Below, piece by piece: positions 1 to 64,000 of a stretch of DNA of 64,000 nucleotides. A model generated the notes under the pieces. That model saw only the letters and a program-made list of their open reading frames with translations. It was not told the origin of the DNA and searched no databases. The stretch is from NCBI GenBank assembly GCA_024704765.1, contig JAKMXF010000297.1, forward strand, positions 1-64,000, written 5' to 3'. The position numbers and the translations under genes were made by a program. The DNA is from Oopsacas minuta (lineage: Eukaryota; Animalia; Porifera). Numbering within the stretch: the first letter of the stretch is position 1; the number at the start of each line of letters is the position of its first letter.

Positions 1-412
1 AATAAATAAAAAACATTTTAGGTTTACTATTTATTTGTGGAATCGTGCTACCGTACGATCGTACGACGATTGAAGCATGTCAGTTATAATTTGTTGAAGC
101 CATATACCATCAGATCGACAACATCTCCCGATTGACAACATCTCCTATGACATGTACACATTACCTTTATAAATATACCAATGTCAACTTTCATTTTAGT
201 CGCACTGGTAGATTACGCATAATCGCTGGGATGTAGTATGTATGAACCTCCCATACCTTCAATTCAAAAGGGCATTTTGCTTTAGGTACTGAACATATCT
301 GAGAAGAATCTAATTTTTGCTAATTTCTATTCTTAGCTATGGTATATCCAATTAATGGAATGTAATTTAGGTTGAAGTCACTTATCATTACTTTATGAAT
401 AATTCTGTTTAG

Positions 413-736
413 TTAGAACAACAATCACTTCGTATAATGAATCTGGATCTGCTCCTGAGATATGGAGCTAGTGCCTGGAAAGTACACAATGAACAGCTGG
501 AGCGCATGACTGTCTTAGAGGAAAAACAGCTGAGACAGATCAAACAGAGAATACAAGAAGTTAACTGGGAGCGCAAGAAGCAACAGACAGAGGGTGGAGA
601 GGGTCTTAGTAGGCTATCTGCTGAATGGAATTACCTCGTAAAGGAGAATCTCCAGATTGAGGAGGTATGTCTTCCCCTAGAAAGAGAAATAGAGACCCTC
701 AGAACACTAGTAGAGAACAAGAAACACAACAAATAA
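413..736 (+). CDS. BCAS2: Pre-mRNA splicing factor SPF27/BCAS2, last coding exon (upstream exons not identified in the window)
   Basis: Acceptor TTTAG at 408-412, then LEQQSLRIMNLDLLLRYGASAWKVHNEQLE...IQEVNWERKKQQ...LVKENLQIE, matching the BCAS2 C-terminal coiled coil (LEHQAVRIENLELM..G.NAWK..NE...NW.RK..Q). Stop at 734-736. Confidence 0.85.
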   Translation, partial: LEQQSLRIMNLDLLLRYGASAWKVHNEQLERMTVLEEKQLRQIKQRIQEVNWERKKQQTEGGEGLSRLSAEWNYLVKENLQIEEVCLPLEREIETLRTLVENKKHNK

Positions 737-907
737 TGGCAATACGCATAATACTCAAATATATATTCGTGAAATTAGTGGTTTTAATATATTTCAATAT
801 TAAATATAATCAATTTTTAATAATACTAACCCTGTAGGTGTAATGTCGAATTAGTTAAATCAGCTCTCTGTTAGAATTTGTAGTGTAGGATATTGTAGCT
901 GAATAAG

Positions 908-3900
908 ATGAGTGATCCAATTGAATCTAATAAGGGAGTAACTCCTGATGATAACAGTACAGCTAAGACTTATGAGTTACCTTCTAATGAGACTAAGATA
1001 TCAGACAAAACTTCTACAGTAGATACCGCCCTCTCTTTTGATAAATTATGTGTACATTCTGATTCAGAATCCTCTGGAGATGAAATTACAGCTTTTGATA
1101 GAATTCGTGCATCAAGTGATTCAGATGAAGGAGAAGCTACGAAGACAATAAAAGCGATTTCTGTATCTAAAGAGTTACCTCCAGTACCTGTAACTCTATC
1201 TACCCCGGTTACTGAGACTGAAGAGGTTAAAGTAGAAGAGACATTGCCAGAAGACATGCTTGAAGAAACTGTGAAAAATTCTGAAGTTACGAAAGAGATA
1301 ATCGAGGCCAAATCACATAACAATACTGATGTATCATCTATCCAAGAACCAAACGTTAGTATCCTACGTACACTGTTATGAAGATTATGAATTATTCAAT
1401 TCGTGCTGAATTGTAGAGATTTGGATTTATGTAATTTCTAATTAGAATACACCTGACAAGAAAGTCGTTGTAGAAGATGAACAAAAGAGCAAGGAAGAGA
1501 GCGATAAAATCCAACCTGGTGTATCTAAAGATAAACCCAAATCCCCCGAGGAGAAGAGTAGTATCCAGAGTACAGGCGATTGGAATGAGAGCGAGAAGGG
1601 AAATAAATATTCTCAAAACAAAGATTTTTCTAGAGAGAAAGGAAAACCACGGAAATCCTACCCAGAGGTTTGTCACTTGATTGTATATACTGTTAAATTA
1701 TGTTAATGTAATTTCATGCTAGGATTCCTTTCGAGATGGAAACAAAAGAGAGAGAGGTAAAGGTAGAAGTAATCGTGATGATAGAGGAGTACGGAGAGAA
1801 AATTACGGACATGATGATAGATTCTACGTTTCTCCAGATACGAGGACAAACGAACCTGAGTTCGATTCTAATGTGATACAAGGACGTTCTCCTCCTACTC
1901 GCAGTTGGAAAGGAACAAGAGGAAGGGGAGGAGAGGGCAAATGGAAACATGACAAATTCTATGAAGATGAACAAGGACCTATCGCTGTGGTAATAAGATA
2001 ATGTTTTACCTTTTCTTACGGATATTATATATTAACAATTTACAGGAATCTACTAACAACAGTTATCCTTCCTACTCATCTCCTCAAAGGTTAGTTTTAA
2101 TTAATTTTATTATGATATACTCTAAAATATAATTATTCTATAGTGTTAGTCAGAGTCAATATCCCTATAAGAAGGGGAGAGGACGTGGTAAGAAACAGTA
2201 CAGTGATCAATCCCCCATCCCAGGGTTCCAGCGTAACTCACCCCGACAGGAGAGGAGAGGGAGAGGGAATCCATATAAAGAAGAATCTGATGTATACTCT
2301 TCTAGTACTCGTCCAAATAGAGGGAGAGGAATTAACAGGTACTCATTGTACACAACTACCTATATACATACAATATATTATCAATATGCTGTAGATATAG
2401 TAATTATAAAGAAGATAATTCTGGAGTGTATCACTCAAAACCGATCGTATTTGTCTCTCAGAATAAGAAGATTGAACCTCCAACTGATAGACACAAGGAC
2501 CAGGATAATACTAGGTAACAACTGTCTATGTCTATATATCTTACACGCTTATCATAATCCCGTTAAAATATGCAGGACCTATAATCAAAATGTCAACTCG
2601 ACGTTTGTAATGATTTAAACATTCGCACTAATACAAAAATTAAAATGTTCAGGAGGTCCGTATTTGTTCATGATTCTACATTTATCGATTGGAAGGCTGA
2701 AAAGTTCTTCAAAGATTTCGAGAAGGATCTTCTCCTCTTATTCGTATTCGCCATACAAGCGAATTGTTCTGCTTCTTGATTGTAAATAGATTTTAGAATT
2801 TTTGCACATTCACTTTGTCCATTGTTAATTAAGTTAGTTAGCGTGTCATACTCCTGTATTGTAGGGCCATCAAGGATCATAATCTTTTCACATGAAGCTA
2901 GCTTTATGAGTCTGTCAGTCAGATATATGACTGTATAACCACTACAATGAGTACGTATAATCTTGTGTACTTTGTCCTCTGTATCTTGGTCGAGAGAATT
3001 AATTGCGCTGTCTATGATTAGAAGTTTGTTTTTCTTAAGGAGTGCTCTTGCTAGAGAAAATAGCTTCTTCTGTCCACCACTAAAGTACTGATTGAATTTA
3101 GACATGTCAAATGAGAATTGTTCTGGTAGAGAACTGATTAGTGACTTCAGTTCAGTAACTTCTAGAATTTCCCATATTTCATTGTCAGTAGCTTTATCTA
3201 ATGGGTCTAGATTTAACCGTAGTGAGCCTGGTAACACCATACAATCAATTGGTACAAGAGAAATGCTATCTCTAAGGACATTTTGGTCCATCTTCGTGAT
3301 GTCCGTATTGTCTATTTTAATTGTACCACTGAACTCGCTCAAACACGTGAGGGCAGCCAAAACAGCTGATGCATTCTTACCCACTATGCCAATCGTCTCT
3401 CCGGAGTTGATAGTGAATGATACTTGTTGCAACAAGTTAGGGAGGTAAGGTGCGAAACAGAATATTACGTCATCAAACTCAATAGTTGGATCGATAGGCC
3501 ATTTAGAGTCAACTTTAATCGGTTCATCTCTTTTTGCTTTACACGGTAAATTCCTATAACTTAGAAGTCTCTGTACAGATATCATCTCATTCTCAACCTC
3601 AATACTTAGTAACATCCAGTGTTTTAACATCCATAGAGCGAGGATCATTTGTCCTAGAGTTGTAGCACTTAAGGATTCTTCTTCTGCATGAACTTTAAGA
3701 ATAACAGCTGTTACAAGCGCAAGAGTACATATACCCAATATCCCAACTCTAATACCCACCCAGATATTAACCAGATGGTTACTGTAGTATGCGTTAGAGT
3801 AATTGTCTTGACATTTTATGAAGTGTGACATCAGTTTATTTTGACAGTGATGAGACTGTATAGTCAGTATACCATTGACAGTTATGTTACACTGTGAATA

Positions 3901-6900
3901 GAGAGGTATACATAGTTTGGATTCAAGAGAACGTACTGATCTGGATGTTTTAAGATAGATCCATCTGAATATTAACAACAAACTAACTATGACTATGATG
4001 GAAGGAATTAGGATTACTTGGTTTATAGAGAATGTAAGTGCTATTACCCCCACAGCCTGGAAGGTTAGGACTGTGAAGAAAGTGAAATGGTATGGGAGTA
4101 ATTCGTCACATACTGCTATATCTTGAATAAAACGATTCACTATAGTACCTACGGGAGTGCGGAGGAAGAATGAACTTTTAGCTTTCAGGACTGAATAGAA
4201 CATTCCATCATGTAGAGCATCTGAGCATCTTAACAGAATGAATATTATCATAACGCAGAGCAGCAAGTAGCAAATACAAGATAGAGCAACGAACACCGAT
4301 ACTACGATGTAGGCTTTCCATTCTTGGTTATCGATTATCAAGGAAGCGTTAACTGTTGCATTTCCTGTTCTAACACTTGAGAAACTTGGAGTGCTTGGTG
4401 GTAGGAAGAACCATCCAACGAGAGATATGATACTGCCGCTTTCAGCTAGCAGAACAAGAATTAATAGGAAGTATAGTACAGCTACGTTAGTACCTGACAT
4501 TAAGTATGTTATGTACGTCCTGATTGAGATATTGTGCACTTTCTCGTCTTCCTTCACTTGATAAATCTTTTGCCAGTTATCAATACCATCCATATCCATA
4601 GTTGTGGTGATATTTATAGATTTCTGTTTCAACATTCTGAAATTTCGTATCAAAGATTTTCTACGACTTAACTGATCTACTTTGTTTCCTGATTCTGGAA
4701 TCTCTTCATCGTCACTTAGAACTTTTTGAATCATACAGATAATGTCTATCTCTTCATTCTTCATTTTTATTTCAAACATTACAAGGTTTAGAATTTCTTG
4801 CTGATTAGTTGCAATCAGTACAATTTTATCAGTCAAGACTTCAGTTATCAAATTCTTGAATATTTTAATTGCAGGTTTAAGTTCGATAATGCTAAATACC
4901 TCATCCAATAAGTAGATATCAGCTTTCTTGTAAATTGCCCTAGCGATTGATATCTTCATTGCTAGAGGGCCTTTAATTCCGCCCTCATCCATAACCTGAG
5001 TACTATCAGCAAGATTAGAATATTTGAATTCTTCCTCGATTCCACACAATTTTTTTACTTTTTCATACCATACTTCATCTATTTTCTCACTAAATATTAT
5101 ATTTTCCTTGATATCACCATCAAACAACCATCCTTCTTTCGGTACAAATACTACGGTCCCTTTCTTGTATATTTCGAGATTTTCAGGGATATCCAGTTCG
5201 CCGAATATAGACAGAAGTAAATCCGAGTTTCCGGCAGTGATATTACCTGATATTCCTATGACGTTCTTATTCTCTCCTGCACTTATTATAATTGAATGAG
5301 AGTTCTCGCTCTTTGAACATATTTTGATAAAAGCTTTTTTATCTAATTGGACTAAGGAAGTTCCATTTTTTAGATTCTGTTTCTCTGCTGTTTTAGATTT
5401 GAGTTCGTTATTGTCGCTCTGTCTGGAATTCTTGATAGTTTCGTATTCAGGCGAGTCTAGCAATGCCGCAATCCTCTTGAGAGATAAATTTACTTCTTTA
5501 ATCAAATAGATAGCGTAGTTAAATTCTAGAACTAGCGTTGAGCTCAGTTGTGCAAACATTAAGAACCCTGCATTCACTTGACCAGCTGTGATTTCTTTAT
5601 CAGAGATTATGGAATAAGTTATAGCAGTAAGGTAGATTGAGACAGTAGGTCCTATGAAGAAGAAGAAAAGTTTGAGTGCTCGGATTAGGCTGGCTTTCTG
5701 GAGAAATCTATCTTCTTTGAATTTAGTTTGATAGACAAGTTTGGTTATTGGTTCCTCCCAAGCTAATAGTCTCACGAGATTGAAGTTAGCAACAAGATTT
5801 TGTACAATATCTACTCTCTTGTCTCCATAGTGCAGCATCTTTTTGCGTATTGTTTTAAACTTTTTTGAGAATGAGAGTTGTATTACTGAGATAATAGTTA
5901 GGAATAAGATTCCTGGTATAACGGAGCAGTATAGCTCCAACCGGTTCCACATAAAGAAGATAACTGTTCCCACTTCAATTGGTGCTATCCATAGAATATG
6001 GAGGGTGGCTATACCTTCACGGAATATTTGTGTGTCAGATGATATTAGGTGGATTACATTGAAATCTCGCAATGCTTTACTTTTGATTTTCAACAATTTT
6101 CTGTAGATAATAGATTCGAACACTATCCTCAGATAAGTAGAACTGAAAGCATCAAAGTATGTTTTGAGATTTGAAGTGACCAATTCTCCAAAAGTGGCTC
6201 CTATTAGTACACATGCAGTTAGTGTAGTACTGCAAATTGAAGTTTCCAGATTCAGGGGTGATGTCAATTGATTTGTCGTTATATTTGAATGATTCGAACT
6301 GGATAATACAGTGTAGCTGTTGTTGCAATACATCTTTTGAGTTACGAGGGCTGCTAGTAATAAATCTTTTATCAAATTGAGGGAATGTTCTAGAAACATG
6401 AATACTCCTGTTATAAAGAAGTTGATACAGACAGAAGTAATTAATATCCACTTTAGAATAAGTACTGTGTTCCTATTCCCTGATGTTTGCGTATGTTTCG
6501 AAATGAAATCCCAATCATGTTCGATTTTCCTATTTATATTAGCTCCTCTAAGCTGTTGTCTTACTTTACATAGATCTTGGTCTTTTAAATTCCTACGGAC
6601 TCCTTTGATAAATATCATATCTATTAAAAAGTCTGCAAAAATTTCCTTGAATCTGATTACACAATTCATTTTTCAATTCTTTAATTATCAGGATGAGAGA
6701 ATTAAAATCTTTATTATCAGGATGACCATTCTGGTATTTATATTAATTTGCTGTCAGTATGGTTTCTAACTATAGCTATCACATCGCAACACATTTGTAC
6801 TTTTATCAGATCCTTTGAACACTTCTAATCAATCTCAAAAGCTCTCATCATTTCAGGATGATTAATCCTTGATATCCCATCCAATAAGATCTATTGTATT

Positions 6901-8579
6901 ACACTATAATTCTCTTTTCCACAAGATTCTGTAGATTTCTTTAGTCTTATCAACTTATTCAAATGTTTTAGAACTACCTTGAACGTAGATGATGCTGTCA
7001 ATAGCGATTATATTCAACCTAGTTCTAGTACTGCTCTTCCCTCCATCTCTGTCTTTTCTACAAAGCCTGAAATTGGTTTGTTATTTATTTATCAGCTAAC
7101 TCCTATTTTGTGATATTTTTATAGTTCGAGGATCAATTAGAATTTGTCATCTTGATATTTATTGATTTGTTTAAGAAATTACGTCACACGAACTCTGAGA
7201 CCACACATATTTTAACTATAAATTTAGAGTGTGAATACGAAAAATATGGTGAAATCAAATACTTTCATAATTTTGTTTCCAAGACATGCAGCAACCTAAA
7301 CGTGCTCCTCAGATGAAATACGGGCCTTACAACAACAAAAAGGATACTGAGAAGTACACTACTACCTCGAACTCCTCGTATACAGGGTTAGGTAGAGGAA
7401 AGGGAAAGATTTTGCATCCGGTCGCGTTACTCCAGAGAGGGCAGCAATATAAAAGACGTAAGTAAGGTAGCAACTTAAGTGGAAGGGGCAATGCAAACTG
7501 CCCACCTTTCTCTTAATTTACTTTAACAAGAAATTTTAGATTTCTATTTTGTCAGTAGTATATTGGTTGTACCTCTATCTAGCTACTGAACCTGTCAATT
7601 ATGAGTATGAGAAAGAGTTTGTACCAAAGAAAGACCCGAAAGAACCTATCTCCCTTACTCCTGATTCAAATCCTTCATTTCCCTTTACTAAATCTGAACC
7701 TCTACATAAACCCGAGCGTTATTCTACTCAGAGAATGAAGCAAGCACAATCAGCTGATCATAACAATGTAACAACTTCTAACGTGGGTATTCCTGTTATG
7801 AATGCTAACTCTCCTAATCCTGGATTAAACAGACCTCCTAGCACTCAAGACCAAGGTACTTAAGTAATATAATACATAATATATATTATTAATACTAATA
7901 ACATTATTTATTTATTTATTTCTCTTAACAAAGGGTACAACGCATCTATGAGAATAGGAGAGCACCCACAACAAGAAACACGATCTTCCATGATGGATGT
8001 ACCGTATTCTGAATTCTATCCCACTCCATACAAGGTATGGCTTTACAAACTATAAACCTTATGTATACTTATATGTTATTTTCTGTATTTTAGGAAGAGA
8101 TGGTAGGAAATCAAATGTCTGCAATGCATCCTTTCAACATGATGCCAGGTAATATGTCTATAAATGTGTAAATACAAGATATTATCTATCTATCTATATA
8201 TATATATATATGTTATTGCTAGATTACATGATATCACCTGATGTCATGAAGGAAGGGGACTTCCAACAGATGCAGTTCCCTCCTTTCATCCCACAAGAGA
8301 TGACAATGAACATGAAGGGAGCACCCAATATGATGGGAGGTAGTTGCTTCAAAATACTAGTTTGATTTGATACACGTTTTTATGACAATTTATTATTTCA
8401 CACCAGGTATTCCTTACATAAGCAATCCTCCTGAGTATACGATGGGAAGTGAAGTTCCACCCAATTTACAATCTGATTTATTTGTTCCAATGCAAAGGTA
8501 AAGCAGTAAAAACACTAATTATATAAATGAATACAATCATTAATAAGATTTATTTCATAGTTATTATCCTCCAATCTAA
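908..8579 (+). CDS. CASC3: CASC3/Barentsz/MLN51-like exon-junction-complex protein, about 15 exons, host of a nested ABC gene
   Basis: Phase-consistent GT-AG exons: 908-1354, 1446-1667, 1723-1989, 2046-2089, 2144-2338, 2395-2514, 2576-2602, [intron 2603-6971], 6972-7075, 7284-7457, 7583-7855, 7934-8034, 8094-8148, 8223-8339, 8407-~8497, 8561-8579. The protein has an acidic N-terminus, a Btz-like HDDR...GKWKHDKFYEDEQGP segment (cf. GRWEHDKFREDEQAP), a downstream RYSTQR motif (cf. RYSSQR) and a P/M/Q-rich tail ending YYPPI. Confidence 0.8.
2668..6669 (-). CDS. ABCC4/MRP4-like short ABC-C protein (TMD1-NBD1-TMD2-NBD2), single exon, degenerate NBDs, nested in CASC3 intron
   Basis: 1333-aa uninterrupted ORF. 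ABCC-type motifs include LHILWIAP, WEEP, FFLRTPVGTIVNRF, SVQRLLSY, WP..PTIEF and LRLNLDP. No TMD0. Walker A, Q-loop, Walker B and H-loop are altered. Confidence 0.9.
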   Translation of the reverse strand: MNCVIRFKEIFADFLIDMIFIKGVRRNLKDQDLCKVRQQLRGANINRKIEHDWDFISKHTQTSGNRNTVLILKWILITSVCINFFITGVFMFLEHSLNLIKDLLLAALVTQKMYCNNSYTVLSSSNHSNITTNQLTSPLNLETSICSTTLTACVLIGATFGELVTSNLKTYFDAFSSTYLRIVFESIIYRKLLKIKSKALRDFNVIHLISSDTQIFREGIATLHILWIAPIEVGTVIFFMWNRLELYCSVIPGILFLTIISVIQLSFSKKFKTIRKKMLHYGDKRVDIVQNLVANFNLVRLLAWEEPITKLVYQTKFKEDRFLQKASLIRALKLFFFFIGPTVSIYLTAITYSIISDKEITAGQVNAGFLMFAQLSSTLVLEFNYAIYLIKEVNLSLKRIAALLDSPEYETIKNSRQSDNNELKSKTAEKQNLKNGTSLVQLDKKAFIKICSKSENSHSIIISAGENKNVIGISGNITAGNSDLLLSIFGELDIPENLEIYKKGTVVFVPKEGWLFDGDIKENIIFSEKIDEVWYEKVKKLCGIEEEFKYSNLADSTQVMDEGGIKGPLAMKISIARAIYKKADIYLLDEVFSIIELKPAIKIFKNLITEVLTDKIVLIATNQQEILNLVMFEIKMKNEEIDIICMIQKVLSDDEEIPESGNKVDQLSRRKSLIRNFRMLKQKSINITTTMDMDGIDNWQKIYQVKEDEKVHNISIRTYITYLMSGTNVAVLYFLLILVLLAESGSIISLVGWFFLPPSTPSFSSVRTGNATVNASLIIDNQEWKAYIVVSVFVALSCICYLLLCVMIIFILLRCSDALHDGMFYSVLKAKSSFFLRTPVGTIVNRFIQDIAVCDELLPYHFTFFTVLTFQAVGVIALTFSINQVILIPSIIVIVSLLLIFRWIYLKTSRSVRSLESKLCIPLYSQCNITVNGILTIQSHHCQNKLMSHFIKCQDNYSNAYYSNHLVNIWVGIRVGILGICTLALVTAVILKVHAEEESLSATTLGQMILALWMLKHWMLLSIEVENEMISVQRLLSYRNLPCKAKRDEPIKVDSKWPIDPTIEFDDVIFCFAPYLPNLLQQVSFTINSGETIGIVGKNASAVLAALTCLSEFSGTIKIDNTDITKMDQNVLRDSISLVPIDCMVLPGSLRLNLDPLDKATDNEIWEILEVTELKSLISSLPEQFSFDMSKFNQYFSGGQKKLFSLARALLKKNKLLIIDSAINSLDQDTEDKVHKIIRTHCSGYTVIYLTDRLIKLASCEKIMILDGPTIQEYDTLTNLINNGQSECAKILKSIYNQEAEQFACMANTNKRRRSFSKSLKNFSAFQSINVES

Positions 8580-8639
8580 GGCCAGGAAGGGAGAATAAGA
8601 TCCGCTCTACTCTACTTTGGTTGGTTTGTTAAATGTTAA

Positions 8640-8790
8640 AATCTTTCAAAAAACCTTTCAAAATATTTTACAAAACATTTCCCCATCTAGGACAATTGAC
8701 TCCAAACCTGCTCCAATGCACCTCCAAACGATAACTTTCCCCTAATTCTCACAATTGTATATAATCCCTTGGTTGCATAAGGAATATTTC
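8640..8790 (-). mobile_element. Possible heavily decayed Tc1/mariner transposase fragment
   Basis: The minus strand reads *GKVIVWRCIGAGLESIVLDGEM, resembling the Tc1 GGSVMVWGC...G.L..IDG.M motif. It is flanked by stops and no TIRs were found. Confidence 0.25.
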
Positions 8791-9047
8791 CAAGCGATTA
8801 CTGCTAGGAGTTTATCTAAAATGCACCTCATGGGTTGTGATGTGATACTATGTTACTACCAGGTCTGATCATTCATTATTATTTGACCTATTTTTGTATA
8901 CCAATTTTCTTCTATCATATTTTGCTACACATATTCATGGGATTTACATTTCGGAATTACATTTCAATCATTACACAGTAATTACTTCAATAATTTGCAA
9001 GTGTGGTATATTTAAAATTAAGGTATTAAACGATAATTTAGTCTGTG

Positions 9048-11744
9048 ATGTTGAATATTAAGCTGAACTATGTCTTCTCCAATCTGTGTGGATGTATGTA
9101 CAAGCAAGGTAACATTATATTCACACCAGATGGAAATTCTGTACTCAGTCCTGTGGGGAACAGAGTAACACAGTTTGACCTTAAGAACAATAAATCTACA
9201 ACTTTTCCTTTCCAAAATAGGAAGAATATTTCTCGAATCGCTCTCTCTCCAGACGGAGATCTACTTCTTAGTGTTGATGACGACGGAAGACTTATTTTAG
9301 TTAATCTTTATCGCAAAGTTGTACTACAACATATCAATCTTAAACTTCCAGTAAAAGACATAAAATTTAGTCCAGACGGTTCGCTAATTTCTGTCACACA
9401 TGGTAGAATACTAGATATTTGGTATAGTCCTACAAAGGTGAAGAAGTTTGCTTCTTTCCAGCGTTTCAACAGTTTTCGTGGTCATAGTGATAAGATAACT
9501 TGCATTGACTGGTCTTCTGATTCTGAGTTTGTTGCTACTGGTTCGGCTGATATGACCGTGAGAGTATTTTCAATGCATAGAATATACGGATATAGATCTA
9601 TCCGTTTAGCTGGACATAGAAATACACTGGTAGGATGTTTCTTTGAGAAGAATTCCCTCAGTTTGTATACTTTATGTAAAGGGTCTGTTTTACTGTATTG
9701 GAGTTGTGATGTTAGTTTAGAAGAGGCTAGAGAGTTAAGGGAAAGAGCTGTAACAGAGGAAGGAAGAAAACTGGGATTTGAGCAATCTAGTGAAAAAGAT
9801 TTGTTCTTCTTTGATAAAGAACGAGACGAGGAAGAAGCTAGTAGTTCTGATGAAGATAATAAATACGAATCTATTGCTAAGAGAATAAAGAAATCTAATT
9901 CGATAGTATGGACACGATCTGATAAACATATACTTAATACAGAGCATCACTCTACTATCAGTTCTGCTTGTTATAGCTCTCATATCCGTATATTGGTTGT
10001 AGGATTTAAGAATGGAGTGTTTGTGTTATATGAAACTCCATCTCTTGTTCAAATACACTCCCTGTCTGTTTCTCAGCACGCGATTAATTCTGCGGCTCTC
10101 AACACGTCAGGACAATGGTTAGCTTTGGCTTCTAAGACTCTAGGACAGCTAGTTGTTTGGGAATGGTCCTCTGAAACGTTCATTCTGAAGCAGCAAGGTC
10201 ACTCCCTGGGTATGTCTTGTCTCACTTACTCTCCTGATGGAGAGGTTATTGTAACAGGTGGACAGGACGGTAAAGTCAAGTTATGGAGCACTGCGACTAG
10301 TTTCTGTTTCGCTACTTTTGGGGAACATACCGGTCCCGTTACTGGGGTGTGCTATAACGCAGTTGGACAAGTAATAATATCTGCCTCCCTTGATGGGACA
10401 GTCCGTGCATTCGATACAAAGCGTTATAGGAATTTCCGAACCTATACCTCCCCAGATCCAGCTCAATTCTCCTCGCTAGCTGTTGACTTTTCAGGAGAAC
10501 TGATTTGTGCGGGGTCACAGGACACTTTTGAGATTTATCTCTGGTCGCTTGAGACCGGAAAGCTCCTAGAGATTTTGAGGGGGCACACGGGTCCGATCAG
10601 CTGGCTACAATTCAGCCCTCTGGGTTCCCTCCTCGCTTCCAGTTCTTGGGATAAGAGCTACCGTCTCTGGGACCCGATCAATCCTGAGGGGAATAACGAA
10701 CATGTCGAATTTGTCACAGAAGCAGTCGCTCTCTGTTACAGTCCAAATGGGAAGGAATTAGCTGTCAGTACACTAGATGCACAAATAACCTTCTGGAATG
10801 TTGAAGAATCACTTCAAACAGGAAGTATAGAATGTAGAAGAGACATCTGGAGCGGTAGGAGAACAGAAGATCTGGTTACCACTAGACATCTTGCTAGCAC
10901 CAAATGTTTCACTTCAATCGCTTACACAGCTGATGGTAGTTGTTTGCTTGCAGGAGGAAGATCTAAATATATATGTATTTATGATGTACCCACCAAGATA
11001 CTGCTACGTAGATACCAGATCAGTGGAAACCGATCTTATGACGCAATGCAGAGGTATCTGGACAGCAGGAAGATGACAGAGGCAGGACCTGAAGATCTGA
11101 TAGAAATATCATCTGAGTCTGAGAGTGAAGATATTCAGTTACCAGGAGTGGTTAAAGGGGAACATAGCAGTCGTAAGACACGTCCTGAAATCGAGACAAG
11201 GGGTGTTCAGTTCTCTCCAACAGGTCTGTCGTGGGCAGCTGTTACAACTGATGGTCTTATGGTATACTCTTTGGATCAAGGATTGACATTCGATCCGTTT
11301 GAGTTAGGTACTGATATTACTCCAGGAGCTGTCATACAAGCTATATTAAGTGAGCATTATATGGAGGCTCTAGTGTATAGTGTACATTTGAACGAGCAAT
11401 CCCTGTTACAACGAGCTATTGAGAGTGTACCTACTGATCAGATAAAGTTGATTATGAGTACTCTACCATTCAGATATATTCCTAAACTCATCCCACACTT
11501 CGCACACTTTCTCAGCTCCACCACACATCTACAATTCTATATGCAATGGATTCAATCTCTACTGTTATATCATGGACGTAGTATTCAAGGAGAGATCGTA
11601 ACATTAGCTCCCGGACTCACTGCGCTACAGAACTCTATCCATGAGAAGATGGCAGATCTCTCCTCTCTAACTGATTCTAACAAATTTAGACTTGACTACT
11701 TTATCATGGTTCAACAGAGGGATAAAGCTGTTAATAATACGTAG
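9048..11744 (+). CDS. PWP2: Periodic tryptophan protein 2 (WD40, U3 processome UTP1), single exon
   Basis: N-terminus FSNLCG.MYKQGNIIFTPDGNSVLSPVGNRVTQFDLKNNKS is characteristic of PWP2. Multiple WD40 repeats and a Utp12-type C-terminus. First ATG is 9048 (the track starts at GTG 9045). Confidence 0.95.
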   Translation: MLNIKLNYVFSNLCGCMYKQGNIIFTPDGNSVLSPVGNRVTQFDLKNNKSTTFPFQNRKNISRIALSPDGDLLLSVDDDGRLILVNLYRKVVLQHINLKLPVKDIKFSPDGSLISVTHGRILDIWYSPTKVKKFASFQRFNSFRGHSDKITCIDWSSDSEFVATGSADMTVRVFSMHRIYGYRSIRLAGHRNTLVGCFFEKNSLSLYTLCKGSVLLYWSCDVSLEEARELRERAVTEEGRKLGFEQSSEKDLFFFDKERDEEEASSSDEDNKYESIAKRIKKSNSIVWTRSDKHILNTEHHSTISSACYSSHIRILVVGFKNGVFVLYETPSLVQIHSLSVSQHAINSAALNTSGQWLALASKTLGQLVVWEWSSETFILKQQGHSLGMSCLTYSPDGEVIVTGGQDGKVKLWSTATSFCFATFGEHTGPVTGVCYNAVGQVIISASLDGTVRAFDTKRYRNFRTYTSPDPAQFSSLAVDFSGELICAGSQDTFEIYLWSLETGKLLEILRGHTGPISWLQFSPLGSLLASSSWDKSYRLWDPINPEGNNEHVEFVTEAVALCYSPNGKELAVSTLDAQITFWNVEESLQTGSIECRRDIWSGRRTEDLVTTRHLASTKCFTSIAYTADGSCLLAGGRSKYICIYDVPTKILLRRYQISGNRSYDAMQRYLDSRKMTEAGPEDLIEISSESESEDIQLPGVVKGEHSSRKTRPEIETRGVQFSPTGLSWAAVTTDGLMVYSLDQGLTFDPFELGTDITPGAVIQAILSEHYMEALVYSVHLNEQSLLQRAIESVPTDQIKLIMSTLPFRYIPKLIPHFAHFLSSTTHLQFYMQWIQSLLLYHGRSIQGEIVTLAPGLTALQNSIHEKMADLSSLTDSNKFRLDYFIMVQQRDKAVNNT

Positions 11745-12012
11745 TAAAAGAATAATATATCTATAAAATGTAGGAAAGTTTAATGAGAAACCTCTATCCT
11801 GCTAGAAAACTTAAATGTGCCTACTTGTACAGGAGAAAGCCATTTCATAGATTGTGATTAACAACATCTTGATAACTAGCAATCCAAATTTATACTAATT
11901 ATCATGAAGCAGTGGAGTTATCTGAATGACTTCTAAGAATTCTTAATTAGTTAACCAATTATAGATTGTTTTCCTACTAAATAGCCAACTAGCTAATTGT
12001 CCTATCATATAA

Positions 12013-12783
12013 ATGCACTCAGCTAGACTGTTGCTCCCTCGTATCCTATCCAGACGTCTATCTTGCTCCCCTAGCATAAGAGACGGTATTATCAATCATG
12101 ATAAAGTGTACGTCTACTGGAATAACAAACTGTGTCTAACCCCAACAGAAGCTAAACTATCTCCATTAGAATTCCTGAACTTATCTGACTTACAGAGGAG
12201 AGAGAGAGCTATCTTCATTCCTTACTTCACGGATGGATCTATTCTCAAGGTAATGTGGACTGATAAGGCATCTCCCTCTGGTCTATGTGAATTCACTGGT
12301 GTGTGTATCTACCAGTCAGAGGATATGCTTAACGTAGCAACTACATTCATACTTAGGAATGTTATCAAAGAGGAAGGAGTGAATATTACATTTGAGAAGC
12401 ACTCTCCAATAATACAGAGTATTGATCTTATCAGATTTCAGAAAATAGAATGGAATGAAGAAGGAGAATCATTAGAAGACTATCCTCTTTCTGCCAGTAA
12501 GATTCCTGATAACTTAACTACTCTATTAACAAACAAACCCTTACCTCTAACACCTAGCAAGAGTGGTCCAGTAGTTTCAAATCAGATTCTAAATAAACTA
12601 ATCAAAAAGAAAGAAATACACATTATTAAATCAGCTAAGGAGATTAAAGAAGAGTATGATCCCTACTACAAATGGTACATTACTTCTCAAGATGTTCCCA
12701 GTGAAATAATACATGATGGTATACGGGATATTAAGGAAGTGAGCGATAGACACATTGACATACTAATAGGTGATACAAAATAG
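12013..12783 (+). CDS. MRPL19: Mitochondrial ribosomal protein L19 (bL19m)
   Basis: Transit-peptide-like N-terminus, then IPYFTDGSILKV...EFTGVCI...ATTFILRNVIKEEGVNITFE.HSP.IQSI, matching the L19 core. Confidence 0.85.
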   Translation: MHSARLLLPRILSRRLSCSPSIRDGIINHDKVYVYWNNKLCLTPTEAKLSPLEFLNLSDLQRRERAIFIPYFTDGSILKVMWTDKASPSGLCEFTGVCIYQSEDMLNVATTFILRNVIKEEGVNITFEKHSPIIQSIDLIRFQKIEWNEEGESLEDYPLSASKIPDNLTTLLTNKPLPLTPSKSGPVVSNQILNKLIKKKEIHIIKSAKEIKEEYDPYYKWYITSQDVPSEIIHDGIRDIKEVSDRHIDILIGDTK

Positions 12784-12963
12784 TAATTTTATTAATGAAT
12801 TCTTAACCAATGGTTATGATCACTTCAAATTAGCAAATAATTTAAATAAATTTAATATATTTTCTCGGCAGTATTATCCTTACAAATGGGCTAACATTAT
12901 AGCTATAAGAGGAAAGTCAAGTCATTTGTTTATCTAACACACCGTCTGTATAGCTTGTATAGC

Positions 12964-15299
12964 ATGCCGAGTAGTAGATTAAAAGGTTTCAAAAGGGGTG
13001 GTAAACGGGGGAGGGGGAGGGGGAGAGGGAGAGGGAGGACTCCAATGAGACCTGTTATCAGCGGAGCAGCTACGAACGGACTTGACTCTTTAATACTCAC
13101 AGACGATGAAACCCCTGTTGTAGTAGAAGATGACGTATCTCCCCTCACAAAATTCATGAATATTACAAAAGCAGATAAAGTAGTTGCTCACAATTATCTA
13201 TCCACATGTAATGATGATCTTAACGAAGCTATCGCTATGTTTTGTCAATCCTCATCTCCCATGACCCCTTCCACCCAGTCATCACCTCACACAGCTGCCG
13301 CTACACAACAACAATCTGAAGAGGATAACCCAGCTCCTCTCTCCCCCACTACTTATGAGAAAACGTTAGTTGTTTAATTTTGAATAATGAAACTTGAAAT
13401 AGACAGAGTTATTTCTTTTAGTTTTGGAGTTAGGCCTCCGAAGCCTCGAGTAAAAGAGCGCCTTATTGAAGAACCACGAGGTAACACAAAACAAATTTTA
13501 AGCCCCAATATGACCGATAATCTATCTTGTAGAAACTATTAGAGACTATAGGAATCTTTCTAAGAGGAAGCTACCAGAGTCTATCTTCAGCGAGGATTAT
13601 TCTTTAAGTAAATTCTTTGTTAATGATTTACATGTTTCCGCAACTTATTATAAATTATTTGTGTTTCCGTTCTTAGGTAATCCTTCTAAGAAGAGTAAAC
13701 AACTTCATGAACTATACAAAGTACCTGTGGACATTACCTACAAAGGAACATTCGATCAGGTGATAACTATTTAACTTTCCTTCTTCTTTTGAATGAGATC
13801 ATTCAAATATTATTTAATGAAAATGTGAATTTATTTCTTGTACAAGAGTAGATTATTTTTGTTGTTTTTATGGCATTTCTTTATGAAAATAGGCAAAAAA
13901 ACATGCGAAACAATCCGACAGATGGCTGATTGTAAATATCCAGGATACAACAGATTTCAAATCCCATTGTATCAACAGGGACATCTGGCGTAATTCCATT
14001 ATCAGAAATCAATTAGAAAACAATTTCTCTTTATGGCAGGTTATACGCTAATTAATCTAATCAGTTTAGAACTTTGTGAAGATCAATGACAGTTTCTGCA
14101 TACCATTGTTATCTTATATTTTGCATAACATTAGTGGAAGCCAGGGTTTCATTTAGGCGAATTTTTTCGCTCGCCACAATATTCGTCCGCACCCGCGTGT
14201 CTATAACATTATATGTACTTTACTTATTTGGTAATATTTTTTATTTCCACGCGCCAATTTGAAACCTTAATGGGATACATCATTCCTTACCATTTGGTAC
14301 TATAATGATATCTTTATTTGTAACACTACAGGTTAATAAAGATAGTTCTGATGCCTGCTGGTACTCTAAGTTCTATGATGTTTGTTCTCTTCCCTACATA
14401 GCTATTTTGGATTCTACAACTGGTGAGCTTCATAGCAATACTTAGGTAGTATGTCTACAGTTTCTAATTCTGGGCTAAACAACGAAATTAGAATTTCCTA
14501 ATTTGATTCTGTTTTGTTATTTCTAATACATATTTATGAATTTTTCTTCAAGGAAAATTATTAAAAGAAATACAGACAACAAACCCAGAGGTGTTTATTG
14601 CACTAAGTTAGTTAATAAAATATAATTACTATATTTGTATAGTTGCAATGATGTCTCTTATTTGTTTTTGTAGTTGAGGAGTTTCTCTGTAACTTTGTAA
14701 TAACCTCCAGCTCTACTCCGGTATACTAAGTAACATACATACAAACTGTGGATATAAACACATCAATCAATAATATGTATACCTTCTTTAGGCTGTATCC
14801 AACACACCTTTTGAAGATGAAGATTTTAAAGCTGCTATTAGTGCCTCTCTTGTATCTTCTAAACAGAACGGAAAAGTTTCAAATAATACTTCACTCGCTG
14901 ATGCACCAACAAGCTCTAAGTCCTATGATGATGAATTTACAGAGGATAAGCCTATTCCTTGGGTAGAGTCAGAATACACTCCCTCTCTCATACCTGGGGA
15001 CTCTGTGACTCGTATTATAATCAGGTGTCTAGACGGAGCCAGACGAGCTGTCACCTTCTCTCAGTCACAACCTATCAAGGTAGTATATATAGGATTCAGT
15101 TTAGTTTTTCCTCTTGATTTATTCTGTAATTCTTTTACAGGATCTATTTGACTATTTATTGATTCATGGCATGGACAGTAGTGAATTAGAGATCCTCAGT
15201 ACATATCCAAGGATGGTACTCAATAACACAGACCCTCTCACTTCCTTTAAAGATGCCCAATTAGCACCCAGTGCAACTCTTTTCATCCAATTTCCTTAG
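12964..15299 (+). CDS. UBXN7: UBX domain-containing protein 7-like (UBA, UAS/thioredoxin-like, UIM, UBX), multi-exon
   Basis: UBA-like segment (AHNYLSTCNDDLNEAIAMF). UAS segment across exons: LHELYKVPVDITYKGTFDQ|AKK...WLIVNIQD..DFKSHCINRDIW. UIM-like FEDEDFKAAISASL. UBX C-terminus (IIRCLDGARR...LSTYPR...QLAPSATLFIQ). Stop at 15297-15299. Confidence 0.85.
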
Positions 15300-15664
15300 C
15301 TTAGTTGTATGCTACTTTTGAGCTAGATACACCTTGTAAACACCTATACTATATAGAGCACTTTTCAATGAATGCAAATTGTTTAATATTTCTATATAAT
15401 GCTACAAAGAATATCGTATTTATCCGAAATGGCGCTGAGGTTCTAATATTAATGCTAGCTTATAGAAATTCACTAATTAATTATGTGTAATTTTCACGCG
15501 TTTGGGCAAATGCATCGGAGAAGTACATAGAAATAATTATGATAAATTAACCCAATAAACTGATTATTCTATATAATATATAATTAATAAACTCGTTTAT
15601 GAAAATAATATTAACTAGTTCAAATTAAAAGCAACTATTTCCACATTTAAATACCATATCATAA

Positions 15665-17401
15665 TTATAAAGTCCACCACTGTATTGATTTATAAGGTTC
15701 CTTCAATATTACTCCGATCTTCTTCTCCAACTCATCATAATATTCTATAATCTGTTCTGGAATTTCTCTGTTGATTGCCTTTGTCAAGAAATGTTCTTCC
15801 TTTTCGTACTCCTTAACCAGTTCTCTGTTCTTCTCAATGCTCTCTAATGATACGAACTGTACAATATCGCGAATCATCTGTTGATTTCTGCCATTTTTCA
15901 AAGGCTTTAGATCTCCGTCTAGTCGTCGCATATCTGTGAAATCTGCATTTCCTATACCAACCACTACAATGGATATTGGTAGATATGATGCGTATACGAT
16001 TGAATCGATGGTAGCTTCTCTATCACAGATAACTCCATCAGTAATTATTAGAAGTATGTTATACCTCTTACTATCGGGGTTCTTCTCTTTCTCAACCTTC
16101 ACATCTAGCGCTACTGTCTTTACAATCTTTGAGAATACTGTAGGTCCAGAAAGCGTTATTTTTTGGATCTTAGACTTGTAAGCTTCTAGTAAGTTATCTA
16201 AGCCTTCAACATCTGGAGAGTTTGGGTCAAGTTGGAAACAATGACAAGTTTCGGTTTCATGCTTTAGTTTAGCTCCGAATCCATAAGCTGCGATATTTTT
16301 ATCTGTGAATCCGTTTAGCATTCCAGGCAGTGCACCTTGTAACACCTCAATATATTTGTTACCAGACCCTGAGACTGTGTGTAATGAGTCCAACTCAGTG
16401 TGCTTTCCATTCGAAGCAGTAAAATCGATTGCAACGTGTATTTTAACTTGTATGTTGTTTTCACTCAAGAAATTGAAGTAATCTGGTGCTACTTGTTTAG
16501 GTTTTGATGCGGAAATTATTATGTTACCTTTACTCATTAGTTTGATTTGTGTACTTACGGAGGAGTCGTTATCTGCATCATAGGCTAGCGTGCTTGCTGA
16601 TCTGACTATAACCTTCTCCTTTAGAGTACTACGAAATTCTTCATCACAATGGATTTGATCGTAAGTAACTTCTACACTACCAAGTAGCCTATCTTCACCA
16701 AATCGTTTGGTGGAATAGACTGAAAATATCAGTTGGGAATCGTCATTTGTGTGGAGAAGTTCTCTTTCAATATTTTCAATATTCCACATGAGTCTGGATT
16801 TATATTTTTGCATTTCAGAATGATGAACTTGAATTGTTTTCTTATCGCAACGCAGTTTACTGACAATCAGATAGGTATTTGGTTTGAAGAATTTCTTTGG
16901 CATAGTTGCAATGAATTGTAGAGAAACTTTGTGTGGTGGGAGAGGAGGGATAATATCGACATGGAGATTTAATATTCCAGTTTTTCTCTGTTTCTTACGT
17001 AGAGTTAATTCCATTTCCTTGTCTTTAACAAGTTCTACTGCTCGTATTGTTACTTCCCCGATTAAATCGTTACCTCCTACTAAATCAAAATCGTAAATAC
17101 TGAATTGTAATATTTGGTCTTCTTCGTATAAATAAGGCACAAATATTGGAGATTTGAAGACTGGAACTTTGGTGTTGCTTATTTTTTCAGTTTTACCAAT
17201 TAATGTGCTACCTAACATTCCTTCCCGTACTTCTTTCACGATACAGTAGGGGTCAGGATCACCTACGTCTGTGGAGTGTAGATTTGATGCTTCGATCTGT
17301 ATTTCTAATCTCATTTGTTGTTGCAGGAAAAACTCACAATCTTCACTTGTGCGGTTTGTAGCTCCAACTGGTCCTATCTCTACCATCTCATATGTAGCCA
17401 T
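15665..17401 (-). CDS. Copine (C2A-C2B-VWA), single exon
   Basis: C2 domain (DPDPYC...YDFDLVGGND) and copine VWA motifs (VAIDFTASNG, AYGFGAK, LSGPTVFS, YNILLIITDGVI, LPISIVVVGIG.ADF..M..LDGD, RDIVQFV). Likely ATG at 17401. Confidence 0.9.
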   Translation of the reverse strand: MATYEMVEIGPVGATNRTSEDCEFFLQQQMRLEIQIEASNLHSTDVGDPDPYCIVKEVREGMLGSTLIGKTEKISNTKVPVFKSPIFVPYLYEEDQILQFSIYDFDLVGGNDLIGEVTIRAVELVKDKEMELTLRKKQRKTGILNLHVDIIPPLPPHKVSLQFIATMPKKFFKPNTYLIVSKLRCDKKTIQVHHSEMQKYKSRLMWNIENIERELLHTNDDSQLIFSVYSTKRFGEDRLLGSVEVTYDQIHCDEEFRSTLKEKVIVRSASTLAYDADNDSSVSTQIKLMSKGNIIISASKPKQVAPDYFNFLSENNIQVKIHVAIDFTASNGKHTELDSLHTVSGSGNKYIEVLQGALPGMLNGFTDKNIAAYGFGAKLKHETETCHCFQLDPNSPDVEGLDNLLEAYKSKIQKITLSGPTVFSKIVKTVALDVKVEKEKNPDSKRYNILLIITDGVICDREATIDSIVYASYLPISIVVVGIGNADFTDMRRLDGDLKPLKNGRNQQMIRDIVQFVSLESIEKNRELVKEYEKEEHFLTKAINREIPEQIIEYYDELEKKIGVILKEPYKSIQWWTL

Positions 17402-18133
17402 TATTTTACTCGCAATGATAATATGATACAAATATACAATGAATAGAATATTTTATTCTTTGGTTTAGATTAAATATCTTGACTAGGTCAGCCTATACCC
17501 TGTCTGTAATAGGATGCCTATAATATCTCCAAATAGATTATTTGAGTTCTTATAACTCAGCAAGATAATATTACAAATTGAATACCTTGTTTAGTTTACA
17601 ATTATCCACTATAGTAAAATACTACTATCTGCTTGCTACCATGTCCATATCTCATCAAGATTTTGTAATTCTTCAATCCAAGGCTTCGACCACTAAGAGT
17701 TGTCGGTGCTGATCTTAATTTGCTATGATCACTGGTTCAATAGGCCGAACTGCTTAATATTTCCTCAAAACTCTGAATAAGGGGTTTCTTTATTTCCGCC
17801 ATGTATTTTATTTCTAAATATGTTTACTATTCACACCTTTTTAATGTACGTATTTCAAGACAAAACACATGCTATTTTGAGAAATACCTAAACTAGTACA
17901 GATGATTAGAATCCATCAACTGGATGGTTGTACGCCATATCAATGGCAGACAAATTAAGAACCAGAGAATACACTCTTTGTGTAAGAATGCAATCGGATC
18001 CATAGTAGAATACTTGCGGCCACTTAATCCAGCTGTGGATAGCATTAACTTCCATCTGTATTGTTGCTAGACTATATAAGGAGGTTTCGCAATATGTCAC
18101 TAATTAATTTATTCAATTACTTATCAGCAAATT

Positions 18134-20538
18134 ATGAATTTTTATATTAAGTATTGGTTTTATATTGCAAGCTTGCTTTTAATTTTAACAGAATCAGCTG
18201 ATGAGCCTTCTTGCACTAACACAATAGAATATGTTAGACATCACGAGCCAGATCTGTTATACATACATGAAGCAGGTAATCACAATTTCTGAACTAATAT
18301 ATTTATTTTACAAATATCAACATACTATATGTAGGTATACCGTATATTTGCGGACTAGATGCTAGTAACTGCTGTCAGAGTAAGGTTGAGAGACGTCTCC
18401 TGATTAGAACACACCAAAACATAACTAATGCTCTTACAAAAGTTAAATCCAATACACTGCGAGATTTTAACAATTATGATACCCTGATAGGTGAGTTTAT
18501 TTATTTGCAAAATAGTAATAAATTATTAATGTTACATTTCAATATTATATCAACAGATGCATACGAGTACACAGTAGAGAAGAGTAAGCAAGAATATTCA
18601 GACTACTTTTACAGTACATTTGGACTGCACTATTATAAGTATATACAACCAGCTGATACTCTATTCGAGTACTTCAAAGATTTCACATATGGTCAGAATA
18701 TCGATCTCCTCCCAGCTGAGCTACATGATTTCTTTGCAAACCAATTCCTAGCCTCTGTGAAAGAGTTCTTATACCTAGAACAGGTATCACCTTCTTACCA
18801 ACAATGCATACGATCTGTCTACAGACGATATGTGAAGCTAGCTGAATATAGTGAGCTATATATGTACCTTAACAATATATTAACTAAATTGAGTCTTGTG
18901 TTGAAAGCGAGAGAGAGCTTACACAGGATTGTTGATCATATTCGTAGAGACAATTCTATGCTGTCAGGAGAGGAGTGTCCTGCCTCACTCATGAGAATGT
19001 CAACCTGTCAGCTCTGTGACGGATACAAGTCACTCTCTCCGTGTAGAGATCTTTGTCTCAATACGGTTGGAGGTTGTCTTGCACCCCTAATGAGACTTGA
19101 AGACCCTCTATTATACCAGTACAAAATATTAAAACAGTTAGCAACACAGTTTGCAAATGATTTTAATGAGTTCGAACAACAACTCAAGAAGCTAACAATA
19201 TCAACTATGGAGTTTATCTTCAGGCTTCATGTAAATTCTAGGAAAATAGTTGGACAGGTTAGTATGTAATCTCTAATATTTTAATACCGGGTTAAATGGT
19301 TAAATGACGCATTTAAAATGTTAACACAGCAGTTAGTATTTGTAAGATAGGACTTCGGATTGTCATCTTCCTAAGTATCAGACATATTAGGGTACAGAGA
19401 AGACATTGAATAATGATATTTGTATGGTTCAATGAATTTCGGAAATTATCCTAGTAAATTTGATGTGTAAATTATAATAGAATTGTTTTCTTAAACCCGG
19501 TTGCTACACCTAATTGATATAATTATTTAATATATTTTCAGATAAAGAGCAATTGTGCAATAGATACCAGCAGCAGATATAAACGTATAGTAGATCACAG
19601 TCCTCAGGAGTGGAGGAGATCTGCTTACAATATTGTGTACTCATCTCAACCCTCAAACACTATACAACTCCAAACTGCTCTAGATGAGTTCTTAATCTCC
19701 TTCGACAGAGTTGTATCATTCCTCCACGATTTACCTGACAAAACTTGCCAGTCATTAGGAGCAGCAAGAGGCAACTCAAACTGCTGGAATGGAAATGATA
19801 GGGGAAAGTAAGTTTTAAGAATTATCCTAGGCTATTCAGTACTCAATTCTCATCTAATATTTGAAGATATAATTCAATTATTCTCTATTGTACAGATATA
19901 GACTTGGTGTGGTAGGAACAGATCGTTTAGCACAGCTTAAGAACCCCGCTATATCTCTCACATCCAACAGTTTTATTACATACCAAGCTGACTATGAGGG
20001 AGTTAAGCAAGTGACCTACTCACTCCAAAAGTTCGTACAGCTCAGTGCTTGTTTTATTGATGATTATGAGTGTATTAATAACATCCCTCTCTGTTCAGAG
20101 GTGTCTCCTACTAGTGAGACAATACCAATGAGTGGTATGGGTGAGATGAGTGGAGATGGAGACCTGTATCTAGATGAAGAGGACGAGGGGTGGGGAGAGG
20201 ACACGACAGATCAATATTTAGATACAAAAAGTGAGTTATATTACTCAGGAAATGGTGACTACCAGGATCCCAGTTATAGGAGAAAGGGGGCATATTATAA
20301 TATAGCTAAATCAATGCCAAACACAGTAGTTACATGTCTCCCTCCTGGATTCGTTGCAACAGAAAGATACACTACTACAAACGACCCATCGACTAGCTCA
20401 ACACAAACTACACCTGATTTGATCAAAGAATTTAATATTGATACAGAGAACTCTACTATTCACAATGCTAGTTATAAGAATACAAACAGTCTCTTATTGT
20501 TATTAGCGATGGTGGTATGTATGCTCAGTATATTCTAA
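18134..20538 (+). CDS. Glypican (GPI-anchored heparan sulfate proteoglycan), about 5 exons
   Basis: Signal peptide MNFYIKYWFYIASLLLILTESA. Cys pattern C....LMRM..C.LC.G.....PC...C.N...GCLA, then CWNG. Ser-Gly sites in acidic context (SGMGEMSGDGD, SGNG). Hydrophobic GPI signal at the C-terminus. Confidence 0.9.
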
Positions 20539-20800
20539 CGAAAATTCTAGAGATATGGACTCGTATTCAAATTAACCAAGGAATTACTAAATAAATCGCT
20601 TACTAGATGCTACAAGTGTTTGACGCATATTAATGCTGTATTTCTTTATTTAGTGAAACTAATCACAACATACGTATATAATATCCTATATACCTTGATA
20701 TATTACAAGTGAAACTTTAAAAATATTCCGTACTTTAATACTCTAATAATATTTGTAAATTCTATAGTATAAACGTGTATCACAATGTCTCTTATTGATT

Positions 20801-21205
20801 CTAATTCCATTGCTGCTCCACTGGATTAAGCTTAAACTTATCATAGTCTGCTCGGTTGAAGTAGGATAGTTCTACTTCGTTCTCTAAATTAACTTCTTCC
20901 AGGCTGTTGTCTAGATTGCTAAGAATAAATTTGTCATCATCTTCCAAATTGATAGCTGTGCTGTTTGGTTTTTGTCCGTGAGCAAATGTGAATATTTTAA
21001 TTGTGTCATAATTTGTCTTTTTGAAAGGAGGTGGAAGAGTAGAAGACTTGTGAATCTCTTTTCCAATATCTTTCAACAACTCTCCAACTGTTGAAGTAAT
21101 AGGGATAGATTTGATGACTATGTTCTTGATTGATCTGTATTCAAACGACCTGATTAGTCTGATTGTTATTCTAATCCCTGGTGGTTTTTCTGTTACTTCA
21201 GCCAT
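20801..21205 (-). CDS. C2orf76: UPF0538 protein, C2orf76 homolog
   Basis: ITIRLIRSFEYR, LPPPFK...YDTIKI...AHGQK, LEDDDK and the terminal NP...W match the family. Confidence 0.9.
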   Translation of the reverse strand: MAEVTEKPPGIRITIRLIRSFEYRSIKNIVIKSIPITSTVGELLKDIGKEIHKSSTLPPPFKKTNYDTIKIFTFAHGQKPNSTAINLEDDDKFILSNLDNSLEEVNLENEVELSYFNRADYDKFKLNPVEQQWN

Positions 21206-21570
21206 CTAACTTGTGCTTCTAGAAATCATAATTGACTGGTAATAAGGTCAAAACATGCAAATTAGTAGAATGAGTTTTGAATGTGCATTTGATAATCCTT
21301 AGTTCGCAATTTACGTTTACTAGTTATAAGATGAGCTACTTTTCAGGAAGAATCCTTGGTTGTAGCAACGAACTTTTTTGCAACTCAATTTTTGTTCAGA
21401 ATAGATCAAGGAACCAGTAAGAGCTATCAACTTGAAATTTAACATAATGGTAAAGATCAGCTGTTAAACTTAATATTTCCATTTTCATTGCACGTTTATG
21501 AAAAATAGATAATAATTATTAATAAATTATAGCTATACATTCGATATTAAAAGCAATTATCTACATTGAA

Positions 21571-22178
21571 ATGGCCAAACCGATCACCAATACCAAAGAT
21601 GTACAACAAGTAGTTTGGATTAAACTTGCCGATAAATTCGGTACAAATGTATCACAACTTGCTGCTCAGAAAGAAGAGCTAATAATTGAGAAAAAGCCAA
21701 CAAGAAAGTGCTTGAGAAATGGACTAAAGAGAATAATAAGGAAGAATTGCCTTGTGAATAGGTCAGACGGTTAGGTGTGAATCTAAGGGTTTTCGCAAAA
21801 ATAAACTGCAGCCAGGGAAAGAATAGTCCTGTCACTTTAATGACAGTTGCATTAGAGAATGGGTACTCTAGAGACCCGGTTAATGGAGTTAGGGGGCATG
21901 TGCTCATCATGCTAAAAGAGAAAGATTTGGACAGACAAACTGTAGTAAGCTAACACAAGATATTTATGATGGGTACCATCCCTTCCATTTAAAATGGGAA
22001 GCGCTACTGTAAGGCTAATGGCTATATCCTATCTCTAAATCCTAGAGGAGTTCTATCGTATCCGTTTGTTCCTGGCTATCACAGGGTACAGGATGATATT
22101 ATGCGAGAAGAGGAAATCCGTACTTTAACATTTTCAATTTTATTATGTATAACTTCACTTAAAATGGATATTTGCTAA
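21571..22178 (+). pseudogene. Decayed ORF of unknown origin
   Basis: ATG at 21571, a frame change near 21690, then one frame 21690-22178 with only 3 internal stops (21759, 21951, 21990) in about 162 codons. The segment is purine-rich and less AT-rich than its flanks. Confidence 0.3.
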
Positions 22179-22259
22179 AATATATATGTATTATCAGCTG
22201 TTTTGTTAATTCAGTAGATTATTTAAATTAGACCACACATTGATACTCTTAAGTTTGAA

Positions 22260-22661
22260 TCAGTCATTAACAAAATCAATACACTCCTGAACAGTTGCAT
22301 GTAAGTGTGGATTCTCCAGTGCAGCAGCTACTCGCTCCTTGTCATTAATTTGTTTTGTAACCTCTATAGCTGAAGTATGAGAATCTTCAGCAATTGAGAT
22401 GTATAGTTTATGTGTAAAATGCTCTAGATCTCTTTCTAACTTTGCTCGAATACACAATCCTATTAGAGTAGCTAGATGGCAGTGTGGGACTGTTGGTACG
22501 AATGTTATTCTAATATCGAGGACATCTGAATAGACTGAGACTTGAATGAGATCTTCTCTCAGTACTTTCAGTTCTTCTAGAGTTTGAGAGAACTCTGGGT
22601 CTTTGATGTCTCTGATTAGGTCGTATATATCACATGCACTGAAATCGTTACTGGCACACAT
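22260..22661 (-). CDS. CIAO2A: Cytosolic Fe-S assembly component 2A (FAM96A/MIP18 family)
   Basis: IYDLIRDIKDPE...TLEEL, FVPTVPHCHLATLIGLCIR, KQINDKERVAAALENP. Confidence 0.9.
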   Translation of the reverse strand: MCASNDFSACDIYDLIRDIKDPEFSQTLEELKVLREDLIQVSVYSDVLDIRITFVPTVPHCHLATLIGLCIRAKLERDLEHFTHKLYISIAEDSHTSAIEVTKQINDKERVAAALENPHLHATVQECIDFVND

Positions 22662-23033
22662 CTATCGTAGTATTCAACTTACTATTAGGTGTGTGTGTGT
22701 GATAGCTATTAGTTTGTAAACATTTCTAAACGAATAATGTCAATACTAGTACACTATAATAGATGTGCATCATCCAATTTAGAAAACTCAGAATGATTAG
22801 TTTTCTAATACTTATTTTGATCGTCTAGTTTAGACTGGGTTAAATAAAATATGAAACTTTCCTAAGCCATGTGCCAACGGGCTATATGTTGACAGAAATA
22901 CAAATTGATGGACATAAGTAAAGGAGCGATAAAGTAGTAATACTTAGGGATTTTAATTACAATACTAATATTATGACCTATCGTATCATACGACCTATTA
23001 CCCACTAATATGTAATATAATAATAATAGTTGT

Positions 23034-31624
<8,591 letters not shown>

Positions 31625-31749
31625 AGGTTTAAAAGAGGGAACCGAATACACAAACACAGATTTTCACCCATAATACAATCATTATTGAGAATATTTCATT
31701 AAATAGTTATTGCTAGTAACAAACTTTCTGCATAAAATAATCCAATAAT

Positions 31750-31752
<3 letters not shown>

Positions 31753-31791
<39 letters not shown>
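31753..31791. repeat. (AAT)13 microsatellite between the convergent CWC15 and DCUN1D 3-prime ends
   Basis: Perfect AAT run read directly from the sequence. Confidence 0.95.
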
Positions 31792-31792
<1 letters not shown>

Positions 31793-31854
31793 TATCATTA
31801 ACCATAAAATACAATTAGCATGAATTCACAGCTTTTGGTAAGTTGAGGTGAAGA

Positions 31855-34800
31855 TTATGGGAGTGTTTTCTTTGGAAGTTTTTCTAAGGCAAATTCTACA
31901 AACTCATCAATAAGGACTGGCCATGCACCTAAAAGATAGAGTAATAAGAGTATGTTGTCAAATTATATGCAGTATATAAACCACATCAATGTTGCACTAC
32001 ACTCTCCTGATGAGGATTAATAAGGGAAGATTGAGGTATTTCTCACTTAAGCTTATCGCTATTTAACATCTCTCATTAATAAAGAGAGTTTATAAGAGTA
32101 CATAGATTCCATACGATATTCTCTCAATAAACCCTTATGTGGAAACTGCAATTATTAATTCATTTATCATGTTTCTTTACCTTCTTCATCATAGTTTGAC
32201 ATGTTATCGTCAATCTGAATGCTAAAGTCCAGCAATAAGTTCCAAGTATCTCTTGGGATTGGTTTCTTATGATGGTTCTAGAAAATACCGATATTAGCAA
32301 CTATTAGTATACTTTATTTATATGACATCTAGCGTCTAATAATTACTTTTTAGAAAATGAATATTTGAAAGGTTATACGTTATTCGTATACATAGAAGTT
32401 CAGAGTATGTTTACTTGAAACTTAGTAATTTTCTTTGCTAAACAAGGCTGAATTATATAGTAAATGGTTGTGGAATTATATTATATAGAATTATATAGAA
32501 TTATATTGGACGTTATTGGCTAATTGATTTGCTTTTGTCCTGAGAATTATCAAAATTAATTGAAATATTTTCATAGATAATTTGAATTAACTTCTAGTAA
32601 TTTATAAAACTTACTTGAATATATTCAACCCATAGGTCATAGAACTTGAAGCGAGGTCGTAATATAATTTGCCAATATGCGATTGCCATTTCCATTTCTA
32701 TAGACATTGCATTTGTTTAACTATTATACATCATTTATCAAAAACATGCAATAATAATGGATTATCTCTTGTTAAGTAAGTTCAATATTTGATGTCAGTC
32801 TGGTCATGTGGCAAATGAAATCTATAATTTTACCAAAATGTTTGTTATCATAAATAAGATTTTTCAAAGTACAACAGTTTAATATTTTGTGAGGGCAGAG
32901 ATTAAATTCTATTCTTCCTCTACGTGTTAATTCTGCACCCGTGAGAACATTATTTAAATATTAATATAGACTTGCATTCCCTAAACTTTCAATATTATCT
33001 AGGGATTAGTTACTTCCAACAAAAGATTGTTAGGTTATACAATTATTGAGATAACTCAATAGGTCTAGACCAATAGCACAGATTATATATATATAAATTG
33101 TATATTGAGTTTAATCAATGGCGATGATACCTCATAACATGGATTCAGATGCTAATACAGGTAATTTACCACAGATGAGAAAAAGTAGTGGAGGGACTAA
33201 TGCAATAGACACATTACCATGGTATTATCCTGGAACAGATCGCCATGCAGCAGAATGTGTGTTAAAGACACACGACATAGATGGTTCATTCATTATAATA
33301 AAAGAACGAATTATTGGAGATTATGAGTACTATGACTTGTGCGTATGGAATGTAGGAACTCCGTCCCATTTCCAAGTAAGGTATCGGAGGGATGTGGACG
33401 AGATAGAGTTCGGGTTGAAGAAATATAGTTTGTCAACTTTTAAACAACAGTTTGAGCGACCTAGTCGAATCGTTAAAAGCGATAGAGACGTAATCCTCCT
33501 CAAACACCCTCTCCCTAACAATGTGAGGGAGCCAATCGAAATATGGGATGTAGTTATCACTCAAGATCTAGTGAGGTCAGATAAGGAAATAAGATTCATG
33601 AGAGTGAAATCAGATCCTAATATTCTATCTAGTTGCTCATTGGGAGTAAAGGGTGGATATCTGATTAAGCGAGGCCATGTTAGGAAAAATTGGAAGAGGA
33701 GATGGTTCGTCCTGGATAAAAATATTTTAAATTATTACGAAATGAAACCAAATCTTAATGATAACCCAAATCCTAAACCAAAAGGAATTATCGATCTATC
33801 AGAAACGATTCAATTCACTGCAGAAGATCATTCTGTAAAACAACCATACTGTTTTGCAATTCATGTCTCGAAGAAAATATACTTGATTAGCGCTGAGACT
33901 GAGATCGATTACAAATCCTGGGTGGAAGCTCTGAAGACTGCTATAGAAAAATACCAGGATACGGACAAGAGAAATGTATCCAGCGATTTTGTATAATAAA
34001 TTACTTTTAAAGATTAGATTGTTTATACTTTTTCTTATTTGTTTTAACCAAAGTTCTATTCATTATTATATTTTGTAATATTATCTACCTAAGTATCTTT
34101 GATCCGGATTCTTTGCAAATTCAAATGCGAATTGGTAGAAACTTTTAAACTTATCACTATTCTCTAATTCTCTCTCAAACTCGGGTATTTTCCGCTTCAA
34201 TTTGTCTATATTATCACACCTAATGGAATAATACATAAATATCATGTACGGTAGAAACCGTTTGACCGGAATAGTTTTATCCAGACTTGTTTATTTTTAT
34301 GTAACATAACTTACCCACAATTCTTCATCCCTTCAATAAATTCAGTGCGAGTAAATACGCACTGCTCCTTAGCTTTGAACTTCCATGCAATTATTAATAC
34401 TGATATGCTAGTTGGATCTAAACACAGGTCGTTCAAGAATTCTGTTATCCCAGTAGCCATCATCTTATCCCCTTCTCTCTCTTGTATTGTTCCTAACAGA
34501 GGAAATTTTAATATTGTTAAAAAATTATAATTTTTCTCATAAAATGTTCCTACTTTTGTATTTTTCAAAGATGAGAGCAAGCTTTTTGAAATCCGCGGGC
34601 TCATGTACTATGTATTTGTCTTGGTTCTGGAAAAACTCGTCTACTGACCTGTCTAGTTTCCAATCAAATTGAGAGAGACAGTTTATAGCACTCTTCTCGT
34701 CACAAGCAGTTACACTCCTGAATTGGGCTACAGTTTCCCTCTGAGATGATTTCAGCTTTCCCTATATAGTATTGTATACTTTTTAGATGTGGTATAGTGT

Positions 34801-34974
34801 CTTAGGAAGTTATTCCTATGACTATTTATTTGTGCTTTAAATGTCGCTATTGCCTATCATTTAACGCGAACCCTACCTATCATTGCTTGACAGATCCTGG
34901 GAAGTGTATATTCAATGGGTATGAACTACTATCCTAGGTGATCGGTTTTAATTTACACATATACTCACCGACAT
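31855..34974 (-). CDS. DCUN1D1: DCN1-like protein (DCUN1D1/2 type, neddylation co-E3), multi-exon, host of a DAPP1-like gene
   Basis: Micro exon 1 ATGTCG|GTGAGT (34974-34969). Then GKLKSSQR...[38 protein letters not shown]...[17 protein letters not shown], [intron 34088-32698], EMAIAYW...[25 protein letters not shown]...NYDEEG|[12 protein letters not shown]. Confidence 0.93.
33118..33996 (+). CDS. DAPP1: DAPP1/Bam32-like SH2-PH adaptor, single exon, nested antisense in DCUN1D intron
   Basis: LPWY...RHAAE.VL...DGSF (SH2 start), LLKHPLP..VREP linker, and a PH domain [21 protein letters not shown] with a basic phosphoinositide pocket. Domain order matches DAPP1. Confidence 0.75.
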   Translation: MAMIPHNMDSDANTGNLPQMRKSSGGTNAIDTLPWYYPGTDRHAAECVLKTHDIDGSFIIIKERIIGDYEYYDLCVWNVGTPSHFQVRYRRDVDEIEFGLKKYSLSTFKQQFERPSRIVKSDRDVILLKHPLPNNVREPIEIWDVVITQDLVRSDKEIRFMRVKSDPNILSSCSLGVKGGYLIKRGHVRKNWKRRWFVLDKNILNYYEMKPNLNDNPNPKPKGIIDLSETIQFTAEDHSVKQPYCFAIHVSKKIYLISAETEIDYKSWVEALKTAIEKYQDTDKRNVSSDFV

Positions 34975-35323
34975 TTGAAATTTGGCTTTCTTCATACACT
35001 TTAGTACCAATTCAAGCTAGTTGTCAAATAAGGTAGATTCATAATATTGTTAGTATTGTGTTTCTCCAAAAACTTTAATCTTGTACTCAATTTCTAAGTT
35101 ATCAACCTTTTACATACTCCCCCATTGCCAATTAATTACATACAACAATTATTTGATGAAAAAGGCATATTAATAATTGTAAAAAGCAGAAAATGCTATA
35201 AACTAATTCAGTCAAACCTACATAGTAGTTATTTGACTGCATGCTCCTTGAATACTCAAGTGACTAAAATACTAATATACTAATATAGTATAGTATGTTC
35301 GGGTGAATTGAGAAGTGGAGAGG

Positions 35324-36232
35324 TTAGATTTCAAAGAGGATGTTCTCTCTCACGAAATCTTCACCTAGCTTTTCGTTGAGCAATTCCTCCATCTTTCTTG
35401 ACTGTTCGTCTGTCAACGAATCCTTCCAATACCCAACCTTCCCCTTGTTAAGAAATGTTCGTCCCTCTTGCATGAAAAACTGGTTGTTAATGAATTGATT
35501 GTTTTGCATTGTTTCGAAGTTTGTTTCTTTTACGATCATCTGGTAGAGATCCGCAGTCAAATCGTAGTTCAGGAAACTAGCTATTTCTTCCAACTTAGTG
35601 TTGAAATCGCGGTGAAGTTCTTCATACGAGAGAATGTACAAGTTTGGTAGATGTTTATGCTCGAAGTAACTCTTCATATGTCTGAAATAGCCCAAGAAAT
35701 CCGTATGAAGATAGTAGTTGAAGAAATCATTGAAAGAGCCCTCAAAAGTGCGATGCTTCACTCCAGCGAAATGATTGTAAGCTGATAGTACAACATCCTT
35801 GGGATTCCTGTAGATATACAGATATTTGGCAGAAGGGTTGAATGGCAGGAGTTCAAAAGGAAAATGAGTAGTGAATACGCGAGGGGCAGGCATCTTAGCT
35901 ATTTCAGACTTCATTGGGACTATGGATGAGAGTGCTCCGTATTGTGACATGTCTTCAGGTAGTTCGTCTAACATTGGAATTTCGAGGAATGTGGTACGGT
36001 CGTGGATTTGTGCAGACAGCTTTTTATTGCTCTTCAACAACTCAATGATATGTGCTAGCCAATGAGTTCCGCATTTGAACATGGAAGTGATGAATATGTC
36101 AGTGTTTCGTACCTTGAACGTTGTTTGTACCTCTTCTATCCAACTGGCTGTTGATATGGGTGGAAAGTAGTAGCCTTTGTAGACGAGAAGCTTCGACCGC
36201 CCTACCGATTTTTCATTGCACTCTTGAGCCAT
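35324..36232 (-). CDS. Cytosolic sulfotransferase (Sulfotransfer_1 family), single exon
   Basis: DIFITSMFKCGTHW (5-prime PSB loop), catalytic THF, YIYRNPKDVVLS (3-prime PB), SYEEL and FLNKGKVGYWK. Confidence 0.9.
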   Translation of the reverse strand: MAQECNEKSVGRSKLLVYKGYYFPPISTASWIEEVQTTFKVRNTDIFITSMFKCGTHWLAHIIELLKSNKKLSAQIHDRTTFLEIPMLDELPEDMSQYGALSSIVPMKSEIAKMPAPRVFTTHFPFELLPFNPSAKYLYIYRNPKDVVLSAYNHFAGVKHRTFEGSFNDFFNYYLHTDFLGYFRHMKSYFEHKHLPNLYILSYEELHRDFNTKLEEIASFLNYDLTADLYQMIVKETNFETMQNNQFINNQFFMQEGRTFLNKGKVGYWKDSLTDEQSRKMEELLNEKLGEDFVRENILFEI

Positions 36233-36781
36233 CCTAACCTATGAAAATAAATCGGGCATATAATATAGTTAATAAATTAATGTTTTTGAAAAAGGGAATA
36301 TAAAGTTAAGATATAAGGATATTATTGAGTAGAAATTATGTTAAATTGTCTATTCATTTGTATTTATATAATCAGTCTTGATAGAGAAGATATCTCGATA
36401 ATCACGCACCGATTCATATTCTTAAAATAGCACATAACACTCGTGATATGCTTACCTAGTAGAATTACATACACCTCGTGTACCACGCAATAACTACTTC
36501 ACTAGTAATTGCAGAGAATGATTTCAAATCAGTTTTAATGAGAATTACTATGTTTTGTACTAAAATGGTAATGTTAGGTTAGATCAGTTTCACAAGTAGT
36601 ACATAAGATGAATTTGCTGTTAGTTGGAAACTTGTTTCAGCTCCTGCCCCTGCAACAAGTTTACCTACCGCATGAATATTGTCATTATTTGAGCCCGCCC
36701 GCATGCTTAGATATACATCATGTATTACTGGAACAAGTTTCTCATTAACAGGGCCTTATTTTAAATCTCAATTGCTGTATG

Positions 36782-36890
36782 CAGGGGTGCCGAACTTTCC
36801 AGGGGGGTTTACACATATATTTTGTATTAGCTCTATAAGGATGTAACCAAACTAGGGGGCTCGACTGCGCCACCGGGTTCGGCGCCTATG
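36782..36890. mobile_element. Short GC-rich element with inverted termini (MITE-like)
   Basis: CAGGGGTGCCGAAC ... GTTCGGCGCCTATG match at 11/14 as an inverted pair. No TSD seen. Confidence 0.4.
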
Positions 36891-37359
36891 GTCATTTGCG
36901 TCTGTATGTTTGTCCTTGTCAAGGAAAGGATAATAAGAACTTTGGAATTCGAAATGAAATTGCGAAAGTCTTATAGCTATAAAATTATTGTCTAAAATTC
37001 AAGAAAGTAAATGGAATTCAATAAAATCGGATTCAGGGTTACCCCCTAATAAACGTTCATTAACCTTTACATATGTTTTTTAGGTTTAGAAATTAGCAAT
37101 AACCAAATCCAATACCATGATCCAGGCATCAATGGATTACCCTCGGTATAACTATTAATAAGTTATTCCTCAGGACTAAATTATAAATCAACCTAAAAGA
37201 TTCAGGTATTTCCTAGATCATTTGCTAAGGAGTTTCAAGCTCATCCTGAGACGTACTGGTTCTTGTTGAATTATACTATCTGCGAAAATTTTATACAAAT
37301 AGTTACTCTATACGAAATATCTCCGAACACCTCCATAATTGTACCTTCCAAAATGGTAC

Positions 37360-37420
37360 ATATATGTTACCGTCCAAATTGAGTGTTTGGCGGATACTCA
37401 ATTTGGACGGTAACATATAT
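37360..37420. repeat. Perfect 25-bp inverted repeat with an 11-nt loop, followed by (TA)n
   Basis: ATATATGTTACCGTCCAAATTGAGT (37360-37384) and its exact reverse complement (37396-37420). Confidence 0.95.
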
Positions 37421-37606
37421 ATATATATATCAACCTATAGTCAAGAGATCCAGGGAATTAGCAAATGGGGGGTTGTTATTTGTTAAGTCTCGCAGTACCA
37501 AAATACAAATATGATAGCGTGTACACATATAAGAGAATGCGTTATGAATACAGAAGATAAATAGGTTAAAAGAATTAATCGAATATAACTAATTCAAAAT
37601 TAAATA

Positions 37607-38182
37607 TTAATCATAATGTGTATTTGAAAAACGACCTAACACAAATCCAATTACAATCCCTAAGTTTGCACCAATGATGACGTCGGCTAAGTAATGTCTC
37701 TTCATCAGTATTCTAGAGAGTGATAGCACAAATGCCCACGTAATCAGAATCTGAGCATAACTTGGCATTACAAAGAAAGCATATGCAGCAATGAAGAAGC
37801 TTCTAGAGGCATGTCCAGAAGGGAATGAGTAACGATCAATTGAAGCAGTAGCGATCATATCTTCTATGTTATCTCGGGGTCGTGGGCGTCTCACAATTGC
37901 TTTCGTTAGACCAACAATAATAACATCCAGAATTAGCCCTATTAGAAAGAAGTTGGGTCTCATTTCGGCGTTACCCCACCTGTAAACATTCCAGAGGAGA
38001 GCCCCTGAAATCCAGATTAGTCCATGTCCAGATATCTCAAGGAGAAGAAGTATCTTTCTAGCGAATTGATCTTCATAAGTCAATCTAGCTGGATGAGCAG
38101 TCCTTATTATAAGTGAGGAGAGTGTCTTATCAAAGGAAAGGAATGAAAAGTAGAAGTATTTAGAGTAATCAGCTAGAAACAT
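37607..38182 (-). CDS. PLPP6: Polyisoprenoid diphosphate phosphatase PLPP6/7-like (PAP2 family)
   Basis: LEISGHGLIW, KAIVRRPRP, DRYSFPSGHASR and SRILMKRHYLADV (PAP2 C1-C3 motifs). Confidence 0.85.
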   Translation of the reverse strand: MFLADYSKYFYFSFLSFDKTLSSLIIRTAHPARLTYEDQFARKILLLLEISGHGLIWISGALLWNVYRWGNAEMRPNFFLIGLILDVIIVGLTKAIVRRPRPRDNIEDMIATASIDRYSFPSGHASRSFFIAAYAFFVMPSYAQILITWAFVLSLSRILMKRHYLADVIIGANLGIVIGFVLGRFSNTHYD

Positions 38183-38955
38183 TGGTCAGAGGACAGTTCC
38201 TTGGTGACTGGTATACATACAATAGTGCTCAGGTTTTAGATTTCAGCTTATTTATACTGAGTTTATTAATCTTACAAAAGATTTTACCTTCTATAATTTA
38301 AATATTTTAACTTTGATGCAAGTAATTCAATTAAGATCTTATACGCGATAACTATTAATAGTGTGAATCATTCGATGTGTAGCCAGAAGGTTAGACTTTC
38401 AATATTCTGTAGAATCACCTAATGGAGGTCATAATTGGAGAAAATACACATATGGATGAAATTGGATAGTTGGAATGTTCTTAGAAATATTCAAATAAAA
38501 TATTCGAAGCAATCTAGCTTGGTACTCATGAACCAGATGAGTTAAATTACAAGGTTCGTATTCCAGAATGTCTCTACCCATCCATATTTAAAACATTTAG
38601 GTTAATCACGAGCCTTTTGAGAACGTAGGTATAATTTTCATTAATCATCATACGTAATGCATATATTCAGCCCAATTATAGTGAACCGATCACGGCTGAA
38701 GTTTTACGTTCGTAATGTAAAGGAGCACTAAAATTTTACCAACTACGTTTTAACCAATTCCAGTACCAAAAACGAAATTTTATCAACTTTTTTGACGTCA
38801 TAAAATCACACATTTTCCCGGCCGTAAATAGTATTATTAAAATTGGCAGACAATATAATATTCAAACATTGAAAACAGAATAGCTCATAGATAAAACTGC
38901 CATCAATCTATTCTCTATACAATATATCGTTCTATATAGTTACATCTGGGAGTGT

Positions 38956-41900
38956 TTAAATACAACCCATCTCACTCGCCATGTTTCTAAAGTAAGGAGG
39001 GGTTTGATATTTCGTACAAGAAAGTTGAATTTCTTTCGATTCATCAGTAGTTGAATAAGTTTTGCTATCTCTCATATCTTTCCAAGATCCCGAATTAGCA
39101 GGAAGATAAACTGAACATTGAGTTTGTCCCTTAGACAGTGCAGGAGCAACTAAATAAACATCTCCAATCAGGAATTGAGTATTAATAGTGTAAGTACGTG
39201 GGTCCATTGGCCAGACCCACCAGAGAGGGCGTATTATCGGCTCTTGGTTTGTCGTAAACTTTCTGCCAATACAATCCATAGTCTCTTGTACAAGTTTATA
39301 ATGTAATTTACTCATTTCTAGGGAAAAATCTCTTACTTTATCATCATACTGCCATGGAAGTTTAGAAAACTGCATGAATGGTAGAAATGCATTAAGCCCC
39401 ACCCACCTTATGAATAGCTCTTCATCTAACACATCACTACCTAAATCATTATTTGCTATAGCATCTCTTTTATAATTACTTCCTCCTATAGAGCCTGGCA
39501 ATACGAATGGATAGCCAAGGATACTTAGAGTTAGTGTTGATGTCAGTACAGAATGCAGACCGTTATTCAGCCCCCAAGTAGGCTCCTTATCAAGGAGAGA
39601 TACAATCATAGGGTAGCTCTGTGTATCATAACCAACCTGAACTTGAGAAGAAGGGAAGTGACTAGCCAAATCTACATAGAGCTGGGAATACAGGTTAGGG
39701 TGTAGGGAGAGATCACACTGAGGAAGGTAAGTTGACTCTCCTGCATCAAACTTGAACGAATCAATAGAATAATCGTTTGAGAAATTGGTAAGGCGTTCTA
39801 ATAACCAATCAAAAGTTGTCTGTTTCGTTAAATCAATTAATCCCCCGTATCCTCTCCACCAGCGCACCACCCCAAGAGTATGGTTATCACCTCGACAGAA
39901 CATCCATCTGTTCTGAGTATCCTCAGAGGTTTCAGAGGATAGAGACTCTTGGAAAATATCTGAGTTAATATTCCCGAATGGGTGTATCCATACTGACACA
40001 TTAATGTTTTGATCGTGTATCTGTTGTATCATTGATGCCACATCTGGGAATCTGACAGTATCAAAATCTATTTCTCCATACTTGCTAGAGAATGTATCAT
40101 CTATTTGAATGATGGATGCATTAAATCCCTGACTGAGGATATTATTCAATAGCTCTAGTACATTATCTTGATCTACGTCACTGCGATATTGCTCCCATGT
40201 AGACCATATTGGGCTAGGAAATATATTTATGTTATTATTTACAGAATTGTTCTGTGTAGAGCCTAGCACTCTCTCAAGAAAGTACTTATTAGCTTGTAGG
40301 ATGTTGTCTAACAAACATATCGTAACATTGAGATGTAGATCAGGGGTAGAGGAGGAGGATAAGAGGTATCCGTCGAAGGAAGCTCCCAGACAGAGACGAG
40401 TTTCATGATTACTCATATTCATAAGCTATCATAAATTAATCACAATATTAGACAGTTAGCTACATTTATTATGTATTTATACAACTTACCTGTACGTGCA
40501 GATAGCTCTCATCTGTTTCAGCTATAACAGCAGCTCCTTCACTAGAGAACCAAGCAGGATGCAACACAGGTCCGAACTCTTGTCCCTCTCCCAAGTAGTC
40601 AGTGGTTAGAAAAGGTTTATAGAATTGAGTAGAATTATAATTCAGAGGCCATTGCTGTGAGTAGCTCTCGTAACCCCCGAACCAGTGACCCTCCATGAGA
40701 GAGAAGCAGAGTTCTAGAGAGGTGAAGAGTGTCTCACTTGTGGTAGCTTCCCAGAAGATATGTGTACACACTCCGTCATCTCTATTACTCTCTGACAATA
40801 CCAATGAAGAGTCTGTATAGTTGTACCTTAAACATTTAATATCAATATTACGCACTGACTAGTTACAGTAGAGCTTACCTTAGATGAATACCCTCTCCTC
40901 CTTCCTCATCGTACTTAACTGGAGGGATCTGATCAGCTGATGCAGAAGAGAGAGAACATCGTATAGATTTAGATCCTCTTGATAGAACTAGATTACCGCT
41001 AACAGGGTAGAAAGTCGTATGAGGCAGAGATATCTCATTTGAGATTGGGTCCAGGACTAGCCTTCCAACAGCCAAAAGGACTACACTGAGTACTCCCAGT
41101 ATTACTACACTCCCGAAGAATACAGCCTACATAATCAGGTATAAATATTGTAATCCAATCAGTTACGTCATTTGAGTTGTATATTTATTAAGTTTAATTA
41201 ATTAATTATGAACTAATAATTATACGTATTTTCATAACGTCCATATAATTTCGTGTAATCCGAGTCTATTCACCTAACAGTTTATATAAATTCGTAATAT
41301 ATTAAACAATAAGATACAATTAGAATGGCTACTGCGAATGAATCAGAAGTATCTAATTCCATGGCAATATGTCCAGGATGTCACTGCCTCTACAAGGACC
41401 CCCGGCTCCTTCCCTGCTGTCACTCCATCTGTCTGGAGTGTATAGAAGTTACGAATAATGGACTGAGCAGGTGTCCCAAATGTCACAATGTGTCAGATCA
41501 GAAACCCTCTGATTTGTGTTATGACGTCACTGGAGATAGAGTAGCTAAAGTACAACGGATTAGGGATGAATTGAACAAGTGTAGTCAAATACTTTGCTCA
41601 GATTGTGAAGACGAAACTGATGCTACATATTTTTGTATTACCTGTTCCAACCCATTGTGTGATTTGGATTTTAAGGTACACAAGAAAATGTACAAAAATT
41701 CACATAACCTGGTTTCTATTGATAAAATAAACTCAATAGAACAGTTCTATAATTGGGGAAGTGTTCATGATTGCAAATTCCATCCTAATACAACAGCTGA
41801 TCATTTCTGTACCACCTGTAAATACCTGTTGTGCGGTTCTTGCCTATCTCACCATCATCCGAACCATCAAATGAATGGCCTAGAAGATGCTATAAAGAGA

Positions 41901-43892
41901 GTAACTGAACACTTACAAGCTTATCATAATACTTTAGAAGGACTGAATACAGGGGGTACCTGGGAGCTCAAAAGTTCTTAGAGAAAGTTATAACAATGAT
42001 TGCACATGTTGAAGAGAAATTTGATGATTTGCAAAAGGTTCTAGACGACAGAAAGAGAGAAGTAATGGATAAACTGGACTACATTTATAAAGATACTCTC
42101 TCTTTCATCCAGAAAGGAGAGCTGCAGAGAGAACATGTACAAGATCTGATCACTAAAAGCAAAGCTTACAAAAAGTTGCCAATGAATGGGCATATACTAA
42201 CTGAATTAGAATCAATCAATTCCAAAGTAAACGAACTTCTAGCTGGACTACCTGACAAAGCTAAATACAAGGATATAGACTACATCATGGATCACGACAT
42301 AAAGAGCATTATGAAAGGGCTAGGCTGCTTTAGACTAGAATATACACAAAAAGTACTACCTGTAAACATAATAGATACAAATACTCTGATGTCAAAATAC
42401 AAATTCACTCCATTTACTATGACTAGAGATGATCAAGAAAACATCTACAACTTCACCACAGATTCTCAAGTAGTTGTAATGAATCGAGCAGGTGAAATGC
42501 TTAAACAGTTCAAACCTTCGAATATGCCAGGTCAAGTAAACAGTGGTTATATTCACTGGAATAAGCATCTCCTATATATTGTAGCTGGCAACAATAACAG
42601 TGTTACAGTATGCAATGAGGATGGGAAATTAGTTAAGATATTTGGTAAAGAAGGGAAGAATTCAGGGGAATTTAAGAATCCACTGAGTATCGCTGTGAGC
42701 AATATAAACGGAGATATCTATGTATTGGAAGAGGGAAATAATCGTGTGCAGGTGTTAAATTCTAAATATATTCCCTCCCGTTTTATTGGATATTATATTG
42801 AGCATCCAGGACAGATAAAGAACCCTTGTGAGCTAGCGCTAACAGAAGAAGATCATGTGATTGTAGCACAACGAAATATCCCTAGTATAAATATATACAA
42901 CTCGCAGGGAATAGTGTTAGTACAGTTTGGTAGTACTTCAATTGATGGACTCGTGTTCATGCCTGGAGCAATGTGCATATCTCATACAGGACAGTTACTG
43001 CTAACTGATCTTTTACAGGACCAGATCGTAGTGTATGACAAGGATAAACTGACCATGTGGACGGTAGGCTCTCCAGGGATAAAAAGGGGAGAATTTTCAT
43101 GTCCAGCAGGTATGGTTTGTATGAAAGACGGTACAGTCTATATTTGTGATATGAGAAATCAGAGAATACAGGTGTATAACCAAGATTCTATGATTCTTGG
43201 TGATAACTAATTACCTTTCCTGTATATTACTAGTAGTGAGGATATATTTGTTATTACATTTATAGCGTAGTTTGTGCATGACTTGACTTCTCGGAGCTGA
43301 TTTTGTAATTAGGGAAGAAGATTACTTTACAAATATGATCCATTGTTAAAAATGAGTTTAATGCTTACCACTATATATAATCATAACTTACCCGTTCCAG
43401 ATAGTGTATGTATACATATTTATGCCTTTTCGTCAGTATATCGCGAGCAGAGGAGCCCTCATCAGGAGGATTCGTACCGTGTGGTCTAACACTGTCAACA
43501 CTTGCAGAATATACGTATTCTTCATGGTAAGCAGATTCCTCCAGTGTCAATGTCCTGTATATCTTACCCCTGTGTCTCTTCTTGTTACGAATCATTTCCT
43601 CTTGGGTTTGAGTGTTTCTATGAAAATTAAATGAGTTTCTAATGCTGTCCAATGAATTCCTATGGCTTACTGAATTGCTATGTTCGGGGGATTGATTTTG
43701 TGAGGTCTGGCTTAAAAATGCACTGGTTGGTGCATGTGCTGGGCTATGTAACCCTAAAGGACTTGAATCAACACTATGAACTGTGAACTGTGTTGGTGAT
43801 GAGGCTTGCTCAGAATTCAGCTCAAGGCTTAAATCAGTGTCAGGTGGGTACACACTAATGCTTGGCGATTCCAACGTTACCTGTGTAGTCAT
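38956..43892 (-). CDS. MYORG: MYORG/KIAA1161-like GH31 glycosidase, type II membrane protein, 4 exons, host of a TRIM-NHL gene
   Basis: Exons 43892-43392 (Ser-rich N-terminus, phase-0 donor CGG|GTAAGT), 41126-40879 (phase-0 acceptor, TM helix AVFFGSVVILGVLSVVLLAV), 40826-40490 (HWFGGYE...QWPL) and 40425-38956 (PIWSTW, IQIDD, SFKFDAGE nucleophile motif, ELFIRW, IIRPLWW). Confidence 0.85.
41325..43210 (+). CDS. TRIM-NHL protein (RING, two B-boxes, coiled coil, NHL repeats), nested antisense in MYORG intron 1, with a frame break near 41955
   Basis: RING CPGC...PRLLPCCHSICLEC...CPKC; B-box1 CSDC...FCITC..PLC; B-box2 C.FH...FC.TC..LLC..C...H; NHL repeats (FGKEG..SGEFKNPLSIAV, GEFSCPAGMV...IYICDMRNQRIQV). 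It is split into two ORFs in different frames. Confidence 0.85.
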
Positions 43893-44067
43893 TAGTTTTT
43901 GCTAAATTTGTGGTGATATAATAAACTGAGTGGGTATAAGCTATGTATATTCTTATATCTATAGCATCGTGTTGCTGATATTTGTGGAGAAATGTATACA
44001 CCGGATAAGCTATGATGAGATGGCTACGATAGCTTGTTACATACACGTGAATTGTATAAATATTATG

Positions 44068-44130
44068 CAGGGATGTCTAAAGCAAAAAATTATAGGTGTG
44101 GTGAACCCCGCGCCGGCTTATACGGCCCTG
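44068..44130. mobile_element. Short GC-rich element with CAGGG...CCCTG inverted termini (MITE-like remnant)
   Basis: CAGGGATGTCTA ... TATACGGCCCTG, a GC island upstream of the MYORG start. Confidence 0.3.
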
Positions 44131-44286
44131 TTTGTAATGTATTTCAATAAGATATCAATGATTAAATTATACAAAACAATAATTCGTGAGTTGAAATAAA
44201 TCTGATCATAATGTACAGTACAAGTAAATGTGTTATGTTTGTTAATTCCAAAAGGATAAATGTTCTTGTAAGGATGGAATGCTGGA

Positions 44287-45048
44287 TTACTGTGGGGGTG
44301 TGGTAACCAGATAGGAATTAGCTTGCTTTGCGTAGATTAATACTCCAAAGTAGCCACAAATAATTGCAAATAATATAGGCATACTCATAAAATTAAAGAT
44401 TGAAATAAAGCTAGAACTTTTACTGGTCAGTTCTATCGCATTATAATTGTGTCTTTTGTTATATGTCGTTCCCTGTAACGAGCTAATTCCAGCTCTTAGT
44501 TGTCTGCAGTCTAAACAGTGATTAGTTCGGAGACATTTCTTAATGACATTCAAGTTGCCAAGGAGAGTCTCGACACAATTTGAACATTCAAGTATAAGAT
44601 TTTGAGCAGAACCACCCTTTGAAAATTCTTTATCATTATTGAAAGAGGAATTATCGAGCTCTGTCGGGCAATCAGCATTAGAGTCAGAATTAAAATCGGA
44701 ATTAGAATCTGGAGTAGAATCTTGGCTAAATTCATTCCTAATTGAATCGTTATCAAGTGAAGAACTGATTGAATCACTATTCTCAGATAAATTTATAGAA
44801 GAATCATTCAGGAAAGATTCATTAAGATCCATATGTTTGGTATCTATAATATTACTCTCCCTATCCTCTTCAACTATGACACTTGTTGGATCAAGACCAG
44901 ACAAGAGTCTAGCTTTGCTCGCTTCCACCTTCCTGATCTCTTTCTTTAAATTTTCAATCATGCTAGTGAGATGTTGATTGTCAAGTGTGAATTTAGTTAT
45001 TCGGGATTTAGCATCGATAATCCTTGCTCTTTCAAAATCTTCAGACAT
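44287..45048 (-). CDS. Uncharacterised tail-anchored protein (coiled coil, Ser/Asp/Asn-rich linker, Cys cluster, C-terminal TM)
   Basis: 253-aa ORF with a heptad-like N-terminus, CxxC...CxxxxHCxxC, hydrophobic MPILFAIICGYFGVLIY and a 14-aa tail ending YLVTTPPQ. Confidence 0.7.
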   Translation of the reverse strand: MSEDFERARIIDAKSRITKFTLDNQHLTSMIENLKKEIRKVEASKARLLSGLDPTSVIVEEDRESNIIDTKHMDLNESFLNDSSINLSENSDSISSSLDNDSIRNEFSQDSTPDSNSDFNSDSNADCPTELDNSSFNNDKEFSKGGSAQNLILECSNCVETLLGNLNVIKKCLRTNHCLDCRQLRAGISSLQGTTYNKRHNYNAIELTSKSSSFISIFNFMSMPILFAIICGYFGVLIYAKQANSYLVTTPPQ

Positions 45049-45786
45049 TTTACTTAATAAATTAGCTTAGAAATTAGAATATTGTAGAACACTACTATAA
45101 AGAATCTTGAATATAATTGAGACATCAATAGGTCTTTCCAGTTTTCAGGTATGGTGTGTGGTTGTAAGAATTCTCATTTATCCTTTTGAAGGCATACACA
45201 CAAGTGCTCAGGCCACTTGTATTTAAAACTATTTGATTGGCTGAGGCTTGTAAGCTGTTGATTGTACATCGTCAAATAATTATTTGCCAAAAAAGCATAG
45301 CATTCTGCCATTTAGTTGTATAGAATGCTATAAAATAAGCTAATAACCCTAACACATGGTTAGTATTCATCTGATCTTATGGATAACACCTATGATAACA
45401 ATTACATGTATAATTAGAAGGGCCATTGACTATTGTAATTGAGTGTTAACAACTATAGAATATTCATATAATACCTGATTTGTGTTAATTAACAGAATTC
45501 TAGAAATATATGATAATGTGATTATGATTGATTGTCAATTTGGGATAATTATGACACTTTCAAACAATTGTTGAGAATAATTATAATACTACACATTATG
45601 TATGTCACATTCTCTTAGGTTTATGATTATACAATTAATTACGTAAGAAATAAGATAATTACGACAAATTTCTAATAATAAATCTGTAATCGATACAAAT
45701 GATACAATAGGCATTTTCTTAGTATTACAATCTACAAACAAATACAATACACAATAAAATATATTTTCTAACTTTATAAATCGCAA

Positions 45787-46677
45787 ATGTTTACTGGAGC
45801 AGGCCCAATAGTTTTGTTCTTATTGTTCCTAATCCCTTGTTACTTGTCACAATCAGTTACCATCAATATCAGCCCTGATACAATCTATGTTGACTCAAAT
45901 GCTACTATAACGTGTATAGCTACAGCAAACGATGATACCCTTGTTGCTCTTGTTCCATTTTACGTCATCAATGGTACTCATGTCCAACACTCTTGTATTG
46001 GAAGTACAGAATACGAACCACTGACTCAGAACTTTTCAACTCTCCCTTTTGTCCCTATAGTTGACTCGACCCTCTCTACCAGGATATCTCTTAGTCCTGT
46101 TAGCGAGTCAGATGACGGACTGAGTATAGGGTGTGTGTTCTATAACCTGACAGCTGAGAGTATTGCCAGTAGTAATGTACTAACATTGAGTGTTTTGTTT
46201 CCTACCTCAGGTCCTAACATATCTGATGTTAATACAACCGCTACCTTCACAGAAGTTCCATTCTTGAATTCTAGAAGCTTTCATATCACAATAGGGAGTA
46301 TAGGAGGAGTAATTGGTATTGTAGTTATCATAGCTATACTTCTGATACTAATTATAGCATTAGTTGTATGTGCTGTTAAGAGATCCAAACGAAGAAAGCC
46401 AAGTACTACAGAAGGAATAGTTGCACATAACCTATCCACTACTGTTACCCCCATAACAGCCGCTACACCAAAAGAAGAACCTGATGAACTTATCAAGAGC
46501 AGGACAAACTCAATAAAAGCTCAGAACGATAAAGAGTTTGCTTCTAGGTACTCTGCACTGCCTACTTATTCAGTAGCTGTGAGTACGGGCGGTGATGAGT
46601 TATCAGCATCTACTGATCCAAACTTACCGCATCATTTCACTTCCATTGATGATGATGTGCAAAAAGAGAAACTATGA
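45787..46677 (+). CDS. Single Ig-like domain type I membrane protein (paralog 1) with an ITIM-like tail motif
   Basis: Signal peptide; Ig-like Cys pair (ATITCIA ... DDGLSIGCVFY); TM helix IGGVIGIVVIIAILLILIIALVVCAV; basic stop-transfer KRSKRRK; cytoplasmic SRYSAL. Confidence 0.75.
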   Translation: MFTGAGPIVLFLLFLIPCYLSQSVTINISPDTIYVDSNATITCIATANDDTLVALVPFYVINGTHVQHSCIGSTEYEPLTQNFSTLPFVPIVDSTLSTRISLSPVSESDDGLSIGCVFYNLTAESIASSNVLTLSVLFPTSGPNISDVNTTATFTEVPFLNSRSFHITIGSIGGVIGIVVIIAILLILIIALVVCAVKRSKRRKPSTTEGIVAHNLSTTVTPITAATPKEEPDELIKSRTNSIKAQNDKEFASRYSALPTYSVAVSTGGDELSASTDPNLPHHFTSIDDDVQKEKL

Positions 46678-46911
46678 CCTCCATTCGAAATAAGAAATTC
46701 TATGTAAGGAAAGTGACTCTGTATATATTGTAGAATGTAAACATAAACAAGTGTTGTCAATAATAATTGTGTGTTGTTAATTGTTGTTTATATTATTGTA
46801 TACATATTTTCGTTTGCTTTTTGGTTAGATTTCTGATTAATAATGTTATAATGATTATCTATTCACCAATATGGATTTCATTCTACAGAGCATTACGTAA
46901 TATATTTGTAG

Positions 46912-47742
46912 ATGTATTTAGGCGTGTGGGTACCCTTCATAATCAGTATTCTAACCATCACTACTCCCTCCTGTAATACTTATGTAATCGATGTAAGTAT
47001 AAACCCAGAAATAATCTATCTTAACTCAGGGACAGTCAATCCTGATTCAGTTGTTACCATCACCTGTCAAGCAACAGGACTGAAGGAAGTCTTGACATTA
47101 ATCCCTTTCAATATGATCAATGGTACTTTCATAGAACACCCATGTGTAGGTAGTTACAGGTTTATTAATCAATCTCAGAGGTTCTCAACCCTATCATTCT
47201 ACTACACATACACATCTGATAATATTATATTCACTACTACAATCTCACTTAACCCGATAATCCAGTTAGATGACGGTCTATTGCTAGGATGTGCGTTCTA
47301 TAATCTAGAGACAGAGACATATGACGTCAGTCATATGACTAATATAACTATAATTGTAATCGAACCCACTACTACCACTACCATAGCTACTACGGCCACT
47401 ACTACAGCTACTACGGCCACTACTACTACTACTGCTGTCACTACAGGACATACAGCTACTATAGCAGAGATTACCACACTAGAGAGCACTCAAGGGTCTT
47501 TGATAAAATCGCAGGATTTCTACATCACGATTGGAACATTATCAGTAGTGATGCTCGGGTTATTAATTGTGATTTTCATCTTAATAACGGTGCTAGGAAT
47601 TTACGCATCTACTCGCAGACAGCAAGCACCAATTGCTGCACTTATACCTCGAGCAGTACTAACTAGACCTGTATTCGATGAAAATCAGAGTATAGATAGC
47701 TTAACATTCAGAGAAACTAATGTAAACTTTTCTGAAGTTTGA
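46912..47742 (+). CDS. Single Ig-like domain type I membrane protein (paralog 2) with a Thr-rich mucin stalk
   Basis: Ectodomain aligns with paralog 1 (TITCQAT, PFNMINGT, HPCVGS, FSTL, DDGLLLGCAFYNL). Poly-Thr stalk, TM helix, and a tail ending SEV. Confidence 0.75.
   Translation: MYLGVWVPFIISILTITTPSCNTYVIDVSINPEIIYLNSGTVNPDSVVTITCQATGLKEVLTLIPFNMINGTFIEHPCVGSYRFINQSQRFSTLSFYYTYTSDNIIFTTTISLNPIIQLDDGLLLGCAFYNLETETYDVSHMTNITIIVIEPTTTTTIATTATTTATTATTTTTAVTTGHTATIAEITTLESTQGSLIKSQDFYITIGTLSVVMLGLLIVIFILITVLGIYASTRRQQAPIAALIPRAVLTRPVFDENQSIDSLTFRETNVNFSEV
47368..47445 (+). repeat. ACT/ACC/GCT-rich coding repeat encoding the Thr/Ala mucin stalk
   Basis: Duplicated unit AGCTACTACGGCCACTACTAC plus ACT runs. 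Confidence 0.85.
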
Positions 47743-47950
47743 GGATTAAAAATGTTACTAATAAGGAAAAAATAGCTAAACATTTGAATTTATAATGTTG
47801 GCTTAGAGCTCATTCCAATATCTAGTGTTTGTATACAAAAAACCTGTATGTATGTATTATATGTACAATAAATATAAATATATTCGTGTGTATTTCGAAT
47901 ACAATATGGGATTATTATTAATATAATATACTTACATAATATGGTTGACC

Positions 47951-48823
47951 ATGTCTAAACTGTGGCCACTAAAAGACGGCTACCTTGGTCAGTCACTTAG
48001 TCTTTGTAATTTAGGAAATAGTATAACCATTTCTAGAATGTTAAAGAATCATTTGAAGAACGTTTCGAATCTTCTTAACAGGCTAACATCTGTGAGAACG
48101 AAATACAGCCCGGTTACAATAGGGATAACATGTAGGAATGTGAAACGTACTATCAGTGGAGAAACTAAACAAGCCTCTAAGTTTAAGGGACCCGTTTCAT
48201 GGACCTCTCTTGCTTTGATTGTAATAGCCGGTGGAATTATCGTGTACACTTCTAAGAAAATGCAAGACGAAAAACGTCTTAAAAAAGCTGAAAGGGCGTC
48301 ACAAGCTGTCGGTAAAGCTGCAATAGGAGGGCCATTCAGTCTTGTTGATCATGATGGCAATCCTAAAACAGATAAAGATTATCTTGGGAAATGGATCCTG
48401 ATATATTTCGGGTTCACATTCTGCCCAGATATATGTCCTGAAGAGTTGGAGAAGATAGGAGATATCATAGACAATCTAGACAAGATAGAACTCTTGCCAA
48501 AGCTCAATCCCTTATTAATATCCGTAGACCCGATACGAGATACTCCAGAGAAAATTAAGATATACCTCAATGATTTTCACCCGAAAATCGTAGGTCTTAC
48601 AGGCACTCCTGAACAAATTGATGAGGTAGCTAAGAACTACAGAGTATACTATAGTCAGTCTAAACCAGACTCAGATAACGACTATTTGGTAGATCACACT
48701 ATAATCACGTACTTAGTGAATCCCAATGGAGAGTTTGTCGATTATTATGGAAAGAATAAGACCGTTGCACAAGTAACTGCTGGAATCACTAATCATATGT
48801 TAGCCTTCAAACACTCTAATTAG
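47951..48823 (+). CDS. SCO1: Cytochrome c oxidase copper chaperone SCO1/2
   Basis: GKAAIGGPFSLVDHDG, LIYFGFTFCPDICPEEL (CxxxC) and YLVDHTII. The exact start is uncertain (ATG 47951 or a later ATG). Confidence 0.92.
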   Translation: MSKLWPLKDGYLGQSLSLCNLGNSITISRMLKNHLKNVSNLLNRLTSVRTKYSPVTIGITCRNVKRTISGETKQASKFKGPVSWTSLALIVIAGGIIVYTSKKMQDEKRLKKAERASQAVGKAAIGGPFSLVDHDGNPKTDKDYLGKWILIYFGFTFCPDICPEELEKIGDIIDNLDKIELLPKLNPLLISVDPIRDTPEKIKIYLNDFHPKIVGLTGTPEQIDEVAKNYRVYYSQSKPDSDNDYLVDHTIITYLVNPNGEFVDYYGKNKTVAQVTAGITNHMLAFKHSN

Positions 48824-49008
48824 TATTATAATTCTTATAATACATTCTCTTACATTTAGATTAAACAGATAGATTAGGGAATATTTTCCCGTTTATATTT
48901 ATTACAGATTGAGTAATATTGTACACAAGTAGCTAAGCTGCTACAATCTTAATTAATCTCAGACGAAATGTATACGATCCTGGGATTGAAAATCATAATG
49001 GCCATGCA

Positions 49009-49088
49009 CATAGGGCGGTCCCAGGATTTTGCATAGCCCGGGCCCAAGATTTTAGATCCGGGCAAATGCTCCGTTGGGACCGCCAGTG
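49009..49088. mobile_element. 80-bp GC-rich element with inverted termini (MITE-like)
   Basis: CATAGGGCGGTCCCA ... TGGGACCGCCAGTG share a perfect 10-bp inverted core GGCGGTCCCA. No TSD seen. Confidence 0.45.
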
Positions 49089-49230
49089 CATACACAATGA
49101 AGCTACTATAAGAATGAAGCCAATAATCCCAATATACTATAAGATTGGTTAGTAGATGACATTTGCATATCATCGAAAAATAAACAGAACAGTTGAACCA
49201 TACATATATATTACAATAATTAGGAGGGTA

Positions 49231-49899
49231 TCATCTGAAAAGTAGGAAAATGAAAATGATCAGACCAACAGCTATAACACTACCAAGAATTATGGAATCC
49301 TTCTTCCGTTTGAATTGTATTTTATTGCTGAGTCTATTTAATAGAGGGAATTTGTTGCTGATAGAATCAGTTGTACTAAATATCCCAGATAGAGCTTTTC
49401 TCTGATTGGAGAGACTCTCTTTAGTATCAATAGCCATGTTAATAATCTCATCTGCCATCCTAGTAGTGTGCTTAACATGCTCATGTTCTTTGAGTAATAG
49501 ATCTGACTTGTTATTGGTATCACCACCTCGATTTCGGGAGAGTGTGAATAGAGCCTCTCTCTTCTGGAGGGTGCCAATATTCTCAGCTGTTTTGGAGAAC
49601 TCTTGTTGGTAGTCTTGCAGTACTTCTTTATGACGCTCAGCTGTTTGTAGCATGCTAGGAGGTGCGTTATATTGACTATTCACATATTCTTGCAATGTAT
49701 TGTTCAGCTCTTTGAGGTTAGTTAGTTTCTGTGATAGTTCATTACTTAAACTCTGTGATTGAAGATTTCTAGTAGAAGTATCTGCGCTTACTAATCGCGC
49801 GTAAGAACTTAGTTTACTCTCAATCTCTCCTTCACATCTCCGCACTTGTCTTCTCAGATCCTCCCATCTCCCATTAGGACGTAGAGTAGTATGTGTCAT
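49231..49899 (-). CDS. GOSR1: Golgi SNARE GS28
   Basis: WEDLRRQVR..EGEIESKLSSY, RHKEVLQDYQQEF, LLKEHEH, KFPLLNRL..KI.FKRKKDSIILG.VIA plus a C-terminal TM. Confidence 0.92.
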   Translation of the reverse strand: MTHTTLRPNGRWEDLRRQVRRCEGEIESKLSSYARLVSADTSTRNLQSQSLSNELSQKLTNLKELNNTLQEYVNSQYNAPPSMLQTAERHKEVLQDYQQEFSKTAENIGTLQKREALFTLSRNRGGDTNNKSDLLLKEHEHVKHTTRMADEIINMAIDTKESLSNQRKALSGIFSTTDSISNKFPLLNRLSNKIQFKRKKDSIILGSVIAVGLIIFIFLLFR

Positions 49900-50056
49900 A
49901 ATAATAACTAATTAGAAATATTAATCCACTAATGTATAAAATGAGAGTAAATAAATATCGATAAAATAATGAAATATGTCATAGTATAACATCCAGGCAT
50001 ACAGACAACTAATCAATTATAGCTCTAGTATTCTAATGCATATAACTAATGTTGGA

Positions 50057-52396
50057 TTAATTGAAAGCAGTTTGTAGTCTAGCTTCTTGATCCTGCTTCT
50101 TGGAATCCAGTTTCCTGGAGAGCTCATCCAGTTTCCGCTGCAGAGACCCACTACTCTCATCTATAAATAGAAGTGAATCCATGTGCGCATTCAATATGCC
50201 TGTGATTTGACTAATAGGATTACTACGGTCTGAGTTAGCAGAGTTTATCGTGTTTATTCTTTCTAATACTTCTCTCAGATTCTGCATCATGTCCTTCATG
50301 CTAGAGTCTATCTTCTCTGCCATGCTGTAGGTCTTGTTCCTCTCCTGGTCTGCGTGCTGTGTAGATGTGTGTATAGACTGTGTACCGAGGTAGGTCTCAA
50401 GGGGAGTAAGCATCTCTTCTAATTCTGACTGCTGATTCAAGATAGAGTTCAGATCATGATCCAGTCTATCCTGATCCGTCTTAGCTCTCTCCACCTCATT
50501 ATGTAGTGATATAATACTATCCTCGTTCTCAAGGAGAGCTAAATCCCACGCATTGACTTGTTTAGCTTGAGTCATAAATACCTTTTGTTGATCATCAAGC
50601 TCCATAACCCAGTTATTAATGAGATCTTCTAACTGACGGTAAGTGTACTTCTTAGCTGGGGTTTGTGTCTGTCCGCTGATACCTGAGGTGCTTGGGGCAG
50701 TTAGAGACACGACTGGAACAGAACTTGTAGTAACAGTAGCAGTACTAACTATGCCTGTAGGGAGTACGGTCTGAGGTTTGGATAAACCTATATTAAGTAG
50801 AGATGACTGAGTTGTAGAGGTTGGTATAGCTGTCAGCTGTTTGTTAGAAGTTTGTTGAGGGAGACTAGTAGCGGGAGCAGTCAGGGCAGTGCTGGGAGAG
50901 GAAGGTAGCTGGAACATAGCAGGACGAGCTGTCTGAGACTGAGTTTGAGTGGAGGAGGGTAGGAGAGTCTGTCCTGACGTCTTTTGAGAGGATGGAACCA
51001 AGTTCTGGTTCTGGGGAGTTGTCTGTAAGTGTGACATATGTAAGGTTTGTGGTGATGGAGATTGCAGTGTACTCAATCCTTGTGGTTTCTGAGGCGTAAT
51101 CTGAGGCTGAGATGACATCATTTGTGACTGGATTTGGGGATTCTGATGAGAAGTGAGTTGTTGAGTTGATGTTCCTAGCCCAAGCAAACCCGTACCTTGT
51201 GCCTGCGTCCCTGTACCAAGAATTGACACCTGTTGTTGTGTTCCTAGTCCATGGGACATACCCGTACCCTGTTGTTGTGTCCCTAGTCCATGGGGCATGC
51301 CCGCTCCCTGTGACTGTGTCCCTGTACCAAGAATTGAACCCTGTTGTTGTGTCCCTAGTCCAAGGGGCATGCCCGCTCCCTGTGGCTGTGTTCCTGTACC
51401 AAGAATTGAACCCGAACTTTGTGGTTTTGCAGGTGTACCAAGAAATGCGCCGGAACTTTGTGGCTGAGTACCAAGCCCTGGTTTTGAGCCGGTACCTTGA
51501 AATTGCATGCCGGTATTAAACATCCCGGTTGCTTGAGTTGGAGCACCGGTATTAAACATTCCGGTTCCTTGTGGTGTAGTACCGGTATTTAGCAATCCGG
51601 TTCCTTGTGGTATAGTACCGGTATTTAACAATCCGGTTCCTTGTGCTGTAGCGCCGGTATTAAACAATCCAGTACCTTTCGGTGTAGTGCCGGTATTAAA
51701 CAATCCGGTTCCTTGTGGTGTAGTGCCGGTATTAAACAATCCGGTTCCTTGTGGTGTAGTGCCGGTATTAAACAATCCGGTTCCTCGAGGTGGAGTATCG
51801 GTACCCGATTGTGAAGTAATTCCAGCTGGTAGTTGAGACTGATTTCCTCCTGTTTGTAATGGATTTTGTGGCTGTTGCATGTTGAAGAGGGAGGGCTGAA
51901 GAGGATTGGAACCACTCGTTGGTTGCTGAAACAATTTCGTTGCAGTAGTAGGCTTCTGAGTATTGGCCGCAGGATTTTGAGCAGTGAACGAATAATTGGT
52001 TTGCGAATTAAACATATTCCCTGGGTTTGGTTGTGCAAACATATTGGGTGGGACAGACTGTCCTATACCCATGCCGCCAGAAGCAGTAGGAAAACCTCCT
52101 CCCATGCTCATTCCCGGATTGCTAGTAGGTTTGGAAGCAAACCCAAATATACCCGAGGTGGTTGGTTGCTGAGTCTGTCCGAGAGAAGATTGCATTCCTG
52201 TACCGAACTGAGTAGATCCCCCGATACTTGGATTGGACTGACCCATAGGAGCTGGTGTCTGACCTGGAACTGTACCAAATGTTGGCTGACCAGTTCTTAG
52301 ACCAGGAAATCCAGTGCCAACTCCGCTAAAATTAAATTGTTTCTTATCCTGGCTTGGAGTACCAGCACCAGTGAAATTATAAGCCATTCTATCCAA
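50057..52396 (-). CDS. NUP62: Nucleoporin p62 (Nsp1), single exon
   Basis: Low-complexity G/T/Q/S N-terminus and the Nsp1_C coiled coil TYRQLEDLINNW..EL.DQQKVF..QAKQVNAWD...ILNAHMDSL. Confidence 0.92.
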   Translation of the reverse strand: MDRMAYNFTGAGTPSQDKKQFNFSGVGTGFPGLRTGQPTFGTVPGQTPAPMGQSNPSIGGSTQFGTGMQSSLGQTQQPTTSGIFGFASKPTSNPGMSMGGGFPTASGGMGIGQSVPPNMFAQPNPGNMFNSQTNYSFTAQNPAANTQKPTTATKLFQQPTSGSNPLQPSLFNMQQPQNPLQTGGNQSQLPAGITSQSGTDTPPRGTGLFNTGTTPQGTGLFNTGTTPQGTGLFNTGTTPKGTGLFNTGATAQGTGLLNTGTIPQGTGLLNTGTTPQGTGMFNTGAPTQATGMFNTGMQFQGTGSKPGLGTQPQSSGAFLGTPAKPQSSGSILGTGTQPQGAGMPLGLGTQQQGSILGTGTQSQGAGMPHGLGTQQQGTGMSHGLGTQQQVSILGTGTQAQGTGLLGLGTSTQQLTSHQNPQIQSQMMSSQPQITPQKPQGLSTLQSPSPQTLHMSHLQTTPQNQNLVPSSQKTSGQTLLPSSTQTQSQTARPAMFQLPSSPSTALTAPATSLPQQTSNKQLTAIPTSTTQSSLLNIGLSKPQTVLPTGIVSTATVTTSSVPVVSLTAPSTSGISGQTQTPAKKYTYRQLEDLINNWVMELDDQQKVFMTQAKQVNAWDLALLENEDSIISLHNEVERAKTDQDRLDHDLNSILNQQSELEEMLTPLETYLGTQSIHTSTQHADQERNKTYSMAEKIDSSMKDMMQNLREVLERINTINSANSDRSNPISQITGILNAHMDSLLFIDESSGSLQRKLDELSRKLDSKKQDQEARLQTAFN
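51170..51784 (-). repeat. Coding tandem repeats in NUP62: 8 x 36-bp (GTGLFNTGTTPQ) plus degenerate LGTGTQxQGAGMPxGLGTQQQ units
   Basis: Near-identical 36-bp units CCGGTATTAAACAATCCGGTTCCTTGTGGTGTAGTG at about 51497-51784, and longer units at about 51170-51415. Confidence 0.9.
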
Positions 52397-52582
52397 TCTA
52401 GTTTAATACTTTTAGATACTCAGAATTATGTTTATTAAGTTTTTAGAAAAATAAACTGTATTATGCGATTCAATGGTAATTTCAATAATATCGGCAACCG
52501 TTTCAGCGGAAATATGTCAGAAACAGGCGCTATTGATTAAAACAGGAGTTAGCAGTAATCTTATAAAATAATATCTGAGATT
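52397..52582. promoter_or_regulatory. Putative bidirectional promoter for NUP62 and REC114
   Basis: Divergent ATGs only 186 nt apart, with a small CpG-containing core at about 52490-52530. Confidence 0.55.
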
Positions 52583-53389
52583 ATGGAGATAGAAAATATA
52601 CTTTACAAAATGCTCGCAAATCGTATGTGGGATATATCCAAGTACGCTAGATATGTTGAGGGAGAAAGCAAGGAACTTAATGGTGCAAGCAAGGGAGAGT
52701 GGAAAAGCTATGAAGGAATGGAGAAATCAATAAAATTAGCAGTTCTACCAGATCATTTGATGCTGTCTGGGAGTTCAAATGTTCTCGAGAGCTTCTCATT
52801 AATAGAAGCACATACTCATGTTAGAGGGGTCCGTAAGGGTGATAGCTTGCTAATCGTGTACAAGATGGGAGAAGGTAGCAGAAGATTTCGTGTAAGATTC
52901 CAGAGTTCACCTGGAAATAGTGGTCTACGGGGTTGTTCAGAGTGTCACACAGTTCTAATGGCATATTTTCCTTTCAAGAATTTAGATGAGAACAGTGAGT
53001 CTAGCACTCAACCCATTCTATCTCAATCATTCAGTTCTCAGGTGGATAGACTTGTTGACACTGAGTTTAATTCGTCTCAAATTATTCAGATTAAACAACA
53101 ACCAAATTTCCCCCCAGCTGCTATTCCTCCTAGTCTCCCTACCTCCTCTACTGCTACACATATTGAAGGGTCACACCCTATTAGCGACCTAGCAGAAGCT
53201 CTAATGAATCCTGACGCGCCGCTACCAGGATGTTTCTCAGGCACTAACTACCCTACTGAACACATCAGATTCTTCATACAGGTGTGTCTGACAGATCCTA
53301 GTTTCCCAGGATTTGTGAAAGCAGTGGAACAAGAGATGGAACAACTATTTGGACAAAAGGTCGATCCCGAAACGAATCCCACAAAATAG
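52583..53389 (+). CDS. REC114: Meiotic recombination protein REC114-like, single exon
   Basis: W.ISKYAR, W..YE, LESFSL, VRKGDSLL...SRRFRVRF...CSEC (PH-like N-terminal domain), and C-terminal ISDLAEAL...FIQVCLTDPSFPGFVKAVEQEM (cf. LCLMDQNFPAFVEEVEKEL). Confidence 0.82.
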   Translation: MEIENILYKMLANRMWDISKYARYVEGESKELNGASKGEWKSYEGMEKSIKLAVLPDHLMLSGSSNVLESFSLIEAHTHVRGVRKGDSLLIVYKMGEGSRRFRVRFQSSPGNSGLRGCSECHTVLMAYFPFKNLDENSESSTQPILSQSFSSQVDRLVDTEFNSSQIIQIKQQPNFPPAAIPPSLPTSSTATHIEGSHPISDLAEALMNPDAPLPGCFSGTNYPTEHIRFFIQVCLTDPSFPGFVKAVEQEMEQLFGQKVDPETNPTK

Positions 53390-53618
53390 CTCAGCAGATA
53401 TTTGGTAAAGAGATGCAGGAAATGTAATAGAAATACGTTACAGCATTTATTATATAAGCGATTATAGAAAACTTAATTATAAATATAAGCAGCTTTGCTG
53501 CATGCAACAATATTTCACGAGACTAAGTTTCATGCAACATTGTTGTACTGTGTACGCAGCTTTATTGCATTGCACTGTGTATACTTGTATGGTGGATTAA
53601 CATAATATAGTACATACG

Positions 53619-53856
53619 TACAGTATTTCCCAGAATAAGCGCTGGATCTTATTCTTTTCGTTGGCATGTTTCGTATAAATTTTTACAATTTTTAAAATAC
53701 TAAAGATTTGGGGAAACTAATTATCCTAATTTGTTGCATAGTCAAATGAAGCCTAGATTCACCAAAATAGTTATTCTAGAGTGTGGGGATAAATATTTAT
53801 TCACAAGTCTTGGAGACTTTTTCTAGCTCCCGGTGTTTATCCAGGAAAATACGGCA
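53619..53856. mobile_element. Tc1/mariner-pogo-like MITE (TACCGTA-type ends)
   Basis: Left TACAGTATTTCCCAGAATAAGCGCTGG. The right end reverse-complements to TGCCGTATTTTCCTGGATAAACACCGG. Confidence 0.55.
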
Positions 53857-54365
53857 TTTCTAGAAATAATAACCGGGTACATAACAAATAATCACATACA
53901 TAGTGATTAAAGATAACAAGGATCAAAACTGTGGAATTGAAGGATAATTATGCCAGTATGTATTCCCTCGGCAGTGAATTAGCTGGGTCCACCTTTGACT
54001 CGATTCGGTGAGAAGAACAAAACATGTTTGACTAATCGCACTGACGGCATAGATACAATTATTCTTGTAAACAAGATAAAAGCCATTTAATTCTGCTGCG
54101 CATGTGTGAATATAATATTAACCTGTTTACATGATGAGGGATGATATATTAAGATGTGTTAGCGATATTACCCAAGTCGCGTAGCTATGTAATTATCTAA
54201 GATTGAAAATATTTGCAAAAGAGAAAGTTGGGTAACACAACAGTCATCTTTTGATAGTAGTAATCCTAAATGACGATAGCAATAAATGATGAGACTATAA
54301 ATTAGGAATTTGAAGCAAGTTTTATAATCGTCAGAACTTATTGTTGCCCTCTAAATCCGTGAAAC

Positions 54366-55328
54366 ATGGATAAGAAAAGAATTATCTACATCACTATCCA
54401 GATTGTATTGCTTGTTCTCCTCTGCATCACTTATGCTGTATCAATTACATTCGATTACCTTGGACCGAGTTTGATAGCAATTATACTGCAGAAACCGAAT
54501 GCTAGCCTTCTCGATAGACCCCCTTCTATCTCTTCCAAATATTACGTAGAGGCTAATGCTATGGAATGGGGACATGCAGTTATGTGGCGACTAGCGTATT
54601 CATTGATGGGAATATCAATAATTATAATCTGTGTATCAGGCTGTCTGCCCCTGAAGTTCAATATGCTATTCAGGCAGCCTACACTTATTTCAGTCTGGTT
54701 CCTCTTACTATTCAACGTAAATTATATCGCTAATATTATCTGGGTAATCTTTACAAATTACGAAATAGTGTGGCTCATGGTTGTGTTCGCAGTACTCTTG
54801 ACGTGTTCTTTATATGGAGCCTTGGCTTTTGCTTACAAAGATTTATACGACGATATTGCTACATTAGAAACTTCAAACAAGATTCTCCTATGGACTACGA
54901 GGATATTTGTCCACAATATAATCGCTATCTACGCTACTTGGCTCTCTATAATTTGGCCACTAAATCTTTCCCTTTCCCTCTCGTATTATAATAGTTTCGG
55001 CTCTTCAACAGCATTACTAAGCGGAGGACTTACAATTAGTGAATCTAGTACACTGGGACTTGCAATTATACTGATGGAACTACTGATTTGGTTCACGATC
55101 GAGAACTTCTTAATAGAACCTTATTGCCGCTATACACTCACTGTATATCCTGTTGTTATATTCGCTATGAGTGCTATTATAGCCAACGTTATCAACACAG
55201 GAGGTATCAACCTAGTGTTAGCATCTCTCTTGCTAGCAGTATCAGTAATCCTGTTTGGTATAAGGATATTACTAGTAATCCTCAACAGCTGGAAATCCTA
55301 TAGACATGGGAGTGAAGTACCCAAATAA
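54366..55328 (+). CDS. Uncharacterised multi-pass (about 8 TM) membrane protein, single exon
   Basis: 320-aa ORF with about 8 hydrophobic segments and motifs SSKYYVE...W...MWRLAY and VHNIIAIYATWLSI. Family not assigned. Confidence 0.7.
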   Translation: MDKKRIIYITIQIVLLVLLCITYAVSITFDYLGPSLIAIILQKPNASLLDRPPSISSKYYVEANAMEWGHAVMWRLAYSLMGISIIIICVSGCLPLKFNMLFRQPTLISVWFLLLFNVNYIANIIWVIFTNYEIVWLMVVFAVLLTCSLYGALAFAYKDLYDDIATLETSNKILLWTTRIFVHNIIAIYATWLSIIWPLNLSLSLSYYNSFGSSTALLSGGLTISESSTLGLAIILMELLIWFTIENFLIEPYCRYTLTVYPVVIFAMSAIIANVINTGGINLVLASLLLAVSVILFGIRILLVILNSWKSYRHGSEVPK

Positions 55329-55646
55329 AAGACCCAAAAAAGAGAAATATTACACATGCATTTCTTATATCTCCTATCATATATTTTATATTATTATTAT
55401 TCCCAATAATTAATTGAAATAGTCGGAAATGAAAAACGGAAAATTTTCAATATAGTCTATACTAATGCTACCAGAGAGTTTGTAGGTGAATGTTGCATCA
55501 ATTAGAACATGTCTACAATTTTTGTGTGATACCAATCAGATAATCGACAATAGCACTAAATATGCTAACAACAGTAAAGAATTGTCCTAATATTATTGCT
55601 CTGTGATCGGGTTGTCCAATAATTATATATTATTTCTATTTAATAC

Positions 55647-57158
55647 TCACTTCCTCTCTCTAGCCAGAGCTTGAATATTCGTTTTTATAGGTTGTAACAC
55701 TGGAATTACAGGACTAGCATCCTCAGGAATCACACACACTGTTTCTTCCATTCTAGACTCATCCTGATGAGAAGGAAAGCTAGGAGGAGGGATAGCAGTA
55801 TAGTGCTTAACTGTAGGGGTTGGTAGTCTCACCGGGGTCTCTTTAACAGGACGATAGTGTTTAGCTTCACTCGATAACTCTTCTAACTTGAGTTTAAGAA
55901 CAGTGCACTCTCTCTCACAAACTTCAGCTCTCTTCTCAGCCTGATGTAGCCCAGTCCTCTGGTCAGCATTGTCCTGTCTCAGAGCACACTCCAGTTTCCT
56001 ACTCTCATCCAGTTTGTATAACAAATCTTTAGAATGAGATTCCCAATAGCTAATCTGTCTGTTGAAGAATCGTATGTACTCTCTATCTTGTGGATTCTTA
56101 TTGTCATACGATTGTTGATATTGTCTAAACTCTTTAGCTAGGTTATGGGTATTACTCAGTTGTCGTTCTAGAGTAGCACAATTCATACGGGAGAGAGATA
56201 GATCATTGCTGGTACGGTCTAGGTCGTGTTTAAGTCGAGTTATATAAGCACCGTCAGCTTTAAGACTATTCCTCTGACATAGAAGGAGGGTATATTCCGA
56301 TTTGAGTCTTCTAGCAATAACTTGACTGTTTTTATAGAGCCCTTCTAGAGATTTGTAACTCCCTCTCAAAGCTAATAATTCTAATTCTACCTTTTTGCGA
56401 TGATCATCAACCTCAGCGAATAGAGAGTTTCCTTTCTTTTTGAAGTTCATCATTTGAAGTTCCATCTTTACTCCAGTAAGTTCTGCATACATTCCATCTT
56501 TACTAGCTTGTGCCTGAATTAACATTTGTTGTACAACCTCTTTGCTATCTATCAGCTGACTCTGTTCTGACTCTAACAGCTGGAGCTTCTCTTCGAGTAT
56601 TTCTCTTTCTAGAAATGCTTGCTCCAGACGACTGCTCTGCTCGTGATTGCTCCCTTCTAACTGCATACACTTATCCCTCACTTTGCTGAGCTCCTCCAAA
56701 GCCTGCCTCAGCTCTCCCCCGCTCCAACGCTCCCCTTCACTTAACTCTCTATTTTCCTGTTGCAAATCTTCTATTTGTCTCAATTGCAACGCTAACTTCT
56801 CTCTAGTTTGTGTCAGTTCTAGATTAACGTATCTATTCTCCTCTCTCAATTCATTCTCGCTATATCTCAGCCCTTCAATCCTTTTCTCATACTCAGACTC
56901 AGTACGACGTACATAAGCATTATGTTCACGATCAGCTAGGCTTTTGCTACGAGATAATTCATCCTCTAAGCTACGTTTCATTACTGCTTGTTCATTCACT
57001 GTAGTTTGAAGTATGTGTTTCTCTTGCTCGAACATTTCCCGTTCTGATATCAGCTGTTGTTCTCTCATCTCCCATACTTTCTGCTCTCCCTCATGCTCTT
57101 CCTGCAGAGTACGACAATGTTGTTCCAAATGTTCTATTTGTTTTTGTTCTAAATTCAT
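55647..57158 (-). CDS. SPDL1: Spindly-like coiled-coil dynein adaptor (ends possibly incomplete)
   Basis: Long coiled coil containing the Spindly motif KGNSLFAEVDDHR. Confidence 0.75.
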   Translation of the reverse strand: MNLEQKQIEHLEQHCRTLQEEHEGEQKVWEMREQQLISEREMFEQEKHILQTTVNEQAVMKRSLEDELSRSKSLADREHNAYVRRTESEYEKRIEGLRYSENELREENRYVNLELTQTREKLALQLRQIEDLQQENRELSEGERWSGGELRQALEELSKVRDKCMQLEGSNHEQSSRLEQAFLEREILEEKLQLLESEQSQLIDSKEVVQQMLIQAQASKDGMYAELTGVKMELQMMNFKKKGNSLFAEVDDHRKKVELELLALRGSYKSLEGLYKNSQVIARRLKSEYTLLLCQRNSLKADGAYITRLKHDLDRTSNDLSLSRMNCATLERQLSNTHNLAKEFRQYQQSYDNKNPQDREYIRFFNRQISYWESHSKDLLYKLDESRKLECALRQDNADQRTGLHQAEKRAEVCERECTVLKLKLEELSSEAKHYRPVKETPVRLPTPTVKHYTAIPPPSFPSHQDESRMEETVCVIPEDASPVIPVLQPIKTNIQALARERK

Positions 57159-57522
57159 ACTGGCTAGATAATTATAATCAGCTGTAGTTACTAAATTTAG
57201 AATTGAATCATGCCAAACTATTTTATACTATAGTGCATTTTCCGCGGGCGTATAAATACAAGTAAATGGTATCACATGCATCATTGTACCGCGGGTGTTT
57301 GTAGCAAGTAAGCATGAAGAGAGAGTCAGTAGATCTCCTCCACCAAAGTACTTGCACACAGGACCAATGTTGGAGCTGAAATTATGTACTAAATCTGATC
57401 AACACTTATGGCAATACAATATATCAGCTTTGTCCAATAAAGTAATGATCAGGCAATCATGTTACACACATTTATATAGAAAATAGTCTTCCTGTAATTA
57501 AAATAATAGTTTAACATTAAGA

Positions 57523-58242
57523 TTAACGAGAAAACAACCTTTTCAACCTTTTACAAGCTGATGAACAATCTCCACAACATTTCCCATTCTTCCTTAATTT
57601 CCCAGTCTGTATGCTTCTATAACAGTAGACTGCAGATCTTGTAATAAATATAATCTCAATGAAAAGTAGTAAAATTGATGTGAGCCATAAACTGGTAGGA
57701 GCCTGTCTGATTAGATCTTTATAAGCTACCCCCGTTATGACGTCACATGCCATGCCAACAATAATCAATGAGTTACAAGTGTGTTGAAATCCAATAGTCA
57801 GTAATATGCTTGCAGACATGCTTGATGCCAAGAGCAACATACCTAGGATAAGGTGCATAGTTTCCAAGCATTTCCATGCACGGTTACAACAACATTTGCA
57901 CGTTATGAACAATGCGTGTACCAACAACCCCAATACAACGAATGCAGTTATACTAATGGCGGAATAGCAGTATGCGGGAGATTGTGACGTAAGAGTTCTG
58001 TTATTATAATCTATGAATAAAGTACATGTTAGGTTGTAGTTAGTAACCAGTCTGGTTAATTGGAATGATATAATCTGAGCTATGAGAGATACTGTAGAGA
58101 GGAGAGTAGCTAGAGTTATGAAACTTAAGATAACTAAATCACCAAAACGAGTACGACTGAGACGTATACGATACTTCTTCTTTTCATGAGATAGGATCAT
58201 ACGTTCGTAATCTCCTGCAATAGATGGGGTCTGGGTATCCAT
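57523..58242 (-). CDS. TMEM179: TMEM179-like four-TM protein
   Basis: Four hydrophobic helices with CTLF...PAYC in loop 1 and ASILLTIGFQHTCNSL...C in loop 2, as in TMEM179. Confidence 0.65.
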   Translation of the reverse strand: MDTQTPSIAGDYERMILSHEKKKYRIRLSRTRFGDLVILSFITLATLLSTVSLIAQIISFQLTRLVTNYNLTCTLFIDYNNRTLTSQSPAYCYSAISITAFVVLGLLVHALFITCKCCCNRAWKCLETMHLILGMLLLASSMSASILLTIGFQHTCNSLIIVGMACDVITGVAYKDLIRQAPTSLWLTSILLLFIEIIFITRSAVYCYRSIQTGKLRKNGKCCGDCSSACKRLKRLFSR

Positions 58243-58436
58243 TCAGATCGGATCTACTTACAGGTATAGCTTGATAAATATCAGTGAGTCTGATGAGATG
58301 ATTAACAATTAATTTATAATCAAACAGACAGAAAGCATATATTCATAACTACAGAAAGAATATACAAATCACAAAACTCAAATCTCTCTCATATCCATAA
58401 AAATATTTTCAATAATGAGAGGTATAAAGGGAACAC

Positions 58437-59090
58437 CTAGCAACAAGATTTCTTCTCTGGGGCTGTTCGCGTGGAATCTAGACGGATACTTCTGCTAGTA
58501 GGAACATCAGACTGAGATCTACTTGAGCTAGGTATAAATTCAGAAATGAGGATTGTCTGAATCAGAGCGAAAACATTCTCAACATTTTCTCCTGTTTTAG
58601 CACTGGTAGTGAAGAAGGCAGGAGAAGGGGATTTTGTCTTGTTACTATTCGCTTTGTTCAAATTCAAATTCACAGCTAAATCACGTGCATCACTCGTTGG
58701 TACTGCAGGATCACTTCCAGTCAGCAGATCTGATTTCATACCCACGACAACACAGAGACAGTCTGGATGAGCATCTTCTAGAAATTTAGCAAATGTACTT
58801 GATAACTTATCAAACGATTCCCTGTTAGTTACGTCATATGCCAAAATAGCTGCATGCGCGCCTCGTGTGTAAAAGTTTGAAATAGCGGCAAACCTTTCCT
58901 CCCCAGCAGTGTCCCAGATAGCTACATGATAAGTGGACCATTTCTTCATAACCAGAGATGCTCCTAATGTGGACTGAGTGGTGACGAATGAACCACTCAG
59001 GTACCTCTGAATGAAAGAAGTCTTCCCTACTGAGTGATCTCCCAGGATTATAACCTTCAAATCAGCTTGTGTACGACCACCAGATGCCAT
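58437..59090 (-). CDS. RAB20: Rab small GTPase, RAB20-like
   Basis: KVIILGDHSVGKTS, STLGA...KKW..Y.VAIWDTAGEERF, DCLCVVVGMKSD, TSAKTG and terminal CC. The short KKW-Y switch region resembles RAB20. Confidence 0.65.
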   Translation of the reverse strand: MASGGRTQADLKVIILGDHSVGKTSFIQRYLSGSFVTTQSTLGASLVMKKWSTYHVAIWDTAGEERFAAISNFYTRGAHAAILAYDVTNRESFDKLSSTFAKFLEDAHPDCLCVVVGMKSDLLTGSDPAVPTSDARDLAVNLNLNKANSNKTKSPSPAFFTTSAKTGENVENVFALIQTILISEFIPSSSRSQSDVPTSRSIRLDSTRTAPEKKSCC

Positions 59091-59364
59091 TTAAATTGAA
59101 ATATGCTACAACAAATGTTCATAAATGAGATTGAATGGGGAAATGAGATAAAATGTCATTTGCCATTATTTTAATCAGTCACTTGTAACAATAGTTGTAT
59201 TTATTGTATATCTGACAAATGACTACTTAATAATCCTGAGAATGACGGCACCCAATTGTAAATATCCCAACTATCTCCTTTAGACAAGACAAACATAAAT
59301 ATACAGAAATGTTCTAAAAACCTATGATATTATAAACATCAAAGTAAAAATTATTTTTACGGGT

Positions 59365-60531
59365 TTAAGTTTGATTAATGGATTTAATAGAGCGTATAAC
59401 AACCCTATTGAATTCACAGGTGTTGTTAGCATACACATGGTGTGAAGAATGTGCTACCATAGATATTGAAACTTCATTGTCTATATAATCATTCAAATCT
59501 CTAGCTGGTTGAGGACTCATCCATGAAAGGTCTCCGTAGATAAATTCCATTGTAATAATAGGATCCATTCTCTTGATTGACTCGGGGAATAGTGGTTGTC
59601 TACAGTACCCAAATGGTATGTGTAGTCGAGTAAATGCCTCCTCACCTGAGGGATACTGCCCATTCAAGTGTAAGAAATAATCACCAAGAGTATCAGCATC
59701 TATCATATCTTCATAGCTCTCTATCAGATCCTTGCGAAACCTCATAAACAAGGGCTTGCCAATTCCAAATCCTAAACGCACGAATGAGAATGGTAGGAAA
59801 TACTTGAGATATCTTGTTATCATTCCGAATAGAAATCTATACAGTTTGTATTTAAATGTACCTCTCCTTGGATACCACTGTGGTCTTTCACTATTTCTCT
59901 TTTCAGTAACATCCTGCCTAGCACTGTATGGAGGATATCCCCATGGCTCCACTAGTATCAGTTTAGCTATATTATCCGGATACCTCATAGCATACCAAGT
60001 ACTCAAATATCCTCCGAAACTATGTCCCAACAGGATGAACTTATTCAAACCAACAGCTACTCTCCAGTCTTCCAGAGACTGTATATATTGCTGTACTATC
60101 TGATTCGGCCGTGTGCTAAAATTGGGCCGAGAGCTCCTTCCGAATCCTAGCAGGTCGATTGCATACACATCTGCATGCTGACAGATCGTGTCAAAGTTCT
60201 TGATAAACATCCCTAGTCCAACACCAAACCCGTGTAGCAAAACAATAGGGGGGGCAGGCGTTGCAGTCTCAGATTTACATTTGAAATGTAGAGTATTGAT
60301 AGTAGTATGAGGTCCTATCTGTACCTGCTCTTGAGTATATTCACTCACTATTTTCTTTAACATTTTCTGTTCCACGTATTGAAGCTGTGTAGGGTTAGAC
60401 ACAAGACGGTAGTACTTAGTGATAATGGCACGAGCCCAGTTAGAATTCTCTAAGGAGGTGTGGTAGAACCTTTCTTGGTCATTGTTCGGGTGGAGTAGTG
60501 GATCATCTTCAAACATTCTATCTATTGTCAT
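59365..60531 (-). CDS. ABHD4: ABHD4/ABHD5 (CGI-58) family alpha/beta hydrolase
   Basis: PIVLLHGFGVGLG, VYAIDLLGFGRSSRP, LLGHSFGGYL (Ser nucleophile present, ABHD4-like), LILVEPWG, PSGEEAF and FIYG..SWM. Confidence 0.8.
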   Translation of the reverse strand: MTIDRMFEDDPLLHPNNDQERFYHTSLENSNWARAIITKYYRLVSNPTQLQYVEQKMLKKIVSEYTQEQVQIGPHTTINTLHFKCKSETATPAPPIVLLHGFGVGLGMFIKNFDTICQHADVYAIDLLGFGRSSRPNFSTRPNQIVQQYIQSLEDWRVAVGLNKFILLGHSFGGYLSTWYAMRYPDNIAKLILVEPWGYPPYSARQDVTEKRNSERPQWYPRRGTFKYKLYRFLFGMITRYLKYFLPFSFVRLGFGIGKPLFMRFRKDLIESYEDMIDADTLGDYFLHLNGQYPSGEEAFTRLHIPFGYCRQPLFPESIKRMDPIITMEFIYGDLSWMSPQPARDLNDYIDNEVSISMVAHSSHHVYANNTCEFNRVVIRSIKSINQT

Positions 60532-60554
60532 ATAAAACTAAAATATTAGAACTA

Positions 60555-60671
60555 CAGTCAGCTCCAGTTATATAGAAGCTCAAGGGACACCTATATGTTA
60601 TTACTTCAATATAAGCGATAAATATAAACGGGTATTTCCATATATCCATGTTCCAGAACGAGACTTGACTG
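60555..60671. mobile_element. pogo/Tigger-like MITE, short copy, TA-flanked
   Basis: TA|CAGTCAGCTCC...GAGACTTGACTG|TA. The 5-prime end aligns with the copy at 61653. Confidence 0.6.
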
Positions 60672-60719
60672 TAGATATTAAACAGAGCGATAATTCGCTT
60701 GGAATAAAATGGAAACTTT

Positions 60720-61583
60720 TCATAATTTCTTCTTAATAAGTTTAATAATGAATCTAAATAGTAGCATACCATCACGTGACTGTAGTCTGTTATCAAAAAG
60801 ATTGAAATTTGACCTTTCTAGTCTATTCAAGAAGCTATTATACACAACAGAACACAAGAATACACGCTTAATGAGCGGATATTTTTGTGTTTGATTCGAG
60901 ACTAGACTAATTCCTTTTTCTAAATGCAGTTTAGCTATACTTCCCATGACTATTGCTACTTCCCTCAACCCAGAGAGATTAGATCTCCTCAATACATCTT
61001 GTTGAGAAACCTTGTACTCATTTAGGAGTGAAATAGGGATACCTACCCTCCCTCTCCTCCCAGCTAGAGGAGCAACTGCTCTCAAACATGTGACAATACC
61101 AGCTGCCTTAGCCAGGTGGCTAGCTGCATGATCTATCTCTATACTTTTTATACCAGCTGTTTCTAAGGTAAGGAACAATATAGAACCATGAGTATCTTCG
61201 CTATACTCTTCCAAGCAGGACATCTCCTTGAAGGAGCCAATAGTTAGCTCTCTCATACGAGCATTTATCAGTCTTAACAACCAGCTCTGTGACAGATTGT
61301 ACTCTCTAATTGAGAGTGTTAGAGCTAAAGCTAATGGGTGTTCGAGGAGTATACGGTTATCAGTTGTGTAAGCTCGTCTTATGATGTCATACCAAAATCC
61401 CAACTTCCTTTCACCTATCTGTGTTTGTGTTATGTGGTCACGTACAGAAGCAGTTTCCACATTGAGTGCTCTCAGAGCAAATACAGCTGATCTCTGTGGT
61501 GAGGGGAGAAGAAGAGTACAGAGATAATGCTCATAGTCTCTCTTACGTACTACCTCCAAACAGTAGTCATATGGAGAACTCAT
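60720..61583 (-). CDS. NDUFAF6: Complex I assembly factor 6 (squalene/phytoene synthase fold)
   Basis: YCLEVVRKRDYEHYLCTLLLP...FALRALNVE.A.VRD...G..KL.FW, HP.ALAL, WLLRLINAR and HAASHL.KA.GIVT.LRA. Confidence 0.92.
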   Translation of the reverse strand: MSSPYDYCLEVVRKRDYEHYLCTLLLPSPQRSAVFALRALNVETASVRDHITQTQIGERKLGFWYDIIRRAYTTDNRILLEHPLALALTLSIREYNLSQSWLLRLINARMRELTIGSFKEMSCLEEYSEDTHGSILFLTLETAGIKSIEIDHAASHLAKAAGIVTCLRAVAPLAGRRGRVGIPISLLNEYKVSQQDVLRRSNLSGLREVAIVMGSIAKLHLEKGISLVSNQTQKYPLIKRVFLCSVVYNSFLNRLERSNFNLFDNRLQSRDGMLLFRFIIKLIKKKL

Positions 61584-61652
61584 GCAGCTGATATATTGAT
61601 GTACTTTCTATAATGTCTTCAAACAGATCAAATAACATTGTATCACTGATTG

Positions 61653-61823
61653 CAGTCACCTCCCGTTATATCGAAGCTTAAGGGACCGCGAAAATTAGTT
61701 CGATATAAGCGGAGTTCAATATAATTGATGTAATTTATCACTTTTGACGTTTTGGGAACATTTTTGTACACTTTCATAGGTCAATATAACCGAGTACATA
61801 TTCGATATAACGGAAGTTGACTG
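61653..61823. mobile_element. pogo/Tigger-like MITE, 171 bp
   Basis: TG|CAGTCACCTCCCGTTATATCGAA ... TTCGATATAACGGAAGTTGACTG|TA. The inverted match is 22/25 including flanks, with internal repeats of the ATATAA(G/C)CG motif. Confidence 0.75.
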
Positions 61824-61924
61824 TAGTTAAACATGAATCAGAAAATATTAACTCAAACAGAATCTATAACTACAATAATTCAAGGATCAATTGCTACTAT
61901 TTCTAATAAGATTGGTTCATATCA

Positions 61925-64000
61925 CTAGCTATCGTCATCCTTAGCTGCACTGCTCTCCTGACCAGTGAACATAGGATACTTCTCACAGACTTTAGCCCAG
62001 TTAAGACGACCTGCTATGAGTCCAGCTGCTACCTCAGGGATTTGATAAAGAGGAATTCTCACCTGCTTCATACTGTTACGCTCTCTCATTGTAACGCTGT
62101 CATACTTCAAAGTGTCAAAGTCAATAGTAATTCCAAATGGAATAGCTATCTCGTCTGTACGAGCATAACGTCTTCCGATAGATCCACCTGAATCATCTAC
62201 TTTATGTGTAACTCCTGCATCAGTAAGACCTGATGTTATCTGCTGTATGTAATTCTGAAATACTTCATTGCTAGAAATTGGTAGTATCGAGCAGGCACAG
62301 GGGGCAATGCATGAAGGGAGGGAGAGCCAATTTCTGTTCTCATCGTCCTTTCTTCCTTGAAAATTATGTTCCAAAATAGCGTATAAGATACGCCCAATAC
62401 CAAATGATGGTTCTATAACACCAGGAGTGTATTCTTCATGATGTACCATCTTGCTTTCAGATTTAAAATGCACCATACTAGCCTCCAGCTGGAATGTCAA
62501 ATCTTTAAGCGTGACAGTTACTGGGCCATTTTTGAGAGCTCCTTCCAGCTGTTTCATTTCGCATAGCTCTAGACTGTTCAGATGTTCTAGTAGCACTTTA
62601 GAATCTGATTTGAATATCTTACCAATTTCTTGTTTATTTGGTATTATATCTAAACTCTAATAAAACAATCAGCAATAAACTGAGTATAAAAAGATACAAG
62701 TATTCAACGTGTTATCGATTACCTCTACAAAGACAGGTGCTGGAAGAGGTCGTTTAGCTGATACAATCTTCTTAGTAGCAATTGCATGAGCATTGAGATC
62801 ATAACAAGATCTATCAGCACAGCCAACGCACTCAATCCATCCGTATGATGTTAGCAGCTCTGCATCCCAGCAATCAGTAGCATAATGTGCCATCTCATTA
62901 TTCAAGTGTTGTCGGAATCGTAGTCTACCAGAATCAGCTCCAACCTTTAATAAGAATAGATGTATTCTAGCCATGAAGTAGCCTAATGTTTGATTAGCTA
63001 CCAGTCCTGTCTCTACTGCTTCTCCTATACTTACGCGCTGAGCTGAGCCTCCCTCCATCTGGGAACATCCCGAGAAGAGAGATAGCTCTGTATCTGCTAT
63101 CTGTAATCAATACATGACGTCATACAATTACAATCACCAGGTAATAATATTAGGTATAGTCACCTGAAGGAATTTAGGATGAGTCTTATCAGTTGGATCT
63201 ACAAAGTGCTCTATCTCTGCTAAGGTGAACTCTCTGACTCGTAACAGTCCAGACCCTGGACTGATCTCGTTCCTGAAGGCTTGTCCTATTTGAGCTGCCG
63301 CGAATGGGAGTTTCCCTCCGTTGAATTCGAGGAGACGTTTGAAGTTAACGAATATTCCCTGAGCAGTCTCAGGTCTTAAGTATCCTGACACCTGTTTACT
63401 CGGTCCTATACTAGTTGGGAACATAAGATTGAATTCAGTAGGCTCTGATAGAGGTTTTCCAGAGGAAGGAGAGGTTATATTGAATTCCATTATGACATCT
63501 CTTAACTCTTCCTTTCCTAAGTTATCAATTTGTCTCAGGAGCTCATCACACCTCTTCTTCACGCCCTCTGTTGTCTTCTTGTCTGCTTTAACACGCTCTA
63601 AGGAAGCTTCTAACAGATGATCAGCTCTGAAACACTCTCCTGTTACAGTATCATGTACCATGTAGTCAGTGAACTTATCCACGTGACCAGATGCTCGTAG
63701 TATAGGCTCTGGAGTCAGTACAGTACAGTCTACCTCTAACATCTGCTCTGCTAGCACAAAATGACGTCTCCACTCACTCAGGAGGTTAGCCTTGAGAGCA
63801 CACCCCATAGGACCGTAGTCAAACAGTCCTGCTACACTGGGGTAAAGAGGAAATGACGAAGCGTAAAAGAATCTTCTTTTCAACAGCTGTTCTAGTTTGG
63901 ATCTATCGAAGTGTGATTGTTTAGGTCTCATTTTAAGCTCAGCTTCTTGTAATTCTTTTTGTTTAGCTCTCAGTTTACTGACACATTGAGTAAACTCAGT
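61925..64000 (-). CDS. GARS1: Glycyl-tRNA synthetase (eukaryotic class II), 5-prime end beyond the window, 2 introns seen
   Basis: Exons >64000-63164, 63100-62723 and 62656-61925. Motifs LFDYGP.GCALKAN, ASGHVDKF, YLRPETAQGIF, FRNEISP.SGLLRVREF, HYATDCWDAE, VIEPSFGIGRI and SIGRRYARTDEI. Confidence 0.97.

What the first reader, a model, noticed from the sequence alone, without database searches (positions are those of the whole stretch)
2668..6669. Intact 1333-aa ABCC4-like protein with both ATPase sites apparently dead (pseudo-ATPase)
Compared with recalled ABCC4 motifs, NBD1 has Walker A GNITAGNS (Lys lost, about 5224-5258), Q-loop VPKE (Q>K), signature IKGPLAMK instead of LSGGQ, and H-loop ATNQ (H>N). 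NBD2 has Walker A GKNAS (GAGKSS deleted, about 3361-3390), Q-loop VPID (Q>I), Walker B IIDSA (catalytic E>S, about 3001-3024) and H-loop LTDR (H>D). ABCC proteins normally have one degenerate site, not two. An open 4-kb ORF with normal TMDs suggests ongoing selection for a non-pumping role. Basic-Ser motifs (RRKS in the linker, RRRS at the C-terminus) hint at phospho-regulation. Inference: a channel, regulatory subunit or scaffold, conceptually parallel to CFTR or SUR but further degenerated.
Basis: partly seen in the sequence, partly recalled or inferred. Interest (0 to 1): 0.78.

Follow-up and report, generated by a model that had tools for sequence, protein, structure and literature searches.

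The report
Conserved ABCC4-like protein without working ATP sites
Glass sponges keep, under strong selection, a full-length relative of the drug pump ABCC4 in which both ATP-burning sites have been replaced by new, frozen residues, so it almost certainly no longer works as an ATP-driven pump.

Summary
Window 2668-6669 (-) is an intact 1333-aa ABCC4-like ORF (PDB ABCC4, E 1.7e-138). Both nucleotide sites lack their key residues. NBD1 has Walker A Lys>Asn, Q-loop Gln>Lys, signature IKGPL and H-loop His>Asn. NBD2 has a 3-residue P-loop deletion that removes Gly-Lys, plus Q-loop Gln>Ile, catalytic Glu>Ser and His>Asp.

It is not a pseudogene. Seven syntenic, intact orthologues (63-76% identity) in other glass-sponge assemblies carry the same changes. 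dN/dS is 0.12-0.15 overall and 0.06-0.10 in NBD2. Of 53 invariant motif residues, 49 use different synonymous codons between species. It evolves more slowly than canonical ABCC4-like paralogues in the same genomes.

An exhaustive search of 1.84 billion representative proteins found no relative above about 30% identity outside this clade. The 110 nearest full-length ABCCs compared motif by motif are canonical at both sites apart from isolated single-motif deviations; none has both sites dead.

Being intronless and nested in a CASC3-like intron is ordinary for glass sponges.

Function is inferred: an ATP-independent channel, facilitator or regulatory role. Expression evidence is suggestive only.

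The parts
2668..6669 (-). Single-exon CDS of the 1333-aa ABCC4-like protein (stop codon at 2668-2670)
   Evidence: The N-terminal Met is conserved in all 8 orthologues.
6460..6669 (-). N-terminal L0/lasso region (residues 1-70); no TMD0
   Evidence: The alignment to ABCC4 starts at ABCC4 residue 27. The lasso consensus G-x-[KR]-x-L...DL is kept.
5455..6459 (-). TMD1 (residues about 71-405). TM6 carries Ser376 in place of ABCC4 Arg362, and an invariant Glu382 in place of Phe368.
   Evidence: dN/dS 0.08-0.20
4720..5352 (-). NBD1 (residues about 440-650), degenerate
   Evidence: dN/dS 0.12-0.15; pLDDT mostly 78-95
5221..5256 (-). NBD1 Walker A remnant G[IV]SGNITA[GS]N[SL][DE] (Lys>Asn; fourth Gly>Thr)
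4954..4986 (-). NBD1 signature remnant (IKGPLAMK or INSCLTMK instead of LSGGQKAR)
4525..4719 (-). NBD1-TMD2 linker (residues 651-715). It is variable and predicted disordered, with a conserved [RK]-Q-[KR]-S site (Ser684).
   Evidence: dN/dS up to 0.48
3550..4524 (-). TMD2 (residues about 716-1040). TM12 reads LKHWMLLS in place of the canonical FQWxVRQS, so Arg998 of ABCC4 is lost.
   Evidence: dN/dS 0.05-0.13
2815..3492 (-). NBD2 (residues about 1060-1285), degenerate and yet the most constrained domain
   Evidence: dN/dS 0.06-0.10
3361..3390 (-). NBD2 Walker A remnant GIVGKN[AS][SP]A, three residues shorter than GIVGRTGAGKSS. The model shows only a 3-residue loop between the strand and the helix.
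3001..3024 (-). NBD2 Walker B [LI]LI[IM]DSA (catalytic Glu>Ser, invariant)
2911..2931 (-). NBD2 H-loop V[IL]YLTDR (His>Asp, invariant)
2671..2814 (-). C-terminal tail with conserved NTNxRR[RN][STY]F[STV]KS. It ends in VN[VF][ED][IL] in 7 of 8 species.
2515..6971 (+). A 4457-nt GT..AG intron of the plus-strand host gene (CASC3/Barentsz-like) that contains the whole ABC gene in antisense
   Evidence: Spliced joint in RNA run X1. Splice dinucleotides read. Weak Btz match, E 0.022. Flanking host exons are conserved on both sides of the ABC gene in all 7 orthologous loci.

Best explanation
This is a functional, glass-sponge-specific descendant of an ABCC4-type exporter that has become a pseudo-ATPase.

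Shown: the whole TMD1-NBD1-TMD2-NBD2 scaffold and the NBD-TMD coupling elements are kept under strong purifying selection. Nearly every residue that contacts nucleotide in a canonical ABCC has been replaced by a different residue, and the replacements are themselves frozen. The affected elements are the Walker A Lys in both NBDs, the P-loop length in NBD2, both Q-loop Gln, both H-loop His, the NBD2 catalytic Glu and the NBD1 signature. Two arginines that are conserved in canonical ABCC cavities, matching ABCC4 Arg362 and Arg998, are also gone. Arg998 contacts the substrate carboxylate in ABCC4.

Inferred: the protein cannot run an ATP-hydrolysis-driven transport cycle. The normally catalytic site 2 cannot bind ATP at all. 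The protein most likely works as an ATP-independent membrane device: a channel or facilitator, or a ligand-binding or regulatory subunit. Its NBDs would serve as a nucleotide-free interaction or gating module. Conserved basophilic Ser sites in the linker and the C-terminal tail may control it.
For: (1) The motif losses are confirmed residue by residue against ABCC4.

(2) Seven intact single-exon orthologues lie in the same gene neighbourhood (WD40/Utp12 - ABC - BCAS2 - thioredoxin - PigN) in seven other assemblies. They share the same substitutions.

(3) Nei-Gojobori dN/dS for unsaturated pairs is 0.12-0.15 over the whole gene, 0.06-0.10 in NBD2 and 0.12-0.15 in NBD1.

(4) Of 53 invariant residues in the ten motif windows, 49 are encoded by two or more synonymous codons across species.

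(5) In a relative about 4% diverged (run X5), 25 of the 39 listed CDS differences are synonymous. The CDS indels are 6 and 3 nt, while the flanking indels are 1 nt. All 6 allelic differences within the sample are synonymous.

(6) In the same species pairs it evolves more slowly than canonical ABCC4-like paralogues: dN 0.094 against 0.155, and identity 66% against 55%.

(7) Of 158 columns that are at least 85% conserved in canonical ABCC4-likes, 77 are changed in all 8 members. These cluster in the NBD nucleotide-site motifs. The 81 that are kept include both Walker B Asp, the D-loop Asp and the coupling-helix motif NRF..D.

(8) The AlphaFold2 model is confident (pLDDT 82.4, pTM 0.81) with both NBDs folded, and the NBD2 P-loop is reduced to a 3-residue turn.

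(9) An RNA-type run holds one contig that spans the whole ORF.
Against: No biochemical data exist, so loss of ATP binding and hydrolysis is inferred from sequence.

Site 1 keeps a P-loop of normal length (GxxxxG-N-S in 5 of 8 species), the Walker B Asp-Glu/Asp and the partner SxGQ signature. Non-hydrolytic binding of a nucleotide or another phosphate ligand there cannot be excluded.

The RNA evidence comes from contigs. Strand, transcript ends and origin (own mRNA or unspliced host pre-mRNA) cannot be told apart.

Nothing tested distinguishes a channel from a facilitator or a regulatory subunit. The AlphaFold model's closer match to NBD-engaged states (TM 0.82-0.85 against 0.62-0.64 for wide-open apo forms) is not evidence of the real conformation.
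Confidence: 0.75

Rival explanations
1. It is still nucleotide-regulated. Site 1 (NBD1 P-loop with the NBD2 signature) still binds ATP or another nucleotide without hydrolysing it. The ligand acts as a structural glue or a sensor, so the protein is a ligand-gated channel or regulator rather than nucleotide-free.
For: Site 1 keeps more of its elements than site 2: the P-loop length, Walker B Asp589 with Glu or Asp at 590, and invariant Ser1197, Gly1199 and Gln1200 of the NBD2 signature. From general knowledge, the degenerate site 1 of ABCCs normally holds ATP for minutes without hydrolysis (review PMC7756269).
Against: The Walker A Lys is Asn in all 8 species. The Gly before it is Ser in 3 species. 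The position of the A-loop aromatic residue is Ile or Cys. Q-loop Gln>Lys and H-loop His>Asn/Ser.
Confidence: 0.15
2. It is still a primary active pump that hydrolyses ATP through an unconventional catalytic arrangement.
For: The full exporter architecture and the coupling helices are conserved. Four species carry Asp-Glu in the NBD1 Walker B.
Against: At the normally catalytic site 2, every element is gone: the P-loop Gly-Lys is deleted, and the catalytic Glu, the H-loop His, the Q-loop Gln and the partner signature are replaced. Site 1 lacks the Walker A Lys and the H-loop His. The Glu at NBD1 Walker B is Asp in the other four species, so it is not essential.
Confidence: 0.04
3. It is a decaying or dispensable gene copy: a retro-pseudogene or relaxed duplicate that merely happens to stay open.
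For: It is intronless and nested in another gene's intron. It sits on a very long stem branch (1.9-2.7 substitutions per site).
Against: A 4-kb ORF is open in 8 species whose synonymous sites are saturated between clades (dS above 2). dN/dS is 0.12-0.15. Only in-frame indels occur in the CDS. Intronless and nested genes are the norm in glass sponges (PMC10282587), and the canonical paralogues are intronless too.
Confidence: 0.01

Closest known systems
ABCC4 / MRP4 (short ABCC exporters without TMD0)
   Same: The domain order is the same, with an L0 lasso and no TMD0. It gives the best sequence match (PDB E 1.7e-138; nearest representatives are ABCC4 and ABCC4-like proteins of frog, cnidarian, arthropods and choanoflagellates). 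It also gives the best structural match (TM 0.80-0.85). The coupling-helix and D-loop residues are kept.
   Different: Identity is only about 25-29%. Both nucleotide sites are degenerate, instead of site 1 only. Pocket residues Arg998, Trp995, Arg362 and Phe368 of human MRP4 (PMC10202912) correspond to Leu, His, Ser and Glu.
CFTR (ABCC7)
   Same: It is an ABCC scaffold diverted from pumping. It has basophilic Ser motifs in the inter-domain linker and a conserved C-terminal tail.
   Different: CFTR binds ATP at both sites and hydrolyses it at site 2. It has a phospho-regulatory R domain of about 200 residues, whereas the linker here is about 65 residues with one conserved site. CFTR scores lower than ABCC4 in sequence. 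No evidence of ion conduction exists here.
Sulfonylurea receptors SUR1/SUR2 (ABCC8/9)
   Same: They are ABCC proteins used as regulatory subunits rather than transporters.
   Different: SUR has a TMD0 that docks onto Kir6 and an Mg-nucleotide-competent NBD2. Both are absent here. SUR gives the lowest sequence scores among ABCCs.
Exporters with one degenerate site (TAP1/2, TM287/288, TmrAB, ABCB11 and all ABCCs)
   Same: The catalytic Glu, H-loop His and signature are replaced at a composite site, while the scaffold is retained.
   Different: Those proteins always keep one consensus site that drives the cycle. The 2020 review of degenerate sites nowhere uses the phrase 'two degenerate' (PMC7756269). 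Here the consensus site is the more thoroughly destroyed of the two.

Membership tests
ABC type IV exporter / ABCC subfamily, ABCC4-like (by descent and fold) | TMD1-NBD1-TMD2-NBD2 architecture with ABC_membrane and ABC_tran domains | tested here: met
   Pfam PF00664 and PF00005, two stretches each. The AlphaFold2 model has pTM 0.81 and TM 0.80-0.85 to MRP4 structures.
ABC type IV exporter / ABCC subfamily, ABCC4-like (by descent and fold) | Closer to ABCC4 and the short MRPs than to other ABCC members; L0 lasso present and no TMD0 | tested here: met
   PDB scores are ABCC4 467 bits, against MRP1 359, CFTR 315, ABCC5 305 and SUR 267. Trees place it inside the ABCC4-like group with 99-100 SH-aLRT support. 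The N-terminus aligns from ABCC4 residue 27.
ABC transporter as an ATP-driven pump (functional membership) | Walker A GxxGxGK[ST] with Lys in at least the consensus-site NBD (NBD2) | tested here: not met
   NBD2 reads GKNA-SA with a 3-residue deletion. NBD1 reads GNITAGNS. Both hold in all 8 orthologues.
ABC transporter as an ATP-driven pump (functional membership) | Walker B catalytic Glu, H-loop His and Q-loop Gln in NBD2, and an LSGGQ signature in NBD1 (consensus site 2) | tested here: not met
   Glu>Ser, His>Asp, Gln>Ile/Val, and signature IKGPL or INSCL.
ABC transporter as an ATP-driven pump (functional membership) | Measurable ATP binding, ATP hydrolysis or ATP-dependent transport | not testable with these tools
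   This needs recombinant protein.
CFTR-type channel | Long R domain with multiple PKA sites, ATP-competent sites, and an anion pore lined by basic residues | tested here: not met
   The linker is about 65 residues with one conserved basic-Ser site. The ATP sites are degenerate. The conserved TM6 and TM12 arginines are lost. Conduction itself is not testable here.
SUR-type regulatory subunit | TMD0 domain and a Mg-nucleotide-binding NBD2 | tested here: not met
   No TMD0: the protein starts at the lasso. The NBD2 P-loop is deleted.
Processed pseudogene / decaying duplicate | Disrupted frame or dN/dS near 1, and no conserved orthologues | tested here: not met
   The ORF is intact in 8 species. 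dN/dS is 0.12-0.15. Synteny is conserved.

The most novel reading that the evidence does not exclude
This is a natural ABC exporter scaffold that works with no nucleotide at all. Its two NBDs have been rewired so that the former ATP sites make direct, possibly phosphorylation-controlled, protein contacts. That would turn an ABCC4-type pump into a gated channel or facilitator (or a ligand-sensing subunit) with a remodelled, less cationic cavity. It would be an innovation confined to glass sponges.
Probability: 0.25. Interest if true: 0.85.

Novelty: new variant of a known kind. Interest (0 to 1): 0.62.

Why it matters
By established knowledge, ABC exporters need at least one consensus ATP site. 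Even the 'broken' family members CFTR and SUR keep nucleotide binding. I found no described full-length exporter with both sites degenerate, but that search was limited.

A full-length ABCC that has lost both sites would be a natural experiment. It has been conserved across deeply diverged glass sponges at least as tightly as its ATP-competent paralogues, with NBD2 as its most constrained domain. It could show what the ABC scaffold, and NBDs in particular, can do without ATP.

It gives structural biologists a defined target: do the NBDs associate without nucleotide, and what fills the former sites? It also adds a clear case to the catalogue of pseudoenzymes. Practical limits are that the function is unknown and that the host animals are hard to work with.

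Tried and rejected
**Pseudogene or young retrocopy.** Rejected by the conservation and dN/dS results.

**Retrogene origin inferred from being intronless and nested.** Not supportable. Canonical ABCC4-like paralogues in the same assemblies are also single-exon. The Aphrocallistes genome paper reports 12,409 single-exon transcripts and 2,432 nested genes (PMC10282587).

**Expression.** The run search listed no run on record as RNA. Run X1 proved to be RNA because it shows GT..AG joints. Only contigs are held, so strand, transcript ends and the difference between an ABC mRNA and unspliced host pre-mRNA cannot be resolved. My attempt to estimate depth in the neighbouring 208-nt host intron was unreliable because the depths of overlapping contigs are summed.

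**TM12 mapping.** A PDB search with a TM11-12 fragment returned only YCF1. I mapped TM12 through the multiple alignment and through the ABCC4 numbering. Whether Trp995 matches His1017 (ungapped) or Trp1018 (one-residue gap) stays ambiguous. Arg998 is lost under either alignment.

**Representative search.** I reran it with residues 140-1310.

**Origin.** The best tree joins the dead clade to the glass-sponge canonical families with support of only 11. An earlier sister grouping with a chytrid protein is long-branch attraction. The duplication node is unresolved.

**Literature.** Searches for an ABC exporter with two degenerate sites found none. The library is incomplete, so this is weak evidence of novelty.

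**Host gene.** Its exons were searched one by one.


Full report
**What is there.** The minus strand of window 2668-6669 carries one uninterrupted ORF of 1333 codons. Pfam finds two ABC_membrane and two ABC_tran stretches. Against all PDB chains the best relative is human or bovine ABCC4/MRP4 (E 1.7e-138, aligned over residues 16-1302). It scores ahead of MRP1, YCF1, ABCC2/3, CFTR, ABCC5 and SUR. The alignment starts at ABCC4 residue 27, so the protein has the L0 lasso but no TMD0. Earlier notes of this scan identify the genome as a glass sponge. That agrees with a named Oopsacas minuta protein that groups with canonical paralogues found in the same assemblies as the orthologues.

**The motifs.**
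- NBD1: Walker A GNITAGNS against GPVGAGKS, so the Lys is Asn and the fourth Gly is Thr. Q-loop VPKE against VSQQ. Signature IKGPLAM against LSGGQKA. H-loop ATNQ against VTHQ.
- NBD2: GIVGKNA---SAVLAAL against GIVGRTGAGKSSLISAL, a three-residue deletion that removes the Gly-Lys of the P-loop. Q-loop VPID against IPQE. Walker B IIDSA against IIDEA. H-loop LTDR against IAHR.
- Three details need correcting. NBD1 keeps an intact Walker B (Asp589 invariant, followed by Glu or Asp). NBD2 keeps its signature FS[GAQ]GQ. The A-loop aromatic residue is kept in NBD2 (Phe) but lost in NBD1.
- The composite sites therefore differ. The normally catalytic site 2 (NBD2 P-loop with the NBD1 signature) has lost every element. 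The normally degenerate site 1 has lost the Lys, Gln, His and the aromatic residue, but keeps its loop length, the Walker B acid pair and the partner signature.

**It is conserved, not decaying.** A word-indexed search of 5.8 billion proteins returned seven full-length relatives at 63-76% identity, then nothing above 30%.
- Each relative lies on a long contig of a different ENA assembly.
- Each sits in the same neighbourhood: WD40/Utp12 gene, ABC gene, BCAS2, thioredoxin-domain gene, PigN. They are one-to-one orthologues.
- All are single open frames of 1319-1328 codons, and all carry the same motif replacements.

**Selection.** Pairwise Nei-Gojobori estimates give dS above 2 or saturated between the three subclades, so the species are deeply diverged.
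- For the unsaturated pairs, dN/dS is 0.12-0.15 over the whole gene. By region it is 0.06-0.10 in NBD2, 0.12-0.15 in NBD1, 0.08-0.20 in the TMDs, and up to 0.48 in the inter-domain linker.
- Within the ten motif windows, 53 residues are invariant, and 49 of them are encoded by two or more synonymous codons among the species. The replacement residues themselves are therefore under purifying selection.
- A ninth, closely related organism (run X5, about 4% divergence) shows 25 synonymous against 14 non-synonymous changes among the 39 differences listed within the CDS. Its CDS indels are 6 and 3 nt, while the indels just outside the CDS are 1 nt.
- Six differences between the window and the reads of its own sample are all synonymous.

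**Comparison with competent paralogues.** The same glass-sponge assemblies also encode canonical ABCC4-like proteins with intact GxxGxGKS, LSGGQ, DEAT and AHR motifs.
- These include P0143 in ERZ25072730, P0299 in ERZ25072740, three copies in ERZ20067936, and a named Oopsacas minuta protein.
- They are single-exon too.
- For the same species pairs the degenerate protein changes more slowly. dN is 0.094 against 0.155, and 0.25 against 0.37-0.38. Identity is 83% against 75%, and 66% against 54-55%. dN/dS is similar, 0.126 against 0.138.
- One caveat: the canonical family has lineage-specific duplications, so strict orthology of those pairs is not guaranteed.

**Distribution and origin.** An exhaustive HMMER scan of 1.84 billion cluster representatives, using residues 140-1310, found the family's own representative at 1661 bits. 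The next best normal-length hit scored 459 bits at 29% identity.
- The nearest named relatives are ABCC4 or ABCC4-like proteins of a frog, a hydrozoan, arthropods, echinoderms, a tunicate and choanoflagellates.
- I compared the 110 nearest full-length hits motif by motif. They are canonical at both sites apart from isolated single-motif deviations or truncated models, and none has both sites dead. The clearest exception is P0209, which is partly degenerate at site 2 (GRNGLEKS; LSESR).
- A motif count over all 149 listed hits found none that lacks everything, as this family does.
- Maximum-likelihood trees place the eight sequences as a fully supported clade inside the ABCC4-like group. Its stem is 1.9 (LG+G4) to 2.7 (LG+C20) substitutions per site, while the branches within the clade are only 0.03-0.26.
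- The best tree joins it to the glass-sponge canonical families, but with negligible support (11).
- The history is a burst of change on the stem followed by long stasis. Whether the duplication was specific to hexactinellids is unresolved.

**What changed and what did not.** Among 158 alignment columns that are at least 85% conserved in 56 canonical ABCC4-likes, 81 are kept unchanged in all eight members and 77 are changed in all eight.
- The changes concentrate in the nucleotide-site motifs of both NBDs.
- The kept residues include both Walker B aspartates, the signature-helix RA.Y, the D-loop Asp, the X-loop Thr and the coupling-helix motif NRF..D...P. The transmission interface between the NBDs and the TMDs is therefore preserved.
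- In the membrane domains, the two arginines that are conserved in ABCC cavities are replaced by invariant Ser376 and Leu1020. They correspond to human MRP4 Arg362 and Arg998, and Arg998 contacts the substrate carboxylate (PMC10202912).
- Phe368 corresponds to an invariant Glu382. Gln994-Trp995 corresponds to Lys/Arg1016-His1017 in the ungapped alignment. Phe324 is kept.
- TM6 and TM12 are almost invariant within the family. The cavity has been remodelled and then fixed, not abandoned.
- N-glycosylation sequons persist in the first and fourth extracellular loops of all species, although their positions drift. This fits a correctly inserted secretory-pathway membrane protein.

**Structure.** AlphaFold2 was run on a 64-sequence alignment. 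It gives mean pLDDT 82.4 and pTM 0.81.
- Both NBDs are confidently folded.
- The low-confidence segments are the TMD1-NBD1 connector, the NBD1-TMD2 linker and one extracellular loop.
- In NBD2 only three residues separate the beta-strand from the helix, where a canonical P-loop would wrap the phosphates.
- The model is closest to ATP-bound or occluded MRP4 structures (8iza, 8bwo, 8j3z and 8swn; TM 0.82-0.85) and to substrate-bound narrow forms (0.79-0.80). It is further from wide inward-open apo forms (0.62-0.64).
- This is compatible with NBDs that associate without nucleotide, but AlphaFold's choice of state is not evidence.

**Genomic setting and expression.** Laying public runs on 1700-7600 showed that run X1 is RNA.
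- X1 has GT..AG joints over 54-56-nt introns. It also has a joint that skips 4457 nt. Reading the sequence places that intron at 2515-6971 on the plus strand.
- The whole ABC gene therefore lies antisense inside one intron of a plus-strand host gene. One exon of that host gene gives a weak Btz (CASC3/Barentsz) match (E 0.022).
- Host exons flank the ABC gene on the opposite strand in all seven orthologous loci, so the nesting is as old as the family.
- The published Aphrocallistes genome reports about 63% single-exon transcripts and 2,432 nested genes. It notes that the O. minuta annotation detected only 83 nested genes, and that low counts in some genomes probably reflect gene-modelling settings (PMC10282587).
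- Being intronless and nested is thus ordinary in this clade. It also plausibly explains why no O. minuta member appears among the annotated proteins.
- X1 contains one 4402-nt contig (2597-6998) that covers the entire ORF, at about a quarter of the depth of the host exons.
- That is consistent with transcription of the ABC gene. Contigs, however, cannot give strand or transcript ends, and unspliced host pre-mRNA is not excluded.

**Interpretation.** The data show a selected protein that retains the ABCC exporter scaffold and its inter-domain coupling, but lacks the chemistry for ATP binding at site 2 and for hydrolysis at either site.
- I infer that it is not a primary active pump (confidence about 0.9 for no hydrolysis-driven cycle). 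It most likely acts as an ATP-independent channel or facilitator, or as a ligand-binding or regulatory subunit.
- NBD2 is the most constrained domain and its replacement residues are frozen. This points to a new role for the former nucleotide sites, such as direct NBD-NBD or partner contacts, rather than mere loss.
- The conserved [RK]-Q-[KR]-S in the disordered linker and RR[RN][STY]F in the tail are candidate regulatory phosphorylation sites.
- Whether site 1 still holds a nucleotide is the main open sub-question.
- Literature searches found no described ABC exporter with two degenerate sites. This is limited evidence, because the library is incomplete.

Noticed in passing
window 908-2514 and 6972-7863 (+): This is the host gene, with a weak Btz/CASC3 match. 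It has very short introns (54-56 nt) and one 4457-nt intron that contains the ABC gene. Only 153 nt separate the intron start from the ABC stop codon, and 302 nt separate the ABC ATG from the intron end. The nesting is conserved in 7 other species.
   Followed up: partly
window 437-736 (+): C-terminal exon of BCAS2/SPF27 (Pfam E 2e-25), directly upstream of the host gene. The same neighbour appears in all orthologous loci.
   Followed up: partly
window 9045-11744 (+): An 899-aa single-exon protein with WD40 double propellers and a Utp12 domain (WDR3/UTP12-like). It is transcribed divergently from the ABC gene, and this is conserved in all loci.
   Followed up: partly
L008 8001-11927; L009; L010-L012: Canonical, ATP-site-intact ABCC4-like genes of glass sponges are also single-exon. 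They are locally duplicated: several cluster members lie on one contig, and ERZ20067936 has three copies. A second ENA group (P0305-P0319, 36-39% identical) clusters with them. Their source organisms were not verified.
   Followed up: partly
protein P0209: This is another ABCC4-like representative with a partly degenerate site 2 (NBD2 Walker A GRNGLEKS, NBD1 signature LSESR). It could be a gene-model error, a pseudogene or an independent case of decay at site 2.
   Followed up: no
window 2917: RNA run X1 reads T where the window and two DNA runs of the same sample read A. The change is synonymous (Thr1251). At five other sites the DNA runs differ from both the window and X1. Most simply these are two alleles, not editing.
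   Followed up: partly
window 2671-2700 (C-terminus of the protein): Seven of eight orthologues end in V-N-[VF]-[ED]-[IL], a hydrophobic-x-hydrophobic ending that resembles a class II PDZ ligand. This species ends in V-E-S.
   Followed up: no
Oopsacas minuta (no locus fetched): The canonical-family tree puts O. minuta nearer to the species of P0006 and P0007 than the species of P0008 is. By bracketing it should therefore carry the degenerate gene. No NCBI protein of it was found. The likely cause is an unannotated nested gene, but loss is possible.
   Followed up: no

Follow-up and report, generated by a model that had tools for sequence, protein, structure and literature searches.

The window, 64,000 nucleotides of contig JAKMXF010000297.1 from the glass sponge Oopsacas minuta (genome 61.46 Mb, in 365 contigs), contains four genes that each lie antisense within an intron of a different host gene; a further long intron, the fifth, is occupied by a recent hAT transposon. 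The nesting is confirmed for all four guests, each of whose open reading frames (2668-6669, 25953-27341, 33118-33996 and 41325-43210) is wholly contained within one host intron (2515-6971, 23907-28332, 32698-34088 and 41127-43391, respectively). The original prediction, which had placed an antisense cargo in each of the five long introns, is thus borne out, with corrections to the CASC3 intron donor and to the reading frame of the TRIM-NHL guest. Domain searches were run exon by exon on single exons and ORFs. No Rfam match reached the gathering score anywhere in the window, so it holds no known intronic RNA genes.

The leftmost host is a CASC3/Barentsz-like gene on the forward strand, whose region is covered by one sequencing run (X4) that is read as RNA since its joints are GT..AG only. 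The 5' part of the gene (908-2514) is made up of RNA exons ending at 2087 and then 2142-2336 and 2393-2514; the 3' part (6972-8841, the 3' limit being approximate) comprises exon 6972-7074, intron 7075-7282 and further exons rich in Pro, Gln and Met, with blocks conserved in a relative at 7904-8579 and 8723-8841. The RNA contigs carry GT..AG joints at 2087/2142, 2336/2393, 2514/6972 and 7074/7283. The joint across the guest, at 2511(+3) to 6969(+3), skips 4457 nt at a depth of 1312 (the adjoining joints have depths of 1159 and 1793) and keeps the reading frame. Reads spanning the host junction to 6972 were therefore found as anticipated, from 2514 rather than 2602, and the donor previously given at 2603 is wrong; the intron runs from GT at 2515 to AG at 6970-6971. 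A Btz-like motif is encoded at about 1930-1990 in a domain that is split over small exons, and it scores 15.4 bits (E 0.022), below the Btz cut-off of 22; the PDB matches of this host are human CASC3 chains only, 13 of the 16 residues aligned over the WxHDKF motif being identical, at a weak E of 0.017.

The first guest, an ABCC-type ABC transporter (2668-6669, reverse strand), is a single 1333-aa ORF that fills 90% of the CASC3 intron. It matches the Pfam ABC_membrane domain and has one ABC_tran match, and its orthologue in a relative (1320 aa) occupies the same position. An RNA contig at 2597-6998 (depth 336; these contigs are strandless) covers the guest, ends 71 nt beyond its stop codon and extends 27 nt into the CASC3 host exon. 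Host and guest are both present in the one RNA run.

The second host (23034-31624, forward strand) was assembled from splice sites and pieces of the Cwf_Cwc_15 profile, and has eight exons at ~23034-23165, ~23235-23341, ~23870-23906, 28333-28374, ~28921-29004, 30867-~30971, ~31050-31112 and 31553-31624. Positions 1-75 and 140-244 of the profile are represented in six exon pieces, with 49 bits for the first exon and 42 for the last (cut-off 30.4), and the gene is identified as CWC15 (Cwf15/Cwc15). Intron 23907-28332 begins with GT and ends with AG; the exons ahead of it encode profile positions 1-39 and 32-75, and those past it positions 140-165, 165-204, 203-220 and 223-244. Its guest (25953-27341, reverse strand) is a single 462-aa ORF with MH1 and MH2 domains. 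The nearest named relatives of this protein are vertebrate SMAD5/1/9 at ~70% identity, it has a 95% identical glass-sponge orthologue, and its position is identical in a relative; it is a SMAD of the SMAD1/5/8 (BMP receptor-regulated) type. The intron without this ORF is still ~3 kb long, of which ~2 kb, on the downstream side of SMAD, is AT-rich and unique, and the surplus may itself belong to the cargo, for example as a long UTR.

The third host (31858-34761, reverse strand) has exons at ~34761-34550, ~34478-34314, ~34220-34089, 32697-~32610, ~32277-32180 and ~31932-31858, defined by splice sites and by UBA_4 and Cullin_binding pieces. The UBA_4 match has an E of 1.4e-11, and the Cullin_binding pieces cover positions 1-118, two of them above the 27.9-bit cut-off; a UBA-like domain followed by a Cullin_binding (PONY) domain identifies this as a DCUN1D (DCN1-like) gene. 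Intron 32698-34088 has GT/AG ends and the protein reading was checked over the junction, with Cullin_binding positions 1-38 encoded ahead of the guest and positions 35-69, 74-106 and 106-118 past it. Exon order is identical in the counterparts L018 and L019. Its guest (33118-33996, forward strand), a single 292-aa ORF, is an SH2-PH adaptor resembling DAPP1/Bam32, with a PH match at E 1.8e-19 and a weak SH2 match at E 0.028, and it lies inside DCUN1D in the same arrangement in four assemblies.

The fourth host (38956-43892, reverse strand) was defined by glycoside hydrolase family 31 (GH31) domains and comparative splice sites. Exon 1 (43892-43392) encodes 167 codons of cytoplasmic tail, exon 2 (41126-40878) opens with a membrane helix, and further exons lie at ~40858-40472 and ~40440-38956. 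The protein matches Pfam Glyco_hydro_31_2nd and _3rd, its hydrophobic helix would serve as a type II anchor, and its nearest named relatives are myogenesis-regulating glycosidases (35-40% identity), all of which point to MYORG. Its intron (43391-41127) holds a TRIM-like B-box/NHL gene (41325-43210, forward strand) at the same position in four species. In the window assembly this guest is not one intact ORF; a frameshift near 41955, between the residues 'GLN' and 'RGY', leaves two ORFs at 41325-41981 and 41996-43210, and orthologues are intact (629 aa) in two relatives. Reading the gap as a small intron was rejected, as the residues that would be removed are conserved in the relative.

Were the two halves of each host separate genes, nothing would be nested, and the hosts would be an artefact of stitching unrelated ORFs together. 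For CASC3 this is refuted by the RNA joint, and for CWC15 and DCUN1D by a single Pfam domain that continues past each guest. MYORG is the host for which such a case could be made: the official O. minuta model (P0124, 680 aa) omits the distal exon and starts at a 5-nt mini-exon at 41171, and the distal ORF is also predicted, in ORF-style predictions, as a stand-alone 173-aa protein. However, the mini-exon is missing from the relative, and exon 2 contains no Met and begins straight after a conserved TAG acceptor. The consensus donor GTRAGT stands at the same codon boundary in four glass-sponge genomes, in which the acceptor is conserved too, and conservation of the distal ORF stops at that donor in all four. 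Comparison of these genomes suggests that the junction 43392/41126 spans TRIM-NHL and that the 5' end of the official model is probably wrong. Among 1.84 billion representatives, no spliced transcript joining MYORG exon 1 onward was found, and the junction is unproven by that search; a search with the large GH31 exon likewise returned no transcript-derived full-length glass-sponge MYORG, although it brought up the official 680-aa model. The earlier claim that the host halves are single genes thus stands, by RNA in CASC3, by continuous domain profiles in CWC15 and DCUN1D and by conserved splice sites in MYORG, and it is very improbable that they are unrelated ORFs.

The remaining long intron, CWC15 intron 29005-30866, contains an element at 29084-30797 that lies antisense to CWC15. 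Its 16-nt inverted ends (29084-29099 and 30782-30797) start with CAG, and it is flanked by a perfect 8-bp target-site duplication, TCCTATAG, at 29076-29083 and 30798-30805. At least 40 genomic copies were scored, with identities of 79-94%. Short CAG-starting inverted ends, an 8-bp duplication and many dispersed copies are all features of the hAT superfamily, and the transposase domains of that superfamily (BED finger, DUF4371 and hAT dimerisation) are matched in a fuller copy (L013) as zf-BED, DUF4371 and Dimer_Tnp_hAT, each match being weak (E 6.6e-4 to 2.3e-3). The window copy is ~590 nt shorter inside, its own ORFs have no Pfam or PDB match and, unlike an autonomous hAT, it is internally deleted and non-autonomous. 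The identification as an antisense hAT element, proposed from the sequence, holds on the strength of the inverted ends, the duplication and the copy number. Without the element this CWC15 intron would be 140 nt long, and in three other species it is 57, ~140 and ~500 nt.

The nests themselves are old. DAPP1/DCUN1D and TRIM/MYORG are common to four assemblies and the other two pairs to at least two, and the synteny comparison with related species that had been proposed as a check found the whole 45-kb region collinear in a relative, un-nested genes included, with 66-80% DNA identity in the coding blocks. All four nests predate the split from the other glass sponges.

In other animals, most nests are attributed to the insertion of a gene into an intron. 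It had been proposed that each guest reached an already existing intron as a retrogene or as a copy carried by a transposon. The guests are indeed intronless, and the hAT element shows that introns in O. minuta receive insertions. However, intronlessness is uninformative here, since 9,872 of 16,340 O. minuta genes (~60%) are single-exon (PMC10282587), as are un-nested neighbours such as WDR3, copine and the sulfotransferase. The guests also show neither a parental paralogue nor a poly(A) remnant. The best paralogues in the O. minuta genome are 28% identical for ABCC, 33-36% for DAPP1 and 27% for TRIM-NHL, none of these three thus exceeding 36%, and 61-69% for SMAD (domain pieces only, none above ~69%), so no close paralogue, and no intron-containing parental copy, was found there for any guest. 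In none of the four does an A-run of eight or more occur from the stop codon of the guest up to the following host exon, which is weak evidence given the age of the nests; as these are shared with relatives of 66-80% coding identity, the signature of an insertion would have been erased long ago. With the single-exon state the default and no close paralogues, arrival by retroposition or with the help of a transposon is unsupported, and we regard it as unlikely.

A second route would be host extension, in which MYORG, at least, gained a new 5' exon on the far side of the adjacent TRIM-NHL gene and so enclosed a gene that never moved. The 167-aa tail encoded by exon 1 is matched, among the 1.84 billion representatives, by three glass-sponge genomic ORF-style proteins only (169-186 aa), and MYORG relatives are mostly 640-790 aa long against the ~870 aa implied here. 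N-terminal tails evolve fast, however, so that missing outside homologues are weak evidence, and extension of the host is about as doubtful as retroposition. The arrival route of each guest, like the selective reason for its orientation, can be proposed here only as inference.

Introns in this genome are short. Those measured by RNA are 54, 56 and 208 nt, and a mean of 341 bp has been published (PMC10280926). Minus their cargo, four of the five long introns would be 455, 512, 379 and 132 nt. That every long intron holds something follows from this, because only cargo-bearing introns exceed 1 kb, and the "packing rule" that had been read into the window is mostly an ascertainment effect, largely circular and already published. 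The four nests and their antisense cargo stand, and a rule beyond chance does not: at a nested rate of 12.4%, four or more nested genes among ~21 has P = 0.26, so that four nests in 43 kb is within chance at the published glass-sponge density. For all four guests to be antisense, P = 0.06 if the two orientations are equally likely, and P = 0.16 if the human proportion of 63% applies.

The density used here is that of Aphrocallistes vastus, in which 2432 genes, 12.4% of the total, are nested, a share that its authors consider normal across animal phyla (PMC10282587). That sponge belongs to the same phylum and class and, as in the window, has a compact genome in which introns are short, most genes have a single exon and some genes lie within introns of others; many of its nested genes are conserved with O. 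minuta (PMC10282587). The four pairs of the window are not described in that paper, which does not report strand orientation and in which the words antisense and opposite strand are absent. That nesting is very common in glass sponges has nonetheless been published before, and the window is a clean example of it rather than a new rule. Human nested genes, in the figures cited within PMC3192792, are 63% antisense and 41% single-exon, and intronic genes make up ~6% in Drosophila melanogaster (PMC3786989). Guests in human and Drosophila are, as here, mostly on the opposite strand and often single-exon, and the rationale given is identical, namely escape from host RNA-processing signals and from transcriptional interference. 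Their host introns, in contrast, extend over tens of kilobases, much of it empty, whereas in the window 63-90% of the intron is guest ORF in three of the four cases, and in three of the four what remains has the size of a normal intron.

The locus is best explained, and with considerable confidence, as four ordinary cases of intronic nesting, all of them ancient, together with a recent hAT insertion, in a genome, that of O. minuta, which is compact. Introns would be held short genome-wide, exceeding 1 kb only where they carry functional cargo or a transposon too young for deletion. Cargo on the same strand would burden the host pre-mRNA with poly(A), terminator and splice signals of its own, and cargo on the opposite strand would be invisible to host RNA processing, hence the antisense orientation; this poly(A)/splice-signal reason is the standard explanation and is plausible here. 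The guests would be single-exon as most genes in this genome are, and not as retrocopies.

It could be argued instead that the nesting is adaptive, with shared chromatin or antisense transcriptional interference coupling host and guest so that the pairs are conserved. Two to four glass-sponge assemblies share each pair, and the guests are tightly packed; for three of them no AATAAA or ATTAAA lies between the guest and the next host exon, so their transcripts may overlap host exons, which leaves room for host-guest interplay, and the ABCC contig does reach into one. The collinearity of the whole region, un-nested genes too, shows however that conservation is not confined to the nests. Deletion of a nested gene is also difficult without damage to its host, so that it would persist neutrally, and the host-guest pairings have no functional theme. 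Coupling of this kind seems improbable, more so than either route of arrival considered above. A broader conjecture, offered with little confidence, is that hexactinellid nests are nearly exclusively antisense, far beyond the human 63%, and that selection has long kept the pairs together; antisense nests would then be a favoured form of packing during compaction and not a neutral by-product, and some guest transcripts would overlap host exons and couple expression.

The pattern being published, the gain is practical and lies in annotation and in test cases. New are the small details of the 5' end of the MYORG model and the frameshift in TRIM-NHL in the assembly. In the O. minuta annotation no more than 83 genes are listed as nested, compared with the 2432 of A. 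vastus, low counts having been put down to annotation settings (PMC10282587), and the window alone holds four real ones, which supports a nest-aware, RNA-guided re-annotation of this genome. The four pairs, whose junctions are exactly placed and which are conserved in as many as four species, are ready cases in which the antisense bias of glass-sponge nests may be tested against that of other animals.

All four guest genes named in the original prediction are recognized by Pfam: an ABCC-type transporter of 1333 aa (2668–6669, minus strand), a SMAD protein with MH1 and MH2 domains (25953–27341, minus strand), the DAPP1 adaptor with a PH domain and a weak SH2 match (33118–33996, plus strand), and a TRIM-NHL gene with B-box and NHL matches (41325–43210, plus strand). 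The window as a whole is ~36% G+C and dense in long single ORFs. The transporter has a single recognizable ABC_tran domain (residues 1080–1223), and its first nucleotide-binding region gave no Pfam match. The polyadenylation motifs AATAAA and ATTAAA are absent between the guest stop codon and the next host exon for ABCC (2515–2667), DAPP1 (33997–34088) and TRIM-NHL (43211–43391); these three genes either form their 3′ ends at other signals or extend into the host exons.

The ABCC gene lies in an intron that is visible in RNA. This region is present in four sequencing runs, one of which (X4) behaves as RNA in that its joints are all of the GT..AG form. In X4 a joint from 2511(+3) to 6969(+3) skips 4457 nt at a depth of 1312 (the CASC3 joints beside it have depths of 1159 and 1793); the CASC3 intron is thus 2515–6971 and is constitutively removed, and the CASC3 frame is uninterrupted over the 2514/6972 joint. 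The intron had been predicted at 2603–6971, of which the acceptor is correct but the donor lies 88 nt from the one used in the RNA. A 4402-nt RNA contig (2597–6998, depth 336) spans ABCC and ends 71 nt beyond its stop codon; such contigs are strandless, and this one fits the ABCC guest mRNA. The same contig extends 27 nt into the CASC3 exon (6972–6998), so that reads cross the intron-exon boundary; these could derive either from unspliced host RNA or from an ABCC transcript initiated within the host exon or further out. The host is putatively identified as CASC3 from a Btz match below threshold and from human CASC3 as the sole PDB match.

For CWC15 and DCUN1D, the host exon pieces were searched singly against Pfam. 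Those of CWC15 match Cwf_Cwc_15 positions 1–39 and 32–75 ahead of SMAD and positions 140–165, 165–204, 203–220 and 223–244 past it; those of DCUN1D match Cullin_binding positions 1–38 ahead of the PH gene and 35–69, 74–106 and 106–118 past it, and across the nest the DCUN1D translation is continuous through its PONY motif. GT/AG ends are present at all the predicted junctions of both genes. These two hosts, CWC15 on the plus strand and DCUN1D on the minus strand, are arranged tail to tail with ~230 nt between their stop codons (31624–31858), a gap in which T/A-rich triplets form a long run near 31740–31800. Without its cargo, the SMAD-bearing CWC15 intron retains ~3 kb, of which most is unique and AT-rich, with one 150-nt dispersed repeat in addition. 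Between the CWC15 exon and the SMAD stop codon (23907–25950) lies ~2 kb of this unique sequence (~30% G+C), which may be a long SMAD 3′ UTR; the spacer here in a collinear glass sponge relative is similar in size, without sequence similarity to that of the window. The dispersed repeat, downstream of SMAD at ~25359–25511, has at least 40 copies at 73–86% identity and looks like a MITE or SINE.

The MYORG host has a competing gene model. Its exon at 41126–40878 has a membrane helix at its start, no Met, and a TAG acceptor directly before it, and the distal ORF (43892–43392) ends in phase 0 at GGTAAGT. In three other glass sponge assemblies the distal ORF ends with GTRAGT at the same codon boundary, where similarity ceases, and the helix exon follows directly after TAG, with TRIM-NHL between the two exons on the opposite strand. 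The official O. minuta MYORG protein (P0124, 680 aa) instead begins "MT" by way of a 5-nt mini-exon (ATGAC|GT at 41171) that splices into, and so clips, the membrane helix. A protein named glucosidase of Oopsacas minuta matches the GH31 exon of the window at 100% identity. The relative has no counterpart of the mini-exon, which is therefore probably an artefact of annotation concealing the nest, and on these sequence comparisons the predicted 43392/41126 junction spanning TRIM-NHL is very likely right. The guest itself, predicted to be complete, is in the expected place but is not a single ORF in this assembly: compared with the intact 629-aa orthologue of a relative, the frame changes near 41955, through two bases too many or one too few. 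A small intron there is excluded, as it would take out conserved residues; the change reflects an assembly error or else a true lesion. The orthologue of a third species (L017, a hifiasm-style contig, 8597–10457) carries its own frameshift together with an in-frame stop, and the intact 629-aa ORF is kept in two other species; these lesions may reflect guest decay in some lineages or assembly errors. The NHL-repeat part has at least 103 matching places in the O. minuta assembly, mostly single open frames of ~420–440 aa, and by sequence the NHL family appears to be greatly expanded in this genome.

The fifth long intron, in CWC15, had been said to hold an antisense hAT element, and it does. The element (29084–30797) carries 16-nt inverted ends and is flanked by a perfect 8-bp duplication (TCCTATAG), and at least 40 copies exist at 79–94% identity. 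The window copy lacks ~590 nt of internal sequence; in a fuller copy, the strand antisense to CWC15 encodes zf-BED, DUF4371 and hAT dimerisation domains. With the element taken out, 140 nt of intron remain, and the same intron is 57, ~140 and ~500 nt in three other species.

Window positions 1800–45200 are collinear with a 47-kb stretch of the relative's 1.02-Mb contig, with coding blocks 66–80% identical in DNA and introns that do not align. All four nests are found there, and DAPP1 in DCUN1D and TRIM-NHL in MYORG are found in four assemblies. The abundance of nested genes in glass sponge genomes, and the conservation of many of these genes, are already known from the Aphrocallistes vastus paper (PMC10282587); the same paper regards the O. 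minuta count of 83 nested genes as an annotation artefact, and it does not report on the strand bias of nested genes.

To the original prediction, four nests in ~43 kb looked like a packing rule and not an accident. At the published nested rate of 12.4% (PMC10282587), at least four nested among ~21 genes has P = 0.26, and ~127 windows of 64 kb with at least four nests are expected per genome; this density is within what chance allows. For four of four antisense, the human rate of 63% (PMC3192792) gives P = 0.16. Arrival of the guests by retroposition is unsupported: their single-exon structure is uninformative because 9,872 of 16,340 O. minuta genes are single-exon (PMC10282587), a search of the O. 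minuta genome found no close paralogues of the guests, and no poly(A) remnants were found past their stop codons. Cargo accounts for the length of four of the five long introns, which without it measure 455, 512, 379 and 132 nt; introns seen in RNA here are 54–208 nt, and the mean intron of this genome is 341 bp (PMC10280926). With these four cargo-free remainders in the normal intron range, the observation that long introns always hold something reflects the way introns of this sponge become long, and not the suggested packing rule.
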